Below, one piece after another: positions 1 through 64,000 of a stretch of DNA of 64,000 nt. The position numbers were made by a program, and so were the translations under genes. Source of the stretch: Candidatus Woesearchaeota archaeon (GTDB lineage Archaea; Nanobdellota; Nanobdellia; UBA10117; JABICX01). The stretch is from positions 7,993 through 71,992 of the forward strand of contig JABHLG010000013.1 of assembly GCA_018692915.1 (NCBI GenBank), in the 5' to 3' direction. Numbering within the stretch: position 1 is the stretch's first letter; every line of letters starts with the position of its first letter. The notes beneath the pieces were generated by a model. The model was not told where the DNA came from. It saw nothing but the letters and a program-made list of their open reading frames with translations, and made no database searches.

Positions 1-730
1 TTTCTTCTTCTTTTGATTTGCTTGGTGATTCTAATTTTGCTGCTTTCTTTTCTTCTACAGGTTTATCTTCAGCAACTACATTTTTCAATTCTTTAGGAGT
101 TTCTTTTACTTCTTCTATCTTTACAACAGGTTCAATAATCTTTATTCTATCAGGAATATATGTATCGGGCAACATTATACTAACAATAATTCCAACTGCT
201 CCACTTCGAAGATTTGCTCTTTCAATAGCAACATCTATCTTACTAACTGCAATATCTCCACATTTCTTAAGATATCCACCATAAAATCGCCATGTTTTAG
301 ATCTCTGGCTTGGAATTCCTCTTCCAGATATCTTAATTTCTGCACCCATAGCACCTTCTTTTAAAATATTTCCAAGAGCTCTATAACCCAATGCTTTGAA
401 ACGTCTTGGTCCAAATCTTTCCATATCATCTGAGATTTTCTTTGCAACTGTTGCTGCAACTAAACTTGGTTTTAGAATCTCTCGGACTTCTATCTGAGGA
501 TTTTCTAAACCGAAATATGATTTTAATTCTGATGTTAATTTCTTTATTGTTTCTCCACCACGACCAATAACAATACCAGGTCTTACTGTATCAACAATTA
601 TTTTTTCACCCATTGGTGTTTTCTCGATAGTAATATTACCACAGCCTGCGCTTTTTGTAACTACATCATTAATCCGCTGTCTAATACGTAAGTTCTTAAT
701 TTTGGTTTTTATGAACTCTCTTTCTATCAT
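1..730 (-). CDS. rps3: 30S ribosomal protein uS3 (C-terminus runs off window edge)
   Basis: Own translation from ATG at 730 gives MIEREFIKTKIKNLRIRQRINDVVTKSAGCGNITIEKTPMGEKIIVDTVRPGIVIGRGGETIK..., a KH-domain uS3. ATGA overlap with the rpl22 stop. Absent from the ORF track because there is no stop inside the window. Confidence 0.85.
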   Translation of the reverse strand, partial: MIEREFIKTKIKNLRIRQRINDVVTKSAGCGNITIEKTPMGEKIIVDTVRPGIVIGRGGETIKKLTSELKSYFGLENPQIEVREILKPSLVAATVAKKISDDMERFGPRRFKALGYRALGNILKEGAMGAEIKISGRGIPSQRSKTWRFYGGYLKKCGDIAVSKIDVAIERANLRSGAVGIIVSIMLPDTYIPDRIKIIEPVVKIEEVKETPKELKNVVAEDKPVEEKKAAKLESPSKSKEEE

Positions 731-1179
731 TTTTTAGTTTTCTCCTTAGTTTTTTGTGCTACTAATTCAATACTACAGACTTTTCGTAGTCTTCGTCTTT
801 GTCTTCCATAATGCCATAAGTTTGGCCCTTGTTGTGCTGCTGCGTGAATTATTGAAAGAGTTTCTTCATCTAATCCCTTATCTTTAGCATTTGCTTTGAT
901 TAAATTTAATAACATAATAGTGTGCTCACTGACTTTCTTTGGATATCGTCCAATGGACATTTTTCCTTTTCTATGTGGAACATCTCGCTTATATTTTAGG
1001 AATGGAACAGCGATTTTAGCATCTCTTACTTGTTCTAATAATGTAATTGCTTGGTTAACTTTTCTTCCCTTAATAAATTTCATAACCTCTGAAGTTGTTT
1101 TTAATGAAATTGGAAGATGTTTTCCACTAACTCTAACCATGCTCTTACTATCATATTCTTGGAAGCTATATTTTGCCAT
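727..1179 (-). CDS. rpl22: 50S ribosomal protein uL22
   Basis: 150-aa ORF lying between rps19 and rps3 in the canonical archaeal operon order, with uL22-like sequence. Confidence 0.85.
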   Translation of the reverse strand: MAKYSFQEYDSKSMVRVSGKHLPISLKTTSEVMKFIKGRKVNQAITLLEQVRDAKIAVPFLKYKRDVPHRKGKMSIGRYPKKVSEHTIMLLNLIKANAKDKGLDEETLSIIHAAAQQGPNLWHYGRQRRRLRKVCSIELVAQKTKEKTKK

Positions 1180-1186
1180 TTTAATT

Positions 1187-1579
1187 TTATTTTACACTTG
1201 CGTGTTTTGTTCCCTTAGTTGCACCAACTCCTGGTGCTTTGTGTGAAACTTCTTTTCGTGTTAACACAAATTCTCCTAAATATCTACCTAACATTTCAAC
1301 ATTTATTTCAACTGGATTGAATTTTTGTCCAGAGTAAATATGGAATGTGTGACCTACCATTTCAGGTAATACTATCATATCTCTACAATGTGTTTTTATT
1401 GGTTTGCTTCTACCTTTTTCTGCAGATTTAACTTGTTCAAGAAGTTTCTTTTGTTGGTCATTTAAACCTCTTTTTAGCACTCTACGTGCACGAGCTTTTA
1501 GATGATTAGCTAACTGAGAGTATCCCATATCTTTTAATTCTTCTAATTTTTTTCCACGATATAATATTTCTTTTATCAT
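1187..1579 (-). CDS. rps19: 30S ribosomal protein uS19
   Basis: THCRDMIVLPEMVGHTFHIYSGQKF...GEFVLTRK uS19 signature. Start moved to ATG 1579 (MIKEILYRGKK), which matches archaeal N-termini. The track ORF extends to 1612. Confidence 0.85.
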   Translation of the reverse strand: MIKEILYRGKKLEELKDMGYSQLANHLKARARRVLKRGLNDQQKKLLEQVKSAEKGRSKPIKTHCRDMIVLPEMVGHTFHIYSGQKFNPVEINVEMLGRYLGEFVLTRKEVSHKAPGVGATKGTKHASVK

Positions 1580-1688
1580 AGCCTTTTTCCAAAAAGGTTG
1601 GCGAAAAAACATTGCTTCTCGTAGTGCTAACGCACTCTAAGCAATTGCTTCGCAAATCTTATTGGTTTCCTCCTTGTTTTTTCATCTT

Positions 1689-2399
1689 TTATTTCTTCTT
1701 CCTACCCATTCTTCTAGCACCTATAGATCCAGATTTTCTACCTGCTGGAGCTCCTCGCTTAATAGCAGTAGGTCTTCCTAGGTTTCTTCGGTGTGTTCCA
1801 CCGTGAGGATGATTACATGCATTCATTGCAACTCCCTTTACTATTGGGAATAATTTGTTTCTTGCTTTTCTAGCATGAAATTTGTTACCTGCTTTAATCA
1901 TTGGTCTTGCTTTTCTTCCTGAGCCCGCAACTACACCGACAGTTGCTAAGCAATTTGCATTTAGTTCTTTTTTTGATTTTGAAGGTAACTTAATTGTTAC
2001 TTTTTTACTGCCGACAGTAACTACTTGAGCTGAAGCGCCACAAGCACGTAAGAATTTGCCTCGGTCTCCAGGATTTGATTCAATATTACAAACGATAGTT
2101 CCTGGAACTGCATCTTTAAGTCTAATAACATTACCAATTTGAACATCTTTTGATCCAAAGCTTATTCTTTGTCCAACACGAATACTAAATGGTGCTGGAA
2201 TAAGACACATTTGTTGATTATCTAATTCAACAATCATTAATGGTGCAGAGTGACCTATTGAATTAACAATATCTACAACTTCACCATATGTTTGCTCTTT
2301 AACTTCAGGATAAGCTAATTTTCCAAAGAATCAATGACTAGGAGATGCGTAACTAGGTCCGCCCTTTCCTCTTTTCTGAATTATTGTTCTTTTTGCCAT
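1689..2399 (-). CDS. rpl2: 50S ribosomal protein uL2, interrupted by one in-frame TGA (2331-2333)
   Basis: The track ORF 1689-2237 is the C-terminal 182 aa (..NACNHPHGGTHRRNLGRP..). Upstream and in the same frame is ATG 2399 MAKRTIIQKRGKGGPSYASPSH-TGA-FFGKLAYPEVKEQTYGEVVDIVNSIGHSAPL, which joins MIVELDN. Confidence 0.8.
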
Positions 2400-2405
2400 T
2401 TTTCT

Positions 2406-2675
2406 TTATACTAATCCTAATTTTGCGTTAACATCTACTGCGCTTGTTTCTGGTGATAACTTAATAAAGGCTTTCTTAAAGCCCTTTTGTGTAATTTGTG
2501 TTTGAATATCAATAACCTTAGCTTCAAATTCTTTTTGTATTGCCCATTTAATTTGAGGTTTTGTTGCATTTCTTGCAACTTTAAATATAAGAGTATTATT
2601 TGACTCCATCTCCCGAACAGCTTGCTCAGTAGATATTGGTCCTACTAATATGTGACTTATATCATTTCCTTTCAT
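2406..2675 (-). CDS. rpl23: 50S ribosomal protein uL23
   Basis: 89-aa ORF with uL23-like sequence, positioned upstream of rpl2. Confidence 0.8.
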   Translation of the reverse strand: MKGNDISHILVGPISTEQAVREMESNNTLIFKVARNATKPQIKWAIQKEFEAKVIDIQTQITQKGFKKAFIKLSPETSAVDVNAKLGLV

Positions 2676-2935
2676 CTAGCTGCCCCCTTTAAATATGGAC
2701 ATAATATACTAGTCATTGCAGTAACTTGTGCAGCATGTAATGGTGATATTTCTTTACCTACTGTGTGAAATACAATTCCTTCAAGCATATTTCTATCAAA
2801 AGTAATACCTAATTCTTCTGCTTTAGATTGTAAACCATAAACAAATGAGGGTAATGATTCTGCAGTCTCAATAGTACTAGTAAAATAATCAACCATTTTT
2901 CTCATATTACTATCTTGAACATCTCTTTTTATCAT
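2672..2935 (-). CDS. hypothetical 87-aa protein inserted between rpl4 and rpl23
   Basis: ORF with ATGA start/stop overlaps on both sides (rpl4 stop 2932-2934, rpl23 start 2673-2675). No family recognised. Confidence 0.5.
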   Translation of the reverse strand: MIKRDVQDSNMRKMVDYFTSTIETAESLPSFVYGLQSKAEELGITFDRNMLEGIVFHTVGKEISPLHAAQVTAMTSILCPYLKGAAR

Positions 2936-3696
2936 ATGTATAATTTCTCCTTAGCTAATATTTCAATTGCGTCTTTTGTCCAGAAGCTATTTCTTCTAGA
3001 TTTAAATCCTGGGCAAAGCATTTCTGCATTAAGCTTTTTAACATTAATTATATCAACACCTGCAATGTTTTTTGCAGCTTTAACTGCAGCTGTTTCTTTT
3101 GAAACAACAAATAAAGGTCCTCGTCTTCGAACATATTTTCTTCCTCTTCGAGTTCCTTTTCCTGCTCTTATTTTCTTGTCTTTTGATTTTTCAATTTCCT
3201 CTTTTAAGCCAAGACTTTCTAGTACTTTCTGAACTTCTTTTGTCTTTTTTAAGTCCATAAATTTATCATCAATAATTTTCAAAGTTTCAACATTTGCAGC
3301 CATAGCTGATCTAATTGCTTTTCTGTTTTCCTTTTTGTTAATATTTTCAATTAAAACCTTTTCAGATTTTGGTGGGAATGCTTTTCGTCCACTTATTGCG
3401 TTTGCAACAAATGCTCCAATAAATCCAAACTGCATTCCTCTGGAAAAAGAATATTTTCGCTTAATTCGTGATACTCCCTTACCATATGTTGTTTTATATT
3501 TTTGTCTTCGCTTTGTAGTTGCTGCTCCTTGCTTTGTTCCTGCATTTGGGTCTGAGCCATAAGCTTGTCTTTTCTTAGTTTGAATTGAAAAAACTGCTCT
3601 CTTAATTAAATCAAATCTAACTGGTTCTGAAAACTGAGTAGGTAAATCTACTTGTCCTTTTTTCTCTCCAGTTATTAAATATAATTCTGCTTTCAT
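2932..3696 (-). CDS. rpl4: 50S ribosomal protein uL4
   Basis: 254-aa ORF with uL4-like sequence and operon position. Confidence 0.85.
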   Translation of the reverse strand: MKAELYLITGEKKGQVDLPTQFSEPVRFDLIKRAVFSIQTKKRQAYGSDPNAGTKQGAATTKRRQKYKTTYGKGVSRIKRKYSFSRGMQFGFIGAFVANAISGRKAFPPKSEKVLIENINKKENRKAIRSAMAANVETLKIIDDKFMDLKKTKEVQKVLESLGLKEEIEKSKDKKIRAGKGTRRGRKYVRRRGPLFVVSKETAAVKAAKNIAGVDIINVKKLNAEMLCPGFKSRRNSFWTKDAIEILAKEKLYI

Positions 3697-4700
3697 TATC
3701 CTTGTTGGCTCCTTAAACTAATTAATTGTAATTCTGGTGCTTGTGGTATTTGTTTTGCTTTTGTTCGAATTGTAGGTGTTATTCTAATAAGTCTCTTTTT
3801 TGGTCCTGGAATTGAACCTGCAAATAAAAGATAATCTGATTTAACAAGTCCATAATTTACAATTCCACCGTTTGGATTAATTTCTTGGTCCTTTGGATTT
3901 GAAATAAGTAAAACTTGTTTATTATATTCAGTTCTTGTGTGGAAACCCATTTGACCTGGGTGTGGAACTGTGTGTGTTTTTGCGCCTGTAAAAGGTCCTA
4001 GTGTTCCGATTCTTCGGACACCTTTTTCAGATTTATGGAACTTCTTTCGAACGCCAAATCGCTTAATTACACCCTGGTAACCTTTACCAGTTGTAACTGC
4101 ATGAACATCATAATAAACTCCAGATGTAAGAATTTCTGAAACTTTAATTTCTTTTCCTAATAGTGCTTTAGCATAATCAAATTTTGCTTTAACATCTTCT
4201 CCACCAATAGCAATTTCAAATAATTCAGGTCTTTTCTTACCAAAACCTGCTTGCCGTGGTTGAGTTTGAACTAAAATTTTAATATCTACTGCTTGTTCTA
4301 ATTTTTCTTCTGCTTCTTTAATTTTTTGTTGTTCTGTTTTTTTCTTAGGTAAAGTTATTTTTCGTTTAAGGTCCATATCAAAATTGTCAGAGAAAACATC
4401 GAGAAAAGCAGAAAGAGAAGAAAGAGATTTTTTGTAAAGTCGAAGGCCAATTGCCTTCACAGGTGGGCATTCAATAATTGTCGCAGGCACACAAAGTTCT
4501 TCTCCCTTTGTTGGAGAAGTTGGATGGGTATCAACATAAAAAACTTGGGTCATGCCGGCCTTATATCCTGAAAAACCCGCTAACTTGACTTCATTAAACT
4601 TTGGTTGAGAACGAACTCTAGCGTAGATTCGGCTAGCTTTCTTTCTATGCCAAAACTGTAAACTTCCTCTTCTTGGTCGTTTTCGCTTAATGTGTCCCAT
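3696..4700 (-). CDS. rpl3: 50S ribosomal protein uL3
   Basis: 334-aa ORF starting MGHIKRKRPRRGSLQFWHRKKA, containing ..FTGAKTHTVPHPGQMGFHTRTE. It is the first gene of the operon. Confidence 0.9.
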   Translation of the reverse strand: MGHIKRKRPRRGSLQFWHRKKASRIYARVRSQPKFNEVKLAGFSGYKAGMTQVFYVDTHPTSPTKGEELCVPATIIECPPVKAIGLRLYKKSLSSLSAFLDVFSDNFDMDLKRKITLPKKKTEQQKIKEAEEKLEQAVDIKILVQTQPRQAGFGKKRPELFEIAIGGEDVKAKFDYAKALLGKEIKVSEILTSGVYYDVHAVTTGKGYQGVIKRFGVRKKFHKSEKGVRRIGTLGPFTGAKTHTVPHPGQMGFHTRTEYNKQVLLISNPKDQEINPNGGIVNYGLVKSDYLLFAGSIPGPKKRLIRITPTIRTKAKQIPQAPELQLISLRSQQG

Positions 4701-4853
4701 ATTTCACCTTTATCTTCAACTTAAGTTGATGCCTTTTTAAGGCTTGTGTTCATTAATTTTCGTCAAAAGAGTCTACACTCTTAGCGACAGAATTCTAAGA
4801 TTGCAAGGGGTAATTAAAACTAAAATGAATTATTTAAAAAGGTTCCTCTAATA

Positions 4854-5240
4854 TCAGAATTCTGCTAGCGCATTAGCACGTTCTCTACGTTTGTATTCAA
4901 CAGGATGGAAGTCCTGATCCCAAGGATTAAAAAATCCACCTCTACCAATTACATTAGATGGAATTGTATATGTCCCTGGTCGTGAGGTTGAAGATTTTGA
5001 AGTGTCTTTTTGAGAGTGCTCTTTTATTTTTTTGTTTAATGATTCAGAAGTGTTATTTGTAATAGGTTTATTTAGAAAACGTCTTGAAGCGTCATTCATA
5101 GGTTTTTCACGATTTACGTCACAAAAAGCGCGCATTTCCTCTGCAGAACAAACTTCATCTATCTCAGCAGGGTGCTCTTTCCAAATTCGTGGTTTATATT
5201 CTGGATTAAATCCATTACCCATTTCATCTAAAAGTGACAA
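4854..5240 (-). CDS. hypothetical protein
   Basis: 128-aa ORF. The track start is TTG. An ATG (MGNGF) lies at 5222. No family recognised. Confidence 0.35.
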   Translation of the reverse strand: MSLLDEMGNGFNPEYKPRIWKEHPAEIDEVCSAEEMRAFCDVNREKPMNDASRRFLNKPITNNTSESLNKKIKEHSQKDTSKSSTSRPGTYTIPSNVIGRGGFFNPWDQDFHPVEYKRRERANALAEF

Positions 5241-5262
5241 TTTTCACTTAAAAGTGTTTCGG

Positions 5263-5573
5263 TTAGCCTTTGACTACGACTAGCGGTTTTAGTTTAGCAA
5301 CCTTTTTCGCAAGTCCGGTTTTATGAAGAACACCAATCAGCTTTTGACGTGCAAAAGCTGGCAAAACACTTTCCTGCGCATTGCTTGGAAAATTAACCTT
5401 TTACAACCACTATTGGCTTCAACTGAGCTTTTTCTTACAGAAAAAGTTCGCAAAAAGAACGTTGTTTTTCCAAAACAACTGCTTCGCAAATGCAATTTAT
5501 CCTTTTACAACTACAAGAGGTTTCAATTTAGCAACCTTTTTCGCAAGTCCGGTTTTATGAAGAACATCAATAA
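5263..5573. repeat. Nested terminus-duplication locus at the rtcB 3' end
   Basis: On the plus strand the order is displaced copy 3 (5263-5339, encodes VLHKTGLAKKVAKLKPLVVVKG*) and a B-type hairpin element (5340-5392). Then come displaced copy 2 (5393-5422, LKPIVVVKG*), an A-type element (5423-5496) and the functional rtcB end (5497-5573). Confidence 0.85.
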
Positions 5574-6969
5574 CAATATCAACATCTTTGTATGCGCCAG
5601 GTGCTTCTTCTGCTAATCCTCTCCAATCATGTCCTTTTACTAAAATTCCTTGTTTTTCAAGTGAATCTTTAACAGATTGTCCTTTCCATTGTCGGTTTGC
5701 TTGATGGCGGCTCATTACTCTACCTGCGCCATGTGCTGCTGAGCCAAATGCTTTTTCCATGCTTGTTTTTGTTCCATGAAGAATATATGAACTAGTTCCC
5801 ATTGTTCCGCCAATCAAAACTGGCTGACCAATCTTTCGATACTTTTTTGGAACTTCTTTTAAGCCAGGGCCAAATGCTCGAGTTGCACCTTTTCTGTGTA
5901 CAATAAGCTCTTTTTCCTTGCCATTAACCATATGATTTTCTAGCTTACTATTATTGTGACCAATATCATAAAGTAAAGGTATATCTTTTTCTTTAAGTCC
6001 AAAAACCTTTGAAAATGCTTGTCTTCCAAGGTGACCAATTACTTGTCTGTTTGCAAAAGCTGCGTTAATTCCACAATTGACTGCTGAAAAATATTGTTGA
6101 CCTTCTTTACTTTTGAATGGTGCGCAAACAAGCTCTTTATCTGGCAATTTTATCTTGTATTTTCTAGCTGCTTCAGCTAAAAATGTAGTATAATCTGTTC
6201 CAATTTGATGGCCTAGAGCTCTAGAACCACAATGTAATGAAAATACAACTTGATCTTTTTCTAAGCCAAATGCTTTTGCTGCTTCTTTATCATATATTTT
6301 TTCAACATACTGAACTTCAAAATAATGATTTCCTGATCCCAGAGTTCCAACTTGTTTAAATTGTCTTTTCTTTGCTAGATCTGAGACAAACTTTGGATTT
6401 GCTCCTTTTATTCTTCCATTATTTTCAATATATTCTAAATCTTCTTTTAATCCATAGCCGCGCTCAACTGCAAATTCTGCTCCTTTAATAAGCACTTCGT
6501 CAATTTCTTCTTGATTTAGATGGATCTTTCCTTTGCTTCCCAAGCCTGCAGGAACAATCTGATATAATGCATCTAGAATTTCCTTTTGTTTCTTTACAAC
6601 ATCTTTCTTCTTAAGCGGAGTTGTATGCGTTCTAACTCCACAATTAATATCATAACCCACTCCTGCAAGTGCAATTACACCTGTTTTTGCGTCAAACGCC
6701 GCTACACCTCCAATACATACGCCGTAGCCAGGGTGCACATCACTCATTGCGTAACTCGATTCTTGAATTCCCGGTAAACTTGCGACATTTCTAATCTGTG
6801 GAAGTGCGGACCAAATTTTACCATCTTTAACATCCTTAACTAAATGTTGAATTATTTCTTTTGTACCAAAAATAAGTCCTGGCACATTCATTGCGCCTTT
6901 CTTCTTTAATGTCCATTCTAGTGGTGTTTCTTCCATTAATTCAAAATCGTCTATCTTGATTTTTCTCAT
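5497..6969 (-). CDS. rtcB: RNA-splicing ligase RtcB
   Basis: 490-aa contiguous RtcB (..SDVHPGYGVCIGGV.., GSGNHYFEVQ, ..HGAGR..). The ATG at 6969 is preferred over the GTG at 6978. Confidence 0.9.
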   Translation of the reverse strand: MRKIKIDDFELMEETPLEWTLKKKGAMNVPGLIFGTKEIIQHLVKDVKDGKIWSALPQIRNVASLPGIQESSYAMSDVHPGYGVCIGGVAAFDAKTGVIALAGVGYDINCGVRTHTTPLKKKDVVKKQKEILDALYQIVPAGLGSKGKIHLNQEEIDEVLIKGAEFAVERGYGLKEDLEYIENNGRIKGANPKFVSDLAKKRQFKQVGTLGSGNHYFEVQYVEKIYDKEAAKAFGLEKDQVVFSLHCGSRALGHQIGTDYTTFLAEAARKYKIKLPDKELVCAPFKSKEGQQYFSAVNCGINAAFANRQVIGHLGRQAFSKVFGLKEKDIPLLYDIGHNNSKLENHMVNGKEKELIVHRKGATRAFGPGLKEVPKKYRKIGQPVLIGGTMGTSSYILHGTKTSMEKAFGSAAHGAGRVMSRHQANRQWKGQSVKDSLEKQGILVKGHDWRGLAEEAPGAYKDVDIVIDVLHKTGLAKKVAKLKPLVVVKG

Positions 6970-6979
6970 GTTATTCACC

Positions 6980-7861
6980 CTATTTTTTGCTTTTAACCTT
7001 TTTGATTTGTTCTTCGGAGATTAAATCATTTGATAGCCACTTATCAAGGTTTTCTCGTCCATAGCTTGATAATTCATAATATATTCTTCCTTGTCCATTT
7101 ACTGCTTTTCTTATTTTGCTCTCGATTCCGAAGGTCTCTAACTCTTGCTTAACTCGGTCTAGATTTTCTTTTAGAATAGACATTAATCTAACGGTATATG
7201 GTTTCCGAGTTCGTGCTTTTTCTTTAATAATTTTATTACTGCCTTTTGAGAAATCCCAATTGTAATTAACATATGTCTCAATTGATTCTCTTAATCGTTT
7301 TTTCTTAAATGGATGAAGAAATCCGATTTCTTCTTCAAACTTAATTAGCTGATCTTTTCCATAAATACAAAGTGTAGCTGTGTCGCGATTACTTCTAGGT
7401 CTAATTGATGTACTAATATCAAAATGTTCTTTAAGCAAATTTGCTACTTGTTGCAATCCTTTATGATTTACACTGTCTGTACCGATTGCACGATTCTTTG
7501 CTTTTCTCACCCAAACCCAGCCTTCGCAATCAAAGAATGCTCTCAGCCAACGCGCAGCTTGCTCCTTATTCATATATTTCATAACATTCCAGTCTCTTGA
7601 ATGAAATGATCCATAATTATTTACAATATTAAAGTAAATATATTTAGAACCAACTGAACATCGATCCATATCTTTATTCATGTATGGAGTTATACCAAAC
7701 ACTTTCTCGAATTTCTCTTGAAAATCTAACAATAATTTCTTATTTGTATTTCTCAGACCAATATAGTAATACTTCTGTTTCTGTGTTTCATGATTACGAA
7801 TTACATATCCATCTGCACATAAATACGCATGCACTGCTGCAAAATCAGAACTATTCTCCAT
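6980..7861 (-). CDS. free-standing double-motif LAGLIDADG endonuclease-like protein
   Basis: Two LAGLIDADG-type motifs (AVHAYLCADGYV and RWLRAFFDCEGWV) followed by a C-terminal extension of about 100 aa. The stop lies 10 nt before the rtcB ATG. Confidence 0.7.
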   Translation of the reverse strand: MENSSDFAAVHAYLCADGYVIRNHETQKQKYYYIGLRNTNKKLLLDFQEKFEKVFGITPYMNKDMDRCSVGSKYIYFNIVNNYGSFHSRDWNVMKYMNKEQAARWLRAFFDCEGWVWVRKAKNRAIGTDSVNHKGLQQVANLLKEHFDISTSIRPRSNRDTATLCIYGKDQLIKFEEEIGFLHPFKKKRLRESIETYVNYNWDFSKGSNKIIKEKARTRKPYTVRLMSILKENLDRVKQELETFGIESKIRKAVNGQGRIYYELSSYGRENLDKWLSNDLISEEQIKKVKSKK

Positions 7862-7923
7862 TAAATAGCTAACATTCAGAACATAAAACTCTTGCGTTCT
7901 CCAGGATGTCTATCTGGCACAAT

Positions 7924-8391
7924 TTACAATTCTAACTCTAAAACTGTATCATATTCTTTAAAGTTATTCTTTTTGTAAAAATTAATTGCTAATTTGTTTT
8001 GATATGAAGCAGTTACTGTTGCTCTTTCTACTTTCTTTTTCTTGCACCATTTAATAAATTCGTTAATTAATTTCGTGCCAATGCCTTTATTTCTATATTC
8101 AGGTAAAACAATCATATTATCCATTTCTGCTAATTTACTAACAGCTCTATAAAACTCTGGCTTTGAAATACTACCTGCAAGATATCCAATAATCTTATCA
8201 CTATCAATAGCAACAATAGCAAAGCAATCGTCTTTTGTGATGCAATCTTTGAAATATTTATCTCCTTTTTTTGAAAAAGTCCAATCCATATTCAAGGTTT
8301 TATCATAATCTTTGTATTCCTTTTCAAATAATTTTAAATTAAGTTCTTTAATTACTTGCAAATCTGTTAATTTTGCTTCACGTATTTTCAT
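7924..8391 (-). CDS. GNAT family N-acetyltransferase
   Basis: VLPEYRNKGIGTKLINEFIKW acetyl-CoA binding motif. Confidence 0.7.
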   Translation of the reverse strand: MKIREAKLTDLQVIKELNLKLFEKEYKDYDKTLNMDWTFSKKGDKYFKDCITKDDCFAIVAIDSDKIIGYLAGSISKPEFYRAVSKLAEMDNMIVLPEYRNKGIGTKLINEFIKWCKKKKVERATVTASYQNKLAINFYKKNNFKEYDTVLELEL

Positions 8392-8723
8392 TCAACATAA
8401 ACTCTCTTTTTTCTATCAAATGGGGGGGTTGAAATTGCTAATAAAGTTAGCCCTTTCAGGTGTTTATAGTTTGTTACTTTTGGATAAAACACACAATCTC
8501 CTTTTTTAAGATGATGCTTTTTGCCTTCAATTACACAATCACCTTCACCATCTACTACATAATAAATACAATCACTCTCGGTATCATGTCCTAATTTTAT
8601 GTTATTACCAACTTTTCGAACTTTAGCTAAATTCAGAATATTTGTAGATATAATTGGTGTAGTCTTAGTATCTCCATGATCATTTTCCTTCAAATCCTTT
8701 GCACGAATTATCTGTTGTTTCAT
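8388..8723 (-). CDS. cupin domain protein
   Basis: GHDTESDCIYYVVDGEG...KKGDCVFYP two-motif cupin pattern. Confidence 0.55.
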   Translation of the reverse strand: MKQQIIRAKDLKENDHGDTKTTPIISTNILNLAKVRKVGNNIKLGHDTESDCIYYVVDGEGDCVIEGKKHHLKKGDCVFYPKVTNYKHLKGLTLLAISTPPFDRKKRVYVE

Positions 8724-8771
8724 AATATATACAAAACATTATTGTTTTAAATAGTATTTATTGTTTTAATT

Positions 8772-9155
8772 ATGAGTAACAGTGAAATACTTCAAAGAAT
8801 TGATGATACGAAGAAATATAGTCCTGTAGGACATAATTGTTGCACTTTTGCTTCTTTTGTTCTAGGAATAACTTCAGTTGAACTTTCATATAATAACACT
8901 ACGATTAAGCCAATTTCACACTATATGAAACAAGTATCAACTTTATGTAAAGCAGATCTAATTATTTATAAAAAAAATACGTTACTTGAACATCACATGG
9001 TAGTTCTTCCTGAAAATCCAGATTACTTTGTTCATAAAGCGGGTGATGATGAAATTATAAGTTATATTGATTTAGAAATTTTCCTGAACATGATAAAAGA
9101 TCATGATGGGTGTAAACCTGAATGGGGCGATCTTACTTTTTGGTCTATTAAATAA
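8772..9155 (+). CDS. hypothetical protein (possible Cys/His hydrolase fold)
   Basis: 127-aa ORF. A GHNCCTFASFVLG plus HHMVV pattern is the only hint. Confidence 0.3.
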   Translation: MSNSEILQRIDDTKKYSPVGHNCCTFASFVLGITSVELSYNNTTIKPISHYMKQVSTLCKADLIIYKKNTLLEHHMVVLPENPDYFVHKAGDDEIISYIDLEIFLNMIKDHDGCKPEWGDLTFWSIK

Positions 9156-9160
9156 AATAA

Positions 9161-9577
9161 TTAAACATCAACTATGCATTGAGCAATAAACTTTCCTGCT
9201 TTCTTTTCAACTTTGGCTTGGCTTAATGTAGCTGCTTTTACTTCAGTTCTAACTTCGGTCTTTGCAGTAATTGGTGAGCCCCAAGCAATTGCGCTTAAAG
9301 CTAGCATTCCATCTGTTGAAATTGTGACTTTAAATTTTGACAAAAACATCTGCTCTGCGTCTGCTTCACCCAAAGCCTGATTAAGAAAATTAATTAAAAG
9401 TTCAACTTCATTCTCAGCAGTCACTTCAAACTCTATTTTCTTTGTAGGTTTTATCTTTTTGATATTAGTCATAACCTCAAACATCGCTTTTGCAGATTCT
9501 TCAAAAGATTCTGCTAAAGTCTTACCTGTTCCTTTTACTCCAATATCTGCTCTATGTTCGAAGTGGCTAAATGTCAT
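9161..9577 (-). CDS. archease (RtcB activator)
   Basis: MTFSHFEHRADIGVKGTGKTLAESFEE... N-terminus typical of archease, 138 aa. Confidence 0.8.
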   Translation of the reverse strand: MTFSHFEHRADIGVKGTGKTLAESFEESAKAMFEVMTNIKKIKPTKKIEFEVTAENEVELLINFLNQALGEADAEQMFLSKFKVTISTDGMLALSAIAWGSPITAKTEVRTEVKAATLSQAKVEKKAGKFIAQCIVDV

Positions 9578-9650
9578 ATTATTTAAGAGAAATTTAGGTT
9601 TATATCCTTTTCCAAACGAATTCTTATAACGATTTCAAGATTTTTAATTA

Positions 9651-11291
9651 ATGCCACCTAGATTTATATTTGTAATTGGAGGAGTTATTTCAGGTCTTGG
9701 TAAGGGTATTACAACCGCATCAATAGGTAAATTACTCCAATATCAAGGATATTCAGTCACTGCAATTAAGATTGATCCGTATTTAAACCAAGATGCAGGG
9801 ACTATGCGACCAACAGAACATGGTGAAGTATGGGTAACTGAAGATGGTGGTGAAATTGATCAAGACCTAGGAAATTATGAAAGATTTCTTGGTATTGAAC
9901 TTCATAAAAACCATAATATAACTAGTGGCAGAGTATATTGGTCGATTCTAACAAAAGAGCGCAGAGGCGATTTCTTAGGTAAAACTATTCAGCCAATCCC
10001 ACAAGTAACTAATGAAATTAAGAAAATGATAACAGATATAGCAAAAGAAGATAATGCTGATTTTGTATTAATTGAAATTGGTGGGCAAGTTGGAGATTAT
10101 GAAAATGTTTTATTTTTAGAAGCTGCGCGCCAGATGAAAACGGATTTTCCAGTTATGTATATATTAGTTGGTTATCTTCCAATCCCAAAACACTTGGGTG
10201 AAATGAAAACAAAACCAATTCAACATGCAATTAATGCGCTTGGTCAGCATAATATTTTGCCAGATTTAGTTGTATGCAGAGCTGAAAAAATTGTTGATGA
10301 TGTAAGAAGAACAAAAATCGCTCAGTCTTGCGGTATTAAAAGATCATGTGTTATCTCAAATCCCGATGTTGATAATATTTATAAAATTCCACTTATTCTT
10401 GATGACCAGAATGTTTGTCAAAATATTTTAGAATCTTTTGGATTAAAATATAACAAACACTGTGAGGGATTAAAAAACTGGAGAGCGTTTATTCAAAATA
10501 TAAATAAGAATACTAAAGTTAAAGTAGGTATAATTGGAAAATATTTTGATATTGGTGATTTTAATTTAGTTGACTCATATATTTCAGTTATTGAGGCTGT
10601 AAAACATGCTGCTTGGAATAATAATTGTTTTGCAGAAATTATATGGATTGATTCAAAAAAATATGAGGATGATCCAAAGTCAATAAAAGAACTTGATAAT
10701 ATGGATTGTATAATTGTTCCGGGTGGTTTTGGAAAATCTGGAATTGAAGGTAAGATATCAACTGCTAAATACTGTAGAGAAAACAATATACCTTACTTAG
10801 GTCTTTGTCTTGGGTTACAGATAAGTGTTATTGAATTTGCGCGTAATGTATGCAATCTTAAAAATGCAAACTCTGAGGAATTTAATCCCGAAACAGCTCA
10901 TCCAGTTGTTGCTATAATTAATGAGCAAAAGAAAATCTTAAAAGAAAAAGGCTATGGTGCAACTATGCGACTGGGTGGCTGGCCAGCAATTCTAAAAAAA
11001 GGTACAAAAATATATCATCTTTATTCAAAACAAGAACAAATATCTGAGCGACATCGACACAGATATGAAATAAATCCTAAATATATTGAAACTTTAGAAA
11101 AATATGGTTTTGTGTTCTCAGGTCAGAATCCTGAAGCAAATATTATGGAATTTGGAGAAAATCCGAACTGTGATTATTTTGTAGGCACTCAAGCTCACCC
11201 TGAATTTAAATCTCGTCCAATGAAACCTGCACCGCTTTTTGATGGCTTAATCAAAGCTGCTCTAAATAAAACTCAGAAGAAATTAAGCTAA
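9651..11291 (+). CDS. pyrG: CTP synthase
   Basis: 546 aa with GGVISGLGKGI, a C-terminal glutamine amidotransferase domain, LGLCLGLQ and HRHRYE. Confidence 0.95.
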   Translation: MPPRFIFVIGGVISGLGKGITTASIGKLLQYQGYSVTAIKIDPYLNQDAGTMRPTEHGEVWVTEDGGEIDQDLGNYERFLGIELHKNHNITSGRVYWSILTKERRGDFLGKTIQPIPQVTNEIKKMITDIAKEDNADFVLIEIGGQVGDYENVLFLEAARQMKTDFPVMYILVGYLPIPKHLGEMKTKPIQHAINALGQHNILPDLVVCRAEKIVDDVRRTKIAQSCGIKRSCVISNPDVDNIYKIPLILDDQNVCQNILESFGLKYNKHCEGLKNWRAFIQNINKNTKVKVGIIGKYFDIGDFNLVDSYISVIEAVKHAAWNNNCFAEIIWIDSKKYEDDPKSIKELDNMDCIIVPGGFGKSGIEGKISTAKYCRENNIPYLGLCLGLQISVIEFARNVCNLKNANSEEFNPETAHPVVAIINEQKKILKEKGYGATMRLGGWPAILKKGTKIYHLYSKQEQISERHRHRYEINPKYIETLEKYGFVFSGQNPEANIMEFGENPNCDYFVGTQAHPEFKSRPMKPAPLFDGLIKAALNKTQKKLS

Positions 11292-12326
11292 TTTCCAAAT
11301 TCTTTTCTTGAATTCTTCATAATCTTTTTCACGGACAGCTCCACCTGCAGCAGGTCTATGCCCCCCTGCATTTGCGCCTTTAAGGCCTTTAACGGCTTTT
11401 TCAAGTAAGTCGTTAACTGCTCGCTTAGAAGTATGATTACGTGCATTAATTGATACCCATCCATTTTGACGCCGAGTTATTAAGATTGTATCATTTGGAT
11501 GTGCGATTGCGATTAACGTAGATACTGTTGAACCAATTCTACCTGAAGGGTCTATCTCATATATCCAAGTATCTTTCTTATGCTCTGCTTTTTCTTCAAA
11601 CTTACTAATCCAAAACTCAATCTCATTTTTAAGTTCATTATATAATTTACTAAAATTGGATTTTAAAATATCTTGATACTTCTTTGCTTCAAGAACAACT
11701 TCTAATGCTCGCTCAACTTGTGGTGGCTCAATTTGTTTTCCTGCATCAATAATACATCCTGCATTAATCAATTCTTTTTTTGATGTTTTATATTTCTTGT
11801 AAACTTTATTCAAAAAAGTCTGCCATTTATCATCAGTAATATCTGTTAATGTGCCTATCGCAGCTAGCCAATCAAATTCTGAAACATCTGTAACTTCTGA
11901 AAATAAGTCAAATGCCATCTTAGAAGTGCAATAATCTGACCCATCTAAATCTTTCCTTAAGTATTGCGCTTTTATAAAAATAATTTTATCTGAATTCAAA
12001 TCTTTGTATATTTTATGATGGTCAACAACCAAAATTGCATCAAATAATGATGTATTTTCTGTAAAATCAGAATACTGATCTGCAGAAAAGTCTAGGAAAA
12101 TAATTTTATTTATACCTTCGTCTTTTAATCCTTTTAATCTTGCAGGATTAAAATTACTATGGCTACAAGGGATGTATCGCTCTACTTTATGTCCTAATTT
12201 TTCTAAAGATTTAATTGTAATTGTTGCCGAGCAAATGCCATCAGAATCTGAATCATAAAAGATTGCTATATGGTCTTTTGAATTTAGTTCCTTTACAAAT
12301 TTTGAGAACTGAACTTTGGGTTTCAT
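11283..12326 (-). CDS. DHH/DHHA1 phosphoesterase (RecJ/NrnA-like)
   Basis: DSDSDGICSA, VVDHH and GGHRPAAGG motifs. Confidence 0.7.
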   Translation of the reverse strand: MKPKVQFSKFVKELNSKDHIAIFYDSDSDGICSATITIKSLEKLGHKVERYIPCSHSNFNPARLKGLKDEGINKIIFLDFSADQYSDFTENTSLFDAILVVDHHKIYKDLNSDKIIFIKAQYLRKDLDGSDYCTSKMAFDLFSEVTDVSEFDWLAAIGTLTDITDDKWQTFLNKVYKKYKTSKKELINAGCIIDAGKQIEPPQVERALEVVLEAKKYQDILKSNFSKLYNELKNEIEFWISKFEEKAEHKKDTWIYEIDPSGRIGSTVSTLIAIAHPNDTILITRRQNGWVSINARNHTSKRAVNDLLEKAVKGLKGANAGGHRPAAGGAVREKDYEEFKKRIWKLA

Positions 12327-12403
12327 TTTTATATGTAATACAATCTTTTTTAAGAATTGCGAATTTTGGAAAACCTATTTATTTAACCATATACTTAATT
12401 AAT

Positions 12404-13177
12404 ATGGTCTTAGAAGCAATTATATCTCCAAGCAAAGTTGAGCAGAATATCTTATGGGCCATACCTCTTGGTTTTATGTTATCAGTAGTAGGATTAGCAA
12501 TTGGTTTGTTTCTCTTTCCAAAAGATGCAAGCTTAGTAGGTATTTTATTTACAACGCTTGCAGGAGTTCCATTTTTACGAGGAATTCTAACAATTGAAGA
12601 AGTTAAAGATGAAAAGATACATGCAATAATTCAATTCTTAAGGCGAAACAAACGAGTTATTAAAATATACTTCATGTTTTTCTTAGGTGTAACTTTAAGT
12701 TATATTGTTTTATATTTTATTTTACCTACAGATATTGTAGCACAAATGTTTAGCAAGCAAATTTCAATATTCCCTGGTGCAACACCCACAGGTATGTTTT
12801 TAGGTAACGCATTATTTCAACGGATTGTAATTAATAATCTCAAGATAGCACTTATTGCACTTATTCTTTCATTTCTTTATGGTGCTGGAGCAATTATGAT
12901 TCTTACATGGAACGCATCTGCTTTAGCTATTTTCTTAGTTTCTTTGCGAAGTTTCAGAGCTATTGCATTTACACTTCCTCATGCACTTCTTGAATTTTCT
13001 GGATTTTTCATAGCAGCAGTTGCAGGTGGTCTGATTTCAATAGCTGCAGAAAGAGATAAATTATATAGCAAAAATTTTCAAGATATTCTCACAGACGGTC
13101 TTCTTTTCTTCTTAGTAGCTGTTCTAGTTATTGTTATTGCTGCTGTTGTCGAAGTCACAATTGGTGTTCTAGCTTAA
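12404..13177 (+). CDS. SpoIIM-like (DUF95) integral membrane protein
   Basis: Multi-TM protein with LPHALLEFSGFFIAAVAGG. Start trimmed to ATG 12404 because the track ORF overlaps the DHH gene. Confidence 0.5.
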   Translation: MVLEAIISPSKVEQNILWAIPLGFMLSVVGLAIGLFLFPKDASLVGILFTTLAGVPFLRGILTIEEVKDEKIHAIIQFLRRNKRVIKIYFMFFLGVTLSYIVLYFILPTDIVAQMFSKQISIFPGATPTGMFLGNALFQRIVINNLKIALIALILSFLYGAGAIMILTWNASALAIFLVSLRSFRAIAFTLPHALLEFSGFFIAAVAGGLISIAAERDKLYSKNFQDILTDGLLFFLVAVLVIVIAAVVEVTIGVLA

Positions 13178-14278
13178 ATCTGAGATTATTAATTGATAAC
13201 CTTCATATCCTAATTTAGGTTTATAATTTCCTTCGCGGTATTGTTCTTCATCCACTAAAGAGTATCCATTATCATCACCAACATAATCGTAAACACTTAC
13301 ACCAATAGCACCTGCATTATATGCTTCAAAGACATTTGAATAAATATACTCGCGCTGAAGTTCTTCATTTACCCATTGATCACATTCTTCAATTCCTTGT
13401 TCACAGTTTTGCCAATTATTAATTATTCCACCACCTTCGCGCCTTACTAAACATTGGCAAGTAGATGCTCCAGTTTCAGTAACCCAAACAGGTAAACTGC
13501 TAAATTCTATTGTTTTTTGCACAGAAGCAAGAATATAATTACTTTGTGGACCTGCACCAACTCCTACAGGATAAACTTGAATTCCAACCCAATCAGAATC
13601 ATACTTTATTGCATCTAAGAAATTATCCCATGTAGCAACATCTGTATCTAGATCATCAAAAGCTAAACGTGTTCCAACTTTAGCATCAGAGTCACCACGT
13701 TTAACTGCAGCAGATATGTTTTTGTATAATTCAACTTTTTCCAAATCAATATAATTTGGATCGTCTTCAGGATTATTCCAATGAAGTGGATTCATTTCAT
13801 TTCCAATCATCCAATAATCAATATCATAATGCTTAGCAGCTTCTTCTGCAAACTCTTCAAGCTCAGCAATAAATTCTTCATCAGTTTCTTCATAATCAGA
13901 TAACCAATTCGGACTACCTCTCCAACTATCCCACCAATTTATAAGAATCGCTTTAGGGGGCATATTATACTTAGTATAAATTTCTAAGTCTTTATCAGGA
14001 ATACTAAAATCATAAATATCATTTTCATGCTCAACTTCTGCCCAAAAAAGATGAACGGTGAGATGATTTACACCTAATTCACTTATTTTTTCTATATCTT
14101 CTTCTTGCATAGGTATTTGATAAACGATATCAAAAATAAATTCTTCATCTTCGGAAACTTCTTCTAAATCATCTTGCTGAGCCATTGAAAAATATGAAAG
14201 ATTATTCATCCCAAAAAATCCAATTAATAATATTCCAATAAGAGCAATTATAATAATTACTGACTTAGAATATTTCAT
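13169..14278 (-). CDS. secreted TIM-barrel glycoside hydrolase-like protein (clan GH-A-like)
   Basis: N-terminal TM/signal segment. IGNEMNP and VWVTETG look like the acid/base and nucleophile motifs. Confidence 0.4.
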   Translation of the reverse strand: MKYSKSVIIIIALIGILLIGFFGMNNLSYFSMAQQDDLEEVSEDEEFIFDIVYQIPMQEEDIEKISELGVNHLTVHLFWAEVEHENDIYDFSIPDKDLEIYTKYNMPPKAILINWWDSWRGSPNWLSDYEETDEEFIAELEEFAEEAAKHYDIDYWMIGNEMNPLHWNNPEDDPNYIDLEKVELYKNISAAVKRGDSDAKVGTRLAFDDLDTDVATWDNFLDAIKYDSDWVGIQVYPVGVGAGPQSNYILASVQKTIEFSSLPVWVTETGASTCQCLVRREGGGIINNWQNCEQGIEECDQWVNEELQREYIYSNVFEAYNAGAIGVSVYDYVGDDNGYSLVDEEQYREGNYKPKLGYEGYQLIISDLS

Positions 14279-14312
14279 ATTTTAATTATATTTCAAGATA
14301 TATATAATTTTA

Positions 14313-14330
14313 GAAAAGCTATTTAAATTA
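14313..14330 (+). promoter_or_regulatory. BRE/TATA-like promoter (gaaaagctatttaaatta)
   Basis: Purine-rich BRE followed by a TATA-like box about 25 nt upstream of position 14350. That position is the displaced 5' copy of tRNA-Ser, not the mature 5' end. Confidence 0.45.
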
Positions 14331-14349
14331 AATACCGAACTTTTAATCA

Positions 14350-14412
14350 CGTCGGGGCAGAGCTTAAAACGTAATGCGTTTTAGCTGGTCCCAACTCGTA
14401 AACTCGTCGGGG
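14350..14412. repeat. Terminus-duplication locus at the tRNA-Ser 5' end (E-type element)
   Basis: cgtcgggg (14350-14357), then a 47-nt hairpin element cagagcttaaaacgtaatgcgttttagctgg... (14358-14404), then cgtcgggg (14405-14412, the acceptor stem). Confidence 0.7.
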
Positions 14413-14489
14413 TGGCGCAATCTGGTACCGCGCAGCCCTGGAAAGGCTGTTTCCTCACGGATATCTGGGTTCAAATCCCAGTCCCGACG
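14406..14489 (+). tRNA. tRNA-Ser(GGA), class II, no internal intron
   Basis: Hand fold. Acceptor gtcgggg/tcccgac, anticodon stem cagcc/ggctg, loop ctGGAaa. Long variable arm and T arm ctggg-ttcaaat-cccag. Confidence 0.85.
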
Positions 14490-14493
14490 CTTA

Positions 14494-14510
14494 GAAAAGC
14501 TTTATAAATC
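14494..14510 (+). promoter_or_regulatory. BRE/TATA-like promoter (gaaaagctttataaatc) for rpl37ae
   Basis: Same motif as at 14313. The TATA box lies about 26 nt upstream of ATG 14530, which implies a leaderless mRNA. Confidence 0.45.
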
Positions 14511-14529
14511 CACTTCATAGATTAAAATA

Positions 14530-14745
14530 ATGGCACTTAAAAAACTAGGATCAGCAGGTCGTTTTGGATCAAGGTATGGTAGAAAGATTCGTCAGAAAGT
14601 TATAGCTGTTGAAAAAGTATTATATGGCAAGCACAAGTGTCCATACTGTAAAAAAAATGGAGTAAAAAGAGTATCTAATGGTATATGGTATTGCAATAAA
14701 TGTAATTCAAAATATGCTGGAAAGGCTTATGATAATAAATTATAA
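14530..14745 (+). CDS. rpl37ae: 50S ribosomal protein eL43 (L37Ae)
   Basis: GSAGRFGSRYG..., CPYC...CNKC zinc ribbon, 71 aa. Confidence 0.85.
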   Translation: MALKKLGSAGRFGSRYGRKIRQKVIAVEKVLYGKHKCPYCKKNGVKRVSNGIWYCNKCNSKYAGKAYDNKL

Positions 14746-14882
14746 TGGCATATAAATGTTTTAATTGTCAAAGAGAAATCGATGCTAAAAATGTTGAAAG
14801 AAGAGTAATTTGTCCATATTGTGGTTCAAGAATAATTTCAAAATCAAGACCTCCTGTAATAAAAAAAGTTAAAGCGAGGTAA
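14745..14882 (+). CDS. rpoP: DNA-directed RNA polymerase subunit P (Rpo12)
   Basis: Own translation gives MAYKCFNCQREIDAKNVERRVICPYCGSRIISKSRPPVIKKVKAR, 45 aa with CxxC...CxxC. TAATG overlap with rpl37ae. Too short for the ORF track. Confidence 0.7.
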   Translation: MAYKCFNCQREIDAKNVERRVICPYCGSRIISKSRPPVIKKVKAR

Positions 14883-14886
14883 TCTT

Positions 14887-15120
14887 ATGATAACATCCAC
14901 AATTAAAATTGCTGGTGAAAAAGCACTTTTAGATGCGTGCGTTGCTGCGCTTGAACCCGAACAACAATTCAAAACTAAGCGAGCAAATTATTCGCTCAAA
15001 AAAAGTAAGGACTTAATAATCACTGTGGAAGCACAAGACATAACTGCATTCCGTGCAGTTATTAATTCAATAACAGGTTTACTTGGAATTGTAAACCAAA
15101 ATTGGGAGAAAATACAATGA
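14887..15120 (+). CDS. KEOPS subunit Pcc1-like protein
   Basis: 77 aa with ..LIITVEAQDITAFRAVINSITGLLGIV, matching the Pcc1/CTAG pattern. Sits in the usual rpl37ae-rpoP-pfdB neighbourhood. Confidence 0.55.
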   Translation: MITSTIKIAGEKALLDACVAALEPEQQFKTKRANYSLKKSKDLIITVEAQDITAFRAVINSITGLLGIVNQNWEKIQ

Positions 15121-15446
15121 CTAAAGAAGCAGAAATTCAAGAAAAGATAATGCAAATGCAATCACTTCAGCAAAGACTTCAGGTTTTCGCTGCACAAAAA
15201 CAACAATTTCAGTTACAACAAATTGAAATTGAAAACGCACTTAAAGAAGTTTCTAAAACAAAAAAACCAGTTTATTCTTTAGTTGGTGAAATTATGATTG
15301 AAAAAACAGTTTCTTCTATCAAAAAAGACCTTGAAATAAAAAAGAAAGAAATTGATATCAAAGTTAAAAACATAGAGATTCAAGAAAAGAAAACACGAAA
15401 AAGTGCGGATGAATTACAAAAAGAAGTTACTAAAGTATTGAAATGA
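15117..15446 (+). CDS. pfdB: prefoldin subunit beta
   Basis: Coiled-coil / beta-hairpin / coiled-coil layout (..KPVYSLVGEIMIEKT..). ATG at 15117. Confidence 0.75.
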   Translation: MTKEAEIQEKIMQMQSLQQRLQVFAAQKQQFQLQQIEIENALKEVSKTKKPVYSLVGEIMIEKTVSSIKKDLEIKKKEIDIKVKNIEIQEKKTRKSADELQKEVTKVLK

Positions 15447-15697
15447 GTAATATAAATGAAGTTGTTGAAGTAGTAAAAGAACTATGTACTGAGAAATCAA
15501 TACCTAAAAACGTACGCTCAGTCCTTGAAGAAATACAAGAACTTCTATTAGATAATCACAAAGAACTTGCTGTAAAAGTAAATTCTGCAAGCCAAATGAT
15601 TGAAAATATTTCATTAGACCCAAATATTAGCTCATTTGCACGAACCCAAATATGGGAATTATCCTCAATTTTAGAAGATTTAATTGACAATAATTAA
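15443..15697 (+). CDS. UPF0147 family protein
   Basis: IPKNVRSVLEEI...ISLDPNISSFARTQIWELSSILE matches the archaeal UPF0147 pattern. Confidence 0.6.
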   Translation: MSNINEVVEVVKELCTEKSIPKNVRSVLEEIQELLLDNHKELAVKVNSASQMIENISLDPNISSFARTQIWELSSILEDLIDNN

Positions 15698-15799
15698 ATC
15701 AAATTAAGAAACATTTATATCTACCTATCTATTTTAGTATATTAATTGTTTTAAACCCAAAACAATAAGCATAAACATCATAATTAAGGTGAAATAATA

Positions 15800-16204
15800 A
15801 TGGCAATATTCGATAAAATAGGTTCTGTTTTCAAGAGAGACAGTGGCGATATAGAAATTTCAGATGATTATGTTGAATTAGAAGCAGATGTAACTGGCTC
15901 AAAATCAAAAATTACAATCCGACCATTTACATTAGACAGCTTTGACAGCATAAAACCAATTCTTGACGCACTAAGAGAAGGATATACAATAGCTTTAATC
16001 AACATGGCTCCACTACGTGAGAAAGACCAAGTGACTCTAAAACGTGCAATTGATAAAATCAAGAAAACTCTTGATGCAAATGAAGGCGATATTGCAGGTG
16101 TAGGGGATAATTGGTTAATTGCAACACCAAGTTTTGCAAGCGTTTATCGTGGCGGACACAACGAAGGACCAGAAGAACAACAAAGCACTGAAGTCTACGA
16201 TTAA
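15800..16204 (+). CDS. sepF: cell division protein SepF-like
   Basis: ITIRPFTLDSFDSIKPILDALREGYTIALINM...IAGVGDNWLIATP (DUF552 core). Confidence 0.7.
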   Translation: MAIFDKIGSVFKRDSGDIEISDDYVELEADVTGSKSKITIRPFTLDSFDSIKPILDALREGYTIALINMAPLREKDQVTLKRAIDKIKKTLDANEGDIAGVGDNWLIATPSFASVYRGGHNEGPEEQQSTEVYD

Positions 16205-16279
16205 TCTTTCTTTTTTATTTATTTTTTAGTTAATTTTAAATACAACTATCTATATACTTTATAGAATAGGTGATGTTTA

Positions 16280-16432
16280 ATGATAAATCCTGAAGAGTTA
16301 ATAATTTATGCTGCAATTCTTGGTCTATTACTTGGAATTATATGGGCACTGAAATACATAGTTATAATCGACCGTAAGATAGAAAAAATGGATGAGAAAA
16401 TCGAGCGCATGCTTAACCGAATCAAGAAATAG
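16280..16432 (+). CDS. small single-TM protein (50 aa)
   Basis: Own translation gives MINPEELIIYAAILGLLLGIIWALKYIVIIDRKIEKMDEKIERMLNRIKK. Support is ORF-only. Confidence 0.3.
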   Translation: MINPEELIIYAAILGLLLGIIWALKYIVIIDRKIEKMDEKIERMLNRIKK

Positions 16433-16470
16433 ATTTCTTTTTAACTTCTAATTTTTCTTAATTATATATT

Positions 16471-17247
16471 ATGAAATATATATTCAAACTATCTGGAGAG
16501 AATTATAATCTAGCAAAGTTTGAATTAGAAACTTTACTTAACAAAAAGCTGAAACGAAACAAAGATTCTGTTTCAATTGATTTGCCATTATCTACTGAGC
16601 AAATTAATAAAATTTGCAATCGCTCTGCAATGATTCAGAAATGCTACACTAATAACTTAAAAATTTGGGCAGCTAAATCAGACAAACGATTTGTTGCGAG
16701 GGTGCCGAAAAAGAAACCTAAACAACATCCTGCAATGCTCAAACCAAAGATGGCGCGTTTACTTGTAAATCTCACTAACGCTAAAAAACAGATTCTAGAT
16801 CCCTTTTGTGGAACTGGTTCAATTTTAATTGAAGCGGGAATTCTTGGTCTAAAACCTATTGGCTCAGATATTGATAGTAAAATGATCGAATACTCAAAGA
16901 TCAATACCAAACAATTCAAAGTTAAATCGGAACTAAAACAACTTGATGCAACTCAACTAGAAACTAATTTTAAAAATATTGAAGCAATTGCATGCGACCC
17001 ACCATACGGTATAAGTTCTACTCTTGCTGGAAAGAAAATGCAAGATTTATATCCAGACTTTCTAACAAGTGCAAATAAAATTCTAAAAAAAGGTTCTCGC
17101 TTAGTAATGGTTCGACCACATTATCTAAAACTTGGAGTCAACAAAGACTGGAAAAAACTAGGAGAATTTGACTGGTATATGCACAAAGGACTTACTAGAA
17201 AAATATTAGTACTTGAAAAAAGAAGTGCTACGAGCAATGCGAAGTAG
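16471..17247 (+). CDS. SAM-dependent RNA methyltransferase (Trm11/UPF0020-like, N2-guanine type)
   Basis: DPFCGTGSILIEAG (motif I) and ACDPPYG (motif IV). The last 7 codons (SATSNAK) read into an inserted element. Confidence 0.6.
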   Translation: MKYIFKLSGENYNLAKFELETLLNKKLKRNKDSVSIDLPLSTEQINKICNRSAMIQKCYTNNLKIWAAKSDKRFVARVPKKKPKQHPAMLKPKMARLLVNLTNAKKQILDPFCGTGSILIEAGILGLKPIGSDIDSKMIEYSKINTKQFKVKSELKQLDATQLETNFKNIEAIACDPPYGISSTLAGKKMQDLYPDFLTSANKILKKGSRLVMVRPHYLKLGVNKDWKKLGEFDWYMHKGLTRKILVLEKRSATSNAK

Positions 17248-17335
17248 TGTGCTTTTGCCAGCTTTTTCACTAAAAAGCTGTGTGTATATGCACAAAGGAC
17301 TCACTCGGAAGATTTTAGTATTAGAAAAGAGGTAA
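17175..17335. repeat. Terminus-duplication locus at the methyltransferase 3' end (B-type element)
   Basis: Copy 1 is 17175-17223 (YMHKGLTRKILVLEKR). The element is 17224-17283 and contains hairpin agctttttcactaaaaagct. Copy 2 is 17284-17335 (YMHKGLTRKILVLEKR*). Confidence 0.85.
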
Positions 17336-17340
17336 ATAAA

Positions 17341-18075
17341 ATGTTAGTAGATACTCATTGTCATATAGATTTATGTAAAGCAGCTGTTCAGGAAGTAGTT
17401 TCTGGAGATATAATAATTATATCAAATGGCACAGATTTGCAAAGTAATAAAAAAGTTCTGGAATATGCAAAGATTTTTCCAAATGTTAGAGCTGCGCTAG
17501 GTCTTTATCCCACAGAGGCACTAAAACTCTCACCAAAAGCACTAAAAGAAGTTTTTCAGTTCATTGAGGATAATAAAAATAAAATCGTGGCTGTTGGTGA
17601 AGTTGGTATTGATTTTTATCATATAACTGATCTAAAAGAACAGAAAAAAGAAATTGAAGTATTTAAGCAAATTATAGATTTAGCAAATAAAATCAATAAA
17701 CCATTAATTGTTCATTCTAGAAAAGCTTCTGAAAAAGCACTATCTCTTCTGAAAAAAGCTAAAGTTCCTGTTGTAATGCACTGTTTTGAGGGAAATTCTA
17801 CTCAAACACATGAAGCTCTTGAACGAGGGTATTATTTTACAGTTCCAGCAAACTTCTGGACGCGAAAAGGATTCAAAAAAACCGCGCAAAGAGTTCCAAT
17901 TGATAAAATTTTAACTGAAACAGACTCACCATTTCTTTCTCCAATTGAAGGGGAAAACAAACCAGCAAATGTCCGTTATGCTGTAAAAAAACTAGCAGAA
18001 ATAAAACAAATTCATGAAAGCAAAGTTGAAACGCAAATATACCAAAATTTTAAGAAAATGTTTATTAAAGAGTAA
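17341..18075 (+). CDS. TatD family metal-dependent hydrolase
   Basis: MLVDTHCHID..., VGEVGIDFYH, LIVHSR, TETDSPFL. Confidence 0.85.
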   Translation: MLVDTHCHIDLCKAAVQEVVSGDIIIISNGTDLQSNKKVLEYAKIFPNVRAALGLYPTEALKLSPKALKEVFQFIEDNKNKIVAVGEVGIDFYHITDLKEQKKEIEVFKQIIDLANKINKPLIVHSRKASEKALSLLKKAKVPVVMHCFEGNSTQTHEALERGYYFTVPANFWTRKGFKKTAQRVPIDKILTETDSPFLSPIEGENKPANVRYAVKKLAEIKQIHESKVETQIYQNFKKMFIKE

Positions 18076-18088
18076 GTATATGTAAAAT

Positions 18089-18580
18089 ATGGCGATTGAT
18101 CTTGGTGATGGTGTCAAAGATTTATTTAATATTGTAAAACACAAAAGATTTGTTATTCCTGCAGGAGTAATCGTTCTTGTTTTAGTTATGGCAATTTTTA
18201 TTGGCCCTAAAGTTACAGGATTTGCTGGATTTTCAAATGGTTTAGATGAATGTAAAACCGATCTTGGAATTTGTGGAACAAATGTAGATTCATTAACTAC
18301 AACGAATACACAACTAGAAGCAGATTTAGCTGCGTCTCAAAACACAATTGTTGAAAAAAATAATGAAATAAAAATATTACAAGATCAAAATACGTTGGAC
18401 AGAGAAAACTGGGAAGCAGATTATGATAAATTAGCAGGTAAATTTAATACTGTCGTAGATAAAAATGGTAATAATCTTTGCTGTATGCAACAAATACTAA
18501 ATCCTGATTATGATTCATATAATGTTGAAGATGGTGAAATAAAATGTTCTAATAATGGCACTTTTGCTATCGAGTGCTAA
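18089..18580 (+). CDS. membrane-anchored coiled-coil protein, Cys-rich C-terminus
   Basis: N-terminal TM segment followed by a PKVTGFAG motif. No family recognised. Confidence 0.35.
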   Translation: MAIDLGDGVKDLFNIVKHKRFVIPAGVIVLVLVMAIFIGPKVTGFAGFSNGLDECKTDLGICGTNVDSLTTTNTQLEADLAASQNTIVEKNNEIKILQDQNTLDRENWEADYDKLAGKFNTVVDKNGNNLCCMQQILNPDYDSYNVEDGEIKCSNNGTFAIEC

Positions 18581-18610
18581 GTTTTATAAGCTAATTTTTC
18601 TATTTTAAAT

Positions 18611-19579
18611 ATGAGTAAAATAACAAAAGATCTCAAAAAGAAACTGGAGAAAATGCATTATGAAATTATTGGTAATCATACTGCACTAGAAATATGTTCA
18701 TGGGCTAAAAAAAGTTTGCGAGATGAAGGAGTTTGCTATAAAGAGAAATTTTATGGTATAAAATCGCATCGCTGTGCTCAGATGAGTCCTGCTGCAGGTT
18801 TCTGTGACCAAAAATGTATCTTTTGCTGGCGACCACAAGAACACAATATTGGAACTAAAATGAATGCAAAAGTTGACTCTCCTACTGAAATAATTGATGG
18901 TTGTATTAAAGCGCAGCGAAGAAAGCTTTCTGGCTTTGGTGGTAATGAAAAAACCAATCCTGAAAAGTTCAAAGAAGCACAGGACCCAAATCAATGGGCT
19001 ATTTCTCTTACAGGTGAACCAACATTATATCCAAAAATTGGAGAATTAATATCTGAACTAACTAAAAGAAAAAACTCAACATTTCTCGTAACAAATGGTC
19101 AACATCCCGAAGTTCTTGAAAAACTAGCAAAAGAAAAGAATTTACCAACACAGTTATACATATCTCTTGATGCAACAACTGCTGAAGAATTTAAGAAAAT
19201 CAATGTGCCTCTAAACAAAAACGGTTGGCAAAGACTAAATAAAACGCTTAAATTACTTCCAAAATTAGACTGTAAAAAAGTAATTAGAATTACTGTAATC
19301 AAAGAATATAATGATAACTCAATTTCAGGCTTCGCAAAGCTGTTAAAAATCGCACAGCCTGACTTTGTTGAAGTTAAAAGCTATATGCATGTAGGATACT
19401 CACGAAATCGTCTTCCAAAAGAAGCTATGCCGCGCCACTCTGAAATCAGAGAATTTTCTGAAAAACTAGTAAAAGAACTAAATAATGTTTTTCGCGAACC
19501 TTTTTCTGAAAAAGGCTCATGGAAGATTAAAAATGAACAAATCAGAAGCAGAGTTGTCCTTATCTCCCGCAACGAATAA
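18611..19579 (+). CDS. taw1: tRNA 4-demethylwyosine synthase (Taw1/TYW1, radical SAM)
   Basis: CDQKCIFCWRP cluster, ISLTGEPTLYP, 322 aa. Confidence 0.8.
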   Translation: MSKITKDLKKKLEKMHYEIIGNHTALEICSWAKKSLRDEGVCYKEKFYGIKSHRCAQMSPAAGFCDQKCIFCWRPQEHNIGTKMNAKVDSPTEIIDGCIKAQRRKLSGFGGNEKTNPEKFKEAQDPNQWAISLTGEPTLYPKIGELISELTKRKNSTFLVTNGQHPEVLEKLAKEKNLPTQLYISLDATTAEEFKKINVPLNKNGWQRLNKTLKLLPKLDCKKVIRITVIKEYNDNSISGFAKLLKIAQPDFVEVKSYMHVGYSRNRLPKEAMPRHSEIREFSEKLVKELNNVFREPFSEKGSWKIKNEQIRSRVVLISRNE

Positions 19580-19617
19580 CTTTTAAATCAAAAACAAACC
19601 ATATAATTAAAGGTTCT

Positions 19618-19750
19618 GCGCTCGTGGTCTAATGGCTCATGATTCTAGCCTTCCAAGGAATCCCTTCTTAGAAAGAAGGTCTTCCAACCCCAAGAACTAT
19701 TCTTGTGGAGAGGAGAGCTGGAGGTAGGGGTTCGATTCCCCTCGGGCGCA
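19618..19750 (+). tRNA. tRNA-Gly(UCC) with 60-nt intron at 37/38 (19656-19715)
   Basis: Hand fold. Acceptor gcgctcg/cgggcgc, anticodon stem ctagc/gctgg, loop ctTCCaa, T arm agggg-ttcgatt-cccct. The intron carries the D-type core aatcccttcttagaaagaaggtcttccaaccccaagaac. Confidence 0.8.
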
Positions 19751-19799
19751 TATTATTCTTAATTAGTAAGGCTTAAAAACCAAAAAAATGAACTAAAAT

Positions 19800-19997
19800 A
19801 TGGCAATAGCAAGGATTATACGTCACAAAATCATAGCTACGAATGGAGGGTTTTCACACACTACATACAACCCTACAGATATAGCATCGCTTAGCCGTAA
19901 GGTACTTATACCTGAAATAACTGAAGAACTTGGTGAAGAAATTGAAACTCATCCAGACAAACCATTCAAAGAAAGAGATGGAAGGAATTTCTTTTAA
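19800..19997 (+). CDS. hypothetical small protein
   Basis: 65-aa ORF only. Confidence 0.25.
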   Translation: MAIARIIRHKIIATNGGFSHTTYNPTDIASLSRKVLIPEITEELGEEIETHPDKPFKERDGRNFF

Positions 19998-20052
19998 TAA
20001 GGATGTTAAAATATATAACATTTAAACAGTTCACTAAAACAAAGGTTTTGGC

Positions 20053-20652
20053 ATGAAATTAGGAATTTTATTTAGTGGTGGAAAAGATAGCGCTGCTGCT
20101 TTATTTTGGGCACAGCAACAGCACGAGCCAGTTTGTTTAATTACAATTGATTCTGAAAATAAAGATAGTTATATGTTTCATACAGACAAAGTTCAAGAAA
20201 TTCCGAATATTGCAAAACGAATTGGTTTGCCTTTAATCTTCAAAAAGACAAAAGGGGAAAAAGAAACTGAACTCAATGATTTAAAATCAGCTATATTAGA
20301 AGCAAAAAATAAATTTAAAATTGAAGGGGTTGTTTCTGGCGCACTTGCATCTGAATATCAACGACAGCGAGTTGATGTAATATGCCAAGATTTAGGATTA
20401 GCTTCATTTGCTCCACTTTGGCACAAAGACCCTGAACAATATGTTAGAGAATTAATTGATTTGGGATTTAAAATTAAAATAGTTAGAGTTGCTGCAGAAG
20501 GTCTTGATGAAAGCTGGGTTGGCAAATATATTGATAATAAATTTTTTAACAAACTTCTCGAGCTAAATCAAAAATATAGTGTCCACATTGCAGGCGAGGG
20601 TGGCGAATATGAGTCATTTGTAGAAGATGGTCCTATTTTCTCTAGTAAATAA
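20053..20652 (+). CDS. diphthine-ammonia ligase-like ATP pyrophosphatase (Dph6/MJ0570 family)
   Basis: MKLGILFSGGKDS PP-loop and GEGGEYESFV. Confidence 0.65.
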   Translation: MKLGILFSGGKDSAAALFWAQQQHEPVCLITIDSENKDSYMFHTDKVQEIPNIAKRIGLPLIFKKTKGEKETELNDLKSAILEAKNKFKIEGVVSGALASEYQRQRVDVICQDLGLASFAPLWHKDPEQYVRELIDLGFKIKIVRVAAEGLDESWVGKYIDNKFFNKLLELNQKYSVHIAGEGGEYESFVEDGPIFSSK

Positions 20653-20692
20653 TTCTTTTTATACTATTTTTTGTGCTTATTATTGAGTAAAA

Positions 20693-21694
20693 ATGGTATC
20701 AGATAATGTTATTAGGTCGGCCATTCCTTCAGCTTTCAAAGATATTGACCTTTCAGCTTTAGGGAGCCACCGTTCTGGAAAAGTTAGAGAAATTTATGAT
20801 ATGGGAGATAAACTAGCTCTTATTGCAACAGATAGAGTGTCTGCTTTTGATGTTGTTTTGCCTAGAGCAATCCCATTTAAAGGACGAACTTTAAGTGAAA
20901 CTGCTAAATTTTGGTTTGATAAAACAAAACATATTGTTCAAAATCAAGTCATTAGTTATCCACATCCAAATGTTACAATAGTCAAAAAAGCAAAACCCTA
21001 TCCTGTAGAAGTTATAATTAGGTCTTATGTCACAGGTCATCTTTGGAGAGAATATGCAAAAGGTAAAAGAGAATTATGTGGTATTAAATTACCTGACGGT
21101 TTGAAAGAGAATCAAAAACTTCCTGCGCCAATTCTTACACCCACAACAAAAACTGAACATGATGAAGACATTTCTAGAGAAGAATTATTAGAACAAGGTT
21201 TAGTTCCAGAAAATGTTTGGAAACAAATCGAAGATGTTGCAATGAAAATTTTTACATTAGGTCAGGAATTTTCTGCAAAACAAGATTTGATTTTAGTTGA
21301 TACAAAATATGAATTTGCAGATTACAATGGAGAATTAATTCTTATTGATGAAGTTCATACTAGTGACTCATCAAGATTTTGGGTTGCTTCAGAATATCAA
21401 GAACGATTTGATAATGGTGAGAAACAAAGAGGTCTGGATAAAGAATATATTAGACAATGGCTAAGAGAACAAGGTTTCACAGGAAAGCATGATGATGCTG
21501 CTATTGAAGGTGTTGAAAAGAAAGATACAATTGAAATTCCTGATGAAGTTGTTATAACTTCAGCTAAAAGATATATTGAAGCTTTTGAAAAATTAACTGG
21601 ACAGGAATTTAAAGTTACTAAAATTGACAAACCAATTCCAGATAAGATTCAGGAAACTCTAATTAAGGAGGGATTACTATGCTGGTTCCAATAA
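20693..21694 (+). CDS. purC: SAICAR synthetase
   Basis: GKVREIYD..LALIATDRVSAFD; 333-aa long form. Confidence 0.85.
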   Translation: MVSDNVIRSAIPSAFKDIDLSALGSHRSGKVREIYDMGDKLALIATDRVSAFDVVLPRAIPFKGRTLSETAKFWFDKTKHIVQNQVISYPHPNVTIVKKAKPYPVEVIIRSYVTGHLWREYAKGKRELCGIKLPDGLKENQKLPAPILTPTTKTEHDEDISREELLEQGLVPENVWKQIEDVAMKIFTLGQEFSAKQDLILVDTKYEFADYNGELILIDEVHTSDSSRFWVASEYQERFDNGEKQRGLDKEYIRQWLREQGFTGKHDDAAIEGVEKKDTIEIPDEVVITSAKRYIEAFEKLTGQEFKVTKIDKPIPDKIQETLIKEGLLCWFQ

Positions 21695-22146
21695 TTATGG
21701 GTTCAAAAGCAGACTTAGAGTTTGCTCAAAAGATTGCTAAGAAGCTAAAGGATTTAGGTGTTTATTATGTAATTCGTATTGCTTCAGCACACAAAGCTGC
21801 AGAATTATTGTTAAGTATAATAAAAAAATATGATGCTGAAGAAGATATTGTATACATCACAGTTGCAGGTCGTTCAAATGCATTATCTGGATTTGTATCT
21901 GCTAATTCAATAAATCCTGTAATTGCATGTCCACCATTAGATAAGCAATCTTATATGATGGATATTCATTCATCTCTACGAATGCCTAGCAATGCACCGT
22001 GCATGACTGTAGTTGACCCAAAGAATGCAGCACTTGCAGCAGCTAAAATTCTTGCTCTAAAGAACACTGAACTAAAATCTAAAATTACTCAAGGAATTGC
22101 AGATGTTCGAGCTGGAATTGAAAAAGACGATAAGGAATTACAATAA
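21679..22146 (+). CDS. purE: AIR carboxylase / N5-CAIR mutase family protein
   Basis: IIMGSKADLEFAQK..., SAHKAAE, VAGRSNALSG. Confidence 0.8.
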   Translation: MLVPIIMGSKADLEFAQKIAKKLKDLGVYYVIRIASAHKAAELLLSIIKKYDAEEDIVYITVAGRSNALSGFVSANSINPVIACPPLDKQSYMMDIHSSLRMPSNAPCMTVVDPKNAALAAAKILALKNTELKSKITQGIADVRAGIEKDDKELQ

Positions 22147-22153
22147 TATTACA

Positions 22154-23533
22154 ATGAATACATTTGAAAACATATCGCCGTTTGACTACAGATATTATGG
22201 TAGAAACAAATCAAAAGATGTTCTTGCTAAATACCTTTCTGAAGAAGCATATGTTCGAAGTCTAGCGCGAGTTGAAGCTGCTCTAACGCAAACACTTGCA
22301 GACAAAGGTGTGTGTTCTCAAGATATTGCTAAAGAAGTAACTAAAGCTTGTGAACAAGTTACTGCAGACGAGATGTATGCAGAAGAAGATAGAATTAAAC
22401 ATGATATTCGAGGTCTTGCAAATAGTATTAGAAAGCGCGTTTCAGATAAAGCAAAACCCTATGTTCATTTTTCTTCAACTTCTTTTGATATTGTCAACAC
22501 AGCAAACATGCTTCGATACAAAGAATTTACTCAAGATGTTTTAATACCAAAACTTCTAGAATTAGAAAAAGCATGGATCGATCTTGCTAGAAGAGAAAAA
22601 TATACACTTCAAGTTGGTCGAACACACGGACAACATGCAGAGCCAATTACATTTGGTTTTACAATAGCAGAATATGTTGATAGGTTAGGAAATAGAATTG
22701 CTGAATTTCAAGACAAGCACACTAAACTTCGTGGTAAAATGTCTGGAGCAGTTGGTGCTTACAATGCATCGTCTTTGCTTATAGATAATCCGCTAGAATT
22801 TGAAAAATTAGTTATGCAAAAATTAAATATGGAACCAACTTTGCACTCAACACAGATTGTAACTCCTGAACCAATTCTAGATTTAATTCATGCAACAGTT
22901 TCATGCTTCGGAGTTCTTGCTAATTTTGCAGATGATATGCGTCAACTTCAAAGAACCGAAATTGGTGAAGTTGGTGAACACTTTGCTTCTGATCAAGTTG
23001 GTTCATCAACAATGCCACAAAAAAAGAATCCAATTAATTTTGAGAATGTTAAAAGTTTTTGGAAAGAAATCATGCCGAGAATAAACACATTATATATGGA
23101 TCAAATATCTGAACATCAAAGAGATTTAACTAATTCTGCTTCAGCTAGATTTATACCTGAAATATTTGCGGGACTTTATCTTTCAACAGAACGATTAATT
23201 CGTGTTTCAAGCAAATTACAAGTTGATAAAGAAGCTATGCTTCGCAATTTTAATCTTCATAAAGACCTTATTGCAGCAGAACCACTTTATATTTTACTTG
23301 GTGCGCACAATCATCCTGATGCGCATGAAACTGTAAAGCAGTTGACACTAAAAGCAAGAGATAAAAAGGTTGCCTTACAAGACATAGCAATGAATGAGGC
23401 TTCGCTTAAACCTTATTTTGATAAGTTTACAGCTAAGCAAAAAGAAATCATACTCCATCCTGAAACATATACTGGCATCGCTTCAAAGAAAGTTGATGAT
23501 GTTTGTAACTTCTGGGAGGAGAAATTGAGGTAA
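22154..23533 (+). CDS. purB: adenylosuccinate lyase
   Basis: SPFDYRYYGRN, GRTHGQHAEPITFG, GSSTMPQKKNP signature. ATG at 22154. Confidence 0.9.
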   Translation: MNTFENISPFDYRYYGRNKSKDVLAKYLSEEAYVRSLARVEAALTQTLADKGVCSQDIAKEVTKACEQVTADEMYAEEDRIKHDIRGLANSIRKRVSDKAKPYVHFSSTSFDIVNTANMLRYKEFTQDVLIPKLLELEKAWIDLARREKYTLQVGRTHGQHAEPITFGFTIAEYVDRLGNRIAEFQDKHTKLRGKMSGAVGAYNASSLLIDNPLEFEKLVMQKLNMEPTLHSTQIVTPEPILDLIHATVSCFGVLANFADDMRQLQRTEIGEVGEHFASDQVGSSTMPQKKNPINFENVKSFWKEIMPRINTLYMDQISEHQRDLTNSASARFIPEIFAGLYLSTERLIRVSSKLQVDKEAMLRNFNLHKDLIAAEPLYILLGAHNHPDAHETVKQLTLKARDKKVALQDIAMNEASLKPYFDKFTAKQKEIILHPETYTGIASKKVDDVCNFWEEKLR

Positions 23534-23537
23534 TAAA

Positions 23538-23969
23538 ATGTCATTAGATAATAGAAGAACACAAGATAATCTTAAACAATTAGATATTGGAAGTAATTTT
23601 GCAATAGATGATACCAATAATATTAAAGCAACTGTAACTGTAAATGGTGCTGTATCAATACATGAGAATTTTTTAGGCAGTTTACCTACATTATTAAGTG
23701 AAAAAAATGGGATTCAAATATATGCTATAAATCCTGTATCGTTAATTTCAAAAACTCCTTCACTATTTGAAGATATTGTTGAATCAGCATACAAACCTTT
23801 TGCTAAAAAATTGATGGATCGTAGAATGGAAAAACATACAATTACAGGTAAGGTAACTGATATTGCAGTATTGAAAGAATTTCGTGGTGAAGCAACACAT
23901 GAAGCCTCAGGATATATAGGTAAAGAAGTGGTTTTTAGAGGACGCGCGTATGTAGATACGATAGTATAA
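23538..23969 (+). CDS. hypothetical protein embedded in the pur cluster
   Basis: 143-aa ORF, 4 nt after purB and 4 nt before purP. No family recognised. Confidence 0.4.
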   Translation: MSLDNRRTQDNLKQLDIGSNFAIDDTNNIKATVTVNGAVSIHENFLGSLPTLLSEKNGIQIYAINPVSLISKTPSLFEDIVESAYKPFAKKLMDRRMEKHTITGKVTDIAVLKEFRGEATHEASGYIGKEVVFRGRAYVDTIV

Positions 23970-23973
23970 TAAA

Positions 23974-25155
23974 ATGATAACAAGAGAAGAAATTCAAAAA
24001 ATAGCACAAGGATATGATAAAGAAAATATTCATATAGTTATACTTGGGTCACATTCAGCTAAAGAAATGGGTGTAGCTGCTAAAAGAGCTGGATTTAAAA
24101 CAATCTTAATTTCTCAAGAAGGTCGGGAAGAACTTTATGTAGAACATAACAAACATCTTTTTGATAAAAGTATAATTCTTCCAAAATTTTCACAAATGGC
24201 AGACAAAGATGTCCAAGAAATCTTGCGCAAACATAACGGTATTGTAATGCCTCATCGTTCATTTGCAGTTTATCTTGGATATGATGTAATTGAAAATAAT
24301 TTCAACGTTCCAATATATGGAAATAGATGGATGTTGCGAGCTGAAGAACGGACAACTGAAAAATCTCAATATTACATGATGGAACAAGCAGGTATGCGAC
24401 TTCCAAAACAAGTCAAGAGTCCTGAAGATATCAGATTCCCTGTAATTGTTAAAATTCAACAAAAAGATAATCCACTTGAACGTGCTTTTTTCTATGCAAC
24501 AACGCCTAAAAATTATTGGGAAACTGCAAGAAAAATGATTACAGATGGCGAGATTTCTTCAGTAGATTTAGACAAAGCAGTTATTGAAGAATTTGTTATT
24601 GGTCCAAGATTTAATGCAAACTTTCAAACATATGCTCTCAAAGATATTTTTGGTGAATTAGATTTAGTAGGTTTTGGTGATAGGCGCCAAGTTAATATTG
24701 GTGGAATTCTTAATCTAACTGCTCAAGATCAATTAAAGCTTCCAGAAATGTCAATTCGAAACGAAGAGATTGGACACATGGGCGTAACAATGCGCGAGTC
24801 AAAGCAAATGCTAACTTATACTCAAGCAAAATTATTTATTAAAAAAGCAAAAGAAGTATTTTCACCTGGAATGATTGGTCCGTTAGGATTACAGGGTGCT
24901 GTGCAATATATTCCCGGAACAAAGAAACTTGAGTTTGTAATTTTTGATTTAAGTTTAAGAAATTCAGGCGACCCACACATTGCTTCAACATCTCCTGAAA
25001 TGGAAAATCTTAGTCTTAAACATCTAAAAATTTTAAAGACCTTAAGAAAAGTAGACGGTAATACACCTCGGACAATTCAAGGTCCTTTAGACCTTGCAAT
25101 GATGGAAATTGAAATTGCAGTTAGAGATGGAAGAATAAAGGAGATAATAACGTAA
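23974..25155 (+). CDS. purP: FAICAR synthetase PurP (formate-dependent, ATP-grasp), paralog 1
   Basis: IVILGSHSAKEM N-terminal motif and ATP-grasp layout. Paralogous to the next ORF. Confidence 0.7.
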   Translation: MITREEIQKIAQGYDKENIHIVILGSHSAKEMGVAAKRAGFKTILISQEGREELYVEHNKHLFDKSIILPKFSQMADKDVQEILRKHNGIVMPHRSFAVYLGYDVIENNFNVPIYGNRWMLRAEERTTEKSQYYMMEQAGMRLPKQVKSPEDIRFPVIVKIQQKDNPLERAFFYATTPKNYWETARKMITDGEISSVDLDKAVIEEFVIGPRFNANFQTYALKDIFGELDLVGFGDRRQVNIGGILNLTAQDQLKLPEMSIRNEEIGHMGVTMRESKQMLTYTQAKLFIKKAKEVFSPGMIGPLGLQGAVQYIPGTKKLEFVIFDLSLRNSGDPHIASTSPEMENLSLKHLKILKTLRKVDGNTPRTIQGPLDLAMMEIEIAVRDGRIKEIIT

Positions 25156-25159
25156 AAAA

Positions 25160-26245
25160 ATGGTAGTTTCAAAAGAAGAAATACATAAGATAATCGAAAA
25201 TTATGATCCTAAAAAAATTACAATTGCTACGGTTTGTTCGCATTCTGCATTACAAACATTTTATGGTGCTCGACAAGAAGGTTTCAAAACATTAGGAATT
25301 GCAATCGGTTCTATTCCAAAATTTTATGATGCTTTTCCAAAAGCTAAACCTGATGAATTTTTGGTCTTAAACAATTATGCAGAAATACTTGATAAAGCAG
25401 ATGAGCTAATTAAGAAAAATGTTATTCTTATTCCAAACGGTTCTTTTGTAGAATATATGGGTGCTGAAATATTTAGAGACAAATTAAAAATTCCTACTTT
25501 TGGAAATCGTAAAGTTTTAAGTTGGGAATCTGACCGCAACAAACAAAGAGAGTGGCTTGAAGGTGGTGGTGTCCGAATGCCTGCAGTAATTAAACACCCT
25601 AGAGATATTAAAAATCCTGTTATTGTAAAATATTTTGGAGCTAAAGGTGGTCGAGGGTTTTTTGTTGCAAAAAATAAGGAAGAATTTTACAACAAGATTG
25701 GTTCTACAGGACAGAAATTCACAATGCAAGAATATGTTTTAGGAACGCGTTACTATCCACAATTTTTTGCTTCACCTTTCAAAAGAGATAATGCTATGCA
25801 AACAAAATCAGGTTCTGTTCAACTTATGAGTATTGATAGAAGAGATGAAACTAATATTGATGAAATGTATAAAATGGGAACAATTGAAGATATGCGAAAG
25901 CAAGGTTTTGTTCCAAGTTTTGTTGTTACGGGAAATGTTCCAGTTGTTTTAAGAGAATCATTGTTGCCTGAGATTTTTGATTTTGCTGAAAAAACATGTG
26001 ATAAAGCAAAAGAACTTTTTGATGGTATGATTGGACCATTTTGTTTAGAAGGCGTTTATACAGACCAATTGAAATTTTATGTATTTGAAATCTCTGGTCG
26101 TATAGTAGCGGGGACAAATCCTTTTATATCTGGCTCACCATATTCTGCATTAACATTTGATAAACAAATGTCTACGGGCAGACGAATTGCTGAAGAGATT
26201 CGTTATGCTATATCAATCAACCAACTCAAAGAGGTTATTAGTTAA
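25160..26245 (+). CDS. purP: FAICAR synthetase PurP, paralog 2
   Basis: ITIATVCSHSALQ, VIVKYFGAKGGRGFF, EISGRIVAGTN. Confidence 0.75.
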   Translation: MVVSKEEIHKIIENYDPKKITIATVCSHSALQTFYGARQEGFKTLGIAIGSIPKFYDAFPKAKPDEFLVLNNYAEILDKADELIKKNVILIPNGSFVEYMGAEIFRDKLKIPTFGNRKVLSWESDRNKQREWLEGGGVRMPAVIKHPRDIKNPVIVKYFGAKGGRGFFVAKNKEEFYNKIGSTGQKFTMQEYVLGTRYYPQFFASPFKRDNAMQTKSGSVQLMSIDRRDETNIDEMYKMGTIEDMRKQGFVPSFVVTGNVPVVLRESLLPEIFDFAEKTCDKAKELFDGMIGPFCLEGVYTDQLKFYVFEISGRIVAGTNPFISGSPYSALTFDKQMSTGRRIAEEIRYAISINQLKEVIS

Positions 26246-26246
26246 A

Positions 26247-26858
26247 ATGGAAAATAAAAATTACGCATTACTAAGTGTTACAAATAAAGATGGAATTATA
26301 AACTTTGCAAATAAATTAGTTCAAGAACATAATTTTGAAGTTATTTCAACAGGTGGAACTGCAGATATAATCGAAGAAGCGGGAATTCGTGTGCTTCGCT
26401 GTGAAAATTACACAGGTATGAAAGAGAGTAAATTGTTAAAAACAATGCATCACAAAATATCTGGTGGTCTTTTTTATTCAGATAATGGTGAAGAAGCTCT
26501 AAAATTCAGAGAAAAACTTAATTTAAATCCAATTAGTGTTGTTGCAAATAATTTTTATCTTACTAAAACAGGTGGAAGTATTGAAGAATTTTTAGACAAT
26601 GTAGATGTTGGCGGACCAACAATGACTAGAACTGCTGCAAAAATGGCCTTAAAACATGGAAGCGTAACGATACTAACAGACCCATCACAATATAAATTAG
26701 CACTTACAGATTTAAAAACTCATGGAGAAGTTCAGCGAAATTTAATAAATGAATTAGGCGTTACTGCATTTAGAAGATTAAAAGAATATAATGTACAAAT
26801 TGATGATTTCCTAACAAATTATTCTACAGAACATCCTGGATGGGCTAGAAAAATATAA
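26247..26858 (+). CDS. purH: IMP cyclohydrolase domain protein (PurH N-terminal MGS-like domain only)
   Basis: ALLSVTNKDGIINFANKL...VISTGGTADIIEEAGIRV...TMHHKISGG. ATG at 26247, immediately after the purP stop. Confidence 0.7.
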   Translation: MENKNYALLSVTNKDGIINFANKLVQEHNFEVISTGGTADIIEEAGIRVLRCENYTGMKESKLLKTMHHKISGGLFYSDNGEEALKFREKLNLNPISVVANNFYLTKTGGSIEEFLDNVDVGGPTMTRTAAKMALKHGSVTILTDPSQYKLALTDLKTHGEVQRNLINELGVTAFRRLKEYNVQIDDFLTNYSTEHPGWARKI

Positions 26859-26874
26859 TATGTGATTATTTAAA

Positions 26875-28143
26875 ATGTCAGAAGAAAATTTATCAGATTT
26901 ACCCACAATTAGAAAAGTAATTATTCCAGAAACACGAGCACCATATGGACAAGACAGAACACCTGTTGCATGGATAGGTAAAGAAGCTGGTGCGGGCGCA
27001 CCACCGTATGAACAATTTAGTGGGTCTGCTATTTCACATCATTTAATGACTGAATTAGGTATGTGGTCAGATGTTTCTACAATTTATAGACGAATGCGAA
27101 TGCTCGGTGTAGAAGGAACTATGGTATATCTTTCCAAACATACTAGACCTGAAGGTCTTGCTATGCATGAGGATCCTAAACAAGCAGTTAAGAATGCATA
27201 TAGAAAAATTCCTGCAGCATTTGGTGCTGAAGCATTTATACTTCCAAGAGTAACAGAAGAAGTTGCTGAAGAACTTGTAAAAATAATGCCCGATGTGGTT
27301 ATGTCACCAAATTATGATCTCGCAGCAAAAGAAATCATTAGTGGTGCAAGACAAAAGACACAAAAACTTCGTGGATTAGAAGTTACAGATCCTCTATGGC
27401 AGCCAGATCATTATAGATCAACAGAAGCATTTGGAAGACATGCTTGCGAAGAAAGACATCCATTTTTTATGCCACAAGATTTGCAGTTTAATCGTGAGAA
27501 TTATACATTAGAACAAGTTGGAAAGATTGAATCACAAGCAACTTTAGCACTTTCTGTTTCTGCTTTGAATTATTCTAATGGAACGGGATATACAAATATG
27601 TTAAATAATAACACACTTTCATCTGACGGTGGTGTTGGAATGAGAGAAGAAGGATTTTATGGTGGAATAATTAAAGCACTAGAAAGTTCTGGAAGATTAG
27701 AGCTTATGGGTATACCGCAAGGCACAATTTCAGCTGCAGTTTCAACAGATGGTTTTATATTTAATAGAAATACAATCGATCAAGTGCTTTCTGAAGCAGC
27801 AATAAAAAGAAGAAAAAGAATGTTAGCAGATGTTCCATTTGTTTTATACGAAATAAATGATGGCGTTACGTATAATACTACTCGGGCTGAAAGAAGAAGT
27901 ATGTATAAAGATCTTGATTTAGGAATAGAATTACTTGTTGAGCCAGGAAGGCCACCAAAACAGTTAGAGAATTCTGCTAAAGCAAGACGAGTAGATGCAG
28001 GTATACAGAAAGCTTGTGAAGATAATGATATACTTAGAATAACATCTGTAGGCGGTCGTAGATGGTTTAGACATCAAGATACTCCTATGTATCATGAACC
28101 ACGAAGACTTCTAGATGCATGGTTAGAATCTGCTTTAGTTTAA
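26875..28143 (+). CDS. divergent AICAR transformylase-domain protein (PurH C-terminal-like)
   Basis: Motif-level matches to AICARFT: APYGQDRTP (cf LRYGENPHQ), SKHTRPEGLA (cf KHTNPCGVA), STDGFIFNRNTID (cf SDAFFPFRD.ID), GGRRWFRHQ (cf G.RHFRH). Confidence 0.5.
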   Translation: MSEENLSDLPTIRKVIIPETRAPYGQDRTPVAWIGKEAGAGAPPYEQFSGSAISHHLMTELGMWSDVSTIYRRMRMLGVEGTMVYLSKHTRPEGLAMHEDPKQAVKNAYRKIPAAFGAEAFILPRVTEEVAEELVKIMPDVVMSPNYDLAAKEIISGARQKTQKLRGLEVTDPLWQPDHYRSTEAFGRHACEERHPFFMPQDLQFNRENYTLEQVGKIESQATLALSVSALNYSNGTGYTNMLNNNTLSSDGGVGMREEGFYGGIIKALESSGRLELMGIPQGTISAAVSTDGFIFNRNTIDQVLSEAAIKRRKRMLADVPFVLYEINDGVTYNTTRAERRSMYKDLDLGIELLVEPGRPPKQLENSAKARRVDAGIQKACEDNDILRITSVGGRRWFRHQDTPMYHEPRRLLDAWLESALV

Positions 28144-28167
28144 TGGTGCGAAAAACCCTCTTGTTTT

Positions 28168-29379
28168 TTATATAATTTGTTTTCCATCAACTAGAACTTT
28201 CTGAACACAAGAGCCATTAGCTGAGTAAACAAGATGGGAAATTATTCTATTTTTTTCTAGAGGTTGTAGTAAGAAATGATTTGCATCTAGCAAAACTAAA
28301 TCTGCTAGTTTTCCTTTCTCAATTGAACCTGCATTTATCCTAAGTGCTTTTGCTCCATTAATTGTTGCCATATCAAAAACAGTTTGAGCTGGAGCAACAG
28401 TAGCATCCCAATAATTATGCTTTTGAACTAATGCGCAAGTGTGCATCTCTTCAAACATATCAAGATTATTATTTGAAACTGCAGAATCTGTTCCAAGTCC
28501 AACATTGACGCCTGCTTCTTGTAACTCTTTTAATGGCATAATCCCACCAGATGCTAATTTCATATTTGAGCGAGGACAATGTGCGACTGAAACGCCTCTC
28601 TTTGCAAGAGTTTTGATTTCTCCTTTTGTAATCCAACAACAGTGTGCTGCAATAACCTTCTTATCTAAGAAACCAATTGATTCCAAGTATTCAACAGGTC
28701 GCTTTCCATAATTCTTTAGAGAATCTGCTAGCTCTTTTCGTGTTTCAGCAATATGAATATGATTTAATACATTATATTTTTTAGCAAGTTTTTGACTTTT
28801 GATTAATAAATTTTTAGAGCACGTATATGGTGCATGTGGCCCAACTGCAAAACTAATTCTTGAACTTTTTAATTGCTTAATATGATTTGCAAGTTCATCT
28901 GTTTCTTTTAATCTTTTTTCTGTAGGATTTTTGCCATCTATATCAACTAAACCTCTTGACAAAAAAGCTCGGATTCCAATTTCTTTAACTGCATCGGCAA
29001 CTTTATTCATACTTATATATTGGTCATTAAAACAAGTTGTTCCAGTTCGAAGCATCTCTTGAATTGCCATTGTTGAAGCAACATATATTTTATCAGGTGT
29101 TAGCTTTGATTCGGCAGGTAAAATTTTCTTGTTAAGCCAATCTTTAAGATGCATATCATCAGCGATTCCTCTAAGCAATTGCATTCCAATATGTGTATGT
29201 AAATTAATCAAACCAGGCATTACAATATTTTGTGAACAATCAATTGTTTCGTCTGCTTTCAAGTTCTTTCCAATTTTCTCAATTTTATTTCCGTTAATCA
29301 AAACATCTTGATTTTCTAAAATCTGTCGTTTAGAATTCTGAGTTACAATATATTTACAGTTTTTGAGTAATGTTTTCAT
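28168..29379 (-). CDS. mtaD: amidohydrolase, MTA/SAH deaminase-like
   Basis: PGLINLHTHIGM, HIHIAET, GLGTDS. Confidence 0.75.
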   Translation of the reverse strand: MKTLLKNCKYIVTQNSKRQILENQDVLINGNKIEKIGKNLKADETIDCSQNIVMPGLINLHTHIGMQLLRGIADDMHLKDWLNKKILPAESKLTPDKIYVASTMAIQEMLRTGTTCFNDQYISMNKVADAVKEIGIRAFLSRGLVDIDGKNPTEKRLKETDELANHIKQLKSSRISFAVGPHAPYTCSKNLLIKSQKLAKKYNVLNHIHIAETRKELADSLKNYGKRPVEYLESIGFLDKKVIAAHCCWITKGEIKTLAKRGVSVAHCPRSNMKLASGGIMPLKELQEAGVNVGLGTDSAVSNNNLDMFEEMHTCALVQKHNYWDATVAPAQTVFDMATINGAKALRINAGSIEKGKLADLVLLDANHFLLQPLEKNRIISHLVYSANGSCVQKVLVDGKQII

Positions 29380-29409
29380 ATAAACATTAAATTACCTAAA
29401 TTAAAAGAT

Positions 29410-30186
29410 TTATGCTATAGCATTATCTAAAGCATGATAGCAAGAACAGTCTTCATCAAGATTTATTTTTGGAATAATGTTCATCAGCATCTTCTTTGAC
29501 TTTTCTGAATTTGCTTTGACGGTCTCGATTATATCCTTCATTGAAACAGACTTATCTTTCCAGCAATCGTAATCAGTAACCATTGCAATTGATACATAAC
29601 AGATTTCTGCTTCTCTTGCTAAAACACTCTCTGGAACCATAGTCATTCCAATAACATCAGTTCCCCATTTCTGAAAGAGATTTGACTCTGCTTTTGTTGA
29701 AAATCTCGGACCATTTACACAAATATATGTGCCTGTTTTATGATAATTTAAATTCAATTCTTGAGCAGTTTCTATAAGCAATTTTCTTGTTCTTTCGCAG
29801 CAGGGTTCTGCTACAGAAATATGACAAACTTTTTCATTGTCGTAGAATGTGATTTTCCGCCCATGTGTTCTATCAATAAACTGGTCAACAAAAACAAAAT
29901 CTCCTGCTTTAATTTGCTCTTTCATAGAACCTACTGCACAAGGTGCAAGAATTAATTTAACACCCAATTCTTTTAGCGCCCAAATATTTGCTCGATAGTT
30001 TACTTTGTGTGGTGCAATTGAATGCTCTTTTCCGTGCCGAGATAGAAAAGCTACTTTCTTTCCTTGGAATTCTCCCATAGTAATTGCTGAAGAAGGTTCA
30101 CCAAACGGTGTTTTCATCTCTACTTCGTTAATATTTTCTAATAAAGAAATATCATAAACTCCAGATCCACCAATTATTCCAATCAT
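29410..30186 (-). CDS. S-methyl-5'-thioadenosine phosphorylase
   Basis: MIGIIGGSG, FLSRHGKEH, GMTMVPE. Confidence 0.8.
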   Translation of the reverse strand: MIGIIGGSGVYDISLLENINEVEMKTPFGEPSSAITMGEFQGKKVAFLSRHGKEHSIAPHKVNYRANIWALKELGVKLILAPCAVGSMKEQIKAGDFVFVDQFIDRTHGRKITFYDNEKVCHISVAEPCCERTRKLLIETAQELNLNYHKTGTYICVNGPRFSTKAESNLFQKWGTDVIGMTMVPESVLAREAEICYVSIAMVTDYDCWKDKSVSMKDIIETVKANSEKSKKMLMNIIPKINLDEDCSCYHALDNAIA

Positions 30187-30211
30187 AATACTTGTTATAT
30201 TACACAGGTTT

Positions 30212-30466
30212 TTAAGAATATATTTTCTTAATCCAATACTTTTTGAAAAAAGGTAAAGTCAATGTTGATAAAACAAAAGCCACTGCAGGTATTATAGCAT
30301 TTAACCAAGGATCTGGAATATCTGCTGACCACAAAAAGACAGCTATTACAATATAAGTTAGCACTCCAATCAGAACTTTTCGAGTTATACTAATTTCCCA
30401 CGCTTTATCTGATTCTACTTTCTTGTTTCGTTCCTTTATTTTTTTTATCTCTAATTCTATTTTCAT
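30212..30466 (-). CDS. small two-TM membrane protein
   Basis: 84-aa ORF with hydrophobic segments. Confidence 0.35.
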   Translation of the reverse strand: MKIELEIKKIKERNKKVESDKAWEISITRKVLIGVLTYIVIAVFLWSADIPDPWLNAIIPAVAFVLSTLTLPFFKKYWIKKIYS

Positions 30467-30515
30467 GCTAAAACCTCATTTTTAGCAAGCTGTTTAAATG
30501 TTTCACATTTTAACA

Positions 30516-30869
30516 TCATAACATTTGTAATTTACTTGTAACTTTATCTATATCTTTATCTTCTGCTGGACCAATTGCGCAAGCTGTTACAGTTCCAGGT
30601 TTAAGTTCAGTCATTCCTGCATCTGCAATAACTGCTGTTGTTAATCCAGCATCATCTGCTTCTTGTTTATATTTATAAAGGTCTTTCTGATTATCAACTT
30701 TCAAAACAACTTTTTTCATTCCACTAAGTCGCCATGCTGAGAACGTAATTCTATTTTTCTTTTTAGACTTAAGAGAAGCTTCAACAGCTGCGTGACTCGA
30801 TTGCGCTGCTAGTTTTCCTCGGCTCATCTTCAAATCTGTCCGAATTAATATTACTTGTTTGTAAGCCAT
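30516..30869 (-). CDS. pth: peptidyl-tRNA hydrolase, archaeal Pth2 type
   Basis: KQVILIRTDLKMSRGKLAAQSSHAAV. Confidence 0.85.
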   Translation of the reverse strand: MAYKQVILIRTDLKMSRGKLAAQSSHAAVEASLKSKKKNRITFSAWRLSGMKKVVLKVDNQKDLYKYKQEADDAGLTTAVIADAGMTELKPGTVTACAIGPAEDKDIDKVTSKLQML

Positions 30870-30900
30870 GTATTATAAAATACTTAGAAGTATATAATCC

Positions 30901-31039
30901 TTACTCGTGACGTAAAGCATCAACCAGCTTTTTAGAAAAACCGAGCGACTACGTCGCGTGGCCACGCTAAAGTGTAACTTTAGCTTGGAGTTGGCAAAAA
31001 ACGATTGTTGACGTTTTACTCATGACGAAGTGCGTCAAC
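30901..31039. repeat. Terminus-duplication locus at the ABC permease 3' end (B-like, extended and structured)
   Basis: Displaced copy 30901-30924 (VDALRHE*), 91-nt insert 30925-31015 with several hairpins and the ggcaaaaaacg motif, functional end 31016-31039 (VDALRHE*). Confidence 0.8.
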
Positions 31040-32203
31040 AGGTTTTAGTTTAGCAGCACCTAATGCTGGAAGAGTTCCTGAGAGTGCTCCAATTAAGAAT
31101 GCAAAAGATATTGCTCCTAAAATTAATGGCCAAGATATTTCAACTCTTAATGGTATAAATCCAGAACTGCCTGCTGCAATTTCTACACCTTTACCCATAA
31201 TCATACCTAAAATAGTTCCTACAATTCCACCAACAATTCCAAGTATTCCTGCTTCTGCTAAAAATATCATCATAATTGCGTTGTTTGAAGCGCCAATTGC
31301 TTTCATTATTCCAATTTCTTTTGTCCGCTCAAGCACAGATGTATACATAGTATTCATAATTCCAATTGCACCAACAAGGAGAGAAATTGCTGCAATTCCA
31401 ACTAATACTAATTGTATTATTCCGAGAATATCATTAATTTGCTCAAGAATTTCAGAAGGAGTTAGTGCATTAAAATCTTCAGCATCTCGATATTTCTCAA
31501 GTTTTCTCTGGACTTTATCTGCTACAAGCTCAGCATCATTACCTGGCTTAACTTTAGCCATAATCATATTATAATCTTCTTGATCAAGAATATCTTTGGC
31601 AACATCCACATCCATATAAATCGCTGTATCATCTTGACTGTTACCAACTTCTTTAGCAATGCCTACAATTTTGAACTTTTCATCATTTACCATTATTGTA
31701 TTCTTAACACGCAATTCATCATCAAACATTTCTTTTGCTGCAAGATACCCAATACCTACTTCTTTCTTACCTGCTTCAGGAAATCTTCCTTCTAAAATAT
31801 CCCAACCAATATCATCCCAAACTTTGTTAGATTCTTTATCTAATGGAATGCCCATTAAATAAGAATAACTATCCTGATTATGGAATGTAAACTTTGCTGT
31901 CCCATACATCATCGGAAGAACTGTATCAATTTCAGGAATTCTTTCAATAACTCGCACATCTCCATCATCAAACGGCGCTTCTGCAGTTGAACCGGGCCCA
32001 GTAAAAGATGTTGGAGTAATTGTAATTGTATCTGTTCCCATTTGCTCAAATTGTTCTTCAATCGCACCTTGCATTCCTTGAGAAACAGAAATCAATGCTA
32101 CAACTGACGCTACACCTATAATAATTCCAATAGCTGTCAGCCAAGATCGCAACTTACGATGTGTAATGTTCCTAAGCGCGATCCTAAGGTAATCTTGTAT
32201 CAT
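31016..32203 (-). CDS. ABC transporter permease (MacB/FtsX family)
   Basis: 395 aa with an N-terminal TM, a large extracytoplasmic domain and a C-terminal FtsX 3-TM bundle ending ..KLKPVDALRHE. Confidence 0.8.
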   Translation of the reverse strand: MIQDYLRIALRNITHRKLRSWLTAIGIIIGVASVVALISVSQGMQGAIEEQFEQMGTDTITITPTSFTGPGSTAEAPFDDGDVRVIERIPEIDTVLPMMYGTAKFTFHNQDSYSYLMGIPLDKESNKVWDDIGWDILEGRFPEAGKKEVGIGYLAAKEMFDDELRVKNTIMVNDEKFKIVGIAKEVGNSQDDTAIYMDVDVAKDILDQEDYNMIMAKVKPGNDAELVADKVQRKLEKYRDAEDFNALTPSEILEQINDILGIIQLVLVGIAAISLLVGAIGIMNTMYTSVLERTKEIGIMKAIGASNNAIMMIFLAEAGILGIVGGIVGTILGMIMGKGVEIAAGSSGFIPLRVEISWPLILGAISFAFLIGALSGTLPALGAAKLKPVDALRHE

Positions 32204-33144
32204 TGTTTATTTGTGTTTTTTCTTTTTCTCCAATACCAGAAGATTCCACCTGCTGCAATTAATCCAATAATCATATACATATTATTTCCACTATTCTCAG
32301 TCATTAAACCAAATCGCTTTAAGTCTGTTTGAGAATAAACTTTCAATTTAACTTGTGATTGTGCTGTATAATCTTTATTATTAGAATCAGTGTATTCCAC
32401 TTTTACAGGTAAGTCAACATAAACAGTATCTTCTTCAGCTACATTTTCATTAATAAATAAATTATAATCTACTGTATCAAAATCATCAGATTCTAGCTCT
32501 CCAATATAAACTTCAGTTGGAGATAAAATATCATATTGATCAGATGGAAGTAATGTTAAAGTTAAAAATTTAATATCTAATCTACCACGATTTACAATAT
32601 TCAAAGTAACATCTCCATTCGTACTACTTTGGAAAGTATCTGCATCTTCCAAACCAACTCTTATTCTTGGAGAACCTCCAGTTTTAACACTTATACTTAC
32701 TTCAATTTCTTTTATGACATTACTACAACTTGCATCATCACACTGCTGAATATTAAAAGAGTATACTCCTTCAATTGCATCATCATCTACAATTAAATCA
32801 TATTCAACAAGTCGTTCACCAAAGCCCGCAATTCTGCCAACTTCTTCAATTCCAGCACCACTTGGAAGTCTGAAAGGATATTCTGGAACAACTCTTAAAT
32901 AAGCATTCTCTATACTTTCTTCGCCCCAGTTTTGTGCAGCAACCCATAAAGTTACGACCTGACCTGGCTCTGCCGGATAAGGATCGTATTTCGTTTGAAG
33001 TAATCTAATATTTCCATTATTTTCTGGAGCGTTTACATTTTCAGTAGTTGACGAAACTAATACTCCAGATATTCCTTCGGTCTCAGCTAATGCTACTGGC
33101 GCCAACATTAGCAAACAAATTAAAAACAATATACTTTTTCTCAT
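32200..33144 (-). CDS. exported COG1361/CARDB-like protein with C-terminal TM anchor
   Basis: Signal peptide, KYDPYPAEPGQVVTLWV...EYPFRLP pattern, C-terminal TM followed by a basic tail. Confidence 0.4.
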   Translation of the reverse strand: MRKSILFLICLLMLAPVALAETEGISGVLVSSTTENVNAPENNGNIRLLQTKYDPYPAEPGQVVTLWVAAQNWGEESIENAYLRVVPEYPFRLPSGAGIEEVGRIAGFGERLVEYDLIVDDDAIEGVYSFNIQQCDDASCSNVIKEIEVSISVKTGGSPRIRVGLEDADTFQSSTNGDVTLNIVNRGRLDIKFLTLTLLPSDQYDILSPTEVYIGELESDDFDTVDYNLFINENVAEEDTVYVDLPVKVEYTDSNNKDYTAQSQVKLKVYSQTDLKRFGLMTENSGNNMYMIIGLIAAGGIFWYWRKRKNTNKQ

Positions 33145-33836
33145 TTCTCTCTCCTTTTTTTCTCAATTGCACCATCTTTTAACCAAAAGACATTATCTAC
33201 ACCTTTAAGTTTTGCGAATCGAGGATCGTGAGTTACGATAATTAATGTTTTTTTATGTTTTTCATGTAAGTCTAATAGCAAATCCATAATTTGCTCGCCC
33301 ATTTTAGAATCAAGATTTCCTGTTGGTTCGTCAGCAAGAATAATTTCAGGGTCATTAGCAAGTGATCTTGCAATTGCTACTCTCTGGCGCTCTCCACCAG
33401 ATAATTCACCGGGGCGATGAGTCATACGTTCTCCAAGGCCGACAAGCCGTAGTATTTTTTTTGCTTTTTCAACTTTATCTAAAACAAATGATCTCTTAAA
33501 TATCATCGGTAATGTAACATTCTCAATAGCTGTTAATGTTGGAATTAAATTAAATGTTTGAAAAACAAAACCAATTTTCTCTCCACGAACTTGTGCAAGT
33601 GTGCTCTCATCCATATGTGCAATATTCCTTCCATCTAATTTAACAATGCCTTTTGTTGGTAAATCTAACGCACCAACCATATTCATTGCAGTTGATTTAC
33701 CTGAACCAGATGGCCCCATAATAACTGCAAAATCTCCCTTATTTATTGTAATATCTAAACCTCGCAGTGCCGGAACTTCAACACTACCCATCTGATAAAT
33801 CTTCCAAACGTCTTGAACATCAATTATAGCTTTCAT
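33141..33836 (-). CDS. ABC transporter ATP-binding protein (MacB/LolD-like)
   Basis: Walker A GPSGSGKST, LSGGERQR, ILADEPTGNLD. Confidence 0.9.
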   Translation of the reverse strand: MKAIIDVQDVWKIYQMGSVEVPALRGLDITINKGDFAVIMGPSGSGKSTAMNMVGALDLPTKGIVKLDGRNIAHMDESTLAQVRGEKIGFVFQTFNLIPTLTAIENVTLPMIFKRSFVLDKVEKAKKILRLVGLGERMTHRPGELSGGERQRVAIARSLANDPEIILADEPTGNLDSKMGEQIMDLLLDLHEKHKKTLIIVTHDPRFAKLKGVDNVFWLKDGAIEKKRREK

Positions 33837-33924
33837 TTATACCTCCGAAGTTTGTGAGACTCGCTAAAATTTTGTTTAGCTCTGTCTTCCAAACGCCTTG
33901 CACATCTATTATTGCCTTACTCAT
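33801..33924. repeat. Terminus-duplication locus at the ABC ATPase 5' end (E-type element)
   Basis: Functional start copy 33801-33836 (MKAIIDVQDVWK), element 33837-33885, displaced start copy 33886-33924 (MSKAIIDVQGVWK). Confidence 0.8.
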
Positions 33925-34082
33925 ACGTTCAGTATTATCTCAACTATTTAATATTTCTGTAGTATTGATTAGATACGACAGTTAGTAAGTATTATAAGAA
34001 CAAAATTCTATATTTATATACATCAAATCCTAATGGATTTGCTGTCTCTTAATTCCTATTTAAATAGGATAATGGAACAAAG

Positions 34083-34700
34083 ATGATATTAATATTAGTA
34101 GCTCATCCAGATGATGAAGTTCTTGGCTGTGGTGGAACTATTGCTAAATATGCTCAAGAAGGTGAAGATATTGTTGCAATTATAATATCTGATGGAGACC
34201 CTCTAAATAAATCAAATGAGTTTGCTATAAAGCGAAGAAAAGAATCTATTGCTGCAGGTAAAATTCTTGGAATAAATGATACAGTATTTATAGGACTTCA
34301 AGATAGACCTTTTGGTTCAGATTTAAAAGATAAACATGTTAAAGGGCGAATTGAAAAAATTATAAATAAACTAGCTCCAAAAATCATTTTTACACATTGT
34401 CCAGATGACCCGCACCCTGTTCATGCAAATATTGCAAAATTAGCTAAGGAAATAGCTCAAAAAGATAATATCCCGCTATATACATTTTCAATAGGTTCTC
34501 CATTTAAAGTTAAGCAAAGAGATATGCCAAGACTTTACATAGATATATCAGATACATTTGATAAAAAGAAAAAAGCCTTGAAAGAATTCCATTCACAAGA
34601 ACATTGGCTTATTTATTATAAATTAATTGCGCAAGTATCGAATAAAATTGCAGGTATGCATTCTAATCATAAATATGCAGAGGTGTTTTACAAATGGTAA
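34083..34700 (+). CDS. PIG-L/LmbE family deacetylase
   Basis: ILVAHPDDEVLGCGGTIAKY and HPVH motifs. Confidence 0.75.
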   Translation: MILILVAHPDDEVLGCGGTIAKYAQEGEDIVAIIISDGDPLNKSNEFAIKRRKESIAAGKILGINDTVFIGLQDRPFGSDLKDKHVKGRIEKIINKLAPKIIFTHCPDDPHPVHANIAKLAKEIAQKDNIPLYTFSIGSPFKVKQRDMPRLYIDISDTFDKKKKALKEFHSQEHWLIYYKLIAQVSNKIAGMHSNHKYAEVFYKW

Positions 34701-35833
34701 GAAAAATAAAAATTCTTTATGTTGCAGATACCGCTCCTCCGAAAAAAGATGGAGTAGTTAGATTTATGTTAGAGACTGCTCGAAGATTAAATAAAGAAAA
34801 ATTTGAAATTTCTTTTCTTTTACCAAGACTAGAAGATTCTGAACAAGCTATGAAAACTATGAACTTAGATGCTACTTTTGTTCCAGTGCGTAGATTCAAA
34901 ATAGCAACATATCATCCTGCAATCCCAAAATCAAAAATAGTAAGAAGTGCAATAGATAAAACAGATATTGTTTTTATAAATTCTGTAGCACCTTTAGGTA
35001 GCTCATCACTTAAATATGCAAAGAAAATAAGCAAACCAGTTATTGAATTCATTCACTCAATTGATTGGGAACTTTTTGCATATGCCACAGCATTTCCAGA
35101 CAAATACGCAGGAGCACTAAAACCAATTGTTAGAAGACTTTACAACAAAAGTGATTTGCTATTAGTTGCAAACAAAGGTCTTAGAACAATACTTCATGCT
35201 TCAAAAATAAATAACACAATTAAAATACTTCCTCTTGGTGTAGATATTAAAAAATTCAAACAAGATAGAATTAAGAGAGTTTACATTAGAAGAGAACTAC
35301 GCTTAAAAGATAATTTTGTAATTGGATATCACGGACGTTTAAGTAAAGAAAAAAATATCAAAATGTTAGCAAAAGCATTTGAGAAATTCAGAACAAAAGT
35401 TCCTGAAGCTAAATTATTAATTATGGGTGATGGTAAAGAAAAAAAATATTTGAAAGGTAATCCAAATATATTAACAACGGGTTTTGTTAATAATCCAGAA
35501 GACTATCTCCAAGCAATTGATATTTATGTTCTTCCATCAATGACTGAAACAACAGGTCTTGCACTTATGGAAGCTATGGCATGTGGCTTAGCTTGCATTG
35601 CAACGAATGTTGGTGCAATTCCAAGCTATGTCCGAGATGGTGGAAATGGAATTCTTTTAGATAAAAATAAAATTGATGCTAATTTACTAGCTCTTGCAAT
35701 TGAGAAACTTCACAGAAACATAAAACTTCGCAATGAGCTTAAACAAAACGCTTCAAAATCAATAGATTGTTGTTATACTTGGGAAAACACTACAAAAGAA
35801 CTAGAAAAATTCTTTGAAAGCATGATAAAATAA
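34694..35833 (+). CDS. glycosyltransferase family 4 (GT-B)
   Basis: C-terminal PSMTETTGLALMEAMACGL motif typical of the E-x7-E type. Confidence 0.75.
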   Translation: MVRKIKILYVADTAPPKKDGVVRFMLETARRLNKEKFEISFLLPRLEDSEQAMKTMNLDATFVPVRRFKIATYHPAIPKSKIVRSAIDKTDIVFINSVAPLGSSSLKYAKKISKPVIEFIHSIDWELFAYATAFPDKYAGALKPIVRRLYNKSDLLLVANKGLRTILHASKINNTIKILPLGVDIKKFKQDRIKRVYIRRELRLKDNFVIGYHGRLSKEKNIKMLAKAFEKFRTKVPEAKLLIMGDGKEKKYLKGNPNILTTGFVNNPEDYLQAIDIYVLPSMTETTGLALMEAMACGLACIATNVGAIPSYVRDGGNGILLDKNKIDANLLALAIEKLHRNIKLRNELKQNASKSIDCCYTWENTTKELEKFFESMIK

Positions 35834-35864
35834 CTTTTTAAACAACAATTCTAAGTTTTAATAT

Positions 35865-36036
35865 GAGCCAGTAGCTTAGTCTGGATAACCGTTAGGTTCT
35901 TGCTGAACCTTGGTTCAGGAATAGAGCACTTCCCTCCTAAGAGCTTTTTCTTTTCTAAAGAAAAAGTTCGCAAAAAGAAACTAATTTTTGTAAAAGAGGT
36001 AGGAAGGGGTCGCAGGTTCGAATCCTGTCTGGCTCG
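35865..36036 (+). tRNA. tRNA-Arg(CCU) with two introns (D-loop 35888-35923; 37/38 position 35941-36001)
   Basis: Hand fold. Acceptor gagccag/ctggctc, D stem gctt/gagc, anticodon stem cttcc/ggaag, loop ctCCTaa, T arm gcagg-ttcgaat-cctgt. The canonical intron carries the A-type core gagctttttcttttctaaagaaaaagttcgcaaaaagaaac. Confidence 0.75.
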
Positions 36037-37692
36037 TTATTCAAATTTGATTTCTTCGCGTTTTGCAAGAGCTTCTAAAATTGCTTTACCTAAGCCGCTC
36101 TTTTTGAAAATACGTATTTCTCTAGAACGTGAAAGTGGAAGTGTAGCTAGAACTTCGCCATTAATAGTTAAGTCTGCTCGCCTTGCATGGTCAAGGAAAT
36201 AAAACTCGAAATATTTTTTGCTTTCCTTAAGCCGATATCTTAATGGAGCTTGGCTCTTATTTTTTGCTTTATTATGAACAGGCATGACAACAGTCGCATC
36301 TCCAAAAGTATAAATTTCATATTCTAAAGTTCCGTCTTCAAAATCATATATATCAACAACAGGTCTTGCTAAGTCTTTATCATTCATACCTGTTGGGCAT
36401 TTGACATTCATCTTTAATCCAAAGACTTTTGCAACTTTTCCATCTTTAATAAAAATTACTGTATCTAAAATATGTGGAATCATTCCTAATTCAACTTTAC
36501 CAATAAATCTCTGAATTGCATCAATTGGATTTGCTGCGTGCACAACCCCAACCATACCAACACCAGACAGCCGCATATCTGCAAACAATTTAAAATCTGG
36601 TGCATCTCTAACTTCATCATATAAAGTATAATCTGGGCGGGTTAGGAGCAAAATATCTTTTAGTTCCTGGTGACTTGCTTTTGCTGTTGAAAGTTGCGTG
36701 ATTTCAGGAGGTAGCTGTAAATCTCGTGGAGCTTCTAATGACTTTACAACTTTCTTTTTCTCAGAATAAACTTTAGCAAGTGCTTGTGCGAATGTAGATT
36801 TTCCGTGTCCTGGAGCTCCAGAAATAAGTATTCCTTCTGCGCGTTCTAAAAGTCGTGCTTTAATTTTAATATCTAATTTGTAATCTTTTAGTTCTAATTT
36901 CTTTACAGGTCGAACAATTGTGATTTCCCAAGAATTTGATAAAGGTGGTCGAGTAACAACTATTCTGTACTGTTTAACTTGTGCAATTAAGCTTCCCTTT
37001 CTTTCAATCTCAAGAAAACTATTTTTTAAACTTCTTGCTGCCTCAATTATCTCATCTGAAATTGCTTCTAATTCTTCTGACTTTAAAATATTTTTATCTA
37101 TCTCAATAAATTTCCAAGCGCCAGGCTTGCCTGCTTTAGCTCTAGGAAGTGCACCTTCTTTGAGATGAACAGACATATAATCTGGTTTGAAAAGTTTAGG
37201 AAAAGTAAGGTCTTCTTCAGTAATACCTGAAGGAATGTGAATAACATCCATCCCTGTTGCTTTGCCAACTTCTGCCTGAACCATATCAGAAGTTATCATA
37301 GTTGCTTTCAAATCCTCAGCTAGCTTTCGGATTTTTGAATCAATTCCACCTTTTTTAGCAAACTTAATTTCTTCGATTGTCGGCTGTTCTCCTGCAAAAG
37401 TTAATTTAAATTTTTTCTTGTTAGCAAGCTCTCTAAGTCTTTTGATTTCATCAAGACCAATAAAACCAATTTCCCTACCAGAATTAGCTTGATTCTCAAG
37501 CTCAGAAAGCATTGCATTATGCAAAATCAGCTCTTTAAATTTCAGTTTGCCTTTTGCAAATTGCTTTGAAATAACAATATTAATAATCGCAGATGTATCT
37601 GGAACAAGCTTAGTTATGCCTGTTGTTTTAGCATTTGTCTTAATCAAAGATTCTCTAGATTTCCTTCTTATCCTTTTTGTCGGACTAACCAT
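36037..37692 (-). CDS. PIN-domain / PilT-like P-loop ATPase / KH-domain protein (COG1855-like)
   Basis: N-terminal PIN-like region, Walker A GAPGHGKSTF, C-terminal KH-like tail. The stop abuts the tRNA-Arg 3' end. Confidence 0.55.
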   Translation of the reverse strand: MVSPTKRIRRKSRESLIKTNAKTTGITKLVPDTSAIINIVISKQFAKGKLKFKELILHNAMLSELENQANSGREIGFIGLDEIKRLRELANKKKFKLTFAGEQPTIEEIKFAKKGGIDSKIRKLAEDLKATMITSDMVQAEVGKATGMDVIHIPSGITEEDLTFPKLFKPDYMSVHLKEGALPRAKAGKPGAWKFIEIDKNILKSEELEAISDEIIEAARSLKNSFLEIERKGSLIAQVKQYRIVVTRPPLSNSWEITIVRPVKKLELKDYKLDIKIKARLLERAEGILISGAPGHGKSTFAQALAKVYSEKKKVVKSLEAPRDLQLPPEITQLSTAKASHQELKDILLLTRPDYTLYDEVRDAPDFKLFADMRLSGVGMVGVVHAANPIDAIQRFIGKVELGMIPHILDTVIFIKDGKVAKVFGLKMNVKCPTGMNDKDLARPVVDIYDFEDGTLEYEIYTFGDATVVMPVHNKAKNKSQAPLRYRLKESKKYFEFYFLDHARRADLTINGEVLATLPLSRSREIRIFKKSGLGKAILEALAKREEIKFE

Positions 37693-37777
37693 TTAGAAAT
37701 TATATTTTATGGATTATAATGTTTGTGATTAAAATCCATTATATAAATATTTAAAAGAAAGAAAAACAAGAAAGATA

Positions 37778-38116
37778 ATGATAATTTACATCACACATAC
37801 AAGTTCTATATATAAAATACTAAATGAGGAAATAACTAGAAACAATGAGACTCTTGAAAATACAATTTTAATATGTGGCACTCGTGAAATCGTGCCAACT
37901 ACGGAAGGGCAACTTGCTAATCCTGCAAAAGCACCTGAATTTGGAGAGAAAGCACTTAGGCTTAAAATTAATAGACCTCCACAGAAAGGTGATTGCTTAC
38001 TTATGTTATCAAAAGATCTTAAAGAAGGTAAAGATTATCATTTTGATAATAATGATTTAATAATGTATACTAATACTAAAGTTCGAACTAGCACACCTAT
38101 AAATACAATAATTTAA
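37778..38116 (+). CDS. hypothetical protein
   Basis: 112-aa ORF only. Confidence 0.3.
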   Translation: MIIYITHTSSIYKILNEEITRNNETLENTILICGTREIVPTTEGQLANPAKAPEFGEKALRLKINRPPQKGDCLLMLSKDLKEGKDYHFDNNDLIMYTNTKVRTSTPINTII

Positions 38117-38129
38117 TTATTTTTTACGA

Positions 38130-38477
38130 TTAAGCAACTCTTTGGTCTTCAACCCATTTCATAAAATCTCTTGTTTTGCGGATTAAGTGTTCAACTTCAG
38201 TTACAGGTACTTCTGGTCTGCTTGCTAACTTCAAAATATTAATATAAAATTTTGAAAATTCTCCTGCTTTTGATTCCTCAAATCGCTTTAATGTTTTTGC
38301 AACAATTTGTGGGCTTTTTGCAGAACTATCATCTAAATCAGTTAGCTCCTGAATCAACATTGTAGATGCAGTTAAAACATGCTTAAATGCTGCTGAAGAA
38401 TAACTTCCACTATCTCCTTGACTAATTAAAAAATCTGCAAAATTCAATTTCTTTTCAATTTCATAAAAATTACTCAT
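38130..38477 (-). CDS. hypothetical helical protein (weak HEPN/UPF0332-like look)
   Basis: 115 aa. Its N-terminal pattern resembles the upstream 184-aa ORF. There is an 8-nt overlap between the two. Confidence 0.3.
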   Translation of the reverse strand: MSNFYEIEKKLNFADFLISQGDSGSYSSAAFKHVLTASTMLIQELTDLDDSSAKSPQIVAKTLKRFEESKAGEFSKFYINILKLASRPEVPVTEVEHLIRKTRDFMKWVEDQRVA

Positions 38478-39024
38478 TATCTTTTAATACACTCTGGCGA
38501 GCATCCTCCTCTTTAATTATATCTTCTGACTTATCAACAAAGTCTTTTGCAATACTTAAATATTTTTTTACAGTATCTATATCAAGCACTTTTAGAGAAT
38601 AAACATCATTTGTAAGAATATATTTATCTTGGCGCTTAAATCGCATGCTGCTAGTACTAATAGCATGACGCATTTCACCTACTTTTTTTAAGAATTCAGC
38701 ATATTTGCGCTCAAAATTATGTTTATCTTGAACATCTCTTACCCAAATGTCAGTCATAGCACCAAAAGTCCTTGGAAATGCTTCTAATTTCTTATAGTAA
38801 CGCATTTGCTCAAGAACAGATTCTATAGCTGAACTTGATGCATTAAAAACATGCTCAATAATTGCTAACATAAACTTAGTATCATCAGTAAGAGGCATAG
38901 TAACATAAACTAAATGGTCTGCAAGGTCAATTTCTCTGCGAGCTTTTGCCATAATTTCCTTATGCCGCAAGTCATAACTAGGCTTTTTAGTCCGCCAATC
39001 TGTTGAAAATACGTCTGAGTGCAT
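38470..39024 (-). CDS. hypothetical helical protein, paralog-like to 38130-38477
   Basis: 184 aa. REIDLADHLVYV...AIIEHVFNASSSAIESVL compares with LNFADFLIS...AFKHVLTASTMLIQEL in the neighbouring ORF. Confidence 0.3.
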   Translation of the reverse strand: MHSDVFSTDWRTKKPSYDLRHKEIMAKARREIDLADHLVYVTMPLTDDTKFMLAIIEHVFNASSSAIESVLEQMRYYKKLEAFPRTFGAMTDIWVRDVQDKHNFERKYAEFLKKVGEMRHAISTSSMRFKRQDKYILTNDVYSLKVLDIDTVKKYLSIAKDFVDKSEDIIKEEDARQSVLKDNE

Positions 39025-39084
39025 AGTCTTTTAAGTGAATAAAAGTTTATATTTCTTTGTTTGGCCAAAGAGACAATAGTTTAC

Positions 39085-39633
39085 TTATTTTTTATTAACT
39101 AATTTTGATATATTACCAAATGCTTTTCTAACATGTTTAGCTTTTGTAGTAAATTCTCCTGAATGTCTAATTAAATCATAATGTTGGACAGCATTAACTA
39201 TATCATCTAATCCCTCAGTTGATATAAACTTAGCTGAAAGCATTAAAGAATTCACGTGCGTACCTCTACCCTGTCGACCGCTAATGTGTCTCTCTTTTTG
39301 TATAGGATTATCTAATCCATATTTTTCAGATATATATTCTGCTAATCTAATTACAGCTAATTTATTATATAAATTATAATTATTATCTTGATTTACAAAA
39401 CCTTCTTCTAATTTTAAACTTGGCTCTTCTATATCCCGTTCTAAAACAATATCTATTGTAATAATTCCATCAAAATCAATTTTCTTGAACTGTTGTGCTA
39501 AATTATCTGAAATTGGCTCTAAAGAAGTTTTAACACTATAAGTATTATTTTTAAAGTCTAAGTCATATTTATCGCCGCCTTGGTGTTTACAAACACCTGC
39601 TTCATTTAAATATCTCCGAACTTTATTTTCCAT
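39085..39633 (-). CDS. hypothetical protein
   Basis: 182-aa ORF only. Confidence 0.3.
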   Translation of the reverse strand: MENKVRRYLNEAGVCKHQGGDKYDLDFKNNTYSVKTSLEPISDNLAQQFKKIDFDGIITIDIVLERDIEEPSLKLEEGFVNQDNNYNLYNKLAVIRLAEYISEKYGLDNPIQKERHISGRQGRGTHVNSLMLSAKFISTEGLDDIVNAVQHYDLIRHSGEFTTKAKHVRKAFGNISKLVNKK

Positions 39634-39683
39634 ATAACTATATGATAGTAAAACTTAAAACAGTTTTTAATTTTATATATTAT

Positions 39684-39811
39684 GCCTCTATAGCTCAGCT
39701 GGTAGAGCGTTACCCTCGTAAGAATCCCTTTCTTGTAAGAAAGGTCTTCCAACCCCAAAGAACGGATTCGGAAAAAGGTAAAGGTCGCAGGTTCAATTCC
39801 TGCTAGGGGCT
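39684..39811 (+). tRNA. tRNA-Thr(CGU) with 55-nt intron at 37/38 (39721-39775)
   Basis: Hand fold. Acceptor gcctcta/taggggc, D arm gctc-agctggta-gagc, anticodon stem ttacc/ggtaa, loop ctCGTaa, T arm gcagg-ttcaatt-cctgc. The intron carries the D-type core. Confidence 0.85.
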
Positions 39812-39920
39812 CTAACCTAAATAAGAAATATCTTTTATATCTCAGCTTTCTTCCAAGAAAGCTGGCAAAGAAACCTGCTAACTCAGTTGCTTCGCATTAG
39901 CCAAGGTAGCTAATGTCTTT
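39812..39920. repeat. Terminus-duplication locus at the PAC2-like gene 3' end (B-type element)
   Basis: Displaced copy 39812-39835 (KDISYLG*). Element 39836-39896 (cagctttcttccaagaaagctggcaaagaaac...gcttcgca). Functional end 39897-39920 (KDISYLG*). Confidence 0.85.
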
Positions 39921-40634
39921 TTTATCTTTGATTTGCTTGGTTTCTTTTGATTTTTGCATTAGCTCTTTTAGTTTAGCTTCTACGTTCTTTGCTTCAGATA
40001 AGAGTGGTTTTGTATCAACTTTTAAGCCGATATATTTATTTAGAACTTCAATCAGCGCTGCTGCAGCATGGCTATCTGGCATGTTTGTATGTGTTTCTGC
40101 AAAAATAAATGATGATTTTATACTGCCAATTGATTTTTCCATAATTGCACCTGTAACTCCAACAATCATACCTTCTGTTAGCTTTTCTGGTCCTTTTAGA
40201 GCTGCTAGCTTTTTCTCGCAAGCAGGTGAATTTGAATAATAAAAAGTCCGAGCCATAGGATTTCCAAACGGTGAGCCAACACCTTCTAAACTAATCATTT
40301 CTTTTGCTTTTAATTGACCTGCAATTTTCATAACAACATCTGCTAGCTTCCATTCCATTCCTTTAACTCCAGAAAGAGCGTGCATTAACACTAAATTTTT
40401 CTCTTTTACATAAAATATCTCAAATATATGTCTCAGCCGATTGTGATGAATTGTAGCAATTGGTGGCATTTCTTCTGACCAAACATAACCAATTGGTTTA
40501 GCATTTAGCTTCTCAACTAAGTATTCTGTTGCAATTGTTCCAACAAAACCCAAACCAGGAAAACCTTCGATAATAATCGGGCTCTTGGGCTTAAAAGTAA
40601 GATTAATCTCCATCCTATCTATTTGCTCAATCAT
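39897..40634 (-). CDS. PAC2-family proteasome assembly chaperone-like protein
   Basis: IIIEGFPGLGFVGTIATEYLV motif. Start is ATG 40634, or 40613 if leaderless behind the tatatat box. The track ORF extends further upstream. Confidence 0.6.
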   Translation of the reverse strand: MIEQIDRMEINLTFKPKSPIIIEGFPGLGFVGTIATEYLVEKLNAKPIGYVWSEEMPPIATIHHNRLRHIFEIFYVKEKNLVLMHALSGVKGMEWKLADVVMKIAGQLKAKEMISLEGVGSPFGNPMARTFYYSNSPACEKKLAALKGPEKLTEGMIVGVTGAIMEKSIGSIKSSFIFAETHTNMPDSHAAAALIEVLNKYIGLKVDTKPLLSEAKNVEAKLKELMQKSKETKQIKDKKDISYLG

Positions 40635-40764
40635 ATATATAATTTTTCCCAGAAAAATTCTATTAGCTGAGCTCTGCTCAACTATATATAATTTCCTCTG
40701 AGAAATAAATTGCGGCAAAAACAGTAAAAGCAAAGCTTATAAATCAAAGAAATTGATATTATTT

Positions 40765-40877
40765 GTGGCGGTCAAAGCCAAAGGGTAACACCTGTTCTCA
40801 TTCCGAACACAGAAGTTAAGCCTTTGTACGTTCCTTTGTGGTACTGCATTTATGTGGGAAGCTTGGAAAGCTGCCAT
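40765..40877 (+). rRNA. rrf: 5S rRNA (stand-alone)
   Basis: ccgaacacagaagttaagc core. Terminal helix tggcgg/ctgcca. No 16S or 23S gene nearby. Confidence 0.8.
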
Positions 40878-40938
40878 ATTTCATTTTCACAAACTTCTCA
40901 ATTCTTAATCTTTTTATATACTTAATTCAAACATTATT

Positions 40939-41679
40939 ATGAATGAACTATTACTCTGGATTTTAGGATTTACGTTCCTAAATGGGCTTGTTGCTTTTGT
41001 TGGAGCATTTACTCTAGCAATAAAACCTAAAACATTACAGAAGATAATATTTATACTTGTTGCACTTTCTACAGGAACATTACTGGGTGGTGGATTATTA
41101 CATTTATTACCTGAAGCAATTAAGAATCTGGGTGTTGAAGCTGCAATAAACTATCTTCTAATTGGTTTCATAATTTTCTTCTTGATGGAAAAACTGCTGC
41201 ATTGGCACCATTGCCATGATGGTGTTTGTAAAGTTCATACATTTAGTCAAATGATTCTTTTTGGGGACGCGCTTCACAATTTTATTGATGGTCTAATTAT
41301 TGCTGCAAGTTTCTTTGTAAGTATTCCTTTTGGTATAGTAACTACATTAGTTATAATTGCGCACGAGCTGCCGCAAGAATTAGGTGATTTTGGCGTATTA
41401 ACACATGGAGGATTTAGTAAAAATAAAGCACTTTTCTACAATTTCTTATCGCAACTAACTGCTGTATTAGGTGGTCTTGTTGGATTCTTTTTTGTCCAAT
41501 CAAGTGGTTTAGAATCATTGTTGCTACCTTTTGCAGCAGGTGGATTTATTTACATAGCTGCTTCAGATTTAATCCCTGAGTTACATAAAGAAAATGATAC
41601 AAAAAGAATGATATTATCATTTACATTTTTCATAATTGGTATAATGATAATGTTTTTATTCAGACATATTGGAGGTTAG
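40939..41679 (+). CDS. ZIP family metal (zinc) transporter
   Basis: Multi-TM protein with HELPQELGDF motif. Confidence 0.8.
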   Translation: MNELLLWILGFTFLNGLVAFVGAFTLAIKPKTLQKIIFILVALSTGTLLGGGLLHLLPEAIKNLGVEAAINYLLIGFIIFFLMEKLLHWHHCHDGVCKVHTFSQMILFGDALHNFIDGLIIAASFFVSIPFGIVTTLVIIAHELPQELGDFGVLTHGGFSKNKALFYNFLSQLTAVLGGLVGFFFVQSSGLESLLLPFAAGGFIYIAASDLIPELHKENDTKRMILSFTFFIIGIMIMFLFRHIGG

Positions 41680-41680
41680 A

Positions 41681-42016
41681 ATGAATAAAAAATCTCGTAG
41701 ACATAAACCACAAGGATGGATTAAGGTAGCTAAAGAACGAATTGAAATCTTATTTAGCGAAGCTAGAAAACAAGCTAGCAAGAAGCCTAAACGAGCGAAT
41801 CGTTATGTTAAAATGGCTCGCAAGATTGGAATGCGATACAATGTTCGAATTCCGCGAAAGTATCGCAGAGAGTTTTGTCACAAATGTGATTCTTATCTTC
41901 TACCTGGAAAAAACTGCACGGTTCGAACTAATGCAAAAACAAAATGTGTAGAATATATTTGTGGAGAATGTAAAGCAATTAATCGCTATGGTTATAAAAA
42001 AGAACAAAAAAAGTGA
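41681..42016 (+). CDS. rnp4: RNase P protein component 4 (Rpp21/Rnp4)
   Basis: RANRYVKMARKIGMRYNVRIP...FCHKC...CGEC zinc ribbon. GGAGGT lies 4 nt upstream of ATG 41681. Confidence 0.7.
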   Translation: MNKKSRRHKPQGWIKVAKERIEILFSEARKQASKKPKRANRYVKMARKIGMRYNVRIPRKYRREFCHKCDSYLLPGKNCTVRTNAKTKCVEYICGECKAINRYGYKKEQKK

Positions 42017-42263
42017 CTTTTCTATCTCTCGAGATCGAAGATCTCCAGATACACTAAAGAGAATAAAAGTAAAACCAAACGCTAGGAAATCTGAAATCTT
42101 AGAAGAAACTGAAAATGAAATTAAGATTGCAATAGCTGCACCTGCACAAGATGGAAAAGCAAATACCGAACTTATTCGATTTCTAAAAAAAGAACGCAAT
42201 TGGAAATGTAAAATTGTTTCAGGGCTAAGATGTAAGAATAAACTTATTCAAATCCAAGAATGA
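41988..42263 (+). CDS. DUF167 (YggU-like) protein; start uncertain
   Basis: IKIAIAAPAQDGKANTELIRFLKK...IVSGLRCKNKLIQI. The present C-terminus (..QIQE*) reads into an inserted element. Confidence 0.55.
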   Translation: MVIKKNKKSDFSISRDRRSPDTLKRIKVKPNARKSEILEETENEIKIAIAAPAQDGKANTELIRFLKKERNWKCKIVSGLRCKNKLIQIQE

Positions 42264-42367
42264 ATTTCGCGACGAACAGATAAAGTGTTCTGAGGAGCGA
42301 AGTGGTGCGAACTGGCGCTGTCAGTTCATGTAAAAGGAAAGACTAATAAGAATAAACTTATTCAAAT
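42233..42367. repeat. Terminus-duplication locus at the DUF167 3' end (C-type element)
   Basis: Perfect 21-bp direct repeat taagaataaacttattcaaat (42233-42253 and 42347-42367) around a 93-nt insert containing gcgacgaacagataaagtgttctgaggagcgaagtg. Confidence 0.85.
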
Positions 42368-42370
42368 TCT

Positions 42371-43003
42371 ATGAGTGAACAAGCTAATTTAATAGATCAT
42401 TTTGAAGATGAATTACAAGATATTAAGAAACCTTCTCCGTTTCGCTGGATTCTTGGACTATTTCTTATTTTCATGATGATTTTATGGTTTATTCCATCTT
42501 ATCAAATTCAGATTGACCCACCACCAGCTAGAATTCCTACAGTTGAAGAAGTCTCAAGCATAACTGAATATGATAGAATTGAATCAAATAATATTCAAGA
42601 TTATGTTATAATTGATTCTGAAATAAAAGGTGTAGCTGATAGGATTGCAACAATCGCTTGTGATTCTAATCAGAAAAAATGTCAGGCTCGAGCAATGTTT
42701 GGCTTTGTTCAAGAGAACTTTGAATATGTGTCTGACCCAACAAGTTTTGAATATATGAAAACAGCTAAGGAAAGCTTGGTAAATGGTGCTGCGGGCGATT
42801 GTGATGATAGCTCAATTGCATTAGCTACATTATTAGAATCAATTGGAATTCCTGCACGGTTTGTATTTGTTCCAGGTCATGTTTATGTTGAAGGTTACAT
42901 AAACAACAAATGGGAACCGATGGATGCTACTTGCTCAAACTGCAATTTTGGTGAAATCCATTACAAATATGCCAAAGATGAAAAAAGAATTGTTAATGCT
43001 TAA
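42371..43003 (+). CDS. membrane-anchored transglutaminase-like cysteine protease domain protein
   Basis: GDCDDSSIALATLLESIGIPARFVFVPGHVYVE, matching the Cys...His core. Confidence 0.65.
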   Translation: MSEQANLIDHFEDELQDIKKPSPFRWILGLFLIFMMILWFIPSYQIQIDPPPARIPTVEEVSSITEYDRIESNNIQDYVIIDSEIKGVADRIATIACDSNQKKCQARAMFGFVQENFEYVSDPTSFEYMKTAKESLVNGAAGDCDDSSIALATLLESIGIPARFVFVPGHVYVEGYINNKWEPMDATCSNCNFGEIHYKYAKDEKRIVNA

Positions 43004-43284
43004 TCTTTATGGTTATATTTTCGTCTAACTGATAAAATCATAAGACCATATTTATTAATATCTTCTTTTGAATAAAATTTTTCTGCAATCTTTGTATTTA
43101 AATTAAAAATAACTTCAAATTCTTTCTCTCGTCCAGTTAATTCTTTTGATCCTTGCTTTTGCTCTTTCAAAATTAATGTATCTCCAGGTTTACATTTAAA
43201 ATCAGCTAACCTGACTTCAAACCGTTTTCTACCATCAGTTATTGCTTCAAAATATTCTTGCTGAACATTTTTTATAATTTTCAT
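43000..43284 (-). CDS. ASCH/DUF3850-like PUA-fold protein
   Basis: YFEAITDGRKRFEVRLADFKCKPGDTLILKE. Confidence 0.5.
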   Translation of the reverse strand: MKIIKNVQQEYFEAITDGRKRFEVRLADFKCKPGDTLILKEQKQGSKELTGREKEFEVIFNLNTKIAEKFYSKEDINKYGLMILSVRRKYNHKD

Positions 43285-44498
43285 TTCTTACTTTCTACTT
43301 CTTTCTTCATATCTTTAATAAGATTATCAAACTTTACACCGAACTTTGGTTTATCTCCTCTAGAACGAACTGCAAGAGTTCCTGCGTCTTTTTCTTTATC
43401 TCCAATTACAATTACATAAGGTATTTTCATTAGAGAAGCTTCTCGAACTTTCTTTCCAACAGATTCTAATCTATAATCTGAATCAACTCTGAAGCCAGCA
43501 TCTCTGAACTTCTTCTCAATTCCTTCAGAATACTCAATTAAAGTATCATTCATATTTATGATTCGAACCTGAACAGGTGCTAACCAAAGTGGAAATGCTC
43601 CATTGCAATTTTCAATTAAAATTGCCATAAATCTTTCAACTGCGCCAAGCATTGCTCTATGAAGCATTGTAACTTGTTTTTTCTCGTTTTTCTCATCTAT
43701 GTAAAAAAGTTTGAATCTTTCTGGAAGATTAAAATCAACCTGAATAGTTCCTAATTGCCAACTTCTTCCAAGAACATCCTTAACATGAAAATCAATCTTT
43801 GGCCCATAAAATGCACCATCTCCTGGATTAACTTTGTAAGTAGTTTTATTCTTCTTAAGAGCTTTTTCTAGCAATTCTTCAGCTTTATTCCAACTTTCAA
43901 TATCCCCAATATGTTTCTTAGGCATAGTTGAAAGCTCAATTGTATCTATAGATAATCCAAATTCATTATAAGTTTCTATGAAAAAATTAATCATATTAAT
44001 TACTTCTGACTCAATTTGCGATTCTGTACAAAATATGTGTGCATCATCTTGAGTAATAGTTCTAACTCGAGTTAGTCCGGTTAAGTTTCCAGATAGTTCA
44101 TTTCTATAAACTGTTCCAAACTCTGCAAGTCTTATTGGCAGATCTCTATAGCTGTGGCTCTTGTGTTTGTAAATGTAAATATGTCCTGGACAGTTCATTG
44201 GTTTGATTGCAAACTTCTGACCTTCTGATTCTGTGTAAAACATATTCTCTTTGAACTTTGCTTCATGGCCAGACTTTTTCCAGACTCCTGCTTTGTATAT
44301 GTGCGGAGTCTTGGCAAGATGGTAGCCACTTTTTAGAAGCTTGTCTGTTATATATTGCTCAATTAAACGAAAAAGCATTGCTCCATTTGGATGGAACAAA
44401 GGTAAACCTGCTCCAGTAGATTCATTTACACTAAATAAATCTAATTTCTGACCAATAATTCTATGGTCATTTTCAGGTAAATTATCATTCTCTTGCAT
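43281..44498 (-). CDS. thrS: threonyl-tRNA synthetase, catalytic plus anticodon-binding domains only
   Basis: DHRIIGQKLDLF, class II motifs (FRNELSG.., GFYGPKIDF), C-terminal anticodon-binding domain. No N-terminal editing domain. Confidence 0.85.
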   Translation of the reverse strand: MQENDNLPENDHRIIGQKLDLFSVNESTGAGLPLFHPNGAMLFRLIEQYITDKLLKSGYHLAKTPHIYKAGVWKKSGHEAKFKENMFYTESEGQKFAIKPMNCPGHIYIYKHKSHSYRDLPIRLAEFGTVYRNELSGNLTGLTRVRTITQDDAHIFCTESQIESEVINMINFFIETYNEFGLSIDTIELSTMPKKHIGDIESWNKAEELLEKALKKNKTTYKVNPGDGAFYGPKIDFHVKDVLGRSWQLGTIQVDFNLPERFKLFYIDEKNEKKQVTMLHRAMLGAVERFMAILIENCNGAFPLWLAPVQVRIINMNDTLIEYSEGIEKKFRDAGFRVDSDYRLESVGKKVREASLMKIPYVIVIGDKEKDAGTLAVRSRGDKPKFGVKFDNLIKDMKKEVESKK

Positions 44499-44630
44499 TA
44501 TAATCTCCTCTAAATACTAAGCTATAAAAAACTTTAGAAATATGGCTAGATACAAAATTATTCAACTGTGGGGTACTCACCCAGTTTAGCCATAATATAT
44601 ATAGAAAAAATAAGTTATAAGGATTGTGGT

Positions 44631-45041
44631 TTAGAATTCTCGGCTTAATTCTGCCAGAGGATGTCCTTTGACATGGATGTTGAATTCTTTATACCAACCA
44701 AAAGGTGCTGTAGCAACTTCAAAATCAGATTCTATCTTTTCTGCAGTTTTCTGTAAAATTTCTAAAGCAATTCCAGGCTTTCCGGGCTTTGAAGTCAGAT
44801 GAACATAAGGATAAAGCATAATTTTCTTTACACCAATCTGCGCTTGATATGCTTTTATTTCTTTAACAATTCGGTCTGAAACAGCTTCTACATCAGTATC
44901 ATGCTCTTCTGAAGCCATCATAACAGTCATACATTTCTTCATTTCAATTGGCTCATCTTGCTTTGCAGGTGGTGCTGATTTCAGAGCGGGCTTTCTAGGA
45001 ATAACAGTTATTGCTGTTGTATGTAAAAGTAGTATTTTCAT
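44631..45041 (-). CDS. free-standing archaeal ThrRS editing domain (DTD-like)
   Basis: 136 aa with ..IMLYPYVHLTS...APFGWYKEFNIHVKGHPLAE, typical of the archaea-specific ThrRS N-terminal editing domain. Confidence 0.65.
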   Translation of the reverse strand: MKILLLHTTAITVIPRKPALKSAPPAKQDEPIEMKKCMTVMMASEEHDTDVEAVSDRIVKEIKAYQAQIGVKKIMLYPYVHLTSKPGKPGIALEILQKTAEKIESDFEVATAPFGWYKEFNIHVKGHPLAELSREF

Positions 45042-45090
45042 AAAAATATATAGAAAATAAACCTTAAAAGTCTTTACTCTAAGGTAAATT

Positions 45091-45519
45091 ATGAGCCTTA
45101 CTAATAAAATACAGAATGCGATAATAAATATTAAAATATCATATTATTCTAGAAAACTCGATAGAGCACCTCTTGAAACTAGACAAAATTTCCATCGTAT
45201 TTATTTACATAAACTTGTAGAAAAACTAACTGATAAAGATAATCCTTTATCTGAATTAGATAAATATATTGCTCTTAAACATGGATTAAACTGTATTGAA
45301 GCAATTGAATGTATGGAAAATCCAGAAGCTAAAAGAAAAGAATATACTAATGAAATAAAAGAAGCAATATCTAATTGGGATATTAATACTGCAACAGAAG
45401 CAATTCTTAAATTTAAACCATTTATGTATGTAACGGATATTAAACCTGTAGAGGTTGGTTCTTTAGGCCAGATATACAAAGCAATGATTAACTTAAAAAG
45501 AGAATCAAAGAATTCTTGA
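45091..45519 (+). CDS. hypothetical protein
   Basis: 142-aa ORF only. Confidence 0.3.
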   Translation: MSLTNKIQNAIINIKISYYSRKLDRAPLETRQNFHRIYLHKLVEKLTDKDNPLSELDKYIALKHGLNCIEAIECMENPEAKRKEYTNEIKEAISNWDINTATEAILKFKPFMYVTDIKPVEVGSLGQIYKAMINLKRESKNS

Positions 45520-47097
45520 TTGCTTAATTAAATCTATAAATTCTGGAACTGAAACAACTTCGTAATCATCAGAAAGCTGTGCAATTTCTGAATCAATATG
45601 TTTAGGGAAATTATATCGCATTTCTGTTCCAATAAATAAGAAAGCCGGTCGCTCTTTTGGTGTTCTTTCAACAATCCGTTCTGCTATATTTCCATCTTTT
45701 TCAACAAATGCTGCTGACCAAACTGCTGGATTGTCATTGTAAAATTCAATTGATTTACTATATGGCTGTAATATTGTGTATTCCATAAACAAACCATTAG
45801 ATATTTGAGAAAATTCATCTAACATTTCTGGAGAATAACCTCTAAATGCGATGTCAAGAAGCCAAATATATTTCAAATCAGATTCTTTCATAAATTTATC
45901 TGTGTGTTCAACAAAAGCAGGGAAGTATTTGTAAGTTGAAGGGTAAATAAATCCTCCTCCTGAAGGTGCAACAACAAGTGTATCTCCCTGTGGTAAATTT
46001 GAAGAGTAATATTCAAACATATTTGGTGCAAATTCATTCAAAAACGGACTTACACTCCAAGCAAGAGGAGTTTCGTGTTGCTGGGAAAAACTTTTGTATT
46101 TTGAATATGGAAGATCTAAATTATCTCCATCAGATAAAATTATAACAACATATACTTTATCCTCCAATGTAATATTTGATATTGGAGTTGAATGTGTTGG
46201 TTTTGCTCGTTCTAAAGCAGATAAAAAAGATAAATTTGGAACTCCAGGTATTGGAAGTGAAAAACATCCTTTTTCTGATAAATAACCAATTGTCTCGACT
46301 TCACCAATAATTCCAGGATTTATATTATATCCAACCATTGCACAGTCGGGATTCATCTGAGACATAATTTCATCACTAATTTCTGCTTCAGTTGTTGATT
46401 TATGATATACAGGCATTGGTGAATCTTCTCCACTAAGCGCTAAAGATGACATAATCATTTTATTCTTAACAATAAAATCGATGTGGTCTATTTTTCCGTC
46501 GCGAAATGAAATCATATTTTTGTTTGTTTCTTTTGAAACTTCAAGTACTAACATATTAATCTCTTCTTCAGAAAGAATTGTTAAATCATAAATTGGATCT
46601 TCTGCAGAAGTTACTGGAATTGCATCGTAAACTCCTGAAAGAGTAATTGCTAAATATTTCTGCTTAACTGAATCAACATCATATTTAATTGTAGGATAAT
46701 TAGAATAATCTAAGTCTGAAACTACTGTTTTTTCAGCAGAAATTTGCTCTAACCAAAATTCATCTTTCTCAGAACCAATAAGATATAGTATTGGCTTCTC
46801 ACGATTGAGCAAACCTTGGAAAACTCTTGCTTTTAATTCATCTTCATGAGATAATTCTGAGATATCATAAACTAACATTTGATCTGGCGAGCTTCGTGGA
46901 GTTGTTAAACCTTGAAAAGAAGTTGATTCAATTGTGGATATCTCGCGCGGAATCAGTCTTGAAACGCCCAAGACCAAAGGTCCGAATTTCTCTCCAGAAA
47001 CTAATGGATTTTTCAAAACTTGTGAAAATATAAAATTGCTTAAGATTATAAGAAATATAACAGATATAACGATTATTATGAGTTTTTTGCTTTTCAC
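45505..47097 (-). CDS. secreted protein, possible GxGYxYP-family glycoside hydrolase
   Basis: N-terminal TM/signal segment. APSGGGFIYPS resembles the GxGYxYP motif. Confidence 0.35.
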   Translation of the reverse strand: MKSKKLIIIVISVIFLIILSNFIFSQVLKNPLVSGEKFGPLVLGVSRLIPREISTIESTSFQGLTTPRSSPDQMLVYDISELSHEDELKARVFQGLLNREKPILYLIGSEKDEFWLEQISAEKTVVSDLDYSNYPTIKYDVDSVKQKYLAITLSGVYDAIPVTSAEDPIYDLTILSEEEINMLVLEVSKETNKNMISFRDGKIDHIDFIVKNKMIMSSLALSGEDSPMPVYHKSTTEAEISDEIMSQMNPDCAMVGYNINPGIIGEVETIGYLSEKGCFSLPIPGVPNLSFLSALERAKPTHSTPISNITLEDKVYVVIILSDGDNLDLPYSKYKSFSQQHETPLAWSVSPFLNEFAPNMFEYYSSNLPQGDTLVVAPSGGGFIYPSTYKYFPAFVEHTDKFMKESDLKYIWLLDIAFRGYSPEMLDEFSQISNGLFMEYTILQPYSKSIEFYNDNPAVWSAAFVEKDGNIAERIVERTPKERPAFLFIGTEMRYNFPKHIDSEIAQLSDDYEVVSVPEFIDLIKQSRIL

Positions 47098-47148
47098 ATA
47101 TTTGTATACTAAAAGAAATATTTAAGAGTTTTCAGTATTGCTGTAAAA

Positions 47149-47283
47149 ATGGATAAAATTCATATATACACGCAAGGATGCACAGGAGCTTTTTCCGCTT
47201 CGCGCAAAAAGTTCGCAAAAAATACATATTATAGAGGTTACTCAAAATGATAAAAATCTATATACATACACAAGGTTGTACAG
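47149..47283. repeat. Terminus-duplication locus at the MiaB-like gene 5' end (A-type element)
   Basis: Displaced start copy 47149-47185 (MDKIHIYTQGCT). Element 47186-47246 (gagctttttccgcttcgcgcaaaaagttcgcaaaaaatac...). Functional start 47247-47283 (MIKIYIHTQGCT). Confidence 0.8.
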
Positions 47284-48341
47284 CTAATCAATCAGATTCT
47301 GAAGTTATAGCTGGGCTGCTCAAAGAAGCAGGTTATAAACTAACTGATTTGAAAAATGCAGATTTAGTAATATTTAATACATGTAGTTTGAAAAGTCCCA
47401 CTGAGCAAAGTTTATTTAGGAAAATTCAAGACAATGCTAAAACTAAAAAAATAATTATTGCTGGCTGCTTTCCACTTTCATTTCCAGAAGATAAACGATT
47501 GAAAAACTATTCCTTACTAGGTAGCTTTGATTTGAAAAAAGTTGTTGATGTTGTTAGTAAAACACTAAATGGCAAGCGCGTTGTTCTGCTTAGTCGAAAA
47601 GCAGAAGATAAATCCTGTCTTCCAAAAATCAGAGATAATCAAAAAATTGCAAAAGTTGTAATATCAAAAGGCTGTCTTTCAAACTGTGCGTTTTGCGCGG
47701 GAAAAAAAGCTCGGGGAAAATTAGAAAGCTACAGTATTACAAATATTATATCTGAAGTTCAAGCTGCTGTTGCAGATGGATGCAATCGAATTTATTTAAC
47801 TTGTCAAGACACTGGCTGCTATGGCTTTGATCAAAACACAAATCTTATTGAGTTAGTTAAGAAAGTACTTGCAGTTAAAGGTAATTTTAAAGTTCGGATT
47901 GGAATGATGAGTCCACAGTGGGCTCTTAAATTATTACCTGAATTAATTGAAATTTATAAGCATGAAAAAGTTGTGAAATTCTTGCACATTCCTGTTCAGT
48001 CTGGCTCAGATAAAATTCTAAAGCTAATGAATCGGCAATACACTATAGCTGAATTCAAGAAGGTTGTTGAAACTTTCCGCAAACAGGTTCCAATAGACAG
48101 CATTTCAACAGATATAATTGTTGGCTTTCCTGGAGAGACTGAAGCAGATTTTAAGAAAACCGTTGAGCTGTTACAGTGGTTGAAGCCAGAAGTTCTGAAC
48201 ACAACAAAATACTGGCCTCGAAAAGGCACAGTTGCCGGTGATAATTACTTTAATTCAATTGATAATCCAAACAGCCATCAAGCAAAAGAGATTTCTAAAA
48301 TCAAACAAGAGCGAGCACTAATTCTACATCAATTAAAATAA
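47247..48341 (+). CDS. MiaB-like radical-SAM methylthiotransferase (archaeal e-MtaB/CDKAL1 type)
   Basis: N-terminal UPF0004 domain (HTQGCTANQSDSE) and radical SAM cluster CLSNCAFCAG. Confidence 0.75.
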   Translation: MIKIYIHTQGCTANQSDSEVIAGLLKEAGYKLTDLKNADLVIFNTCSLKSPTEQSLFRKIQDNAKTKKIIIAGCFPLSFPEDKRLKNYSLLGSFDLKKVVDVVSKTLNGKRVVLLSRKAEDKSCLPKIRDNQKIAKVVISKGCLSNCAFCAGKKARGKLESYSITNIISEVQAAVADGCNRIYLTCQDTGCYGFDQNTNLIELVKKVLAVKGNFKVRIGMMSPQWALKLLPELIEIYKHEKVVKFLHIPVQSGSDKILKLMNRQYTIAEFKKVVETFRKQVPIDSISTDIIVGFPGETEADFKKTVELLQWLKPEVLNTTKYWPRKGTVAGDNYFNSIDNPNSHQAKEISKIKQERALILHQLK

Positions 48342-48382
48342 AAAAGAAAGAAAGGGAAAGGTGCACCTTCCGAAGTAAATAA

Positions 48383-48676
48383 TTAAATGTGCTTAATACC
48401 TTTCTTCTTAACGTTGGACTTCCAGATTTGTTTTCCTCTCATCCATGCAGGTGCGTTTGCTGGTGCTTTGACCCTCTTTCTTGTTCCTGTAAAGATGTGT
48501 AACCTTTTCCGTCCTCTTTCACGAAGTACTATATTTGTGAAACCACGTGTTGCTGCTTTAAGTGCTGCTTGTCGAGGTTGTCTGCCTGTAAATACATGCT
48601 TAGTATCCTTTCCGTTCTGTTGTAACACGAAATACCGTGTTGAACCTTTAGCTTTTCTTGCTCTTCGCTTTGCCAT
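48383..48676 (-). CDS. chromatin protein MC1
   Basis: VFTGRQPRQAALKAATRG...LRERGRKRLHIFTG...APANAPAWM matches my recollection of the Methanosarcina MC1 sequence. Confidence 0.7.
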   Translation of the reverse strand: MAKRRARKAKGSTRYFVLQQNGKDTKHVFTGRQPRQAALKAATRGFTNIVLRERGRKRLHIFTGTRKRVKAPANAPAWMRGKQIWKSNVKKKGIKHI

Positions 48677-48805
48677 TTTTTAACTCCTATAGAATAACTA
48701 TATAGTTAATCTACTAAAATCAGACAACGTTATCATATATAAATTCTTCGGTGCTGTAGTGCGTTTTTAAAAAAAAGGTTATTATTACACAGTCAGAACA
48801 AAATC

Positions 48806-49552
48806 CTATTTATTCTCTATTCGAGGAGCAAGTATGAAGCTCATTTGTAGCTTGTTTAAGCTCTTGAAATCTATTTTAAGAGGATAATCTGAACTAAATT
48901 GTATAATTGCAGTATCTGATAAAACTGAAGACTTTGCCATTTTCTTAAGATATTCGGTTGAATATATGCCTGTAACTTTTTCTTTAACATCCATACTAAC
49001 TAATGCGTCGCTTCCTTTTGCTAAATCAATATTAACTTTAGACCCTGTATCGCCTGCACTTAATTGAAGTTTTTCTGAATCTGCGACAAAATTTAATGCA
49101 TCACCAACAACACTTGCGTCATCAATAAGATCTCTAAATTCCTTAGCATCAATCTCAATTTTTGCTGCAAATTCTAAACTTGGTGCTTGCTTTTCCTTTG
49201 TTTCTTTTTCAAGCATAGGGATTTGGAATTTCTTAATTGATTTGCTGAATATTGTTAAAACTAATCTATTACCTTCTGCAGTCAATGAAATTGGCTCAGT
49301 TGGCTTAACTCGTCTAAGTGCTTGCTTAAGATTATCAAGATTTATTGTAATTTCTTCTGAGCCATCAACTTGGTAACTTGTAAATGCTGATGGTAAAATA
49401 TCAAGAATAACCATAGAAATATTTGCTGGGTCCATAGCAGTTAGCTTAACACCTTCTTTTGTAATTGAAAATGTTGCTTCCGTTATAAAATCAGATATAA
49501 TAGCTACAGTATTACTCAAAATTCGAGATTCATCTAGCTTAATATTAAACAT
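48806..49552 (-). CDS. pcn: DNA polymerase sliding clamp (PCNA)
   Basis: 248 aa with two-domain PCNA layout, MFNIKLDES...ISDFITEATF... Confidence 0.85.
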   Translation of the reverse strand: MFNIKLDESRILSNTVAIISDFITEATFSITKEGVKLTAMDPANISMVILDILPSAFTSYQVDGSEEITINLDNLKQALRRVKPTEPISLTAEGNRLVLTIFSKSIKKFQIPMLEKETKEKQAPSLEFAAKIEIDAKEFRDLIDDASVVGDALNFVADSEKLQLSAGDTGSKVNIDLAKGSDALVSMDVKEKVTGIYSTEYLKKMAKSSVLSDTAIIQFSSDYPLKIDFKSLNKLQMSFILAPRIENK

Positions 49553-49654
49553 AGCTTCACCTAATTGAAACAGTTAAATTGTATTTATAATGATTTTGCG
49601 TTTTCAACAGACAGCTCAAGATTTAAAATCTTGTGAGGTAGCAAATTCCTTTTG

Positions 49655-50152
49655 CTACAACTCATATATTCCATATTTCTTAAATATTCCAATAGTTTCA
49701 ACTAATTTTGCTCCACATTTCTTAATCATACACATCGAGGATTTATTTTTCATATCAATCTGACAAAAAAGCGGTTTATGTATTTGATTAATCGCTCTAT
49801 TTATCAATTCAGAACCAATTCCTTTATTACGATAGGCCTTATCAACAAAAGTTAAAATAACAAATGCATCGTTACGATATTTTTTTGCAGGCACAAGTAA
49901 TAATTGTGTGCTCGGTAACATTTTATCTAAGAAACTAGCATTTTTTAAAATTTTAGAAGCATCATCTATTGCATATATGAACCCAACAATTGTATTTTTA
50001 TCTCGAGCAACTAAACTAAATTCAGGATTTTTTAAATATATTGAAATAACTCTTTCTGAAAATTTCTTTGAGAACTTCTTTTCTAAAAAAGATTTCCTAA
50101 AAAGAATAGAAATATCAGAGATATCTTTCTCTGATGGTTTTTCATATTGCAT
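49655..50152 (-). CDS. GNAT family N-acetyltransferase
   Basis: VDKAYRNKGIGSELINRAI motif. Confidence 0.65.
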   Translation of the reverse strand: MQYEKPSEKDISDISILFRKSFLEKKFSKKFSERVISIYLKNPEFSLVARDKNTIVGFIYAIDDASKILKNASFLDKMLPSTQLLLVPAKKYRNDAFVILTFVDKAYRNKGIGSELINRAINQIHKPLFCQIDMKNKSSMCMIKKCGAKLVETIGIFKKYGIYEL

Positions 50153-50154
50153 TT

Positions 50155-50295
50155 CTATATTGGCAGAATACTTAAGTCCAGAATGCCGTGATTTGATAGA
50201 TAGGTTGCGATTAATATTCCAATAATTATTCCAATACCTATATACATAGTTAATCCGCCGCCCATCATTCCCATGCCCATTGCTTTTTTATTCAT
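50155..50295 (-). CDS. small Gly/Met-rich membrane protein (46 aa)
   Basis: Own translation gives MNKKAMGMGMMGGGLTMYIGIGIIIGILIATYLSNHGILDLSILPI. Support is ORF-only. Confidence 0.25.
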   Translation of the reverse strand: MNKKAMGMGMMGGGLTMYIGIGIIIGILIATYLSNHGILDLSILPI

Positions 50296-50359
50296 AAACA
50301 TCACCTCAATTATTAGTTATACATACTATTGGCTATATATATAATTTACTAATTAATTG

Positions 50360-50692
50360 CTATGCAAATACTTGCTTATATAAACCTAAATCAAAATTTG
50401 TAAAGTCTTGAACAATATCGCCTTGAAGTTCAATATCGTCTCCATCGCCCCAAATCCTACCGAAAACTCTAACAACTTGACCATCTTTAATCTGATTAAA
50501 CTTATCTGCATCATTCATAATTATATTTACAGTTCCAGTGCTATCATCTAGCAAGAATGAAAGTATTTTATCATTTTTGCTAACAATTGTTCCAACAATA
50601 GATACTCTAGTCAAATCTTTATTTAAATTTTTTACTAAAACTTGCTTTGAAGGTGCTCTTTTTTGAAAAGTTCTTTTTTCTTCTTCTGCCAT
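50360..50692 (-). CDS. OB-fold nucleic-acid-binding protein (RPA small-subunit-like)
   Basis: VSIVGTIVSKNDKILSFLLDDSTGTVNIIM...VVRVFGRI OB pattern. Confidence 0.35.
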   Translation of the reverse strand: MAEEEKRTFQKRAPSKQVLVKNLNKDLTRVSIVGTIVSKNDKILSFLLDDSTGTVNIIMNDADKFNQIKDGQVVRVFGRIWGDGDDIELQGDIVQDFTNFDLGLYKQVFA

Positions 50693-50742
50693 CTCAATTC
50701 TCATAAATTCGAATTAAAATAAAAGCATTTGTTTAGTAAGGT

Positions 50743-50867
50743 CTATGCGTATTCTCTCCAAGTGTGATTGCCATTTTCTTTCTTGAAAGAAAGAAACTAT
50801 GCTTCCAAAGAAAGAACATATACTCGTGCTTCGCACGCAATTATGCGTATTCTCTCCAAGTGTGATT
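50743..50867. repeat. Terminus-duplication locus at the tfs 3' end (D/B-like element)
   Basis: 27-nt repeat (50743-50769 and 50841-50867, NHTWREYA*) with 26/27 identity, TAG vs TAA. It flanks a 71-nt insert gccattttctttcttgaaagaaagaaactatgcttccaaagaaagaac...gtgcttcgcacgcaa. Confidence 0.85.
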
Positions 50868-51155
50868 ACATTTAATGCATCTATAAAATTGGGTCTCTGC
50901 TTCATCAGTAGATCTTGTTTGTAATGACCAATTATATGCTTCAAGATGTTTGCATTTTGGGCACTTTTCTTTAACTTTTGCTAAAGTATCTGCAGTTTCC
51001 TCTTTAACTTTATGATTATCTTCGCAATCTGCTTTTTCTTTTAAAGATAATTCTGCTTTTGAATGTGATGAGTAACCACAAGAACAATGTATATTCTTCT
51101 TATCTGAAGATGGAATTAATAGACCACCACATTTTGGACAAAAAGGTGTGTTCAT
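50841..51155 (-). CDS. tfs: transcription factor S / RNAP subunit M family
   Basis: N-terminal CPKC..C.C ribbon and C-terminal CPKC...QTRSTDEAETQFYRCIKCNHTWRE TFIIS ribbon. Confidence 0.85.
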   Translation of the reverse strand: MNTPFCPKCGGLLIPSSDKKNIHCSCGYSSHSKAELSLKEKADCEDNHKVKEETADTLAKVKEKCPKCKHLEAYNWSLQTRSTDEAETQFYRCIKCNHTWREYA

Positions 51156-51243
51156 TTCGTTCTTCCGACAAAACCTGGATATATAAAACTTACTATACCA
51201 AATAAGATGAAAATGTTTTTATAAGTTGTTATAGCTTGATTAA

Positions 51244-51813
51244 ATGACAGTAAAAATGCGCAAATTATTTTGGAAAACGTGGAATTTCCTAATTCATGAA
51301 GATACAGTATATAGCTTTATAGCTGACGCAATATTAATTTTAATAATTGGTAAATTTATACTTTTTCCAGGATTAGGGCTTATTTTTGGTAATGACTTCC
51401 CAATTGTTGCAGTAATTTCAGGTTCTATGGACCATCACAATGCTGAATTTGATGAATGGTGGGCAGAGAATAACAGATATTATGATTATTTTAATATAAG
51501 TGAGTCTGATTTTAATGATTTTTATGTAAATAATGGTTTTGAGAAAGGAGATGTTCTAATTATTAAAAGCATTCCAGAGGCGGAATTAGAAATAGGTGAC
51601 GTTATAGTATATTCTGTTCCATATAGAGCTGATCCAATTATACACAGAATTGTTTCTTTTGACCCTATTGAAACAAAAGGTGACGCAAACCAAGGTCAAA
51701 TTTCTTTTGAAACATCAATACCTTACAATCAAGTTCATGGAAAAGCAGTTTTTATTGTTCCATACATAGGTTGGGTTAAAGTAGGCGCAATGGAAGTCTT
51801 AGGTATAATATAA
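51244..51813 (+). CDS. signal peptidase I (archaeal Sec11/S26B type)
   Basis: TM segment, ISGSMDH, GDVIVY, IIHRIV, KGDAN. Confidence 0.6.
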   Translation: MTVKMRKLFWKTWNFLIHEDTVYSFIADAILILIIGKFILFPGLGLIFGNDFPIVAVISGSMDHHNAEFDEWWAENNRYYDYFNISESDFNDFYVNNGFEKGDVLIIKSIPEAELEIGDVIVYSVPYRADPIIHRIVSFDPIETKGDANQGQISFETSIPYNQVHGKAVFIVPYIGWVKVGAMEVLGII

Positions 51814-51876
51814 TCAAATATATTTATTTTTCGACTATCATCAAAACTTATTTATACAATCTAGTATATATTCTAT

Positions 51877-52899
51877 ATGAATATTAGTAAGACAAGTCTA
51901 GATAGTAAAATAATTGAATATAATAAATACTTAACAAAATTAGAAAGAGAATTACAAAGAGTAGTTATAGGCCAAAGCAATGCAGTTAAAGTTGTTATTA
52001 TGGCTCTAATGTGTAATGGACATGTTTTATTAGAAGGTAAGCCAGGTCTTGCTAAAACACTTTTAGTAAAAGTACTGGCTGAATTAAATGATTGTAATTT
52101 TAGTAGAATTCAATTTACTCCAGACCTACTACCTACAGATATTATCGGTATGACTACTCTTGCAAGCACATTCTCAGCAATAGTTGGTGGTAAAGCTCCC
52201 CTTGACCTTGAAATAATTAAAGGTCCTGTTTTTGCAAATTTTATACTAGCAGATGAAATTAATAGAGCATCTCCAAAAGTTCAATCTGCGCTTTTAGAAG
52301 CAATGCAGGAAAAGCAAGTAACTATTGGTAAAAAAACTTACAAACTAGACGAACCTTTCCTTATTTTTGCAACACAGAACCCCATAGAAGAATCTGGAAC
52401 ATATGAATTACCTGCTGCACAAACAGATAGATTTTTATTTAAATCAAAAGTAGGGTATCCAGATATTTTTTCTGAAGAAATAATATTAGATAACAATGTA
52501 ACAACAAATAAATTTTCTGATTTAAATATTAAACCAGTTATTAATAGTAAAAAAATCATTGAAATCCAAGAATTAGTTAAGCAAATTGAAGTAAGTCCGA
52601 CAGTTAAAAGATATATAGTTAAAATCGTAGATGCAACAAGAAATCCTAAAAATTATAATGTTAATAGTGGTAAGTATATTTTATATGGTGCAAGTCCTAG
52701 AGCATCAATTGGATTATATATTGCAGGAAAAGCAAATGCTTTTCTAAATAATAAATCATTTGTCCTACCACAATATATTAAAAATGTAGCATATGACATA
52801 CTTAGACATCGTATAAGAGTAAACTACGAAGGAATTGCAAACAAAATAACTTCAGAAGATATTATCAAAGAGATACTTGAAAAAGTTCCGCTACCATAA
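51877..52899 (+). CDS. MoxR-family AAA+ ATPase
   Basis: LLEGKPGLAKT Walker A, LADEINRASPKVQSALLEAMQE, FLIFATQNP. Confidence 0.9.
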   Translation: MNISKTSLDSKIIEYNKYLTKLERELQRVVIGQSNAVKVVIMALMCNGHVLLEGKPGLAKTLLVKVLAELNDCNFSRIQFTPDLLPTDIIGMTTLASTFSAIVGGKAPLDLEIIKGPVFANFILADEINRASPKVQSALLEAMQEKQVTIGKKTYKLDEPFLIFATQNPIEESGTYELPAAQTDRFLFKSKVGYPDIFSEEIILDNNVTTNKFSDLNIKPVINSKKIIEIQELVKQIEVSPTVKRYIVKIVDATRNPKNYNVNSGKYILYGASPRASIGLYIAGKANAFLNNKSFVLPQYIKNVAYDILRHRIRVNYEGIANKITSEDIIKEILEKVPLP

Positions 52900-52905
52900 T
52901 TAATA

Positions 52906-53802
52906 ATGAAATCACTTAAAGTTGATATTGATGATGTAATTAGAAAAACATCTGCAATGAGTACAGAGTTACAAATAACAAAAAAAGGCTCTATTGGATT
53001 TACACGTCAATATGAAAGTAAAGAACTTGGATCTGAGAGTATAGAATTTTTTGATTTTAGAGAATACACTCCACAAGATAATCCAAAAAATATTGATTGG
53101 AAAGCTTCAATTCGTTCAGGTAAAATGGTAATACGTCAAACAATTATTGAAAAAGACGTGGAAGTTATTTTTGCAGTAGATTGTGGCAATAGTATGTTAT
53201 TTGGTTCTGTTGATAAATTAAAAATCGAAAATTCTGTAGAATTAACTGCTGCACTATCTCATATGCTATTACATTCTGGCGTATCTGTTGGTTTAATTTT
53301 ATACAGCGACAAAGTTAAAGATTTTGTAAAACCTAGTTTTGGTGGTCATCAGTTTGAAGATATTAGAAGAACTTTAATGAATTATCAAGCATTTGGTGGA
53401 GAAACAAATATAAACATTTCAATTCCAATTATCCATTCTGTAGCAAGACCTGAGAGTGTTGTAATATTTATATCTGATTTTATTAAATTTAATGAGCGGG
53501 AGATAGATATAATAAAAAAAATTGGCAACAGATGCAAAGTTGCTGGAATCATGGTTAGAGATATAACAGATAAAAATTTACCAAAAGGAGGTTATGTTAT
53601 CTTTGAGGACCCTTCTGAAAAAGAGCATCTTCTAATAAACACAAGTGAAATAAATGAAGAATATGAAAGAATTGCAACTAAACAAGAAAATATTATATCA
53701 GAAGGATTTACTGCTATAAACGCAGCACTATATAAAATATACACAAACAAAAATATAGTTGATAATATCAAAGATATACTTTCGAGAAATGCTAGTGTTT
53801 GA
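52906..53802 (+). CDS. DUF58 domain protein (MoxR partner)
   Basis: FDFREYTPQDNPKNIDWKASIRSGK motif followed by a VWA-like region. Confidence 0.8.
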   Translation: MKSLKVDIDDVIRKTSAMSTELQITKKGSIGFTRQYESKELGSESIEFFDFREYTPQDNPKNIDWKASIRSGKMVIRQTIIEKDVEVIFAVDCGNSMLFGSVDKLKIENSVELTAALSHMLLHSGVSVGLILYSDKVKDFVKPSFGGHQFEDIRRTLMNYQAFGGETNINISIPIIHSVARPESVVIFISDFIKFNEREIDIIKKIGNRCKVAGIMVRDITDKNLPKGGYVIFEDPSEKEHLLINTSEINEEYERIATKQENIISEGFTAINAALYKIYTNKNIVDNIKDILSRNASV

Positions 53803-54727
53803 ACATCCACAATATTTGATATTATTAATAACAATACCTATAGTTATCTTTGCGCATTCATTAAGTATATACAAATCAAAAAGAAGAGCTATACTTTTCT
53901 CTAATTATGAAGCTATGAAAAGAGTTAGTAGTAAACATAAACTTCCAAAAAACATTTCTTGGATTGTTTTTAAAATATTAATTTGTGTGCTATTTACATT
54001 TGCGATAGCAGGAACAACACTTGTTTATGAAACAACTGTTAGTGATGCAGATTATATTCTTGCACTTGATGCTTCAGGTTCAATGCTTAGCGCTGATGTT
54101 GAACCAACTAGATTTGATGCTGCAAAGCAAGCTGAAATTAATTTCATTAATACATTAACTAAAACTGGAACAAAATCTCGAGTTTCATTATTAACTTTTG
54201 CAGGTTCTACATTTATACACACACACCTAACTTATGATACAGGCCCTCTACCTGATGTTGTAAAAAGTTTAAACATAAGCACAGTTCCTGGAACTGCAAT
54301 TGGAGAAACAATAGTAAATGGTGCAAATATATTATATGATAGTGATAAAGTTAAGGTTCTATATATTATAACGGATGGTCAGAGTAATGTTGGTGTAGAT
54401 GTAGATTATGCTATAAAATATGCGCAAAGAAATTCTCTTGTTGTAAATACAATAGGTATTGGAACAGTCCGAGACCCATTAGTTGAAGAAGATAGATTAT
54501 CTTCTACTCTTGATGAAAGCACACTTAAGAAAATTGCTTCTGAAACAGGAGGTTCATATTATGCAGTAACAAGTTCTAAACAATTAAGTGATATATTTAG
54601 AACATCTATTGGACACACACAAGGAATATATGAACTTGATTTAACACATTACATATTATTACTAATATTAGCTTTATTTGTTTTAGAATGGGTTTTAATT
54701 AATACATTATTTAAGATGATTCCGTAG
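53789..54727 (+). CDS. VWA domain membrane protein (BatA-like)
   Basis: Two N-terminal TM segments, MIDAS-like LALDASGSM, C-terminal TM. ATG at 53789. Confidence 0.75.
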   Translation: MLVFEHPQYLILLITIPIVIFAHSLSIYKSKRRAILFSNYEAMKRVSSKHKLPKNISWIVFKILICVLFTFAIAGTTLVYETTVSDADYILALDASGSMLSADVEPTRFDAAKQAEINFINTLTKTGTKSRVSLLTFAGSTFIHTHLTYDTGPLPDVVKSLNISTVPGTAIGETIVNGANILYDSDKVKVLYIITDGQSNVGVDVDYAIKYAQRNSLVVNTIGIGTVRDPLVEEDRLSSTLDESTLKKIASETGGSYYAVTSSKQLSDIFRTSIGHTQGIYELDLTHYILLLILALFVLEWVLINTLFKMIP

Positions 54728-55304
54728 TGAGTTTGTTTTTTTCAGAATTTGTAGAATTATGATTTAATAATGCGTTCATGTAATCAAGGTACGCTTTTAT
54801 TTGTTCTGAATCTATTTTTTCTAGTTTGTGTTTTAGTGTTCTGAAACGTATAAGAAGATGAATTAATTTATTTGAAGAGTGATCTTTCTTATTTATCCTA
54901 TCTGCAATTTCAGATACAGTATCTCCTGGCGATATTCTAATATTTTTATGAACTGCTAAATAATATCGTGCAATCATATCCATTTCAATTATTGCTTCCC
55001 GAGAGCTTAATTTGTCTATATTTTCCATAAGATAAGATACTCTTATCCTAAAATAATCAATTAAATTTTCTCTAGTAAATTTTTTCGGCTTAGAAGAAAA
55101 TTTAAAATCTATACCTTTAAATTTTGGTAATTCAATACCCGGAATGTTAATATTTGGCATTTTAATATCTGGCGCCTTAATTTTCTTAAGTTCTTTACTA
55201 TATTCAATAATGTACAAATAAATCCAAATAACTAACGCAATAACAGATATGACTAGTAAAATAAAAACATTCTCAAATAGGAAATTAGCTAAACTATCTA
55301 TCAT
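54711..55304 (-). CDS. membrane-anchored helical protein (DUF4129-like); homologous to the N-terminal domain of the 1167-aa protein
   Basis: GDTVSEIADRINKKD...LIRFRTLKHKLEKIDSEQIKAYLDYMNALLN aligns with NATYEELMERINSSD...LIRIFKF...ENKIDDKHLKKFIDYAINLAN of ORF 55434-58937. Confidence 0.4.
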   Translation of the reverse strand: MIDSLANFLFENVFILLVISVIALVIWIYLYIIEYSKELKKIKAPDIKMPNINIPGIELPKFKGIDFKFSSKPKKFTRENLIDYFRIRVSYLMENIDKLSSREAIIEMDMIARYYLAVHKNIRISPGDTVSEIADRINKKDHSSNKLIHLLIRFRTLKHKLEKIDSEQIKAYLDYMNALLNHNSTNSEKNKLTTESS

Positions 55305-55351
55305 AGAATGTAATATAGTCTTAAGTATATATATTTTTTGTGTTAGTTATT

Positions 55352-55441
55352 ACTGACGAAGTCTGTTCCACTGACGAAGTTAGTGATACTGACGAAGTCT
55401 GTTCCACTGACGAAGTTAGTGATACTGACGAAGTTAGTTGT
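55352..55441. repeat. Tandem repeat, five 18-bp units (actgacgaagtctgttcc / actgacgaagttagtgat alternating)
   Basis: Read directly. Units start at 55352, 55370, 55388, 55406 and 55424. The last unit overlaps the stop of the 1167-aa ORF. Confidence 0.9.
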
Positions 55442-58400
55442 TATGTAGATATAGCGAAGCAATATACATCATACTAATAACTGCAACACCTAAAATTATC
55501 ATGATTTTATTCCTATCTAGACCGCTTCGATCTAATAGAGGGTCTAATATATTTATATCAGTAGTAATTCTATCTTTACATTCTTTAATATATGTGTCTA
55601 AAACTCTGTGTGCTTTAGAAAAACTGCCACCATAGTAAAAAGTTTTTGCAGATTGAACATGTTCTAAATATTCAATACACTCCGGATTTGTCTTAAATAA
55701 ATCTTCAATGAATCTTACTTTTGCAAAAAATGATTCATCATCGTCTTCCTTAATTTTAATTACGAAAGTTTCACTATCAGTTACATCCATAGGTTTTATT
55801 GCTTTACCAGTTATAGTTGCATTATATTCTCCAGATGTAGCTAAATAAGTTGTAAATTTAACTGTAATTGTCTGGTTTGTTTTAGTAGGAAGCTTATCAA
55901 TAGTATTTTTTTCTAAATTAGCATCAAAACCAGATATAGTTGGGAACAAACTATTCAAGCTAATATCTTCTAAATCTTTATCACCATCGTTTATAATAGT
56001 TAATTGAGAAATCTTTGCATCAATTGGATACATTTCAACATCATCCATATTTAATTTAAGAGATACAACTTTAACACTAGAACCGCCTCCACCTGAAGAT
56101 GGTGATGATGTAGACTCAGATGTAACAGCATTAACAATTAAACTCGTATTTGCTGTCAAATTTTCACCAGAGGCATCTGTTGCAATAAAAGTCACTGTCT
56201 CTGTTCCAGACCAACCCGATGTAGGTGTAAATGATGCTAAATGACTTGCATTTGCAATAGATACCAATATATTTTCATTGCCTGATACAGTAAAGTTTAA
56301 AGCATAACCATCAGGGTCTAAAAAGTAATCATCTAAATCAGGTCCTTGCTGTACTGAACCAGTATTCCATGTATAATTAGGGATTTGCTTTGTAAGGTTA
56401 ACAAAAATATATGGGCTCTCATTAAATCGCATTTCTCCATATGCACTAGCTGTATCATTATCACCTAAACCAAAGAAAGTTGTTGCTTGTATACTATCAT
56501 TAATTGTTCCGTTTGTGTATGGACTATACATAATATATGAGAAATTTGTGTAATTTATCCCATATTGTGAAGCAACTAAACTTGTAACATTAATTGTCGA
56601 ATTACCTGTAGAATTAATATCTGTAAGATTTGTATTTAATCCAGCAGTCATACCTGTAAGAATATCATAATTTTCAGTTGAGACCCAACTCTCATTTGTA
56701 ATTTCTTCGACAGTAATACTTCCATTCCATTCAGTTGTTACTATCGATGTATTAATTATTATACTAGCATTATTAATTGATATTACATCTAAATCATATA
56801 ATCCTGTTGCATTAAATTTAAGGAAACTTTTTTGGTTGTAATATGTATCATCATCAAAATCTCCTGCACATACAACTGCACCTTCTTGCAAATTAAGATT
56901 AACATAAGATTCATACATCTCAGGGTTTTGATTTACATAAAAATTACTTGCATTTCCAGATGAACAAGAACTTGAGTCACATACAAAAATCCATATGCCT
57001 GTCGTTATATTATCTGTGCTCAAAACAGTGTAATTACAAGAAACATTATAATTTGTTGTTTCATTTACAGAGCAGAAAGTTGTTTCATTACAACCTGCAG
57101 AAGTATTTGCTGTGCTTGTATTACAAACATAAACTGAAACATTTGTGCTATCCACATCTGACCATGTGAAATTAAATAAAATTGTATTATTAACAGGAGT
57201 TCTATTAAATGAATCTGAATCAGAAGTTAAAATATTAAGTGTTGGTGCTGATGCGCCTATTGTAATATTTGTAGAATTAATAAACGTAGTATTTTGATCT
57301 GTTACATTAACGGTACAATTCCACATATTATCAATTCTTGTTTCTGAATCATTTATTGTTTCGCTTGAATTACATGTTGTGCTTTGTGTACAACTAATAT
57401 CTGTTTCAGTGAGATTTAATGTCCAAGCACCACTAACATTTAGATACCAATAAACTTCTGCAGTTATATTTACATCTGAATCATTACTTGCAGTATACCA
57501 ACTACATGAGAGATTACTATCATTATTTGGAGAACTTGGTGATATTGCTACTTGTGACAATTCAAGTGCATCATAAACACCTGTAACATTCATAAGAACG
57601 CCATATGAATCACTCGTATCAATTCCATCTGATGCAGTAAATGTAATTGTTTCTGAATTATTCCAATTATCATCAGGAGTTAAAGTTACAACACCTGTTG
57701 CAGCAATTGAAACAGTTATGTTTGTATTACCTGAATAAGTAAATGTTAAGGTATCATTCTCAGTATCATTAAAATAATCACTTAAATTAAGACTAGTATT
57801 AGCTGTATCTTCTGGCCAAGTCATATTTGGAATATCTGTATGAAATGAAGGTGCAGTATTTTCAGTAACTGTAATAACAAGTCCTTCTGATGCTGCATCA
57901 TTATCTTCAGAACGTGCAATAGCTGTTACATTAAAATCTCCTATGCTTCCAGTTGAAGCAGGTTGAAAAGTCAAATTTCCTGTTGCATTAGTATCGCCTG
58001 CGGTTACACCACTAATTGTTGCTATTGAAACCCAGCTAGGGTCACTATCTCCAATATCAAATGTTATTGTTTCGCCATCAGTATCATTTGCAGTTATTGT
58101 AATTGATAAATTATGACCTTCAACAACAGATTGGTCTGCAATTGTATGTATTGTTACACTACCACTAGTTCCTTCAGTAATTTCATAAGATGAAAAACCC
58201 GTTATACTTCCTCCAATAAATGCGAAACCTGTTACAAAAAGAAGCGCAAGAACAAATATTCCAGTTACTTTTGCAAACTTTAAATTATGAATTGGAGTTA
58301 AAAATTCATCTTGCTTAGGGATTTTAATTTTCTTTGGTGCTTTTGGAGAATCATTAAAGTTATTTGCTAGATTAATTGCATAATCAATAAACTTTTTTAG

Positions 58401-58937
58401 ATGTTTATCATCAATTTTATTTTCTTTGTATCTAGAAACCATGATGAATTTGAAAATCCTAATTAAATCGTGCTTTAATTTAACACTTTTATCTGAAGAA
58501 TTAATCCGTTCCATTAATTCTTCATATGTTGCATTACTATTGCCACCAATTATTTTGCTAACAATTTCTTTAAATGTAATACAAAAACGATCTGTTGCAT
58601 CTTCTAAAGTAATACTATCAAAATCATTATGTAAATTATTAAGTTTAGATATTTGTTTATCCAAAGGTAATTTGACGTTCTTCTTCTTAACTTTAAATCT
58701 TACAAATAATTCATCAAAAGATAAATTTAATCTTTCTTTTTCAAAAAGAATCATAAAAATAAGAATTATAGGTAAAATAACAAACGTACTTGCAAAATAT
58801 CCTCTATGTTGGCATCCAGAAGGCAAATTACATAAATAATAGAAAAATCCAATAAATATGATTAACAAAAATACAATTGTTGTAAATATTAATAAGGGTG
58901 TAATTTCTTTCATATAATTTACTTTAACTTTACCCAT
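55434..58937 (-). CDS. giant membrane-anchored surface protein with Ig/cadherin-like repeats, extremely rich in N-x-S/T sequons
   Basis: 1167 aa. N-terminal TM segments, then a DUF4129-like cytoplasmic domain, a TM segment and an SITGFSS motif. Repeated modules follow (L.LSDYFNDTENDTLTFTYSG...ITFTASDG...), then a Ser/Gly linker and a C-terminal TM. Confidence 0.6.
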   Translation of the reverse strand: MGKVKVNYMKEITPLLIFTTIVFLLIIFIGFFYYLCNLPSGCQHRGYFASTFVILPIILIFMILFEKERLNLSFDELFVRFKVKKKNVKLPLDKQISKLNNLHNDFDSITLEDATDRFCITFKEIVSKIIGGNSNATYEELMERINSSDKSVKLKHDLIRIFKFIMVSRYKENKIDDKHLKKFIDYAINLANNFNDSPKAPKKIKIPKQDEFLTPIHNLKFAKVTGIFVLALLFVTGFAFIGGSITGFSSYEITEGTSGSVTIHTIADQSVVEGHNLSITITANDTDGETITFDIGDSDPSWVSIATISGVTAGDTNATGNLTFQPASTGSIGDFNVTAIARSEDNDAASEGLVITVTENTAPSFHTDIPNMTWPEDTANTSLNLSDYFNDTENDTLTFTYSGNTNITVSIAATGVVTLTPDDNWNNSETITFTASDGIDTSDSYGVLMNVTGVYDALELSQVAISPSSPNNDSNLSCSWYTASNDSDVNITAEVYWYLNVSGAWTLNLTETDISCTQSTTCNSSETINDSETRIDNMWNCTVNVTDQNTTFINSTNITIGASAPTLNILTSDSDSFNRTPVNNTILFNFTWSDVDSTNVSVYVCNTSTANTSAGCNETTFCSVNETTNYNVSCNYTVLSTDNITTGIWIFVCDSSSCSSGNASNFYVNQNPEMYESYVNLNLQEGAVVCAGDFDDDTYYNQKSFLKFNATGLYDLDVISINNASIIINTSIVTTEWNGSITVEEITNESWVSTENYDILTGMTAGLNTNLTDINSTGNSTINVTSLVASQYGINYTNFSYIMYSPYTNGTINDSIQATTFFGLGDNDTASAYGEMRFNESPYIFVNLTKQIPNYTWNTGSVQQGPDLDDYFLDPDGYALNFTVSGNENILVSIANASHLASFTPTSGWSGTETVTFIATDASGENLTANTSLIVNAVTSESTSSPSSGGGGSSVKVVSLKLNMDDVEMYPIDAKISQLTIINDGDKDLEDISLNSLFPTISGFDANLEKNTIDKLPTKTNQTITVKFTTYLATSGEYNATITGKAIKPMDVTDSETFVIKIKEDDDESFFAKVRFIEDLFKTNPECIEYLEHVQSAKTFYYGGSFSKAHRVLDTYIKECKDRITTDINILDPLLDRSGLDRNKIMIILGVAVISMMYIASLYLHNN

Positions 58938-59757
58938 AATTATTTCCTCCTGCTTTCATTCTTTTATGAATAAATAAATATACCTCTGCTGAAAATACAA
59001 GACCGAGTAAAGATACTACCCATAAAATCGGTCTATGAGATACTTCTTTAAATATAGGTGCAATTATATCTTCGTCTTCATAATCTACAGGCACTTCTCC
59101 AGGTAAAAGACAACTCTGGGATAAAGATGGCTCTTCTAATTCAGTTGCACATTCATTTCTATCAATACAACTTCTTGTTTGAATATTATTTATACAATCT
59201 GACCAATCAGTACAAGCCCAAGATTCATTACATTCTCCGACTACGAGCTTTGTGCCTCCTCCGCCGCCTCCTCCTCCTCCGGAGCCAGAGCTAGAGGAAC
59301 TATCGCCAGAGTAAGGGATTATAGTAAGGTTTACAAAATTACTATCAATGGATAATCCATGGTTATCTGTTGCGGTGAATGTAATATTATTATCTCCTGT
59401 CCACGAACTTTCTACTGCAATAAGAGTAACTATGCTCTCATTACTTATTGCAACTGCAATATCTTGAGGTCCTGAAAATGTATATGTAAGAAATTCTCCC
59501 ACAGTATCATTAAAATGATCATCTAAATCCAAACCAGTATATGTGTATGTCTGATACCAAGATATATCTGAAATATTCTCAACAAGTATAGGTGCAATAT
59601 TAAGATATAAACCAATTGTTGCATCTTCGCCTGCAATATCTCCAGAATTATATGCAGTAGGATAATCTGCAATCATAGTATTACTAATTTTAAGGACTAG
59701 CACAACTATATAGATCACTAGCAATAACGCTAGTATACCTTTTGATACTTGCTTCAT
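58930..59757 (-). CDS. surface protein with one Ig/cadherin-like module, poly-Ser/Gly linker, Cys-rich module and C-terminal TM
   Basis: LDLDDHFNDTVGEFLTYTFSGPQDIAVAI...ITFTATDNHGLS is the same module as in the giant ORF. Also contains SSSSSGSGGGGGGGG. Confidence 0.5.
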   Translation of the reverse strand: MKQVSKGILALLLVIYIVVLVLKISNTMIADYPTAYNSGDIAGEDATIGLYLNIAPILVENISDISWYQTYTYTGLDLDDHFNDTVGEFLTYTFSGPQDIAVAISNESIVTLIAVESSWTGDNNITFTATDNHGLSIDSNFVNLTIIPYSGDSSSSSGSGGGGGGGGGTKLVVGECNESWACTDWSDCINNIQTRSCIDRNECATELEEPSLSQSCLLPGEVPVDYEDEDIIAPIFKEVSHRPILWVVSLLGLVFSAEVYLFIHKRMKAGGNNYG

Positions 59758-59819
59758 ATATTATTAAGAACACTGATACATTTATACTTTTCGTGTTACA
59801 TTGGCCAAATTAACTACTC

Positions 59820-60266
59820 TTAAGTTTTAAATTCACTAATTTTTATTTTAACTTGACCAGAATATTCACCAAACAGTGTATTTGCTGGAATAAATATATC
59901 AAAATTAATTTTTCTATTTTCATTTGCTTTAATAAAAATAGAATTCTCACCTGTTGTTAAAAATTCAGTAATATTTCCTTTAACAAATATTTCAACGCTT
60001 TGATCATACTTACTTGGAATAATATTTATTGCGCGCGATGCATAATTACCTGAAGGAACCATCCCAAAAGTAATTGCATCAGGATTTAAATCAAAACCAA
60101 CACGATCGCCAACAATAACACTTGTATTATAAACAATATTTGTTGTATTTGTTTTAAGATAAAATGCTCCCATACTAAAAAATATTATATAAATTACTAA
60201 ATATACAAACAATGCTTTTTTTAAGCTAACTTCCAAAATTATCACCTGATTTATTATTTGGTTCAA
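59820..60266 (-). CDS. hypothetical membrane-anchored beta-rich protein
   Basis: 148-aa ORF with an N-terminal TM segment. Confidence 0.3.
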   Translation of the reverse strand: MNQIINQVIILEVSLKKALFVYLVIYIIFFSMGAFYLKTNTTNIVYNTSVIVGDRVGFDLNPDAITFGMVPSGNYASRAINIIPSKYDQSVEIFVKGNITEFLTTGENSIFIKANENRKINFDIFIPANTLFGEYSGQVKIKISEFKT

Positions 60267-60429
60267 TAGTAATTCTTATGTCTCCTTGACTTGCTTCCTC
60301 AATATTATCATTTATGTGCGGTGCATTTACTTCATTCCAATCATAATCTTCAATTAAGAAAGGTAAGTAAATTGAAAATGCTGCTATTGTGATTATTCCA
60401 ATAACAAATATACTAAAAGGAATTTTCAT
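60226..60429 (-). CDS. hypothetical small membrane protein
   Basis: 67-aa ORF with an N-terminal TM segment. Confidence 0.25.
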   Translation of the reverse strand: MKIPFSIFVIGIITIAAFSIYLPFLIEDYDWNEVNAPHINDNIEEASQGDIRITIEPNNKSGDNFGS

Positions 60430-61544
60430 TATTTATTTTTTTTAAAAGTTATATTAATATTTGTCTTGTGCAATATATAAATTATAATTATTAATGCTGC
60501 TGCAATTAGGATATATGTTAAATTTGTTGAATCAAGCTCAAAAAACGATGGAATAATCTCAATTTCTCCCGATGTTGTGCTTGTTTTACCTACATAATAA
60601 ATTGTTATTTCAACGGGATACAGTTCACCAACTTTTAATTCAGATGTATCAACATATGCAGTCATTGTTTGCGATTCCCATGGTGGTAAATCAACTGGAA
60701 AAGACTTAAACTCTACTTCATTAATTGCTACACTTGCATAAACATCTTTTACTTCTGAATTCCACTTGCTTTCTACAGTTATATCAAAAGGTTGTGTTTT
60801 TGATTTTGTTAATTCTTCTGAAAAGCCAAAAATTTCAACTAATAATTCTCCCACTCTAAAATCATCTTCTGCTTCTACATTTTGACCATCATAATATATA
60901 GTTGCTTTAGCATAATATATTCCATTACTTTCAGGAGTATCTACCCAAACAGCTTCAATACTATTTGACATAAAAGAATCAAGTGAAATGATATTAGATC
61001 TTAAACTATCTACTAATTCGTCTGTTGAATTATCATATATATCAACGTCCATATACGTTGCATCAATTTTCGTGTTCCCTAAATTCTGAATTGCTGCGAC
61101 AAATGTTCCTTTTTCTCCTACAGCAATATTTCTTGCTATAAAACTATTCAGCCGAATATATTTTCCATCAAAGGGAACAAATACTTTAATTTCATTAACA
61201 ATTTCTGTTCTTGTGCCTACTGCACCATATGAAGAAGAATCTTCATAAACAAGAATATTTAATTTATGGTCACCTGGCTCTGCAATGTATTCAGGCAAAT
61301 TTACTGTAATCCAAAATCGATGGTTTTCATCTAACTCTGTCATTGTAGCATATGGTTTTAGAGCACCATCTAAATCAATCTTAACATCTTCAATATTATT
61401 ATGTCCCATAACTCTAAAAGATACTTCAATAACACCATTTGGTTGGAAATTATGTTTTAAAGGTCCGTGTGCTAATCCTATAGCGTCAGCAGATTGTATA
61501 ATTAATAATAAACCAACTAAAAGTATCAATTTCTTGTATATCAT
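60429..61544 (-). CDS. exported CARDB-like repeat protein with C-terminal TM
   Basis: Signal peptide (..IIQSADA), repeated beta-sandwich-like segments, C-terminal TM. Confidence 0.4.
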   Translation of the reverse strand: MIYKKLILLVGLLLIIQSADAIGLAHGPLKHNFQPNGVIEVSFRVMGHNNIEDVKIDLDGALKPYATMTELDENHRFWITVNLPEYIAEPGDHKLNILVYEDSSSYGAVGTRTEIVNEIKVFVPFDGKYIRLNSFIARNIAVGEKGTFVAAIQNLGNTKIDATYMDVDIYDNSTDELVDSLRSNIISLDSFMSNSIEAVWVDTPESNGIYYAKATIYYDGQNVEAEDDFRVGELLVEIFGFSEELTKSKTQPFDITVESKWNSEVKDVYASVAINEVEFKSFPVDLPPWESQTMTAYVDTSELKVGELYPVEITIYYVGKTSTTSGEIEIIPSFFELDSTNLTYILIAAALIIIIYILHKTNINITFKKNK

Positions 61545-61614
61545 ATGTAATAAAACAATAGAAATTATTTATAGTTTACTAAAGAATATAACAAAATAAA
61601 TACTAAAAAATTAA

Positions 61615-61910
61615 AAATCCCTAACTTTCTTCCTCAGAACTCAAGATATGTTCGTCAGAAAATTAACATAATATATTAATAAATAATATTATATTTCTTA
61701 ATTAAAATTAAAGTCCTCTTCCTGTTGCACAAACTTCAGGTGAAGTTTGATCACACCTTTGCTCCTCAGAATCCAAATTATATTCGTCGCAAAATAATGC
61801 CATTGGTTAACCAATTACTAAATTGAAAATCTCTAAATTTTCATTAAAAATCAATATAACATATTAATATACACATTTAACTCTATTCAAAATTAAAGTC
61901 CTCTTCCTGT
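61615..61910. repeat. Terminus-duplication locus at the 3' end of gene 61893-62534, with two tandem C-type units
   Basis: 22-bp perfect repeat aaaattaaagtcctcttcctgt at 61704-61725 and 61889-61910. C-type cores are ...cttcctcagaactcaagatatgttcgtcagaaaat (61629-61663) and ...tgctcctcagaatccaaattatattcgtcgcaaaat (61760-61794). Confidence 0.75.
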
Positions 61911-62534
61911 AGCTGTAATTGTTGCACTTAGAGCTCCTGTTTGATTTGCATCTGTTGGGATAATTAATTGTATTTCAACATTAATTGAATTATTAGCTTG
62001 ATTTGCATCAAGAACAGAACAAATAATATTTGCTGAAGTGTTAATATCTGTAAAACTTGTGTCAACTATATCTGCACAGGAATCTGATTCATTTTGTTCG
62101 ATTTTCCATCTAAAAGCAGGGTCTGAACCACCAACAAAATCTTCAGCAGTTTTATTTGCTGTAAGATTTAACTCAATTAAATCTCCACCAATATTTTCAA
62201 GAACTAAAGATTGACTTGTAGCTGTCCAATTTCCCCCAGTTACTGATTTCGCATCTGTATCTAATGTAGCATTTTCAAAACCACCTGTAACTGAGCCAGT
62301 TCCCCAATCTATTGCTGCTGACGTCCAATTAATTGCTGTAACAGATTCTATTGTTACTGTAGCGGTTGCATTTGAATCTGATGTAACAAAACCTGTAAAT
62401 CCCATACTATCTCCTAAAAAGAAATCAACCATAGACAAACTAATAGCTACAACTAACAAAAGAGCTAATAGCTCATTTGATATATTAAATCCTTTTCTTT
62501 TGCTAGACTGTCTCTTCCTGCTCACCATTTTCAA
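61893..62534 (-). CDS. secreted protein with pilin-like (class III-like) N-terminus
   Basis: KRKGFNISNELLALLLVVAISL N-terminus followed by FTGFVTSDS. Thr/Asn-rich with many sequons. Confidence 0.4.
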   Translation of the reverse strand: MKMVSRKRQSSKRKGFNISNELLALLLVVAISLSMVDFFLGDSMGFTGFVTSDSNATATVTIESVTAINWTSAAIDWGTGSVTGGFENATLDTDAKSVTGGNWTATSQSLVLENIGGDLIELNLTANKTAEDFVGGSDPAFRWKIEQNESDSCADIVDTSFTDINTSANIICSVLDANQANNSINVEIQLIIPTDANQTGALSATITATGRGL

Positions 62535-62727
62535 CTGCTCCTGTATCTAAATTATCTTCATTTGATTCAATTACTAAATTAATTGTAGCTTCAGAATCAC
62601 CTTGCTTTACTACACTTTCTGATTCCTGACTGCTAATATTTGCGTTCATTGAATATAAAAAGTAAATTATTACTATAAGTAAAATTAACACAATTGGATA
62701 TAAATACTTCTTGTCTTTAATATTCAT
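62503..62727 (-). CDS. small TM protein with acidic tail
   Basis: 74-aa ORF only. Confidence 0.3.
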   Translation of the reverse strand: MNIKDKKYLYPIVLILLIVIIYFLYSMNANISSQESESVVKQGDSEATINLVIESNEDNLDTGAVENGEQEETV

Positions 62728-62780
62728 TAATTATAATATATCTTATTCTATATAAACTTTATGTGAATTTTAATAGAATT

Positions 62781-62889
62781 AATTAAAATTACTAACATCC
62801 TGTTCCTGTGTAATCCCTTCTTTTAAAAAGAAGGTTTTACAATCCCAAGAAATAAATTATAATTAAAATTACTAACATCCTGTTCCTGT
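62781..62889. repeat. Terminus-duplication locus at the 3' end of gene 62872-63735 (D-type, tRNA-intron-like element)
   Basis: Perfect 29-bp direct repeat aattaaaattactaacatcctgttcctgt (62781-62809 and 62861-62889). It flanks the 51-nt element gtaatcccttcttttaaaaagaaggttttacaatcccaagaaataaattat. Confidence 0.9.
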
Positions 62890-63735
62890 CTGGACATATC
62901 TGAAATTTACTACATTATTGTATGTTCCTGCAGGTTGTGAAAGTGGTATTGATAACCAGAATCTAAAGTATTCATTATCTCCGCCTGCTACATTAGTGTC
63001 TGCATTTACAAAGCTAGTTGTTAATCCTGTAGCGCTTCCGATTGCAGGTGTTGTTGAACTTGTTGATATTGCAGATACCCATGTCATATTATCTAATCCA
63101 AGACTATTATCTGTGCTGTTTAGGTCATCGTCTGCGTTTACGCAGAAGTCAATTGGCACATTGGAATCATTAGATACTGCCAAATACATTGAACTTCCAC
63201 TACTATCGTTATTGTAGTTGTCTGTAGCATTATTATTATCTGTTCCTGCTGTTGCTGTTCCAAATTCAATACCATCTAATAAATTATCAGATCTAGCAAC
63301 TGCGAAGTAAGCAGTAATATTTGCTTCTGCTGTAACTTGCGAACTATCTCCTGCAAATCCTGTAATACTTGTTGGGATTTGTATTCCAGCTAGCGCTGCA
63401 AGAACCATCATAAATATTGCAGCTACTCCAAATGCTTTCTTTGCACTTTCTCTGAAGTCTGCCTTTGCTTTATTGTGTCTTAAAGCATGCAAGGTATCTT
63501 CAAACTGTGTTTTTCTTTCAACCCACTCTGCATCCCATTGTTCTGTTGTTTTGCCTTCAAGGATTGCATTTCTATGTAATAGATAGTGTTCTTGGTCAAG
63601 CACTCCTGCTGCAAACGCAGTATTTAGTTCCTCTAGCTTTCTTGCTATTTCTGTCCGTTTAGCTTCTAATCTCTCGAGAGATGTTTCTAGGTAGCTTATT
63701 TTCCTATCTGAAACAAAGCTAAACTTTCTAGACAC
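62872..63735 (-). CDS. membrane protein with N-terminal coiled-coil, TM and Asn/Thr-rich ectodomain
   Basis: 287 aa. TM segment followed by SITGFAGDSS. No family recognised. Confidence 0.4.
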   Translation of the reverse strand: MSRKFSFVSDRKISYLETSLERLEAKRTEIARKLEELNTAFAAGVLDQEHYLLHRNAILEGKTTEQWDAEWVERKTQFEDTLHALRHNKAKADFRESAKKAFGVAAIFMMVLAALAGIQIPTSITGFAGDSSQVTAEANITAYFAVARSDNLLDGIEFGTATAGTDNNNATDNYNNDSSGSSMYLAVSNDSNVPIDFCVNADDDLNSTDNSLGLDNMTWVSAISTSSTTPAIGSATGLTTSFVNADTNVAGGDNEYFRFWLSIPLSQPAGTYNNVVNFRYVQTGTGC

Positions 63736-64000
63736 TTTCAGCTACCTCCATTTCTTCAAATTGGCACTTCCACTTAGTCAAGAAACTACGAATTTTTGCA
63801 GAGCTTCTGCTAGATGTAATAATTACAGATTTAGCAAAGAACTCACTATGCGTAACTTCTAATATTCCTTTTTGTTTTCCTCTTCCTTTTAACTCATAAT
63901 GAAACTGAACTTTTGCTGAACCAGTTAATTGCTTAGTTGAATAAACAAACAAAGTCTTTGGGGTGACCTTCTTTTCTTTAGCAATTAAACTAGTTCCTTG
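63728..64000 (-). CDS. hypothetical protein (N-terminus may lie beyond the window)
   Basis: The frame stays open to the window edge upstream of the track start at 63952. Confidence 0.3.
   Translation of the reverse strand, partial: QGTSLIAKEKKVTPKTLFVYSTKQLTGSAKVQFHYELKGRGKQKGILEVTHSEFFAKSVIITSSRSSAKIRSFLTKWKCQFEEMEVAESV

Follow-up and report, generated by a model that had tools for sequence, protein, structure and literature searches.

MITEs, REP and REPIN sequences and Rickettsia palindromic elements are short, non-coding, hairpin-forming repeats that occur in high copy number. With e14 and phage 21 in icd, and with the archaeal tRNA-targeting integrases, a gene receives a replacement end and its native end is displaced. 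C-terminal duplications are also made by mitochondrial mobile ORFs. Archaeal tRNA fragments have been linked to integrative elements (PMC3293823). Near-identical introns in different archaeal tRNA genes and positions imply mobility of these introns (Fujishima et al. 2010, as summarized in Yoshihisa 2014, PMC4090602), the mechanism of their transposition being unknown according to the latter account (PMC4090602). For small structured-RNA genes, a study from 2018 states that they duplicate, rearrange and overlap the 3'-ends of protein genes, often in antisense, and that they show circular permutation, suggesting circularisation and re-insertion (PMC6009581).

The window, i.e. the whole stretch of DNA analysed here, comprises 64,000 nt of the assembly GCA_018692915.1 of Candidatus Woesearchaeota archaeon (contig JABHLG010000013.1, positions 7,993-71,992, forward strand). 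About 20 small hairpin-headed elements were found in this marine DPANN archaeon. They belong to the same sequence families as the host's own tRNA introns, a finding relevant to the mechanism by which tRNA introns of archaea are mobilised. In-frame insertion into proteins, as seen at 19484-19519 of the window and in the L016 methyltransferase, resembles that of the Rickettsia palindromic elements. In contrast to these and to MITEs and REP/REPIN sequences, the elements lack terminal inverted repeats, carry a hairpin at one end only, are accompanied by duplications of 0-75 nt instead of a fixed length, and double as tRNA introns. As with integrative elements and homing-endonuclease genes, a new terminal copy keeps the gene intact, the displaced native terminus persists as a fossil, and differences are of the synonymous kind; the LAGLIDADG gene at the 5'-end of rtcB is such a case in the window. 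The inserts described here differ in being gene-less, 47-155 nt long and drawn from few sequence families with many targets.

Archaeal bulge-helix-bulge tRNA introns are comparable in that the introns of tRNA-Arg, tRNA-Gly and tRNA-Thr, as well as a new D-loop tRNA intron in lineage L103, share the element heads. Unlike these introns, the elements also reside at the ends of protein genes, between genes of an operon and, in frame, within coding sequences, mostly in antisense and often with a target duplication. Family C has a CUGA D-box, a sequence close to a C-box, and a terminal stem that covaries. It has the appearance of a C/D-box or K-turn RNA and in this respect resembles the C/D RNAs featured in PMC6009581. 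The relevant sections of that paper, however, concern hyperthermophilic Crenarchaeota, make no mention of gene-terminus duplication and present elements that have canonical C/D boxes or terminal inverted repeats, features absent from families A, B, D and E. No paper describing an element class with this combination was found, in agreement with what the first-pass annotation had supposed.

Families and loci of the hairpin-headed elements

The shared motif families that had been claimed are real. Across 13 hairpin heads 96.5% of the stem is paired, and four of its nine base pairs show compensatory changes. A covariance model built from the heads (R1) matches gene-end, in-coding-sequence and intron copies alike and gave no matches in bacterial control loci. 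Compensatory changes were also found in the C-type closing stem, and both stems indicate that the element structure is under selection. A single polarity had been reported for all elements. This holds for families A, B, D and E, where all 13 elements located downstream of or within coding sequences are antisense and all 4 located in 5' leaders are sense. Family C is an exception: it runs in the direction of the adjacent genes at 42270, 61762 and 61630 but in antisense in L016. Since family C breaks the rule and selection on the transcribed strand could also explain polarity, the argument from polarity to a purely mechanical rule at the DNA level is weaker than originally put.

Eleven loci had been described as a succession of displaced gene end, element (50-160 nt) and intact gene end. 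This layout was recovered in all eleven, with elements of 50-155 nt, within a few bases of the positions given before:

5263-5337, minus strand: displaced native rtcB 3'-end, copy T1 (25 codons and stop), 88% identity to 5497-5571
5338-5392, plus strand: B element, first rtcB insertion, hairpin head adjoining T1 (R1 match 5337-5372, 36.9 bits)
5393-5425, minus strand: third, partial rtcB end copy encoding LKPIVVVKG*, as read from the sequence
5426-5496, plus strand: A element, second (nested) rtcB insertion (R1 match 5424-5461, 44 bits)
5497-5571, minus strand: functional rtcB 3'-end, continuous with the gene (ORF 5497-6969 encodes RtcB)
14350-14412, plus strand: tRNA-Ser 5' locus; displaced CGTCGGGG, 47-nt E-type element in sense, CGTCGGGG running into the tRNA
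17175-17335, plus strand: methyltransferase 3' locus; gene-side copy 17175-17222, antisense B element 17223-17283, displaced native copy 17284-17335
30901-31040, plus strand: ABC permease 3' locus; displaced end 30901-30926, composite B-like element, real end 31016-31040
33801-33924, minus strand: ABC ATPase 5' locus; real start 33801-33836, E-type element in sense 33837-33884, displaced start 33885-33924
39812-39926, plus strand: PAC2 3' locus; displaced end 39812-39841, antisense B element 39842-39896 (R1 match 42.3 bits), real end 39897-39926
42233-42367, plus strand: DUF167 locus; 93-nt insert with a C-type unit, between exact 21-nt repeats (42233-42253 and 42347-42367)
47149-47283, plus strand: MiaB-like 5' locus; displaced start 47149-47185, A element in sense 47186-47246 (R1 match 37.1 bits), real start from 47247
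50744-50867, plus strand: tfs 3' locus; 72-nt hairpin element, in antisense relative to tfs, between exact 26-nt repeats
61630-61913, minus strand: first surface-protein locus; 30-nt duplication 61699-61728 / 61884-61913 (90% identity) around 155 nt containing a C-type unit (61762-61789); second C-type unit at 61630-61657
62780-62889, plus strand: second surface-protein locus; D-type element of 50 nt that runs antisense to the gene, lies between exact 30-nt repeats and aligns with the D-type tRNA introns

An unbiased scan of the whole window for local direct repeats (at least 18 of 20 matches, spacing 30-320 nt) yielded 10 repeats, compared to 0-1 per shuffle (mean about 0.1 in 20 shuffles). 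Seven of the 10 are loci listed above. The repeats of ABC permease, PAC2 and MiaB are recognisable at the codon level, and the tRNA-Ser repeat amounts to only 8 exact nt. Duplication length varies widely (0-75 nt), as had been noted. Boundaries lying exactly at the start or stop codon were found in the diverged pairs, where similarity past the coding sequence would be undetectable anyway, but not in the exact duplications, which end between about 6 nt inside the ancestral coding sequence (DUF167) and 12 nt beyond the stop codon.

Contrary to what had been stated, not all copies are flanked by a duplication. Several have none or at most 4 nt, namely the element at 1578-1687, a further copy between the S17 and L14 genes just left of the window, the in-frame copies, including one inside a coding sequence of L016 (2368-2409), and the tRNA introns. 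Three intron-containing tRNA genes missed by ARAGORN were found with the Rfam tRNA model, and their inserts carry motif A or D:

1578-1687, plus strand: B-like element separating the stop codon of L2 from the start codon of S19, in antisense relative to the ribosomal-protein operon (R1 match 1578-1612, 40.3 bits)
19484-19519, minus strand: in-frame antisense hairpin element within the coding sequence 18611-19579, encoding NNVFREPFSEKGSW (R1 match 42.6 bits)
19655-19716, plus strand: D-type intron of tRNA-Gly (anticodon UCC), gene 19618-19750 (Rfam tRNA match 45.4 bits, 62-nt insert; alignment with family D)
35940-35998, plus strand: A-type intron of tRNA-Arg(CCU), gene 35865-36036 (Rfam tRNA match; R1 match 41 bits)
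39719-39778, plus strand: D-type intron of tRNA-Thr(CGU), gene 39684-39811 (Rfam tRNA match 57.9 bits, 57-nt insert)

The occurrence of families A/B and D as introns of tRNA-Arg(CCU), tRNA-Gly and tRNA-Thr had been overlooked in the first-pass annotation, as had the B-like element at 1578-1687, which has no clear duplication and belongs to 108 nt missing from L016. In three lineages the A/B hairpin head begins exactly at the 5'-end of the tRNA-Arg intron; L101 and L103 carry A/B-type introns at the same position. The whole tRNA-Thr gene including its intron has 88% identity in L101. Lineage-specific copies were detected in L016, L017, L101 and L103, among them a 5' tRNA copy with a 14-nt duplication.

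Inserted DNA and the two copies of the gene ends

Orthologous empty sites were found in relatives for rtcB, methyltransferase, ABC permease, ABC ATPase, PAC2, DUF167, MiaB, tfs and tRNA-Ser, the comparison being confined to these loci because no relative covers the two surface-protein loci. Element and one repeat are missing from L016 at rtcB and methyltransferase, from L101/L103 at ABC permease, ABC ATPase and PAC2, from L101 at DUF167, and from L105 at MiaB and tfs; in L016 no element lies on the 5' side of tRNA-Ser. Thus, the elements are inserted DNA.

The rtcB locus had been regarded as a single insertion and actually consists of two nested insertions with three gene-end copies. Its B element is missing from L016, L014 and L015. 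The last 30 nt of T1 and the sequence downstream agree with the true rtcB end of L016 (28/30), whose site is empty. The partial copy differs from the other two nearly exclusively at synonymous positions, and a sharp breakpoint was found within the rtcB repeat. In L017 the rtcB end carries a related A element with an exact 45-nt duplication. The structure is base-for-base identical in nine contigs that stem from separate samples and assembly programs (ENA, two NCBI MAGs, JGI) and is therefore not an assembly artefact; at this locus the view that the duplications are no assembly joins was borne out. At the 5'-end of rtcB the same architecture surrounds a 1.4-kb insert carrying a LAGLIDADG endonuclease.

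The gene-side copy of the methyltransferase reads 8 codons into the element, and the native stop is retained in the displaced copy; 109 nt of this locus are missing from L016. Relative to L016, two changes in 48 nt were counted in the displaced copy and 8 synonymous ones in the gene-side copy. Both ABC permease copies encode VDALRHE*, and L101 has a single-copy end whose downstream sequence agrees with the displaced side. The ABC ATPase copies show 4 synonymous versus 1 non-synonymous differences and are single in L101 and L103. KDISYLG* is encoded by both PAC2 copies, with synonymous differences including Ser AGC/TCT, and the displaced end abuts tRNA-Thr. In DUF167 the displaced copy still overlaps the beginning of the following gene, as in the native state, and L101 has this overlapping arrangement without the insert.

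Judged from its contiguity with the native flank and from its matches to close relatives (methyltransferase 46/48; MiaB 36/38, against the real start at the empty site of L105; rtcB 28/30), the displaced copy can be identified as the native gene end. Pooled over the repeat pairs, 40.5 synonymous and 12.5 non-synonymous differences were counted (pS 0.67 versus pN 0.059, p = 2e-16). This nearly all-synonymous divergence rules out decay of a duplicate and argues that the two copies derive from different functional alleles. Genes with diverged repeats are 6-12 points further from the L016 lineage than their own flanks. At all three polarisable loci the foreign-looking copy adjoins the element tail.

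Origin of the elements and their duplications

We consider it probable that the elements are non-autonomous, intron-family mobile elements whose insertion takes place at the DNA level and duplicates 0-75 nt of the target, followed by reshuffling through recombination between lineages. Copies of small non-coding hairpin-headed sequences would enter the chromosome with 0-75 nt of the target duplicated and, as the genome is extremely compact, almost any insertion would strike a gene. Survivors would be those near a gene end, where the duplicated target rebuilds a complete end and the old end remains as a short fossil, those at tRNA positions from which the splicing endonuclease can remove them, and those that keep the reading frame within a protein region tolerating them or fall exactly between two genes. 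Filled alleles and their flanks would then recombine with alleles of related lineages, so that gene-side and fossil copies often stem from different functional alleles with synonymous differences. We infer both this survival filter and recombination as the source of the mosaics. The antisense orientation behind or inside coding sequences and the sense orientation in 5' leaders and tRNAs may reflect selection against sense RNA that is recognised or cut by processing enzymes; family C does not obey this rule.

The duplications could instead arise on import of a foreign allele, without transposition of the element. DNA fragments ending at the hairpin of the element would pair homologously on the gene side, tail and gene end being transferred as one piece, and an illegitimate join on the hairpin side, a few to 75 nt inside the resident gene, would displace the resident end, as in homology-facilitated illegitimate recombination or homing-like repair. 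This fits the tail facing the gene and the hairpin facing the displaced native copy in 13/13 and 4/4 cases of families A, B, D and E, the gene-side copy being the diverged partner in rtcB, methyltransferase and MiaB (over the whole gene in the latter two) with an L016-like displaced copy, and the ABC operon, which lies between two elements whose tails point inward, the native ends being on the outer sides. The LAGLIDADG insert of the same architecture and the A family striking rtcB in a second lineage also agree with it. We nevertheless regard it as unlikely: it leaves unexplained how near-identical heads spread to more than 12 genes, tRNA loops and coding-sequence interiors in one genome, it requires conspecific donors for the exact duplications (tfs, surface gene, L017 rtcB), it accommodates the identical inner 48 nt of the rtcB repeat only with a crossover at the edge, and no nuclease or DNA-uptake system is known to cut at the hairpin. 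Remnants of integrase-type site-specific elements, with the repeats as att cores over gene ends and the cargo later deleted, are very unlikely, although integrase systems do produce such a series of replacement end, element and displaced native end, in which the core is identical and the distal part is recoded synonymously (rtcB, methyltransferase). Only 47-155 nt lie between the repeats, sharply defined heads are common to all loci, at least 12 target sequences are unrelated, no integrase was found among the Pfam-scanned window proteins, and nested, in-coding-sequence and repeat-less copies do not fit.

Equally improbable are bulge-helix-bulge introns or processed segments of mRNAs and pre-tRNAs, from which EndA and RtcB would remove the element and one repeat, both ends being translated and maintained by selection. 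The families are genuine tRNA introns, both copies keep frame and peptide, the methyltransferase gene-side copy has no stop of its own, and the window encodes RtcB and archease. However, elements behind coding sequences are antisense to the mRNA, direct repeats are unable to pair with each other, and recombination with empty-site alleles can account for the displaced copies. EndA excision of gene-end copies, as previously suggested, failed to find support: a 3+4+3 bp bulge-helix-bulge in the repeat register occurs at 1/13 repeat pairs, in an AT-rich self-complementary stretch. That terminator or regulatory hairpins with slippage duplications, or assembly artefacts from strain mixtures, explain the data is largely refuted and least credible. 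Most elements lie behind genes, T-runs occur on the gene-sense strand and the data are metagenomic; yet nine independent assemblies agree at rtcB, the same families occur within tRNAs and coding sequences, presence and absence vary among close relatives, and the repeats bear synonymous, allele-like differences. A single head fits a terminator-like pattern, and the earlier statement that the elements are not ordinary terminators stands.

Neither the window proteins that were scanned against Pfam nor the precomputed annotation covering the rtcB region include a transposase, integrase, reverse transcriptase or HUH nuclease. To our knowledge, target duplications of 0-75 nt without terminal inverted repeats match no characterised transposase. 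Altogether, the first observation is partly confirmed, being real but over-generalised, and its interpretation is partly supported. Plain insertion followed by random recombination would place the foreign copy at the tail side half the time, and it was seen there in 3/3 cases; the element may travel together with the adjacent gene end. A weak model match at 37254-37296, inside a coding sequence, is in sense orientation.

Repeated gene ends and empty sites in relatives

The arrangement described in the first-pass annotation, in which an extra copy of a gene end (the displaced copy), an element and a second copy continuous with the gene (the gene-side copy) follow one another, was present at all 11 listed loci. 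A scan of the whole window for direct repeats with at least 18 of 20 matches and a spacing of 30-320 nt returned 10 local repeats as compared to 0-1 in each of 20 shuffles. Seven of these were listed loci, one was a coding tandem repeat at 55348, and two were borderline. The copies at the ABC permease, PAC2 and MiaB genes have diverged too far for such a scan, but their duplication is clear by codons, e.g. KDISYLG* is encoded by each of the two PAC2 copies. Pfam agreed with the earlier gene calls (RtcB, methyltransferase, MacB/FtsX permease, ABC ATPase, PAC2, DUF167, MiaB-like radical SAM, and TFS). The hairpin-headed families A, B, D and E and the separate family C together amount to ~20 copies in 64 kb, or ~1 element per 3 kb; the G+C content of the window is 29-35%, and its proteins are assigned in databases to Candidatus Woesearchaeota (DPANN archaea).

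At rtcB the listed architecture stood, whereas the single insertion did not, as two nested insertions were found. In gene orientation this locus reads gene-X-Y'-(A element)-Y''-(B element)-X-Y-downstream, and the last 10 codons are present three times. Contigs with an identical RtcB came from marine metagenomes and two NCBI MAGs. The same 430 nt at rtcB were identical in nine contigs from different samples and assemblers, which rules out an assembly artefact at this locus. Matches to a covariance model of the A/B hairpin heads (the element ends facing the displaced copy) at rtcB, between L2 and S19, and between S17 and L14 have counterparts at unchanged relative positions in two contigs, one from ENA and one of an NCBI MAG. 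Since these structures are identical or recurrent in independent contigs, assembly joins are excluded at all three sites. Genome contigs searched with RtcB yielded only one relative, which was truncated. The observation is real and interesting, although the claims that the gene end is always duplicated and the polarity always the same need trimming.

Orthologous empty sites in relatives, proposed earlier as a check, were found at rtcB, the methyltransferase, MiaB, tfs, the ABC permease, the ABC ATPase, PAC2, and DUF167. Database locus L016, part of a 167-kb contig, is collinear with window positions 69-19142 at 85-95% identity. Exactly 234 nt at rtcB and 109 nt at the methyltransferase gene have no counterpart there, each corresponding to the element(s) plus one repeat, and 108 nt between L2 and S19 are missing as well. 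In L016, the true end of rtcB and the sequence following it match the displaced copy of the window. This site is also empty in loci L014 and L015, and gene maps of two further relatives leave just 27 and 70 nt behind rtcB. At the methyltransferase gene the displaced copy differs from L016 at 2 of 48 nt and the gene-side copy at 8, all synonymous. Locus L105, which belongs to the L016 lineage, has no element at MiaB or tfs, and the displaced MiaB start is identical to its real start at 36 of 38 positions. The more distant loci L101 and L103 (72-78% identical) are empty at the ABC permease, ABC ATPase and PAC2 genes, and L101 also at DUF167, where the displaced copy in the window keeps the overlapping stop/start arrangement of the relative. 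It is well supported that the elements are insertions of intron-family elements and that the displaced gene end is the native one.

The relatives hold copies of their own, which shows that the element family is active and polymorphic among close lineages.

Element copies found in relatives
L016: composite B+C element at the UPF0147 gene, with an imperfect ~30-nt duplication
L016: in-frame copy within its methyltransferase
L016: 62-nt tRNA-Ser intron, absent from the window tRNA-Ser
L017: A element at rtcB, with an exact 45-nt duplication
L101: sense copy ahead of tRNA-Thr(UGU); 14 nt of the tRNA 5' end are duplicated
L103: extra A/B-type intron in the tRNA-Thr D-loop

Several further structures were noted in the window.

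Further insertions, rearrangements and repeats
2676-2935, minus strand: 260-nt insertion exactly at the L23 start codon in the ribosomal-protein operon, with ATGA flanks and a complete 87-aa ORF without a Pfam match; absent in L016 and in the contig map of database protein P0004
8728-9165: 438-nt insertion separating the archease gene from the cupin gene, two genes that overlap in L016; it has a 127-aa ORF on the opposite strand, without a Pfam match
13169-14490 (L016 6364-6560): tRNA-Ser, inverted relative to its flanks in comparison with L016 and adjoining a 369-aa secreted glycosidase-like ORF that is missing in L016, which has an intron in place of the 5' element
30925-31015: B-like element at the ABC permease, with the 3' arm of its hairpin split by a hairpin-rich insert of ~50 nt; by its sequence it looks like a nested insertion
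31016-33924: three-gene ABC transporter operon between two elements with their tails (the ends facing the gene body) inward and a displaced native terminus outside each; as a whole it may be an imported allele
55348-55440: 18/36-nt tandem repeat (ACTGACGAAGT...) at the 5' end and just upstream of a 1167-aa surface-protein gene

tRNA introns, hairpin heads and polarity

ARAGORN reported one tRNA in the window and Rfam four. Three of them carry long anticodon-loop inserts and score 40.6-57.9 bits against the Rfam tRNA model only if ~57-100 nt inserts are skipped.

tRNAs with long anticodon-loop inserts
19618-19750: tRNA-Gly, insert with motif D
35865-36036: tRNA-Arg(CCU), insert with motif A
39684-39811: tRNA-Thr, insert with motif D

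The surface-protein D element located between exact 30-nt repeats aligns with the D-type tRNA introns over its first ~40 nt. In three lineages an A/B-type intron occupies the same position of tRNA-Arg, and its head starts exactly at the intron 5'-end. Hence, the elements belong to tRNA-intron families, a relationship overlooked in the first-pass annotation. Removal of the insert would restore a functional tRNA, as is typical of archaeal bulge-helix-bulge (BHB) introns, at the tRNA copies only. In tRNA-Thr, the anticodon stem and a 6-bp intron helix frame a junction of 7/7-nt geometry in which only 2 of 4 central pairs form, and the tRNA-Gly junction, read by eye, has a 4-bp central helix. A relaxed BHB geometry of these introns is plausible from the predicted pairings. 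tRNA-Arg(CCU) additionally contains a second insert of ~33 nt in its D-loop region (35886-35920), a hairpin of the form GGTTC...GAACC that is not of A/B type; L103 has a different insert at this site and L101 none.

When aligned, 13 A/B heads taken from introns, coding sequences and gene ends share a 9-bp stem with 96.5% pairing. The stem is closed by C-G in 7 copies and by G-C in 5, and compensatory changes occur at three other pairs. A G.U wobble at pair 4 was present in 8 of the 13 heads and on the element-sense strand only, which indicates that this strand folds better than its complement. The head model detected nine strong copies in the window and further copies in L001 (a locus extending to the left of the window), L016, L017, L101 and L103, and had no match in the bacterial control loci. 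The L016 lineage has ~2 matches to this model in 35 kb, as against ~1 element per 3 kb in the lineage of the window. All strong matches span model positions 1-36, so that heads are never truncated, while the tails differ.

The proposed uniform polarity held for the A/B/D/tfs-type copies. Behind or inside coding sequences 13 out of 13 were antisense, relatives included, and all four copies in 5' leaders (MiaB, ABC ATPase, tRNA-Ser, and tRNA-Thr of L101) were sense, as intron copies necessarily are. It did not hold for family C, whose copies are in sense orientation at three sites of the window but antisense in L016. A weak head-model match at 37254-37296 (E = 0.004) is sense within a coding sequence. 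In absolute terms, 13 copies lie on the plus and 3 on the minus strand. A replication effect was rejected as the cause of this bias because orientation relative to the gene accounts better for the exceptions. Selection may explain the polarity if sense intron-family RNA is bound or cut by RNA-processing enzymes, an effect that would do no damage in a tRNA or 5' leader but would be deleterious behind a coding sequence. Alternatively, a candidate mechanistic reading is that the tail and the neighboring gene end travel together.

The four copies of family C share an invariant YGACGAA-N13-TTCTGAGGA inside a 5-bp closing stem. Pairing in this stem is complete (100%), and 3 of its 5 pairs have undergone compensatory changes (UUCGC/GCGAA, UUUGC/GCAAA, UUUCU/AGAAA, and UUUUC/GAAAA). 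A second hairpin downstream of this unit also covaries. Compared to the C/D box consensus (RUGAUGA for the C box, CUGA for the D box), one mismatch occurs in the C box and CUGA is located 3 nt from the stem; C'/D' boxes were not seen, and Rfam gave no match. The 11 bases ahead of a conserved TT vary in a guide-like manner. In sequence and predicted fold, family C resembles a single-guide C/D-box or K-turn RNA.

Duplication boundaries and probable exchange of gene ends

Duplication length was as variable as first described, with values of 0, 3-4, 8, 21, 26, 30, 37, 45, 48, and 75 nt. A duplication is not always present, however. At the L2/S19 and S17/L14 copies no more than 3-4 nt are repeated, and at copies in coding sequences and introns no duplication was visible. 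The S17/L14 copy, an antisense B-type element at L001 18382-18446 (~1.5 kb left of the window start), separates genes that overlap in L016 and extends S17 by QNGGNQ*. Both ribosomal-protein copies share a common module, GGAGGNAACCAATAA-GNTTTGCGAAGC, and each has its hairpin directly ahead of the ATG of the next gene.

Exact duplications were found at tfs (26 nt), DUF167 (21 nt), a surface gene (30 nt), tRNA-Ser (8 nt), and rtcB of L017 (45 nt), and are presumably recent. The reported coincidence of boundaries with start or stop codons applies to diverged pairs only, in which non-coding similarity would no longer show. Exact duplications end elsewhere. Their edges range from ~6 nt within the ancestral coding sequence of DUF167, an ORF that now terminates within the insert, and 1 nt inside the stop codon (tfs) to 2, 9, and 12 nt past the stop. 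Some variable bases separate the conserved tail from the codon, e.g. GGAGGT ahead of the start of the ABC ATPase; they may be a remnant of the untranslated region of an incoming allele.

Nei-Gojobori counting over seven repeat pairs gave 40.5 synonymous and 12.5 non-synonymous differences (pS 0.67, pN 0.059; binomial test, p = 2e-16). The amino acid differs at six codons only, and several of the non-synonymous counts are multi-step changes between codons of one amino acid. Plain target duplication followed by neutral decay is thereby ruled out, since the copies differ mainly at synonymous sites (~11-fold enrichment) and the relatives agree with the displaced one. At rtcB, the two copies agree in the inner 15 codons, 7 of which are different in L016, whereas in the last 10 codons the displaced copy equals L016 at 5 codons where the gene-side copy deviates. 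This pattern marks a sharp recombination breakpoint within the repeat. Because the displaced copy and the downstream DNA are still homologous to element-free gene ends, the displaced copy can be overwritten by functional sequence of relatives, and the element itself restricts the reach of such tracts. Genes with diverged repeats are also further from the L016 lineage than their flanks.

Nucleotide identity to the L016 lineage
methyltransferase: 79%, flanks 87-93%
MiaB: 81%, flanks 88-91%
rtcB: 85%, flanks 88-94%

We infer that survival of an insertion requires an intact gene copy and that alleles were shuffled afterwards. Diversity-generating retroelements do not account for the recoding, as adenine-specific changes were not seen on reading the rtcB and methyltransferase pairs.

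Directly upstream of rtcB, a 1431-nt insertion that is absent in L016 (6946-8376, minus strand) contains genes for a GNAT acetyltransferase and a free-standing LAGLIDADG endonuclease. GNAT opens with nine codons that are similar to the native start of rtcB, and over its first 250 nt rtcB is only 65-79% identical to L016 as compared to ~92% further on. On this comparison it resembles a homing-endonuclease insertion that involved co-conversion and left the 5' gene end displaced. The layout is that of the elements, which suggests that double-strand-break repair with co-conversion makes displaced gene ends in this genome.

Origin of the elements and known mobile systems

As core explanation we consider it likely that mobile tRNA-intron families were caught at off-target sites. 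Exact target duplications of 21-45 nt are signatures of fresh insertion; together with a presence that differs among lineages 85-95% identical and with the density of the elements they point to DNA-level integration with defined junctions. No transposase, reverse transcriptase or integrase domain was detected by Pfam among 20 window proteins, nor any nuclease besides the LAGLIDADG protein. The 369-aa ORF beside tRNA-Ser was rejected as insertion enzyme, having the look of a secreted glycosidase and not of a recombinase. Target-primed reverse transcription yields 5' truncation. Complete heads with variable tails, the lack of inverted termini and duplications of 0-75 nt disfavor both this mechanism and a classical transposase, and would be consistent with break repair, with template switching, or with hairpin-ended fragments that recombine at one end. 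Splicing of the mRNA across the repeats was not supported. A scan of the whole sequence for BHB motifs gave thousands of matches and is far too permissive in AT-rich DNA, and a perfect 3+4+3 bp BHB in register with the repeats on the gene strand was absent at 12 of 13 pairs, the single exception lying within a self-complementary TAATTA stretch. Moreover, elements behind coding sequences are antisense.

A more far-reaching reading, which we regard as unlikely, is that excised, probably circularized BHB-intron and K-turn RNAs return to the chromosome as copies made by reverse transcription or template switching, either at breaks or where gene transcripts end, and act as SINE-like 'retro-introns'. 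The exact start of heads at the intron 5'-end, the AGAGGT end shared by the MiaB copy and the tRNA-Arg intron, and the variable duplication length, as in target-primed insertion, would fit such copying. The two rtcB A copies are possibly circularly permuted, the window copy ending in TGCAAT and that of L017 starting with ATTGCA, although this may instead be a terminal inverted repeat. Against it stand the absence of 5'-truncated heads and of a reverse transcriptase among the scanned window proteins. If true, the gene-end copies with duplications would be off-target footprints of intron creation, the missing mechanism of archaeal intron gain.

The mobile tRNA-intron families favored here differ from each of the following known systems. 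MITEs have terminal inverted repeats and a fixed target-site duplication, in contrast to one hairpin at one end and variable tails and duplications, and no autonomous partner with a transposase was found among the scanned window proteins. Palindromic elements derived from IS200/IS605 and REP/RAYT elements act as single strands, to which the element-sense wobble would fit, but have sub-terminal hairpins and no target duplication, whereas at our elements the target is often duplicated and a hairpin is present at one end only. Direct repeats over a gene end of which the element supplies the distal part recall integrase-type elements. Such att-core-like repeats comprise a 48-nt identical core plus 27 recoded nt at rtcB and an 18-nt core plus ~30 recoded nt at the methyltransferase gene. 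However, those elements carry an integrase or cargo and use one target per type, while here inserts of 47-155 nt have the same heads at no fewer than 12 unrelated targets. Integron attC sites form cassette arrays beside an integrase; no integrase was seen, and the genes next to our elements belong to the syntenic core (rtcB, tfs, ribosomal proteins), with an order that is conserved in relatives. Intrinsic terminators consist of a G+C-rich stem followed by a T-run, and only the head at 5338-5360 was flagged as such in positions 1-20000. Copies in tRNAs, 5' leaders and coding sequences likewise bear out the earlier view that these are not ordinary terminators. Exact 16-mers of motifs A and D searched in IMG/VR gave chance-like matches and unrelated tandem hairpins of giant-virus bins, so that a viral or plasmid origin was discarded. 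These hairpins, GAACTTTTT-loop-AAAAAGTTC followed by GCAAAAAG in IMG/VR contigs L027, L041, L054, L059 and L067 (some in giant-virus bins), are A-head-like and probably unrelated to, or convergent with, the A head.

The spread of archaeal tRNA introns between genes is an acknowledged open question, and the intron families described here also sit at non-tRNA sites. According to Yoshihisa's 2014 review (PMC4090602), Thermoproteales tRNA introns appear transposed by a mechanism stated to be unknown. Lui et al. (PMC6009581) describe mobile C/D box sRNA genes, sometimes circularly permuted, that overlap 3'-ends of protein genes, often in antisense, as well as a MITE-like sRNA element, and Sugahara et al. 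(PMC3293823) describe tRNA fragments left behind by an integrating element. In the portions of the literature covered by our search, no report was found of intron-family elements at protein-gene ends with duplicated termini. The elements are small structured-RNA-related mobile elements and not a wholly new category.

An ultra-compact DPANN genome tolerates a heavy load of mobile DNA, its gene ends being 'healed' by duplication, and displaced ends are fossils that record allele replacement between lineages. For annotation the elements are a source of error: ORFs are falsely extended, short upstream ORFs arise, tRNAs are missed, and gene fragments are spuriously taken as 'duplicated'. The longest PAC2 ORF (39897-40733) has 278 aa, a TTG start and an N-terminal extension of ~33 aa that is absent from all homologues; its true start is probably the Met of MIEQIDRMEI.

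Follow-up and report, generated by a model that had tools for sequence, protein, structure and literature searches.

What sets the end of one gene three times in a row beside that gene, and which of the three ends is its own? The question is posed by rtcB in a stretch of 64,000 nucleotides from a Woesearchaeota genome (the window; 32% G+C). The coding sequence (5497-6969, minus strand; ATG start, 490 amino acids, PF01139) is complete and has its own in-frame TAA, with a C-terminus reading ..IDVLHKTGLAKKVAKLKPLVVVKG*. This translated end, copy 1 (5497-5571), consists of a 45-nt core and a 30-nt tail, t1, which includes the stop. Read on along the minus strand, it is followed by element A (74 nt, 5423-5496), in which an outer stem GCGAAG/CTTTTTGCG surrounds a small hairpin and precedes a terminal hairpin CTTTTTCT..AGAAAAAG; by copy 2 (5393-5422), the untranslated tail t2 spelling LKPIVVVKG*; by element B (55 nt, 5338-5392), with two adjoining hairpins and TTTTGCC followed by CAGCTTTTG..CAAAAGCTG; and by copy 3 (5263-5337), a displaced and untranslated rtcB end (IGVLHKTGLAKKVAKLKPLVVVKG*) made up of a second core, core', and a third tail, t3. 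The preliminary description of this DNA had reported three copies of the rtcB tail with two distinct elements between them, and both reports hold, the copies to the base (5263-5571, minus strand). The tandem arrangement, whose failure in long reads was named there as a possible refutation, is not an assembly artefact, since the 501 nt from 5150 to 5650 are 100% identical in six contigs (L001-L006) from six separate ENA and JGI assemblies. The identical RtcB protein is present in 17 contigs.

Copies 1 and 3 differ at 9 of 75 nt, and these differences are unevenly placed. The core is identical at 44/45 nt, the lone change (GAT/GGT, D/G) falling in codon 2, and the other eight differences, all within the last 10 codons, leave the amino acids unchanged (8/8 synonymous). 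When eight random substitutions were placed in the 30-nt tail, the peptide stayed unchanged in 1/100,000 trials. Synonymous changes affect 0/15 core codons and 7/9 tail codons (Fisher P=1e-4). Identity gives way to divergence no more than 3-6 nt from where copy 2 begins; the codon pairs, and the confinement of divergence to the extent of copy 2, are those described before. Tails t1 and t2 differ at 6/30 nt, and the copy 1/copy 2 repeat possibly extends 6 nt farther 5' (GCT AAA TTG vs GCT CAG TTG). The 75-nt repeat around B is a true duplication whose left copy is broken up by A and copy 2, so the nested events proposed earlier stand as geometry. As a chronology, simple nesting by a clock does not fit the sequences of the locus, because the inner repeat (t1 vs t2) is 20% diverged and the outer one (core vs core', 1/45 nt) ~2%.

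The two elements had been described as different. Alignment and folding indicate that A and B are related members of one family of small elements, 55-90 nt long and with two hairpins, sharing a GCGAAG-type 5' stem, TTTGC[C/G] and a terminal hairpin ending ...AAAAGCT[G/C]. In the family plan, the 5' GCGAAG-type segment pairs with a CTTTTGC segment and encloses a variable insert, and the CTTTTGC segment is directly followed by the terminal hairpin, (C/G)AGCTTTTT..AAAAAGCT(G/C). The displaced gene-end copy begins immediately after this hairpin, giving the element a sharp 3' end (..AAAGCTG, then the displaced copy); the 5' end is variable. The inserts are 28-91 nt long, non-coding and without an ORF. 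Neither in A and B nor in the other copies does one end complement the other; the fold is one of two internal hairpins, and no fixed target word was seen at the element junctions. Rfam held no family matching A or B.

Members of this family recur along the window, which holds about nine copies. Searching the spacer region against the window with blastn gave a B match at 17233-17280 (84% over 49 nt, E=3e-7) and an A core match at 35951-35979, and a motif scan for TYGCS plus hairpin found 13 sites, compared with 2.5 in shuffles. A two-hairpin sequence resembling the elements also lies in a ribosomal-protein operon spacer (1575-1665, minus strand; GCGAAGC ... TTTTTCGCC AACCTTTT..AAAAGGCT) and has no clear flanking repeat. 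Across the window and other contigs, the repeats that flank elements measure 16, 24, 24, 26, 30-36, 34, 42, 48, 55, 75 and 89 nt.

At least six other genes of the window have an element beside a duplicated gene end, four at the 3' end and two at the 5' end. In a tRNA methyltransferase gene (UPF0020; 17175-17335, plus strand), 48-nt repeats with nine differences, all synonymous, surround a B-type element (repeat 1, 17175-17222; element, 17223-17283; repeat 2 with the stop, 17284-17335); repeat 1 no longer has its stop, and the reading frame runs seven codons into the element. An ABC permease gene (30901-31039, minus strand) ends in 24-nt repeats with five differences, again all synonymous (repeat 1, VDALRHE*, 31016-31039; element, 30925-31015; repeat 2, 30901-30924). 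A PAC2-family gene (39812-39920, minus strand) has repeats that differ at 9/24 nt, every difference synonymous and one of them a serine AGC/TCT exchange (repeat 1, KDISYLG*, 39897-39920; B-type element, 39836-39896; repeat 2, 39812-39835). Its repeat 2 abuts a tRNA gene. The repeats of a TFS-like gene (50743-50867, minus strand; repeat 1, 50841-50867; element, 50770-50840; repeat 2, 50743-50769) are identical over 26 nt and differ solely in the last stop base (TAA vs TAG).

The two 5'-end cases are arranged as mirror images of this, with an orphan start on the far side of the element. In an MtaB/CDKAL1-like gene (47149-47285, plus strand), an orphan start at 47149-47186 (MDKIHIYTQGCT) is followed by an element (47187-47246) antisense to the gene and then by the functional start at 47247 (MIKIYIHTQGCT), the repeat being ~38 nt long. 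In an ABC ATPase gene (33798-33924, minus strand), an orphan start (33886-33924) lies upstream of the true start, whose ATG ends at 33836, and a hairpin spacer of 49 nt (33837-33885) stands between the two; this arrangement, with a repeat of ~39 nt, is common to the sister lineage L149. Tested against random substitution, synonymous-only differences have P<=2e-4 at each of four loci, and overall 31/31 differences are synonymous. The preliminary description had hinted at the role of the RtcB ligase with introns as a link. Because the equal architecture occurs at six other genes of the window, RtcB function is probably not special to the phenomenon; a link to it is not supported and the tie is probably coincidental.

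Comparing rtcB loci of related genomes, the route recommended earlier for ordering the events, revealed both empty and filled sites. The site is empty in five lineages (L129, L130, L131/L127, L132/L008 and L128), where the stop is followed by the next gene within 14-70 nt. L129 shares 98% of amino acids over the last 200 RtcB residues, 85% of nucleotides in rtcB and 94% in the neighbouring L3 gene, and L130 RtcB is 96% identical in amino acids. An A-type element fills the rtcB end in L133 and L134 (83% amino acid identity), where the insert is the 72-nt element only, and L134 has a perfect 42-nt repeat, stop included. In L007 an A core stands directly after the rtcB stop, at the contig end. 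Element and repeat are joined differently in the window, in L133/L134 and in L007, and the fact that three lineages carry an A type at the end of rtcB leaves room for target preference or homing.

Element A of the window is 92-94% identical to the L133/L134 element, compared with 79% for rtcB, and between L133 and L134 the element matches at 71/72 positions, compared with 88% for rtcB. Because the element is far better conserved than rtcB, the comparison indicates that it is younger than its host gene at this site, through recent horizontal spread, or else is under strong constraint. Its conservation is likewise far better than that of the surrounding genes. In L133 the displaced copy spells VRPLVCVKG, the tail type in use in L131, and L133 needs at least three sequence sources; together with the misfit to a clock, this suggests that recombination at the rtcB end is recurrent. 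Two other candidate events in rtcB were rejected: the odd C-terminus of the homologue P0022 is a 1-nt frameshift in an A-run and not a further insertion, and whole-gene import is not indicated, the 3' 450 nt of rtcB matching the sister at 89-93%, values inside the background of 80-97%.

The empty sites also allow the copies to be polarised. At rtcB, t3 differs from the L129 tail at 2/30 nt and continues into the same downstream spacer, whereas the translated t1 differs from that tail at 7/30 and t2 at 9/30. Tail t1 has 6 differences from L130 and 7 from L129, a weak lean towards L130, and t2 is nearest the L130 tail (5/30). Polarised by L130, t1 carries four synonymous changes and t2 one non-synonymous and two silent ones, a pattern that fits a repeat generated by A and decaying in the ordinary way in the donor.

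For the other genes, the sister-lineage contigs L149 and L150 were reached through two neighbouring proteins. The PAC2 site is empty in L149; the in-use end differs from the sister at 9/24 nt and the displaced end at 3/24, and the displaced copy and the sister both have GAT, TCT, TTA and TAG. The ABC permease site is likewise empty in L149 (in-use 7/24, displaced 5/24), and its displaced copy runs into a downstream spacer identical to that of the sister. The MtaB sister has neither element nor orphan start (in-use 9/39, displaced 3/36); its start overlaps an upstream gene that is absent from the window. This sister and nearly all other homologues start M(D/x)KIHIYTQGCT, as does the orphan start of the window and not its functional start. 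At TFS the L150 site is empty, and the two window copies are identical to each other. Summed over rtcB, PAC2, MtaB and the ABC permease, the in-use ends have 32 differences from the sister and the displaced ends 13 (P=0.003), the opposite of what in-place decay predicts.

On this evidence copy 3 is the resident rtcB tail and the translated tail a sequence of different ancestry, and the two copies at a locus are usually orthologous sequences of different ancestry. Such ancestry accounts for synonymous-only differences, for similarity that ends at the stop or start codon and for a sharp boundary between identical and diverged sequence. Drift of nested copies after their duplication does not explain the synonymous divergence, as all 31 differences are synonymous and the unused copy is nearer to the sister allele. 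Selection simply for unlike repeats was also set aside, since the unused copy, free to vary anywhere, is the conserved one. Diversity-generating retroelement repeats do not match either, the differences being synonymous and not adenine-specific. The foreign tract at rtcB and PAC2 extends over roughly the duplicated segment and no farther (within ~10 nt of the in-use repeat). A donor lineage with the exact tail 1 plus A (TTGAAACCTCTTGTAGTTGTAAAAGGATAAATTGCATTTGCGAAG) was not among the sequences recovered, nor was one with the in-use PAC2 tail plus its element (AAAGACATTAGCTACCTTGGCTAATGCGAAGC).

The family also occurs inside tRNA genes. The tRNA-Arg(CCU) gene (35865-36036) has an anticodon-loop intron (35940-36000, plus strand) that holds an A-type core, AGAAAAAGTTCGCAAAAAGAA, lying on the plus strand as at the rtcB locus and so antisense to rtcB. 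In contig L046 the canonical intron of one tRNA consists of a B-type element in antisense. The orientation of the elements in tRNAs is opposite to that in mRNAs. A bulge-helix-bulge (BHB) intron lies within a transcribed RNA gene and must be removed to yield the working RNA, and this applies to the A-like core of tRNA-Arg and to the B type of the L046 tRNA only; where an element stands at a 3' end, as at rtcB, it comes after an intact ORF and its stop. A strict hBHBh' scan gave weak candidates near rtcB, and the same scan missed all three intron-bearing tRNAs of the window, whose motifs are relaxed. Two window tRNAs share an intron segment, and intron content differs between sister lineages.

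We scanned one genome per species for the exact B-core pattern and found at least 118 loci. Among the matches listed are ~33 archaeal MAG contigs, nearly all of them DPANN, including one Micrarchaeota MAG with seven contigs and six contigs of Woesearchaeota, as well as Nanoarchaeota, Aenigmatarchaeota, Undinarchaeales and Iainarchaeum; the remaining B-core matches listed are single occurrences scattered over bacteria. The archaeal copies have the upstream hairpin and the T-rich linker, and the outer stem, in a crude test, did not separate archaeal from bacterial matches. The motif was also found in a few IMG/VR contigs.

In several archaeal copies, direct repeats start directly after ..GCTG. 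Perfect repeats of 34 nt surround a bare 28-nt hairpin in L063 and cover a gene start, a perfect 24-nt repeat in L047 is a tRNA 3' end, and L112 has a perfect 55-nt repeat. The repeats of 35 nt in L048, 16 nt in L011 and 89 nt in L118 respectively span a ribosome-binding site, start and seven codons, end at a stop codon, and are the longest of the set. L011 had been considered as an intron interrupting an ORF, and its frame shows another 3'-end duplication. Many of the DPANN copies lie beside tRNA genes. Among the archaeal matches listed, 2/33 lie within 100 nt downstream of a same-strand ORF, so that an element following a same-strand stop is not a DPANN-wide rule, and for this reason the documentation of the gene-end pattern comes mainly from the present genome and from tRNA genes.

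We incline, by a modest margin of belief, to view A and B as copies of a non-coding, hairpin-forming family of short mobile DNA, about 30-90 nt long, that is common in this Woesearchaeota genome and occurs across DPANN. About equally, we favour a history in which elements insert at the DNA level with long target duplications and then pass from lineage to lineage, taking a few donor codons along. In the first step, an element would enter the very short spacer at a gene boundary and generate a target duplication of long and variable size, from 16 to ~90 nt. Such a duplication exceeds the length of the spacers, so it would reach into the gene and take in its final or initial codons together with the stop or start. 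The gene would be kept intact, with a second copy remaining beyond the element; at 3' ends this copy is untranslated, and at a 5' end it is an orphan start from which a short reading frame may still open. Insertion with duplication is seen in the perfect repeats at other loci, and for rtcB we infer it.

In the second step, recombination with the element at its centre would carry element-bearing alleles across diverged lineages that co-occur. The element would bring a few donor codons on its 5' side, and the resident end would persist as the displaced copy. The polarity of the copies is observed directly, and from it we infer the exchange. At rtcB, B would have entered first with a 75-nt duplication of core and tail, and the translated rtcB tail would later have been swapped for an A unit, t1-A-t2, from another allele lineage, leaving copy 3 as a fossil of the resident tail. 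B first and an A-bearing segment afterwards is the simplest order at this locus, and no RNA-level function would be needed for the gene to work.

The window offers little in the way of an enzyme for the first step. Among its 20 otherwise unannotated ORFs there is no transposase, integrase or HUH nuclease, and the sole candidate among them is a free-standing LAGLIDADG protein (6980-7861) on the upstream side of rtcB, ~1.5 kb from the element, whose gene stands beside rtcB in this lineage only and is absent from relatives. Duplications so long and variable are, to our knowledge, unlike those of any characterised transposase. A bolder view is that the elements form an undescribed class of enzyme-less mobile DNA in DPANN, a two-hairpin module that enters gene boundaries with duplications of tens of bases, homes with a recoded gene end into the orthologous gene of other lineages and serves as the DNA-level vehicle of archaeal tRNA intron gain and movement; we hold this only tentatively and think it doubtful.

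The foreign tract, limited as it is to about the repeat at rtcB and PAC2, is not predicted by random crossovers in a long gene, and for this reason gene-end replacement stays a serious rival to plain homologous exchange. Under that alternative, the mobile entity would be a dedicated homing unit of donor tail, stop and element, which places a recoded end before the native one with no true target duplication. A break near the orthologous gene end would be repaired by copying from the element-bearing allele up to the terminal hairpin and then joining resident DNA, and the recoding could shield the filled allele from being cut again. The sharp 3' and variable 5' ends of the elements would follow, as would an A type with different junctions at the rtcB end in three lineages, and the LAGLIDADG gene beside rtcB in this lineage alone also speaks for such a unit. 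That enzyme, however, cannot cover many targets and no nuclease is linked to the elements, and the perfect repeats at TFS and around the bare hairpin of L063 need de novo insertion that duplicates recipient DNA, as do related elements at unrelated genes. On balance we judge such a homing unit unlikely.

A quite different possibility is that the elements act in RNA, as BHB introns or processing sites, with the element and one repeat removed by the splicing endonuclease and RtcB to yield alternative 3' exons, with both tail copies translated and so held under selection on the protein, and a self-regulation of rtcB. The A-like core in the tRNA-Arg intron and the canonical B-type intron of L046 point that way, and the protein-level conservation of untranslated copies is what translating both would give; but the orientation reverses between tRNAs and mRNAs, copy 1 already has an in-frame stop that makes splicing unnecessary, the displaced copies track the sister allele and show no co-evolution with the gene, and duplications of 5' ends and tRNA 3' ends misfit alternative exons. 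We therefore consider an RNA device improbable. Still less probable are remnants of viruses or plasmids, which would have integrated site-specifically at gene 3' ends, rebuilt the end from an attP copy and later been deleted to leave arms between attL and attR. The order of gene, element-borne end, insert and native end is the classical outcome of integration, and the motif does appear in those few IMG/VR contigs, but ~9 copies in 64 kb of a small genome, all of 30-90 nt, of the same fold and at many unrelated targets, are hard to derive in this way, as are the bare hairpin of L063 with its perfect 34-nt repeat, the 5'-end cases and a window without an integrase. Replication slippage, which usually yields direct repeats at short distance, or local tandem duplication, with neutral drift afterwards in either case, is already refuted, as is an assembly artefact, and we give them next to no credence: drift does not produce 31/31 synonymous differences with the unused copy nearer to the sister allele, the spacers belong to a dispersed structured family, and six independent assemblies agree base for base.

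DNA-level insertion followed by exchange between lineages, the reading that we favour, has partial parallels among known systems. A 2024 survey of miniature elements (MITEs) placed a Woesearchaea genome among the archaea densest in them, with target duplications that are 2-10 bp by definition (PMC11602168). Like MITEs, REP, BIME and IS200/IS605 derivatives, the elements described here are short, non-coding, multi-copy, structured, intergenic and reliant on functions in trans. Unlike MITEs, they have two internal hairpins in place of terminal inverted repeats (usually at least 10-15 bp), and their flanking repeats are variable and 16-90 nt long. REP and IS200/605 derivatives have no flanking duplications; hairpins are common to both these and our elements, which here come with long duplications and no fixed tetra- or pentanucleotide target that we could see. 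What separates the present family from all these small repeats is that its duplications cover gene ends and are often of different ancestry.

Fujishima et al. reportedly described the 'transposition' of BHB tRNA introns in Thermoproteales in 2010. As with such mobile introns, related short sequences occur here at several tRNA positions and genes, including anticodon-loop introns; unlike BHB introns, this family is also found outside RNA genes, in opposite orientation and with long DNA duplications alongside. We know of no demonstration of DNA-level insertion for BHB introns, nor of any DNA-level footprint in decades of work on them, and the long duplications around elements outside RNA genes are direct evidence for insertion at that level.

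The displaced gene ends have their own counterparts. In the Allomyces mitochondrial atp6 gene, Paquin et al. are said to have found in 1994 that insertion of a free-standing homing endonuclease replaced the gene 3' end and left the native end downstream, and intronless homing of the T4 type spreads between lineages with co-conversion of flanking codons. At rtcB, PAC2, MtaB and the ABC permease we likewise see a foreign, recoded end in use, an insert and a displaced native end, but the insert is 55-90 nt without an ORF, many unrelated genes are affected and no endonuclease is linked. SSV-type viruses, genomic islands and SCCmec in rlmH rebuild the 3' end of tRNA or protein genes upon integration; here, too, the direct repeats take in the target gene's 3' end and the element brings the copy in use, a trait common to the other models, but there is no integrase or cargo, the size is two orders of magnitude smaller, a genome has many targets and 5' ends are used too. 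Literature searches returned nothing on long gene-end duplications or recoded displaced ends of such architecture.

The triple end of rtcB is thus the local footprint of a DPANN-wide family of small hairpins at gene boundaries and in tRNA introns, a broader phenomenon than the preliminary description saw. One practical consequence is that gene callers will predict spurious small ORFs and misplace gene ends at element sites, as in the seven codons added to the methyltransferase. The family touches the long-standing question of how BHB introns move between genes. Its members form tRNA introns in some places and lie between genes, flanked by long duplications, in others, and with empty and filled sites among co-occurring lineages this makes intron and element mobility in DPANN directly testable. 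The displaced gene ends themselves serve as dated fossils of the resident allele, from which recombination among diverged lineages of DPANN can be read with unusual directness.

Two element sites in the window carry signs of rearrangement relative to the sister lineage. Immediately upstream of mtaB, the sister contig L150 has a gene resembling 2-phosphosulfolactate phosphatase (2229-2998). This gene is missing from the window, where positions 47098-47246 retain only the orphan mtaB start, the displaced copy of the gene's 5' end, together with the element, so that the insertion of the element goes together with a deletion or rearrangement. In the window, the PAC2-family gene is followed by the displaced copy of its tail and, abutting this, a tRNA gene (39684-39835), whereas the sister contig L149 has a 197-aa ORF there (4695-5320); this too is a rearrangement breakpoint at an element.

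The sister lineage also bears on the duplicated start of the ABC ATPase gene. The orphan start (33886-33924, minus strand) is identical to the sister sequence at 39 of 39 positions (L149 ~11585-11625), whereas the functional start differs from that of the sister at 7 of 39 nt. An upstream ORF of 34 codons begins at the orphan ATG and overlaps the functional start codon, so the orphan start may now have a role in translational coupling.

Element-like hairpins were also found at other places. One, TTTTTCGC GAACCTTTTT ctg AAAAAGGCTC (19492-19518, plus strand), lies in frame within a radical-SAM (TYW1-like) gene and could be an in-frame insertion or a chance occurrence. A few IMG/VR contigs (L154, L162, L163/L167), among them bins labelled as giant-virus MAGs, contain the TTTTTGCC/TTTTTGCGAAC hairpin motif, in some cases as tandem copies; these contigs may be archaeal contamination or true carriers. 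Other repeats in the window comprise a 61-nt inverted repeat, its arms (20002-20062 and 30457-30517) 82% complementary and separated by 10.4 kb, and, within or close to large unannotated, surface-protein-like ORFs, two exact 30-nt repeat pairs (62780-62809 and 62860-62889, 80 nt apart; 61699-61728 and 61884-61913, 185 nt apart) and an 18-nt tandem array (55351-55440).

Directly upstream of rtcB lies a free-standing LAGLIDADG_3 endonuclease-like ORF of 293 aa (6980-7861, minus strand), which each of the six population contigs carries but which is absent at the rtcB locus of every relative compared. The RtcB homologue P0022 has an aberrant C-terminus, for which an insertion was ruled out as the cause: it reflects a 1-nt frameshift in an A-run (L168 2915-2960), probably a sequencing or assembly error.

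Two different tRNA genes on the plus strand (19618-19750 and 39684-39811) have in common an intron segment of ~45 nt (19646-19693 and 39711-39758, 75% identity) that holds the hairpin CCTTTCTT..AAGAAAGG and represents a second, apparently mobile, intron type. The window's tRNA-Arg(CCU) gene (35865-36036, plus strand) has two introns, in the D-loop and the anticodon loop. Its sister-lineage counterpart (L149 8850-9025) is inverted relative to the neighbouring genes, does not have the D-loop intron and carries an additional T-loop insert. Lineages sharing ~90% identity thus show turnover of their intron content.

What the first reader, a model, noticed from the sequence alone, without database searches (positions are those of the whole stretch)
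17175..17335. Duplicated gene termini differ only at synonymous sites, which is not neutral decay of a target-site duplication
At the methyltransferase, copy 1 and copy 2 both encode YMHKGLTRKILVLEKR. They differ at 9 nucleotides in 7 codons (CTT/CTC, AGA/CGG, AAA/AAG, ATA/ATT, CTT/TTA, AAA/AAG, AGA/AGG) with zero amino-acid changes. The same holds at PAC2-like (9 differences in 24 nt including AGC/TCT serine, 0 changes), the permease (5 in 24 nt, 0 changes) and rtcB (8 in 30 nt, 0 changes). An untranslated relic should accumulate random changes. So either both copies come from diverged orthologues, or the functional copy was recoded under a second constraint. The first case would mean the element arrives carrying a foreign copy of the terminus, as in Campbell-type or att-like integration. 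An example of the second is pairing with the element: tagtactt 17207-17214 can pair with aagtgcta 17223-17230. The current ORF reads 7 codons into the element (SATSNAK*), whereas copy 2 keeps the presumably ancestral ..LEKR* five nt before the tatD ATG.
Basis: partly seen in the sequence, partly recalled or inferred. Interest (0 to 1): 0.75.

Follow-up and report, generated by a model that had tools for sequence, protein, structure and literature searches.

The report
Intron-like mini-elements with recoded gene ends
In this Woesearchaeota (DPANN archaeon) genome, tiny hairpin elements related to tRNA introns sit at gene ends between two copies of the last codons that agree only at the protein level, which resembles a prophage supplying its own replacement gene end and may show how archaeal tRNA introns move.

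Summary
The same 211-nt arrangement is identical in six further contigs from independent assemblies. About nine sites in the 64 kb carry a 50-92 nt hairpin element between two or three copies of a gene end. Random decay of a relic is rejected (P from 7e-3 to below 1e-4 per pair). The pairs are mosaics. An inner part is identical (18 nt at the methyltransferase, 44 of 45 nt at rtcB). The terminal 24-30 nt are as different as independent back-translations of one peptide. The elements are one two-hairpin family that is also a tRNA intron in DPANN genomes. The methyltransferase-site element is about 90% identical between species whose flanking genes are 72% identical. Carrier lineages are not monophyletic. 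Relatives show empty sites, or the same sites occupied. Best reading (about 0.4): an att/Campbell-like mini-element carries its own replacement terminus, as e14 does at E. coli icd; that pair, checked here, has 9 synonymous and 2 nonsynonymous codon differences. No recombinase was found and co-travel of the terminus is unproven. Recoding for pairing with the element is weakly supported.

The parts
16471..17247 (+). UPF0020-type methyltransferase gene (annotated tRNA G10 N2-dimethyltransferase by one source). Its last 7 codons (SATSNAK*) are read from the insert.
17175..17192 (+). Copy 1, inner part X: 18 nt identical to 17284-17301.
17193..17223 (+). Copy 1, terminal part Y (functional, LTRKILVLEKR). 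All 9 differences from copy 2 fall here, and it uses common codons.
17224..17284 (+). 61-nt two-hairpin element. HP1 surrounds GCAATGCGAAG. HP2 is CAGCTTTTTcactAAAAAGCTG (17259-17280), preceded by TTTTGC. About 90% identical to the element at the same site in L007.
17285..17335 (+). Copy 2 (displaced terminus) with the native TAA, a GAGGT ribosome-binding site and 5-nt spacing to tatD. It uses rare codons (CTC, CGG, AGG).
17341..18075 (+). tatD. In relatives with an empty site its ATG overlaps or abuts the methyltransferase stop.
5497..5571 (-). rtcB terminus copy A (functional): 45-nt inner part plus 30-nt terminal part.
5423..5496 (-). Element el1. It contains TTCTTTTTGCGAACTTTTTCT, identical to part of the tRNA-Arg intron (opposite orientation relative to the host gene) and to the sequence after the rtcB stop in L165.
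5393..5422 (-). rtcB terminus copy B (LKPIVVVKG*), terminal part only.
5338..5392 (-). Element el2, of the HP1-HP2 family (GCAATGCGCAG ... TTTTGCCAGCTTTTgcacgtcAAAAGCTG).
5263..5337 (-). rtcB terminus copy C (displaced). Its inner 45 nt are identical to A except one nonsynonymous change. Its terminal 30 nt carry 8 synonymous differences and the rare codons CCG, CTA and GTC, which it shares with the native terminus of L153.
39812..39920 (-). PAC2 gene end: copy 1 at 39920..39897, 61-nt HP1-HP2 element at 39896..39836, copy 2 at 39835..39812 abutting a convergent tRNA.
30901..31039 (-). FtsX permease end: copy 1 at 31039..31016, 91-nt element at 31015..30925, copy 2 at 30924..30901.
33800..33918 (-). 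ABC ATPase START duplication: relic start at 33918..33885, an inverted element that supplies GGAGG, and the functional start at 33833..33800.
50744..50867 (-). TFS/RpoM-like gene end: 26-nt identical duplicates around a 72-nt element that begins with GTGCGAAGCAC.
42233..42368 (+). DUF167 gene end: about 22-nt duplicates (21 nt identical; the first base differs, g/a) around a 92-nt element. The downstream copy keeps the stop that overlaps the next ATG.
62780..62889 (-). End of a 287-aa ORF: 30-nt identical duplicates around a 50-nt element similar to the tRNA-Gly and tRNA-Thr introns.
35865..36036 (+). tRNA-Arg(CCU) gene with two introns. The anticodon-loop intron shares 21 identical nt with rtcB el1.

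Best explanation
Each insert is a non-autonomous, site-specific mini-element of 50-90 nt. It has two hairpin modules: HP1, of the GCGAAGC type, and HP2, TTTGCC-AGCTTTT..AAAAGCT-G. It belongs to a family that also occupies DPANN tRNA genes as introns.

Inferred mechanism. The element enters a gene end by an att/Campbell-like exchange within the coding sequence. Its mobile form holds a copy of the gene end next to HP1. After entry the order is: gene body, core X, element-borne terminus Y, HP1-HP2, core X, native terminus Y, downstream gene.
- X is the segment where exchange happens, so it is identical in both copies.
- The element-borne Y keeps the gene intact.
- The native Y is pushed downstream, where it keeps the stop, ribosome-binding site and spacing of the next gene.
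- The two Y versions have each served as a working gene end, one in carriers and one in non-carriers. They never recombine, so they differ only at synonymous sites, up to saturation.
- A second entry at the same site gives three copies (accretion).
- Identical duplicates are first or within-lineage insertions.

Shown: the anatomy, the polarity, the mosaic, the family link to tRNA introns, the scattered distribution across lineages and the empty sites.

Inferred: the exchange mechanism, the mobile form and the enzyme.
For: 1. Neutral decay is rejected.
2. The pairs are mosaics. Among codons with a synonymous alternative, 0 of 4 differ in the inner part versus 7 of 11 in the terminal part at the methyltransferase. 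The figures are 0 of 13 versus 7 of 10 at rtcB A-C (my Fisher tests give p = 0.05 and 5e-4).
3. The terminal parts share 19 of 50 codons, against 24.5 expected for independent draws from the codon usage. The between-species baseline is 0.43-0.53.
4. The displaced copy looks native and young.
   - It keeps the stop, ribosome-binding site and spacing seen at empty sites in L009 and L153.
   - The inner 45 nt of the rtcB relic have a single, nonsynonymous change.
   - rtcB relic C shares the rare codons CCG, CTA and GTC with the native L153 terminus.
5. Polarity. By my reading of the sequences, the TTTGCC/HP1 side faces the copy joined to the gene body in 9 of 9 cases with duplicates. These include one gene-START case in L074 and a tRNA 3' end in L073. 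My binomial p is 0.004.
6. The methyltransferase-site element is about 90% identical between the window and L007, and the copy-to-copy offset is 109 nt in both. The gene body is 72% identical and tatD 71%.
7. Carrier lineages (P0001/P0121, P0004, P0005) are not monophyletic, and their nearest relatives are empty.
8. The same sites are used in other species.
   - The L153 permease end has a 36-nt identical duplicate and a 50-nt insert whose ends resemble the window's by eye, although global identity is only 46%.
   - The L165 rtcB stop is followed by el1-like sequence.
9. Three synonymous copies occur at rtcB. Three also occur at the ribosomal protein S10 end in another Woesearchaeota MAG, L042. 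There, copies a and c each pair with their own complementary downstream arm.
10. The known analogue was checked on E. coli K-12. The e14-borne last 165 nt of icd differ from the displaced icdC by 9 synonymous and 2 nonsynonymous codon differences.
Against: - No integrase, transposase or reverse transcriptase was identified, and only ten ORFs of the window were scanned. The elements are too small to encode anything.
- The X segments of different loci share no obvious motif that a site-specific enzyme could recognise.
- The element-proximal terminus does not clearly travel with the element. Window versus L008 is 26/30 identical, but window versus L007 is only 21/30, while the elements are about 90% identical (my counts).
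- A 91%-identical relative, P0121, has the same tail and the same 94-nt gap. No 251-aa empty-site allele is in the 90% cluster. Residence may therefore be long, and then a merely displaced relic should have decayed.
- In any exchange between diverged partners the two X copies would come from different parents and should differ. Their identity needs either a donor of the same lineage or later homogenisation.
- No copy was found on viral contigs.
- tRNA-intron copies have no flanking duplicates, so the family can also insert without them.
Confidence: 0.4

Rival explanations
1. An in-place duplication in which both copies stay under protein-level selection in the same genome, because the element is conditionally removed or skipped. 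Routes could be DNA excision between the identical cores, RNA splicing by the tRNA-intron machinery, or translational bypass from a codon in the first core to the same codon in the second. Either terminus then ends up in protein.
For: - This is the only in-place model that keeps the relic coding over a long residence. The 91% relative P0121 also carries the element.
- The element family is a tRNA intron elsewhere.
- Identical cores would provide excision sites or take-off and landing codons.
- The identical patches sit in different places in the window and in L007.
Against: - Gene-end copies lie in the opposite orientation to the tRNA-intron copies.
- A simple bulge-helix-bulge scan was not discriminating, even on the real tRNAs.
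- In PAC2 the frame of copy 2 is closed by stops inside the element, and most functional copies end in their own stop.
- The model does not explain why the terminal parts are saturated while the cores are identical.
- It does not explain the scattered distribution with a highly conserved element.
Confidence: 0.2
2. Scars of recombination between related genomes, with one crossover in the conserved gene and one illegitimate junction. The hairpins would be the donor's ordinary intergenic hairpin repeats rather than a mobile element.
For: - Both versions look like termini that evolved under selection in separate lineages.
- At S10 in L042 the two outer modules (a and c) each carry their own matching terminator-like arm.
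- One copy often has atypical codon usage.
Against: - It does not explain the identical cores.
- It does not explain the same 109-nt offset and boundaries in two species.
- It does not explain the fixed polarity, the identical 21-36-nt duplicates at young sites, or the same hairpin family at all sites and in tRNA introns.
Confidence: 0.2
3. An ordinary long target duplication. The downstream copy is then frozen because it is the promoter, 5' UTR and ribosome-binding site of the next gene. The translated copy, freed from that overlap, drifts synonymously toward common codons.
For: - Copy 2 at the methyltransferase holds a TATATG box about 55 nt and a GAGGT about 10 nt before the tatD ATG.
- The relic uses rarer codons at the methyltransferase, rtcB and the ABC start.
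- Most codon changes run from rare to common at the methyltransferase and rtcB.
Against: - Relic terminal parts are no more conserved against empty-site orthologues than the saturated baseline: 5-6 of 10 codons shared (my count).
- PAC2 runs the other way and faces a convergent tRNA.
- Identical cores next to saturated ends are not expected under a single rate.
- The three S10 copies each use different Ile and Val codons.
Confidence: 0.1
4. The functional copy was recoded to base-pair with the element or with itself, forming a hairpin around the stop codon.
For:
- PAC2 copy 1 forms an 8-bp hairpin that copy 2 cannot, and only 2% of synonymous recodings fold as well.
- All five junctions lie on the stable side. 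My Fisher combination of the five p-values gives about 0.02.
- At S10 the gene end and a downstream arm covary.
Against: - Four of five junctions are individually not significant, and the relic sequence folds about as well in the same context.
- It does not explain why the untranslated copy keeps its coding sense.
Confidence: 0.07
5. An assembly artefact or collapsed strain alleles.
For: None found.
Against: The arrangement is identical in loci fetched from independent samples, sources and assemblers. It recurs in other species.
Confidence: 0.01

Closest known systems
Prophage e14 / phage 21 integration into the 3' end of E. coli icd (displaced pseudogene icdC)
   Same: The element supplies a replacement 3' end, so the gene stays intact. 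The native end is displaced to the far side. The two differ almost only synonymously: 9 synonymous and 2 nonsynonymous codon differences in 165 nt, checked. A short identical stretch lies at the inner boundary.
   Different: e14 is 15 kb and encodes its integrase and excisionase. Here the insert is 50-92 nt with no gene. The terminal parts are fully saturated rather than about 7% diverged. About nine sites occur in 64 kb.
Tandem accretion of integrative elements and their integrase-less derivatives at a gene 3' end (ICESt1 and CIME elements at fda in Streptococcus thermophilus; from my own knowledge, not checked here)
   Same: Arrays of three att-like copies of a gene end separated by two elements, as at rtcB and at S10 in L042. 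The derivatives are non-autonomous and flanked by att sites.
   Different: Those elements are kilobases long and depend on a known tyrosine recombinase with a defined core. No recombinase or common core is seen here.
tRNA-intron transposition in Thermoproteales (Fujishima et al. 2010, as summarised in PMC4090602 and PMC10714607)
   Same: Near-identical intron sequences are found at different places in one genome, which implies movement at the DNA level by an unknown mechanism. Here the same families sit in tRNA genes and elsewhere.
   Different: That work reports copies only inside tRNA genes, in Crenarchaeota. Here copies lie at ends of protein genes, in the opposite orientation and with duplicated target sequence, in DPANN.
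MITE-type non-autonomous transposons with target-site duplications
   Same: Small, gene-less, hairpin-rich, multi-copy, flanked by direct repeats of target DNA. Young copies have identical repeats.
   Different: The repeats are 21-75 nt and variable rather than short and fixed. No terminal inverted repeats were recognised. Placement at gene ends is strict and polarity is fixed. Older pairs differ only synonymously.
Mobile endonuclease element with a foreign atp6 C-terminus in Allomyces mitochondria, and translational-bypass 'byp' elements in Magnusiomyces mitochondria (from my own knowledge, not checked here)
   Same: atp6: an inserted element brings a foreign copy of the gene end, and the resident end persists downstream. 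byp: short mobile hairpin inserts tolerated within coding sequence.
   Different: The atp6 element encodes a homing endonuclease. The byps have no duplicated gene end and rely on ribosome hopping, for which there is no evidence here.

Membership tests
Integrative element with an att site in a gene 3' end (e14 / phage 21 type) | Direct copies of the gene end flank the element. The copy joined to the gene is functional. The other keeps the native downstream context. | tested here: met
Integrative element with an att site in a gene 3' end (e14 / phage 21 type) | An identical core where exchange occurs, flanked by diverged element-borne and host arms. | tested here: inconclusive
   Clear at the methyltransferase (18 nt) and rtcB (45 nt). 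Absent or under 10 nt at PAC2, the permease, rtcB el1 and S10.
Integrative element with an att site in a gene 3' end (e14 / phage 21 type) | The element encodes, or is served by, an integrase or recombinase. | tested here: not met
   The inserts are 50-92 nt with no ORF. None of the ten neighbouring ORFs scanned is a recombinase. The rest of the genome is not available.
Integrative element with an att site in a gene 3' end (e14 / phage 21 type) | Excision restores the empty site, and a circular form exists. | not testable with these tools
   Empty sites are seen only in other species.
Transposon or MITE with target-site duplication | A short duplication of fixed length, made by staggered cuts. 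| tested here: not met
   Duplicates measure 21, 24, 26, 30, 36, 48 and 75 nt.
Transposon or MITE with target-site duplication | Duplicates identical at insertion, then decaying neutrally. | tested here: not met
   Pairs are either identical or saturated with synonymous changes only. Random decay is rejected.
Archaeal bulge-helix-bulge tRNA intron | Sequence family shared with introns located in tRNA genes. | tested here: met
   The L072 tRNA at 3282-3411 contains the HP2 motif. el1 shares 21 identical nt with the tRNA-Arg intron. The element at 62.8 kb aligns with the tRNA-Gly and tRNA-Thr introns.
Archaeal bulge-helix-bulge tRNA intron | Lies in a transcript in the spliceable orientation, with a bulge-helix-bulge motif at its borders. 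| tested here: inconclusive
   Orientation at gene ends is opposite to that in tRNAs. My motif scan could not even single out the true tRNA splice sites.
Diversity-generating retroelement (template and variable repeat at a gene 3' end) | Differences confined to adenines of one copy, and nonsynonymous diversification. | tested here: not met
   Three of 9 methyltransferase differences, and most PAC2 differences, are not at adenines. No amino-acid change occurs.

The most novel reading that the evidence does not exclude
A DPANN-wide family of 50-90-nt elements of the tRNA-intron family moves at the DNA level as a 'gene-end cassette'. The mobile unit carries a synonymously recoded copy of its target gene's last codons, or first codons. 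That copy guides entry to the same site in different species and also replaces the displaced end. If so, these sites are caught-in-the-act intermediates of the long-unexplained transposition of archaeal tRNA introns, and they define a new class of minimal site-specific mobile DNA.
Probability: 0.25. Interest if true: 0.85.

Novelty: new variant of a known kind. Interest (0 to 1): 0.7.

Why it matters
1. Reviews state that archaeal tRNA introns transpose at the DNA level by an unknown mechanism (PMC4090602). Here the same sequence families are found outside tRNA genes with their insertion junctions preserved. That makes the mechanism directly testable.

2. If the elements carry their own replacement gene end, they would be by far the smallest known example of the prophage/ICE strategy of integrating into a gene without killing it. 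They also occur at high density (about one per 7 kb) in a reduced genome with overlapping genes.

3. Gene-end pairs that agree only at the protein level are a trap for annotation. They give false C-terminal extensions such as SATSNAK and spurious small ORFs. They also mislead strain-resolved assembly and dN/dS pipelines for DPANN MAGs.

4. The frozen native ends record the ancestral gene junctions, so they can be used to date and orient insertions.

Tried and rejected
- Assembly artefact: rejected.
- Diversity-generating retroelement: rejected, because the differences are not adenine-specific.
- Frameshift or read-through into copy 2: possible by frame at the methyltransferase, where the ORF 17213-17335 is open, as it is in L007. 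Stops block it in PAC2.
- Known RNA families: no Rfam match for the elements even at E <= 10.
- Bulge-helix-bulge scan: not discriminating.
- Pairing constraint: tested by synonymous recoding and found weak.
- Distant foreign orthologue: rejected, because both or all copies share lineage-specific residues.
- 'Which copy is native' from outgroups: only hints, since synonymous sites are saturated (about 0.5 shared codons between species).
- Metagenome scan with GCAATGCGAAG..TTTGCCAGC: chance hits only, and it missed contigs known to carry the element.
- Viral-contig scan: nothing relevant.
- Four contig look-ups returned no DNA. The closest relatives (P0121 for the methyltransferase, P0125 for RtcB) therefore could not be read.
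- Literature searches found no description of this arrangement.
Full report
**What is at the coordinates.** The window is a 32% G+C archaeal sequence. The methyltransferase protein is named as from Candidatus Woesearchaeota in NCBI records.

A UPF0020-type methyltransferase gene (16471-17247) ends with the codons for YMHKGLTRKILVLEKR (17176-17223). It then reads seven more codons, SATSNAK*, into a 61-nt insert (17224-17284). The same 16 codons follow (17285-17332), then TAA, then five bases, then the tatD ATG.

The two copies differ at 9 nucleotides in 7 codons with no amino-acid change.

**Not chance, not an artefact.** If the observed number of nucleotide changes fell at random, so few amino-acid changes would be improbable. 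The probability is below 1e-4 for the methyltransferase and PAC2, 2.5e-4 for the permease, 5e-5 for rtcB A-C, and 5e-3 to 7e-3 for the two shortest pairs.

The exact 258-aa protein was read on 23 contigs. The six loci fetched come from different samples and sources, have MEGAHIT- and SPAdes-style contig names, and include NCBI GCA_018646145.1. All six are identical to the window over the 211-nt region.

**The phenomenon is frequent.** A protein-level self-comparison of the window finds about nine such sites in 64 kb.

Diverged pairs:
- the methyltransferase;
- PAC2;
- the FtsX permease;
- rtcB, with three copies A, B and C and two different inserts;
- the START of an ABC ATPase gene.

Identical or nearly identical pairs of 21-30 nt:
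- a TFS/RpoM-like gene end;
- a DUF167 gene end;
- two ends of unannotated ORFs near 61.7 and 62.8 kb.

All three CAGCTTT..AAAGCTG hairpins in the window lie between such duplicates.

The same pattern occurs in other genomes:
- L007, a 73%-identical orthologue of the methyltransferase, has its own pair with 7 synonymous and 1 nonsynonymous codon difference (8 nt).
- L153 has a 36-nt identical pair at the orthologous permease end.
- L073 has a 24-nt identical pair of a tRNA 3' end.
- L042, another Woesearchaeota MAG, has three copies of the ribosomal protein S10 end GLNIEIEMV*. Each pair differs at 6-7 nucleotides, all synonymous.

**What the inserts are.** Most belong to one two-hairpin family. 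The first module is built around a GCGAAGC-type mini-hairpin (GCAATGCGAAG at the methyltransferase). The second is TTTGCC-AGCTTTT-loop-AAAAGCT-G. No Rfam family matches them.

A scan of one genome per species with the second-hairpin motif returned many chance hits. It also returned about 20 DPANN loci in which a GAA mini-hairpin again precedes the motif.

In several of these loci the element lies inside or against a tRNA gene. In L072 the tRNA called at 3282-3411 contains it, so there it is an intron.

Within the window:
- rtcB el1 shares 21 identical bases with the anticodon-loop intron of tRNA-Arg. The same 21 bases follow the rtcB stop in L165.
- The insert at 62.8 kb aligns with the introns of tRNA-Gly and tRNA-Thr.

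Gene-end copies lie in the opposite orientation, relative to their host gene, to the intron copies.

**The pairs are mosaics.** At the methyltransferase the first 18 nt are identical and all nine differences lie in the last 31 nt. At rtcB the first 45 nt of A and C differ once, nonsynonymously (D in the gene, G in the relic), and the last 30 nt differ at 8 positions.

Among codons with a synonymous alternative, 0 of 4 versus 7 of 11 differ at the methyltransferase, and 0 of 13 versus 7 of 10 at rtcB.

The terminal parts share 19 of 50 codons. Independent draws from the window's codon usage would give 24.5 (P = 0.07 for so few). Orthologues from different species share 0.43-0.53 of codons. At the nucleotide level, then, the terminal parts are no more alike than two back-translations of one peptide. 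The inner parts are fresh copies.

The identical patch sits elsewhere in L007, at codons 5-10. Pairs are either identical or saturated, with little in between.

**Which copy is native.** The downstream copy keeps the native context. Relatives with an empty site (L009, L010, L153) have the methyltransferase stop overlapping or abutting the tatD start. Copy 2 retains that stop, a GAGGT ribosome-binding site and the spacing.

Copy 2, rtcB C and the relic ABC start use rarer codons than their functional partners. PAC2 is the reverse.

rtcB C shares the rare codons CCG, CTA and GTC with the native L153 end.

Both methyltransferase copies carry the lineage-specific M and K. All three rtcB copies carry L..V, where relatives at 82-85% identity have V..C. 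A distant foreign donor is therefore excluded.

**Mobility.** The methyltransferase-site element is about 90% identical between the window and L007, with the same 109-nt offset. The gene body is 72% identical and tatD 71%.

In a tree of the methyltransferase, carriers (P0001/P0121, P0004, P0005) fall in three places, and each has empty-site relatives as nearest neighbours. This means either repeated entry into the same site or many precise losses.

Elements at different sites in the window are only 46-72% alike. Element lineages therefore look site-specific.

**Polarity.** By my reading of the sequences, in all nine cases with duplicates where orientation can be read, the TTTGCC/HP1 side faces the copy that is joined to the gene body. 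This holds for a gene-start duplication in L074 and for the tRNA 3' end in L073.

**Best explanation.** The anatomy matches integration into a gene end by an element that brings its own replacement end. I checked the classical example. In E. coli K-12 the last 165 nt of icd belong to prophage e14. The displaced native end, icdC, lies at the other side. The two differ by 9 synonymous and 2 nonsynonymous codon differences.

Applied here, the parts map as follows:
- The identical inner part is the exchange segment.
- The terminal part next to HP1 is element-borne.
- The downstream copy is the displaced native end.
- Triple copies are accretion.
- Identical pairs are first or within-lineage insertions.

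Both versions have served as working gene ends, which is why only synonymous differences accumulate.

**Weak points.**
- No recombinase is seen.
- The cores of different sites share no motif.
- The proximal end does not clearly co-travel with the element (26/30 identical to L008, 21/30 to L007).
- The 91% relative P0121 also carries the element, with the same 94-nt gap. That hints at long residence.

I put this explanation at about 0.4.

**Rivals.**
- Both copies may be used in the same cell through excision, splicing or bypass. This would explain long-term maintenance. Against it are the opposite orientation to the tRNA-intron copies, the stop codons inside the PAC2 element, and the lack of any evidence.
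- The pairs may be scars of recombination between related genomes. This explains two selected versions and the module-specific hairpin arms at S10. It does not explain the identical cores, the fixed offset or the polarity.
- The relic may be frozen as the next gene's promoter and ribosome-binding site. This explains the codon asymmetry at three sites. It fails for PAC2, and the relics are no more conserved against orthologues than the saturated baseline.
- The functional copy may be recoded for pairing with the element. Only PAC2 supports this individually.

**Comparison with what is known.** Replacement of a gene end by an integrating element is established for prophages and ICEs. tRNA-intron transposition has been inferred in Thermoproteales, with the mechanism unknown (PMC4090602, PMC10714607).

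I found no description of gene-less elements of the tRNA-intron family, 50-90 nt long, sitting at protein-gene ends between protein-identical, nucleotide-saturated copies.

I therefore rate this a new variant of a known kind. The mechanism is unresolved, and the link to the intron-mobility question is directly testable.

Noticed in passing
L023, L031, L032, L048, L051, L076, L102, L114 (Acutalibacter and related Clostridia genomes, about 60% G+C): A repeated bacterial sequence has the same two-part layout as the archaeal element: a CCGCGAAGCGG mini-hairpin, then AAAAGT, then TTTGCCAGCTTTTTCAAAAGCTG. In some copies it follows directly after a stop codon. Whether this reflects convergence, homology or transfer is unknown.
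   Followed up: no
L042:565-775 (minus strand): Three synonymous copies of the ribosomal protein S10 end. Copies a and c each pair with their own complementary downstream arm, forming a hairpin around the stop codon (z = -5.2 for a). There are three compensatory double changes between a and c. Copy b has lost most of its arm.
   Followed up: partly
window 61625-61913: A larger, partly diverged duplication covers the end of the 213-aa ORF (ATGRGL*) and about 70-100 nt of downstream non-coding sequence. The 39-nt non-coding repeats are 77% identical. The coding part has one synonymous difference.
   Followed up: no
window 19618-19750, 35865-36036, 39684-39811: Three tRNA genes with long introns, which ARAGORN missed and Rfam found. 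tRNA-Arg has two introns. The tRNA-Gly and tRNA-Thr introns share a conserved block (GGTCTTCCAACCCCAA) that repeats the tRNA-Gly anticodon-loop sequence CTTCCAA.
   Followed up: partly
window 55351-55440: Four to five tandem 18-nt units (TACTGACGAAGTCTGTTC / CACTGACGAAGTTAGTGA). On the minus strand they read as TSSV repeats.
   Followed up: no
window 17213-17335; L007 about 1250-1375: An ORF is open through the element into copy 2 in both species, with an ATG inside the conserved GCAATGCGAAG. It ends at the native stop next to the tatD start, so it could restore translational coupling. No equivalent exists at PAC2.
   Followed up: partly
window 42255-42268: The 92-nt insert at the DUF167 gene end begins with AAGAATGAATTT, a degenerate third copy of the duplicated target AAGAATAAACTT.
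   Followed up: no
L165:10423-10452: The contig ends 30 nt into the el1-like element after rtcB. These repeats probably break short-read assemblies, so insertions may be under-counted in MAGs.
   Followed up: no
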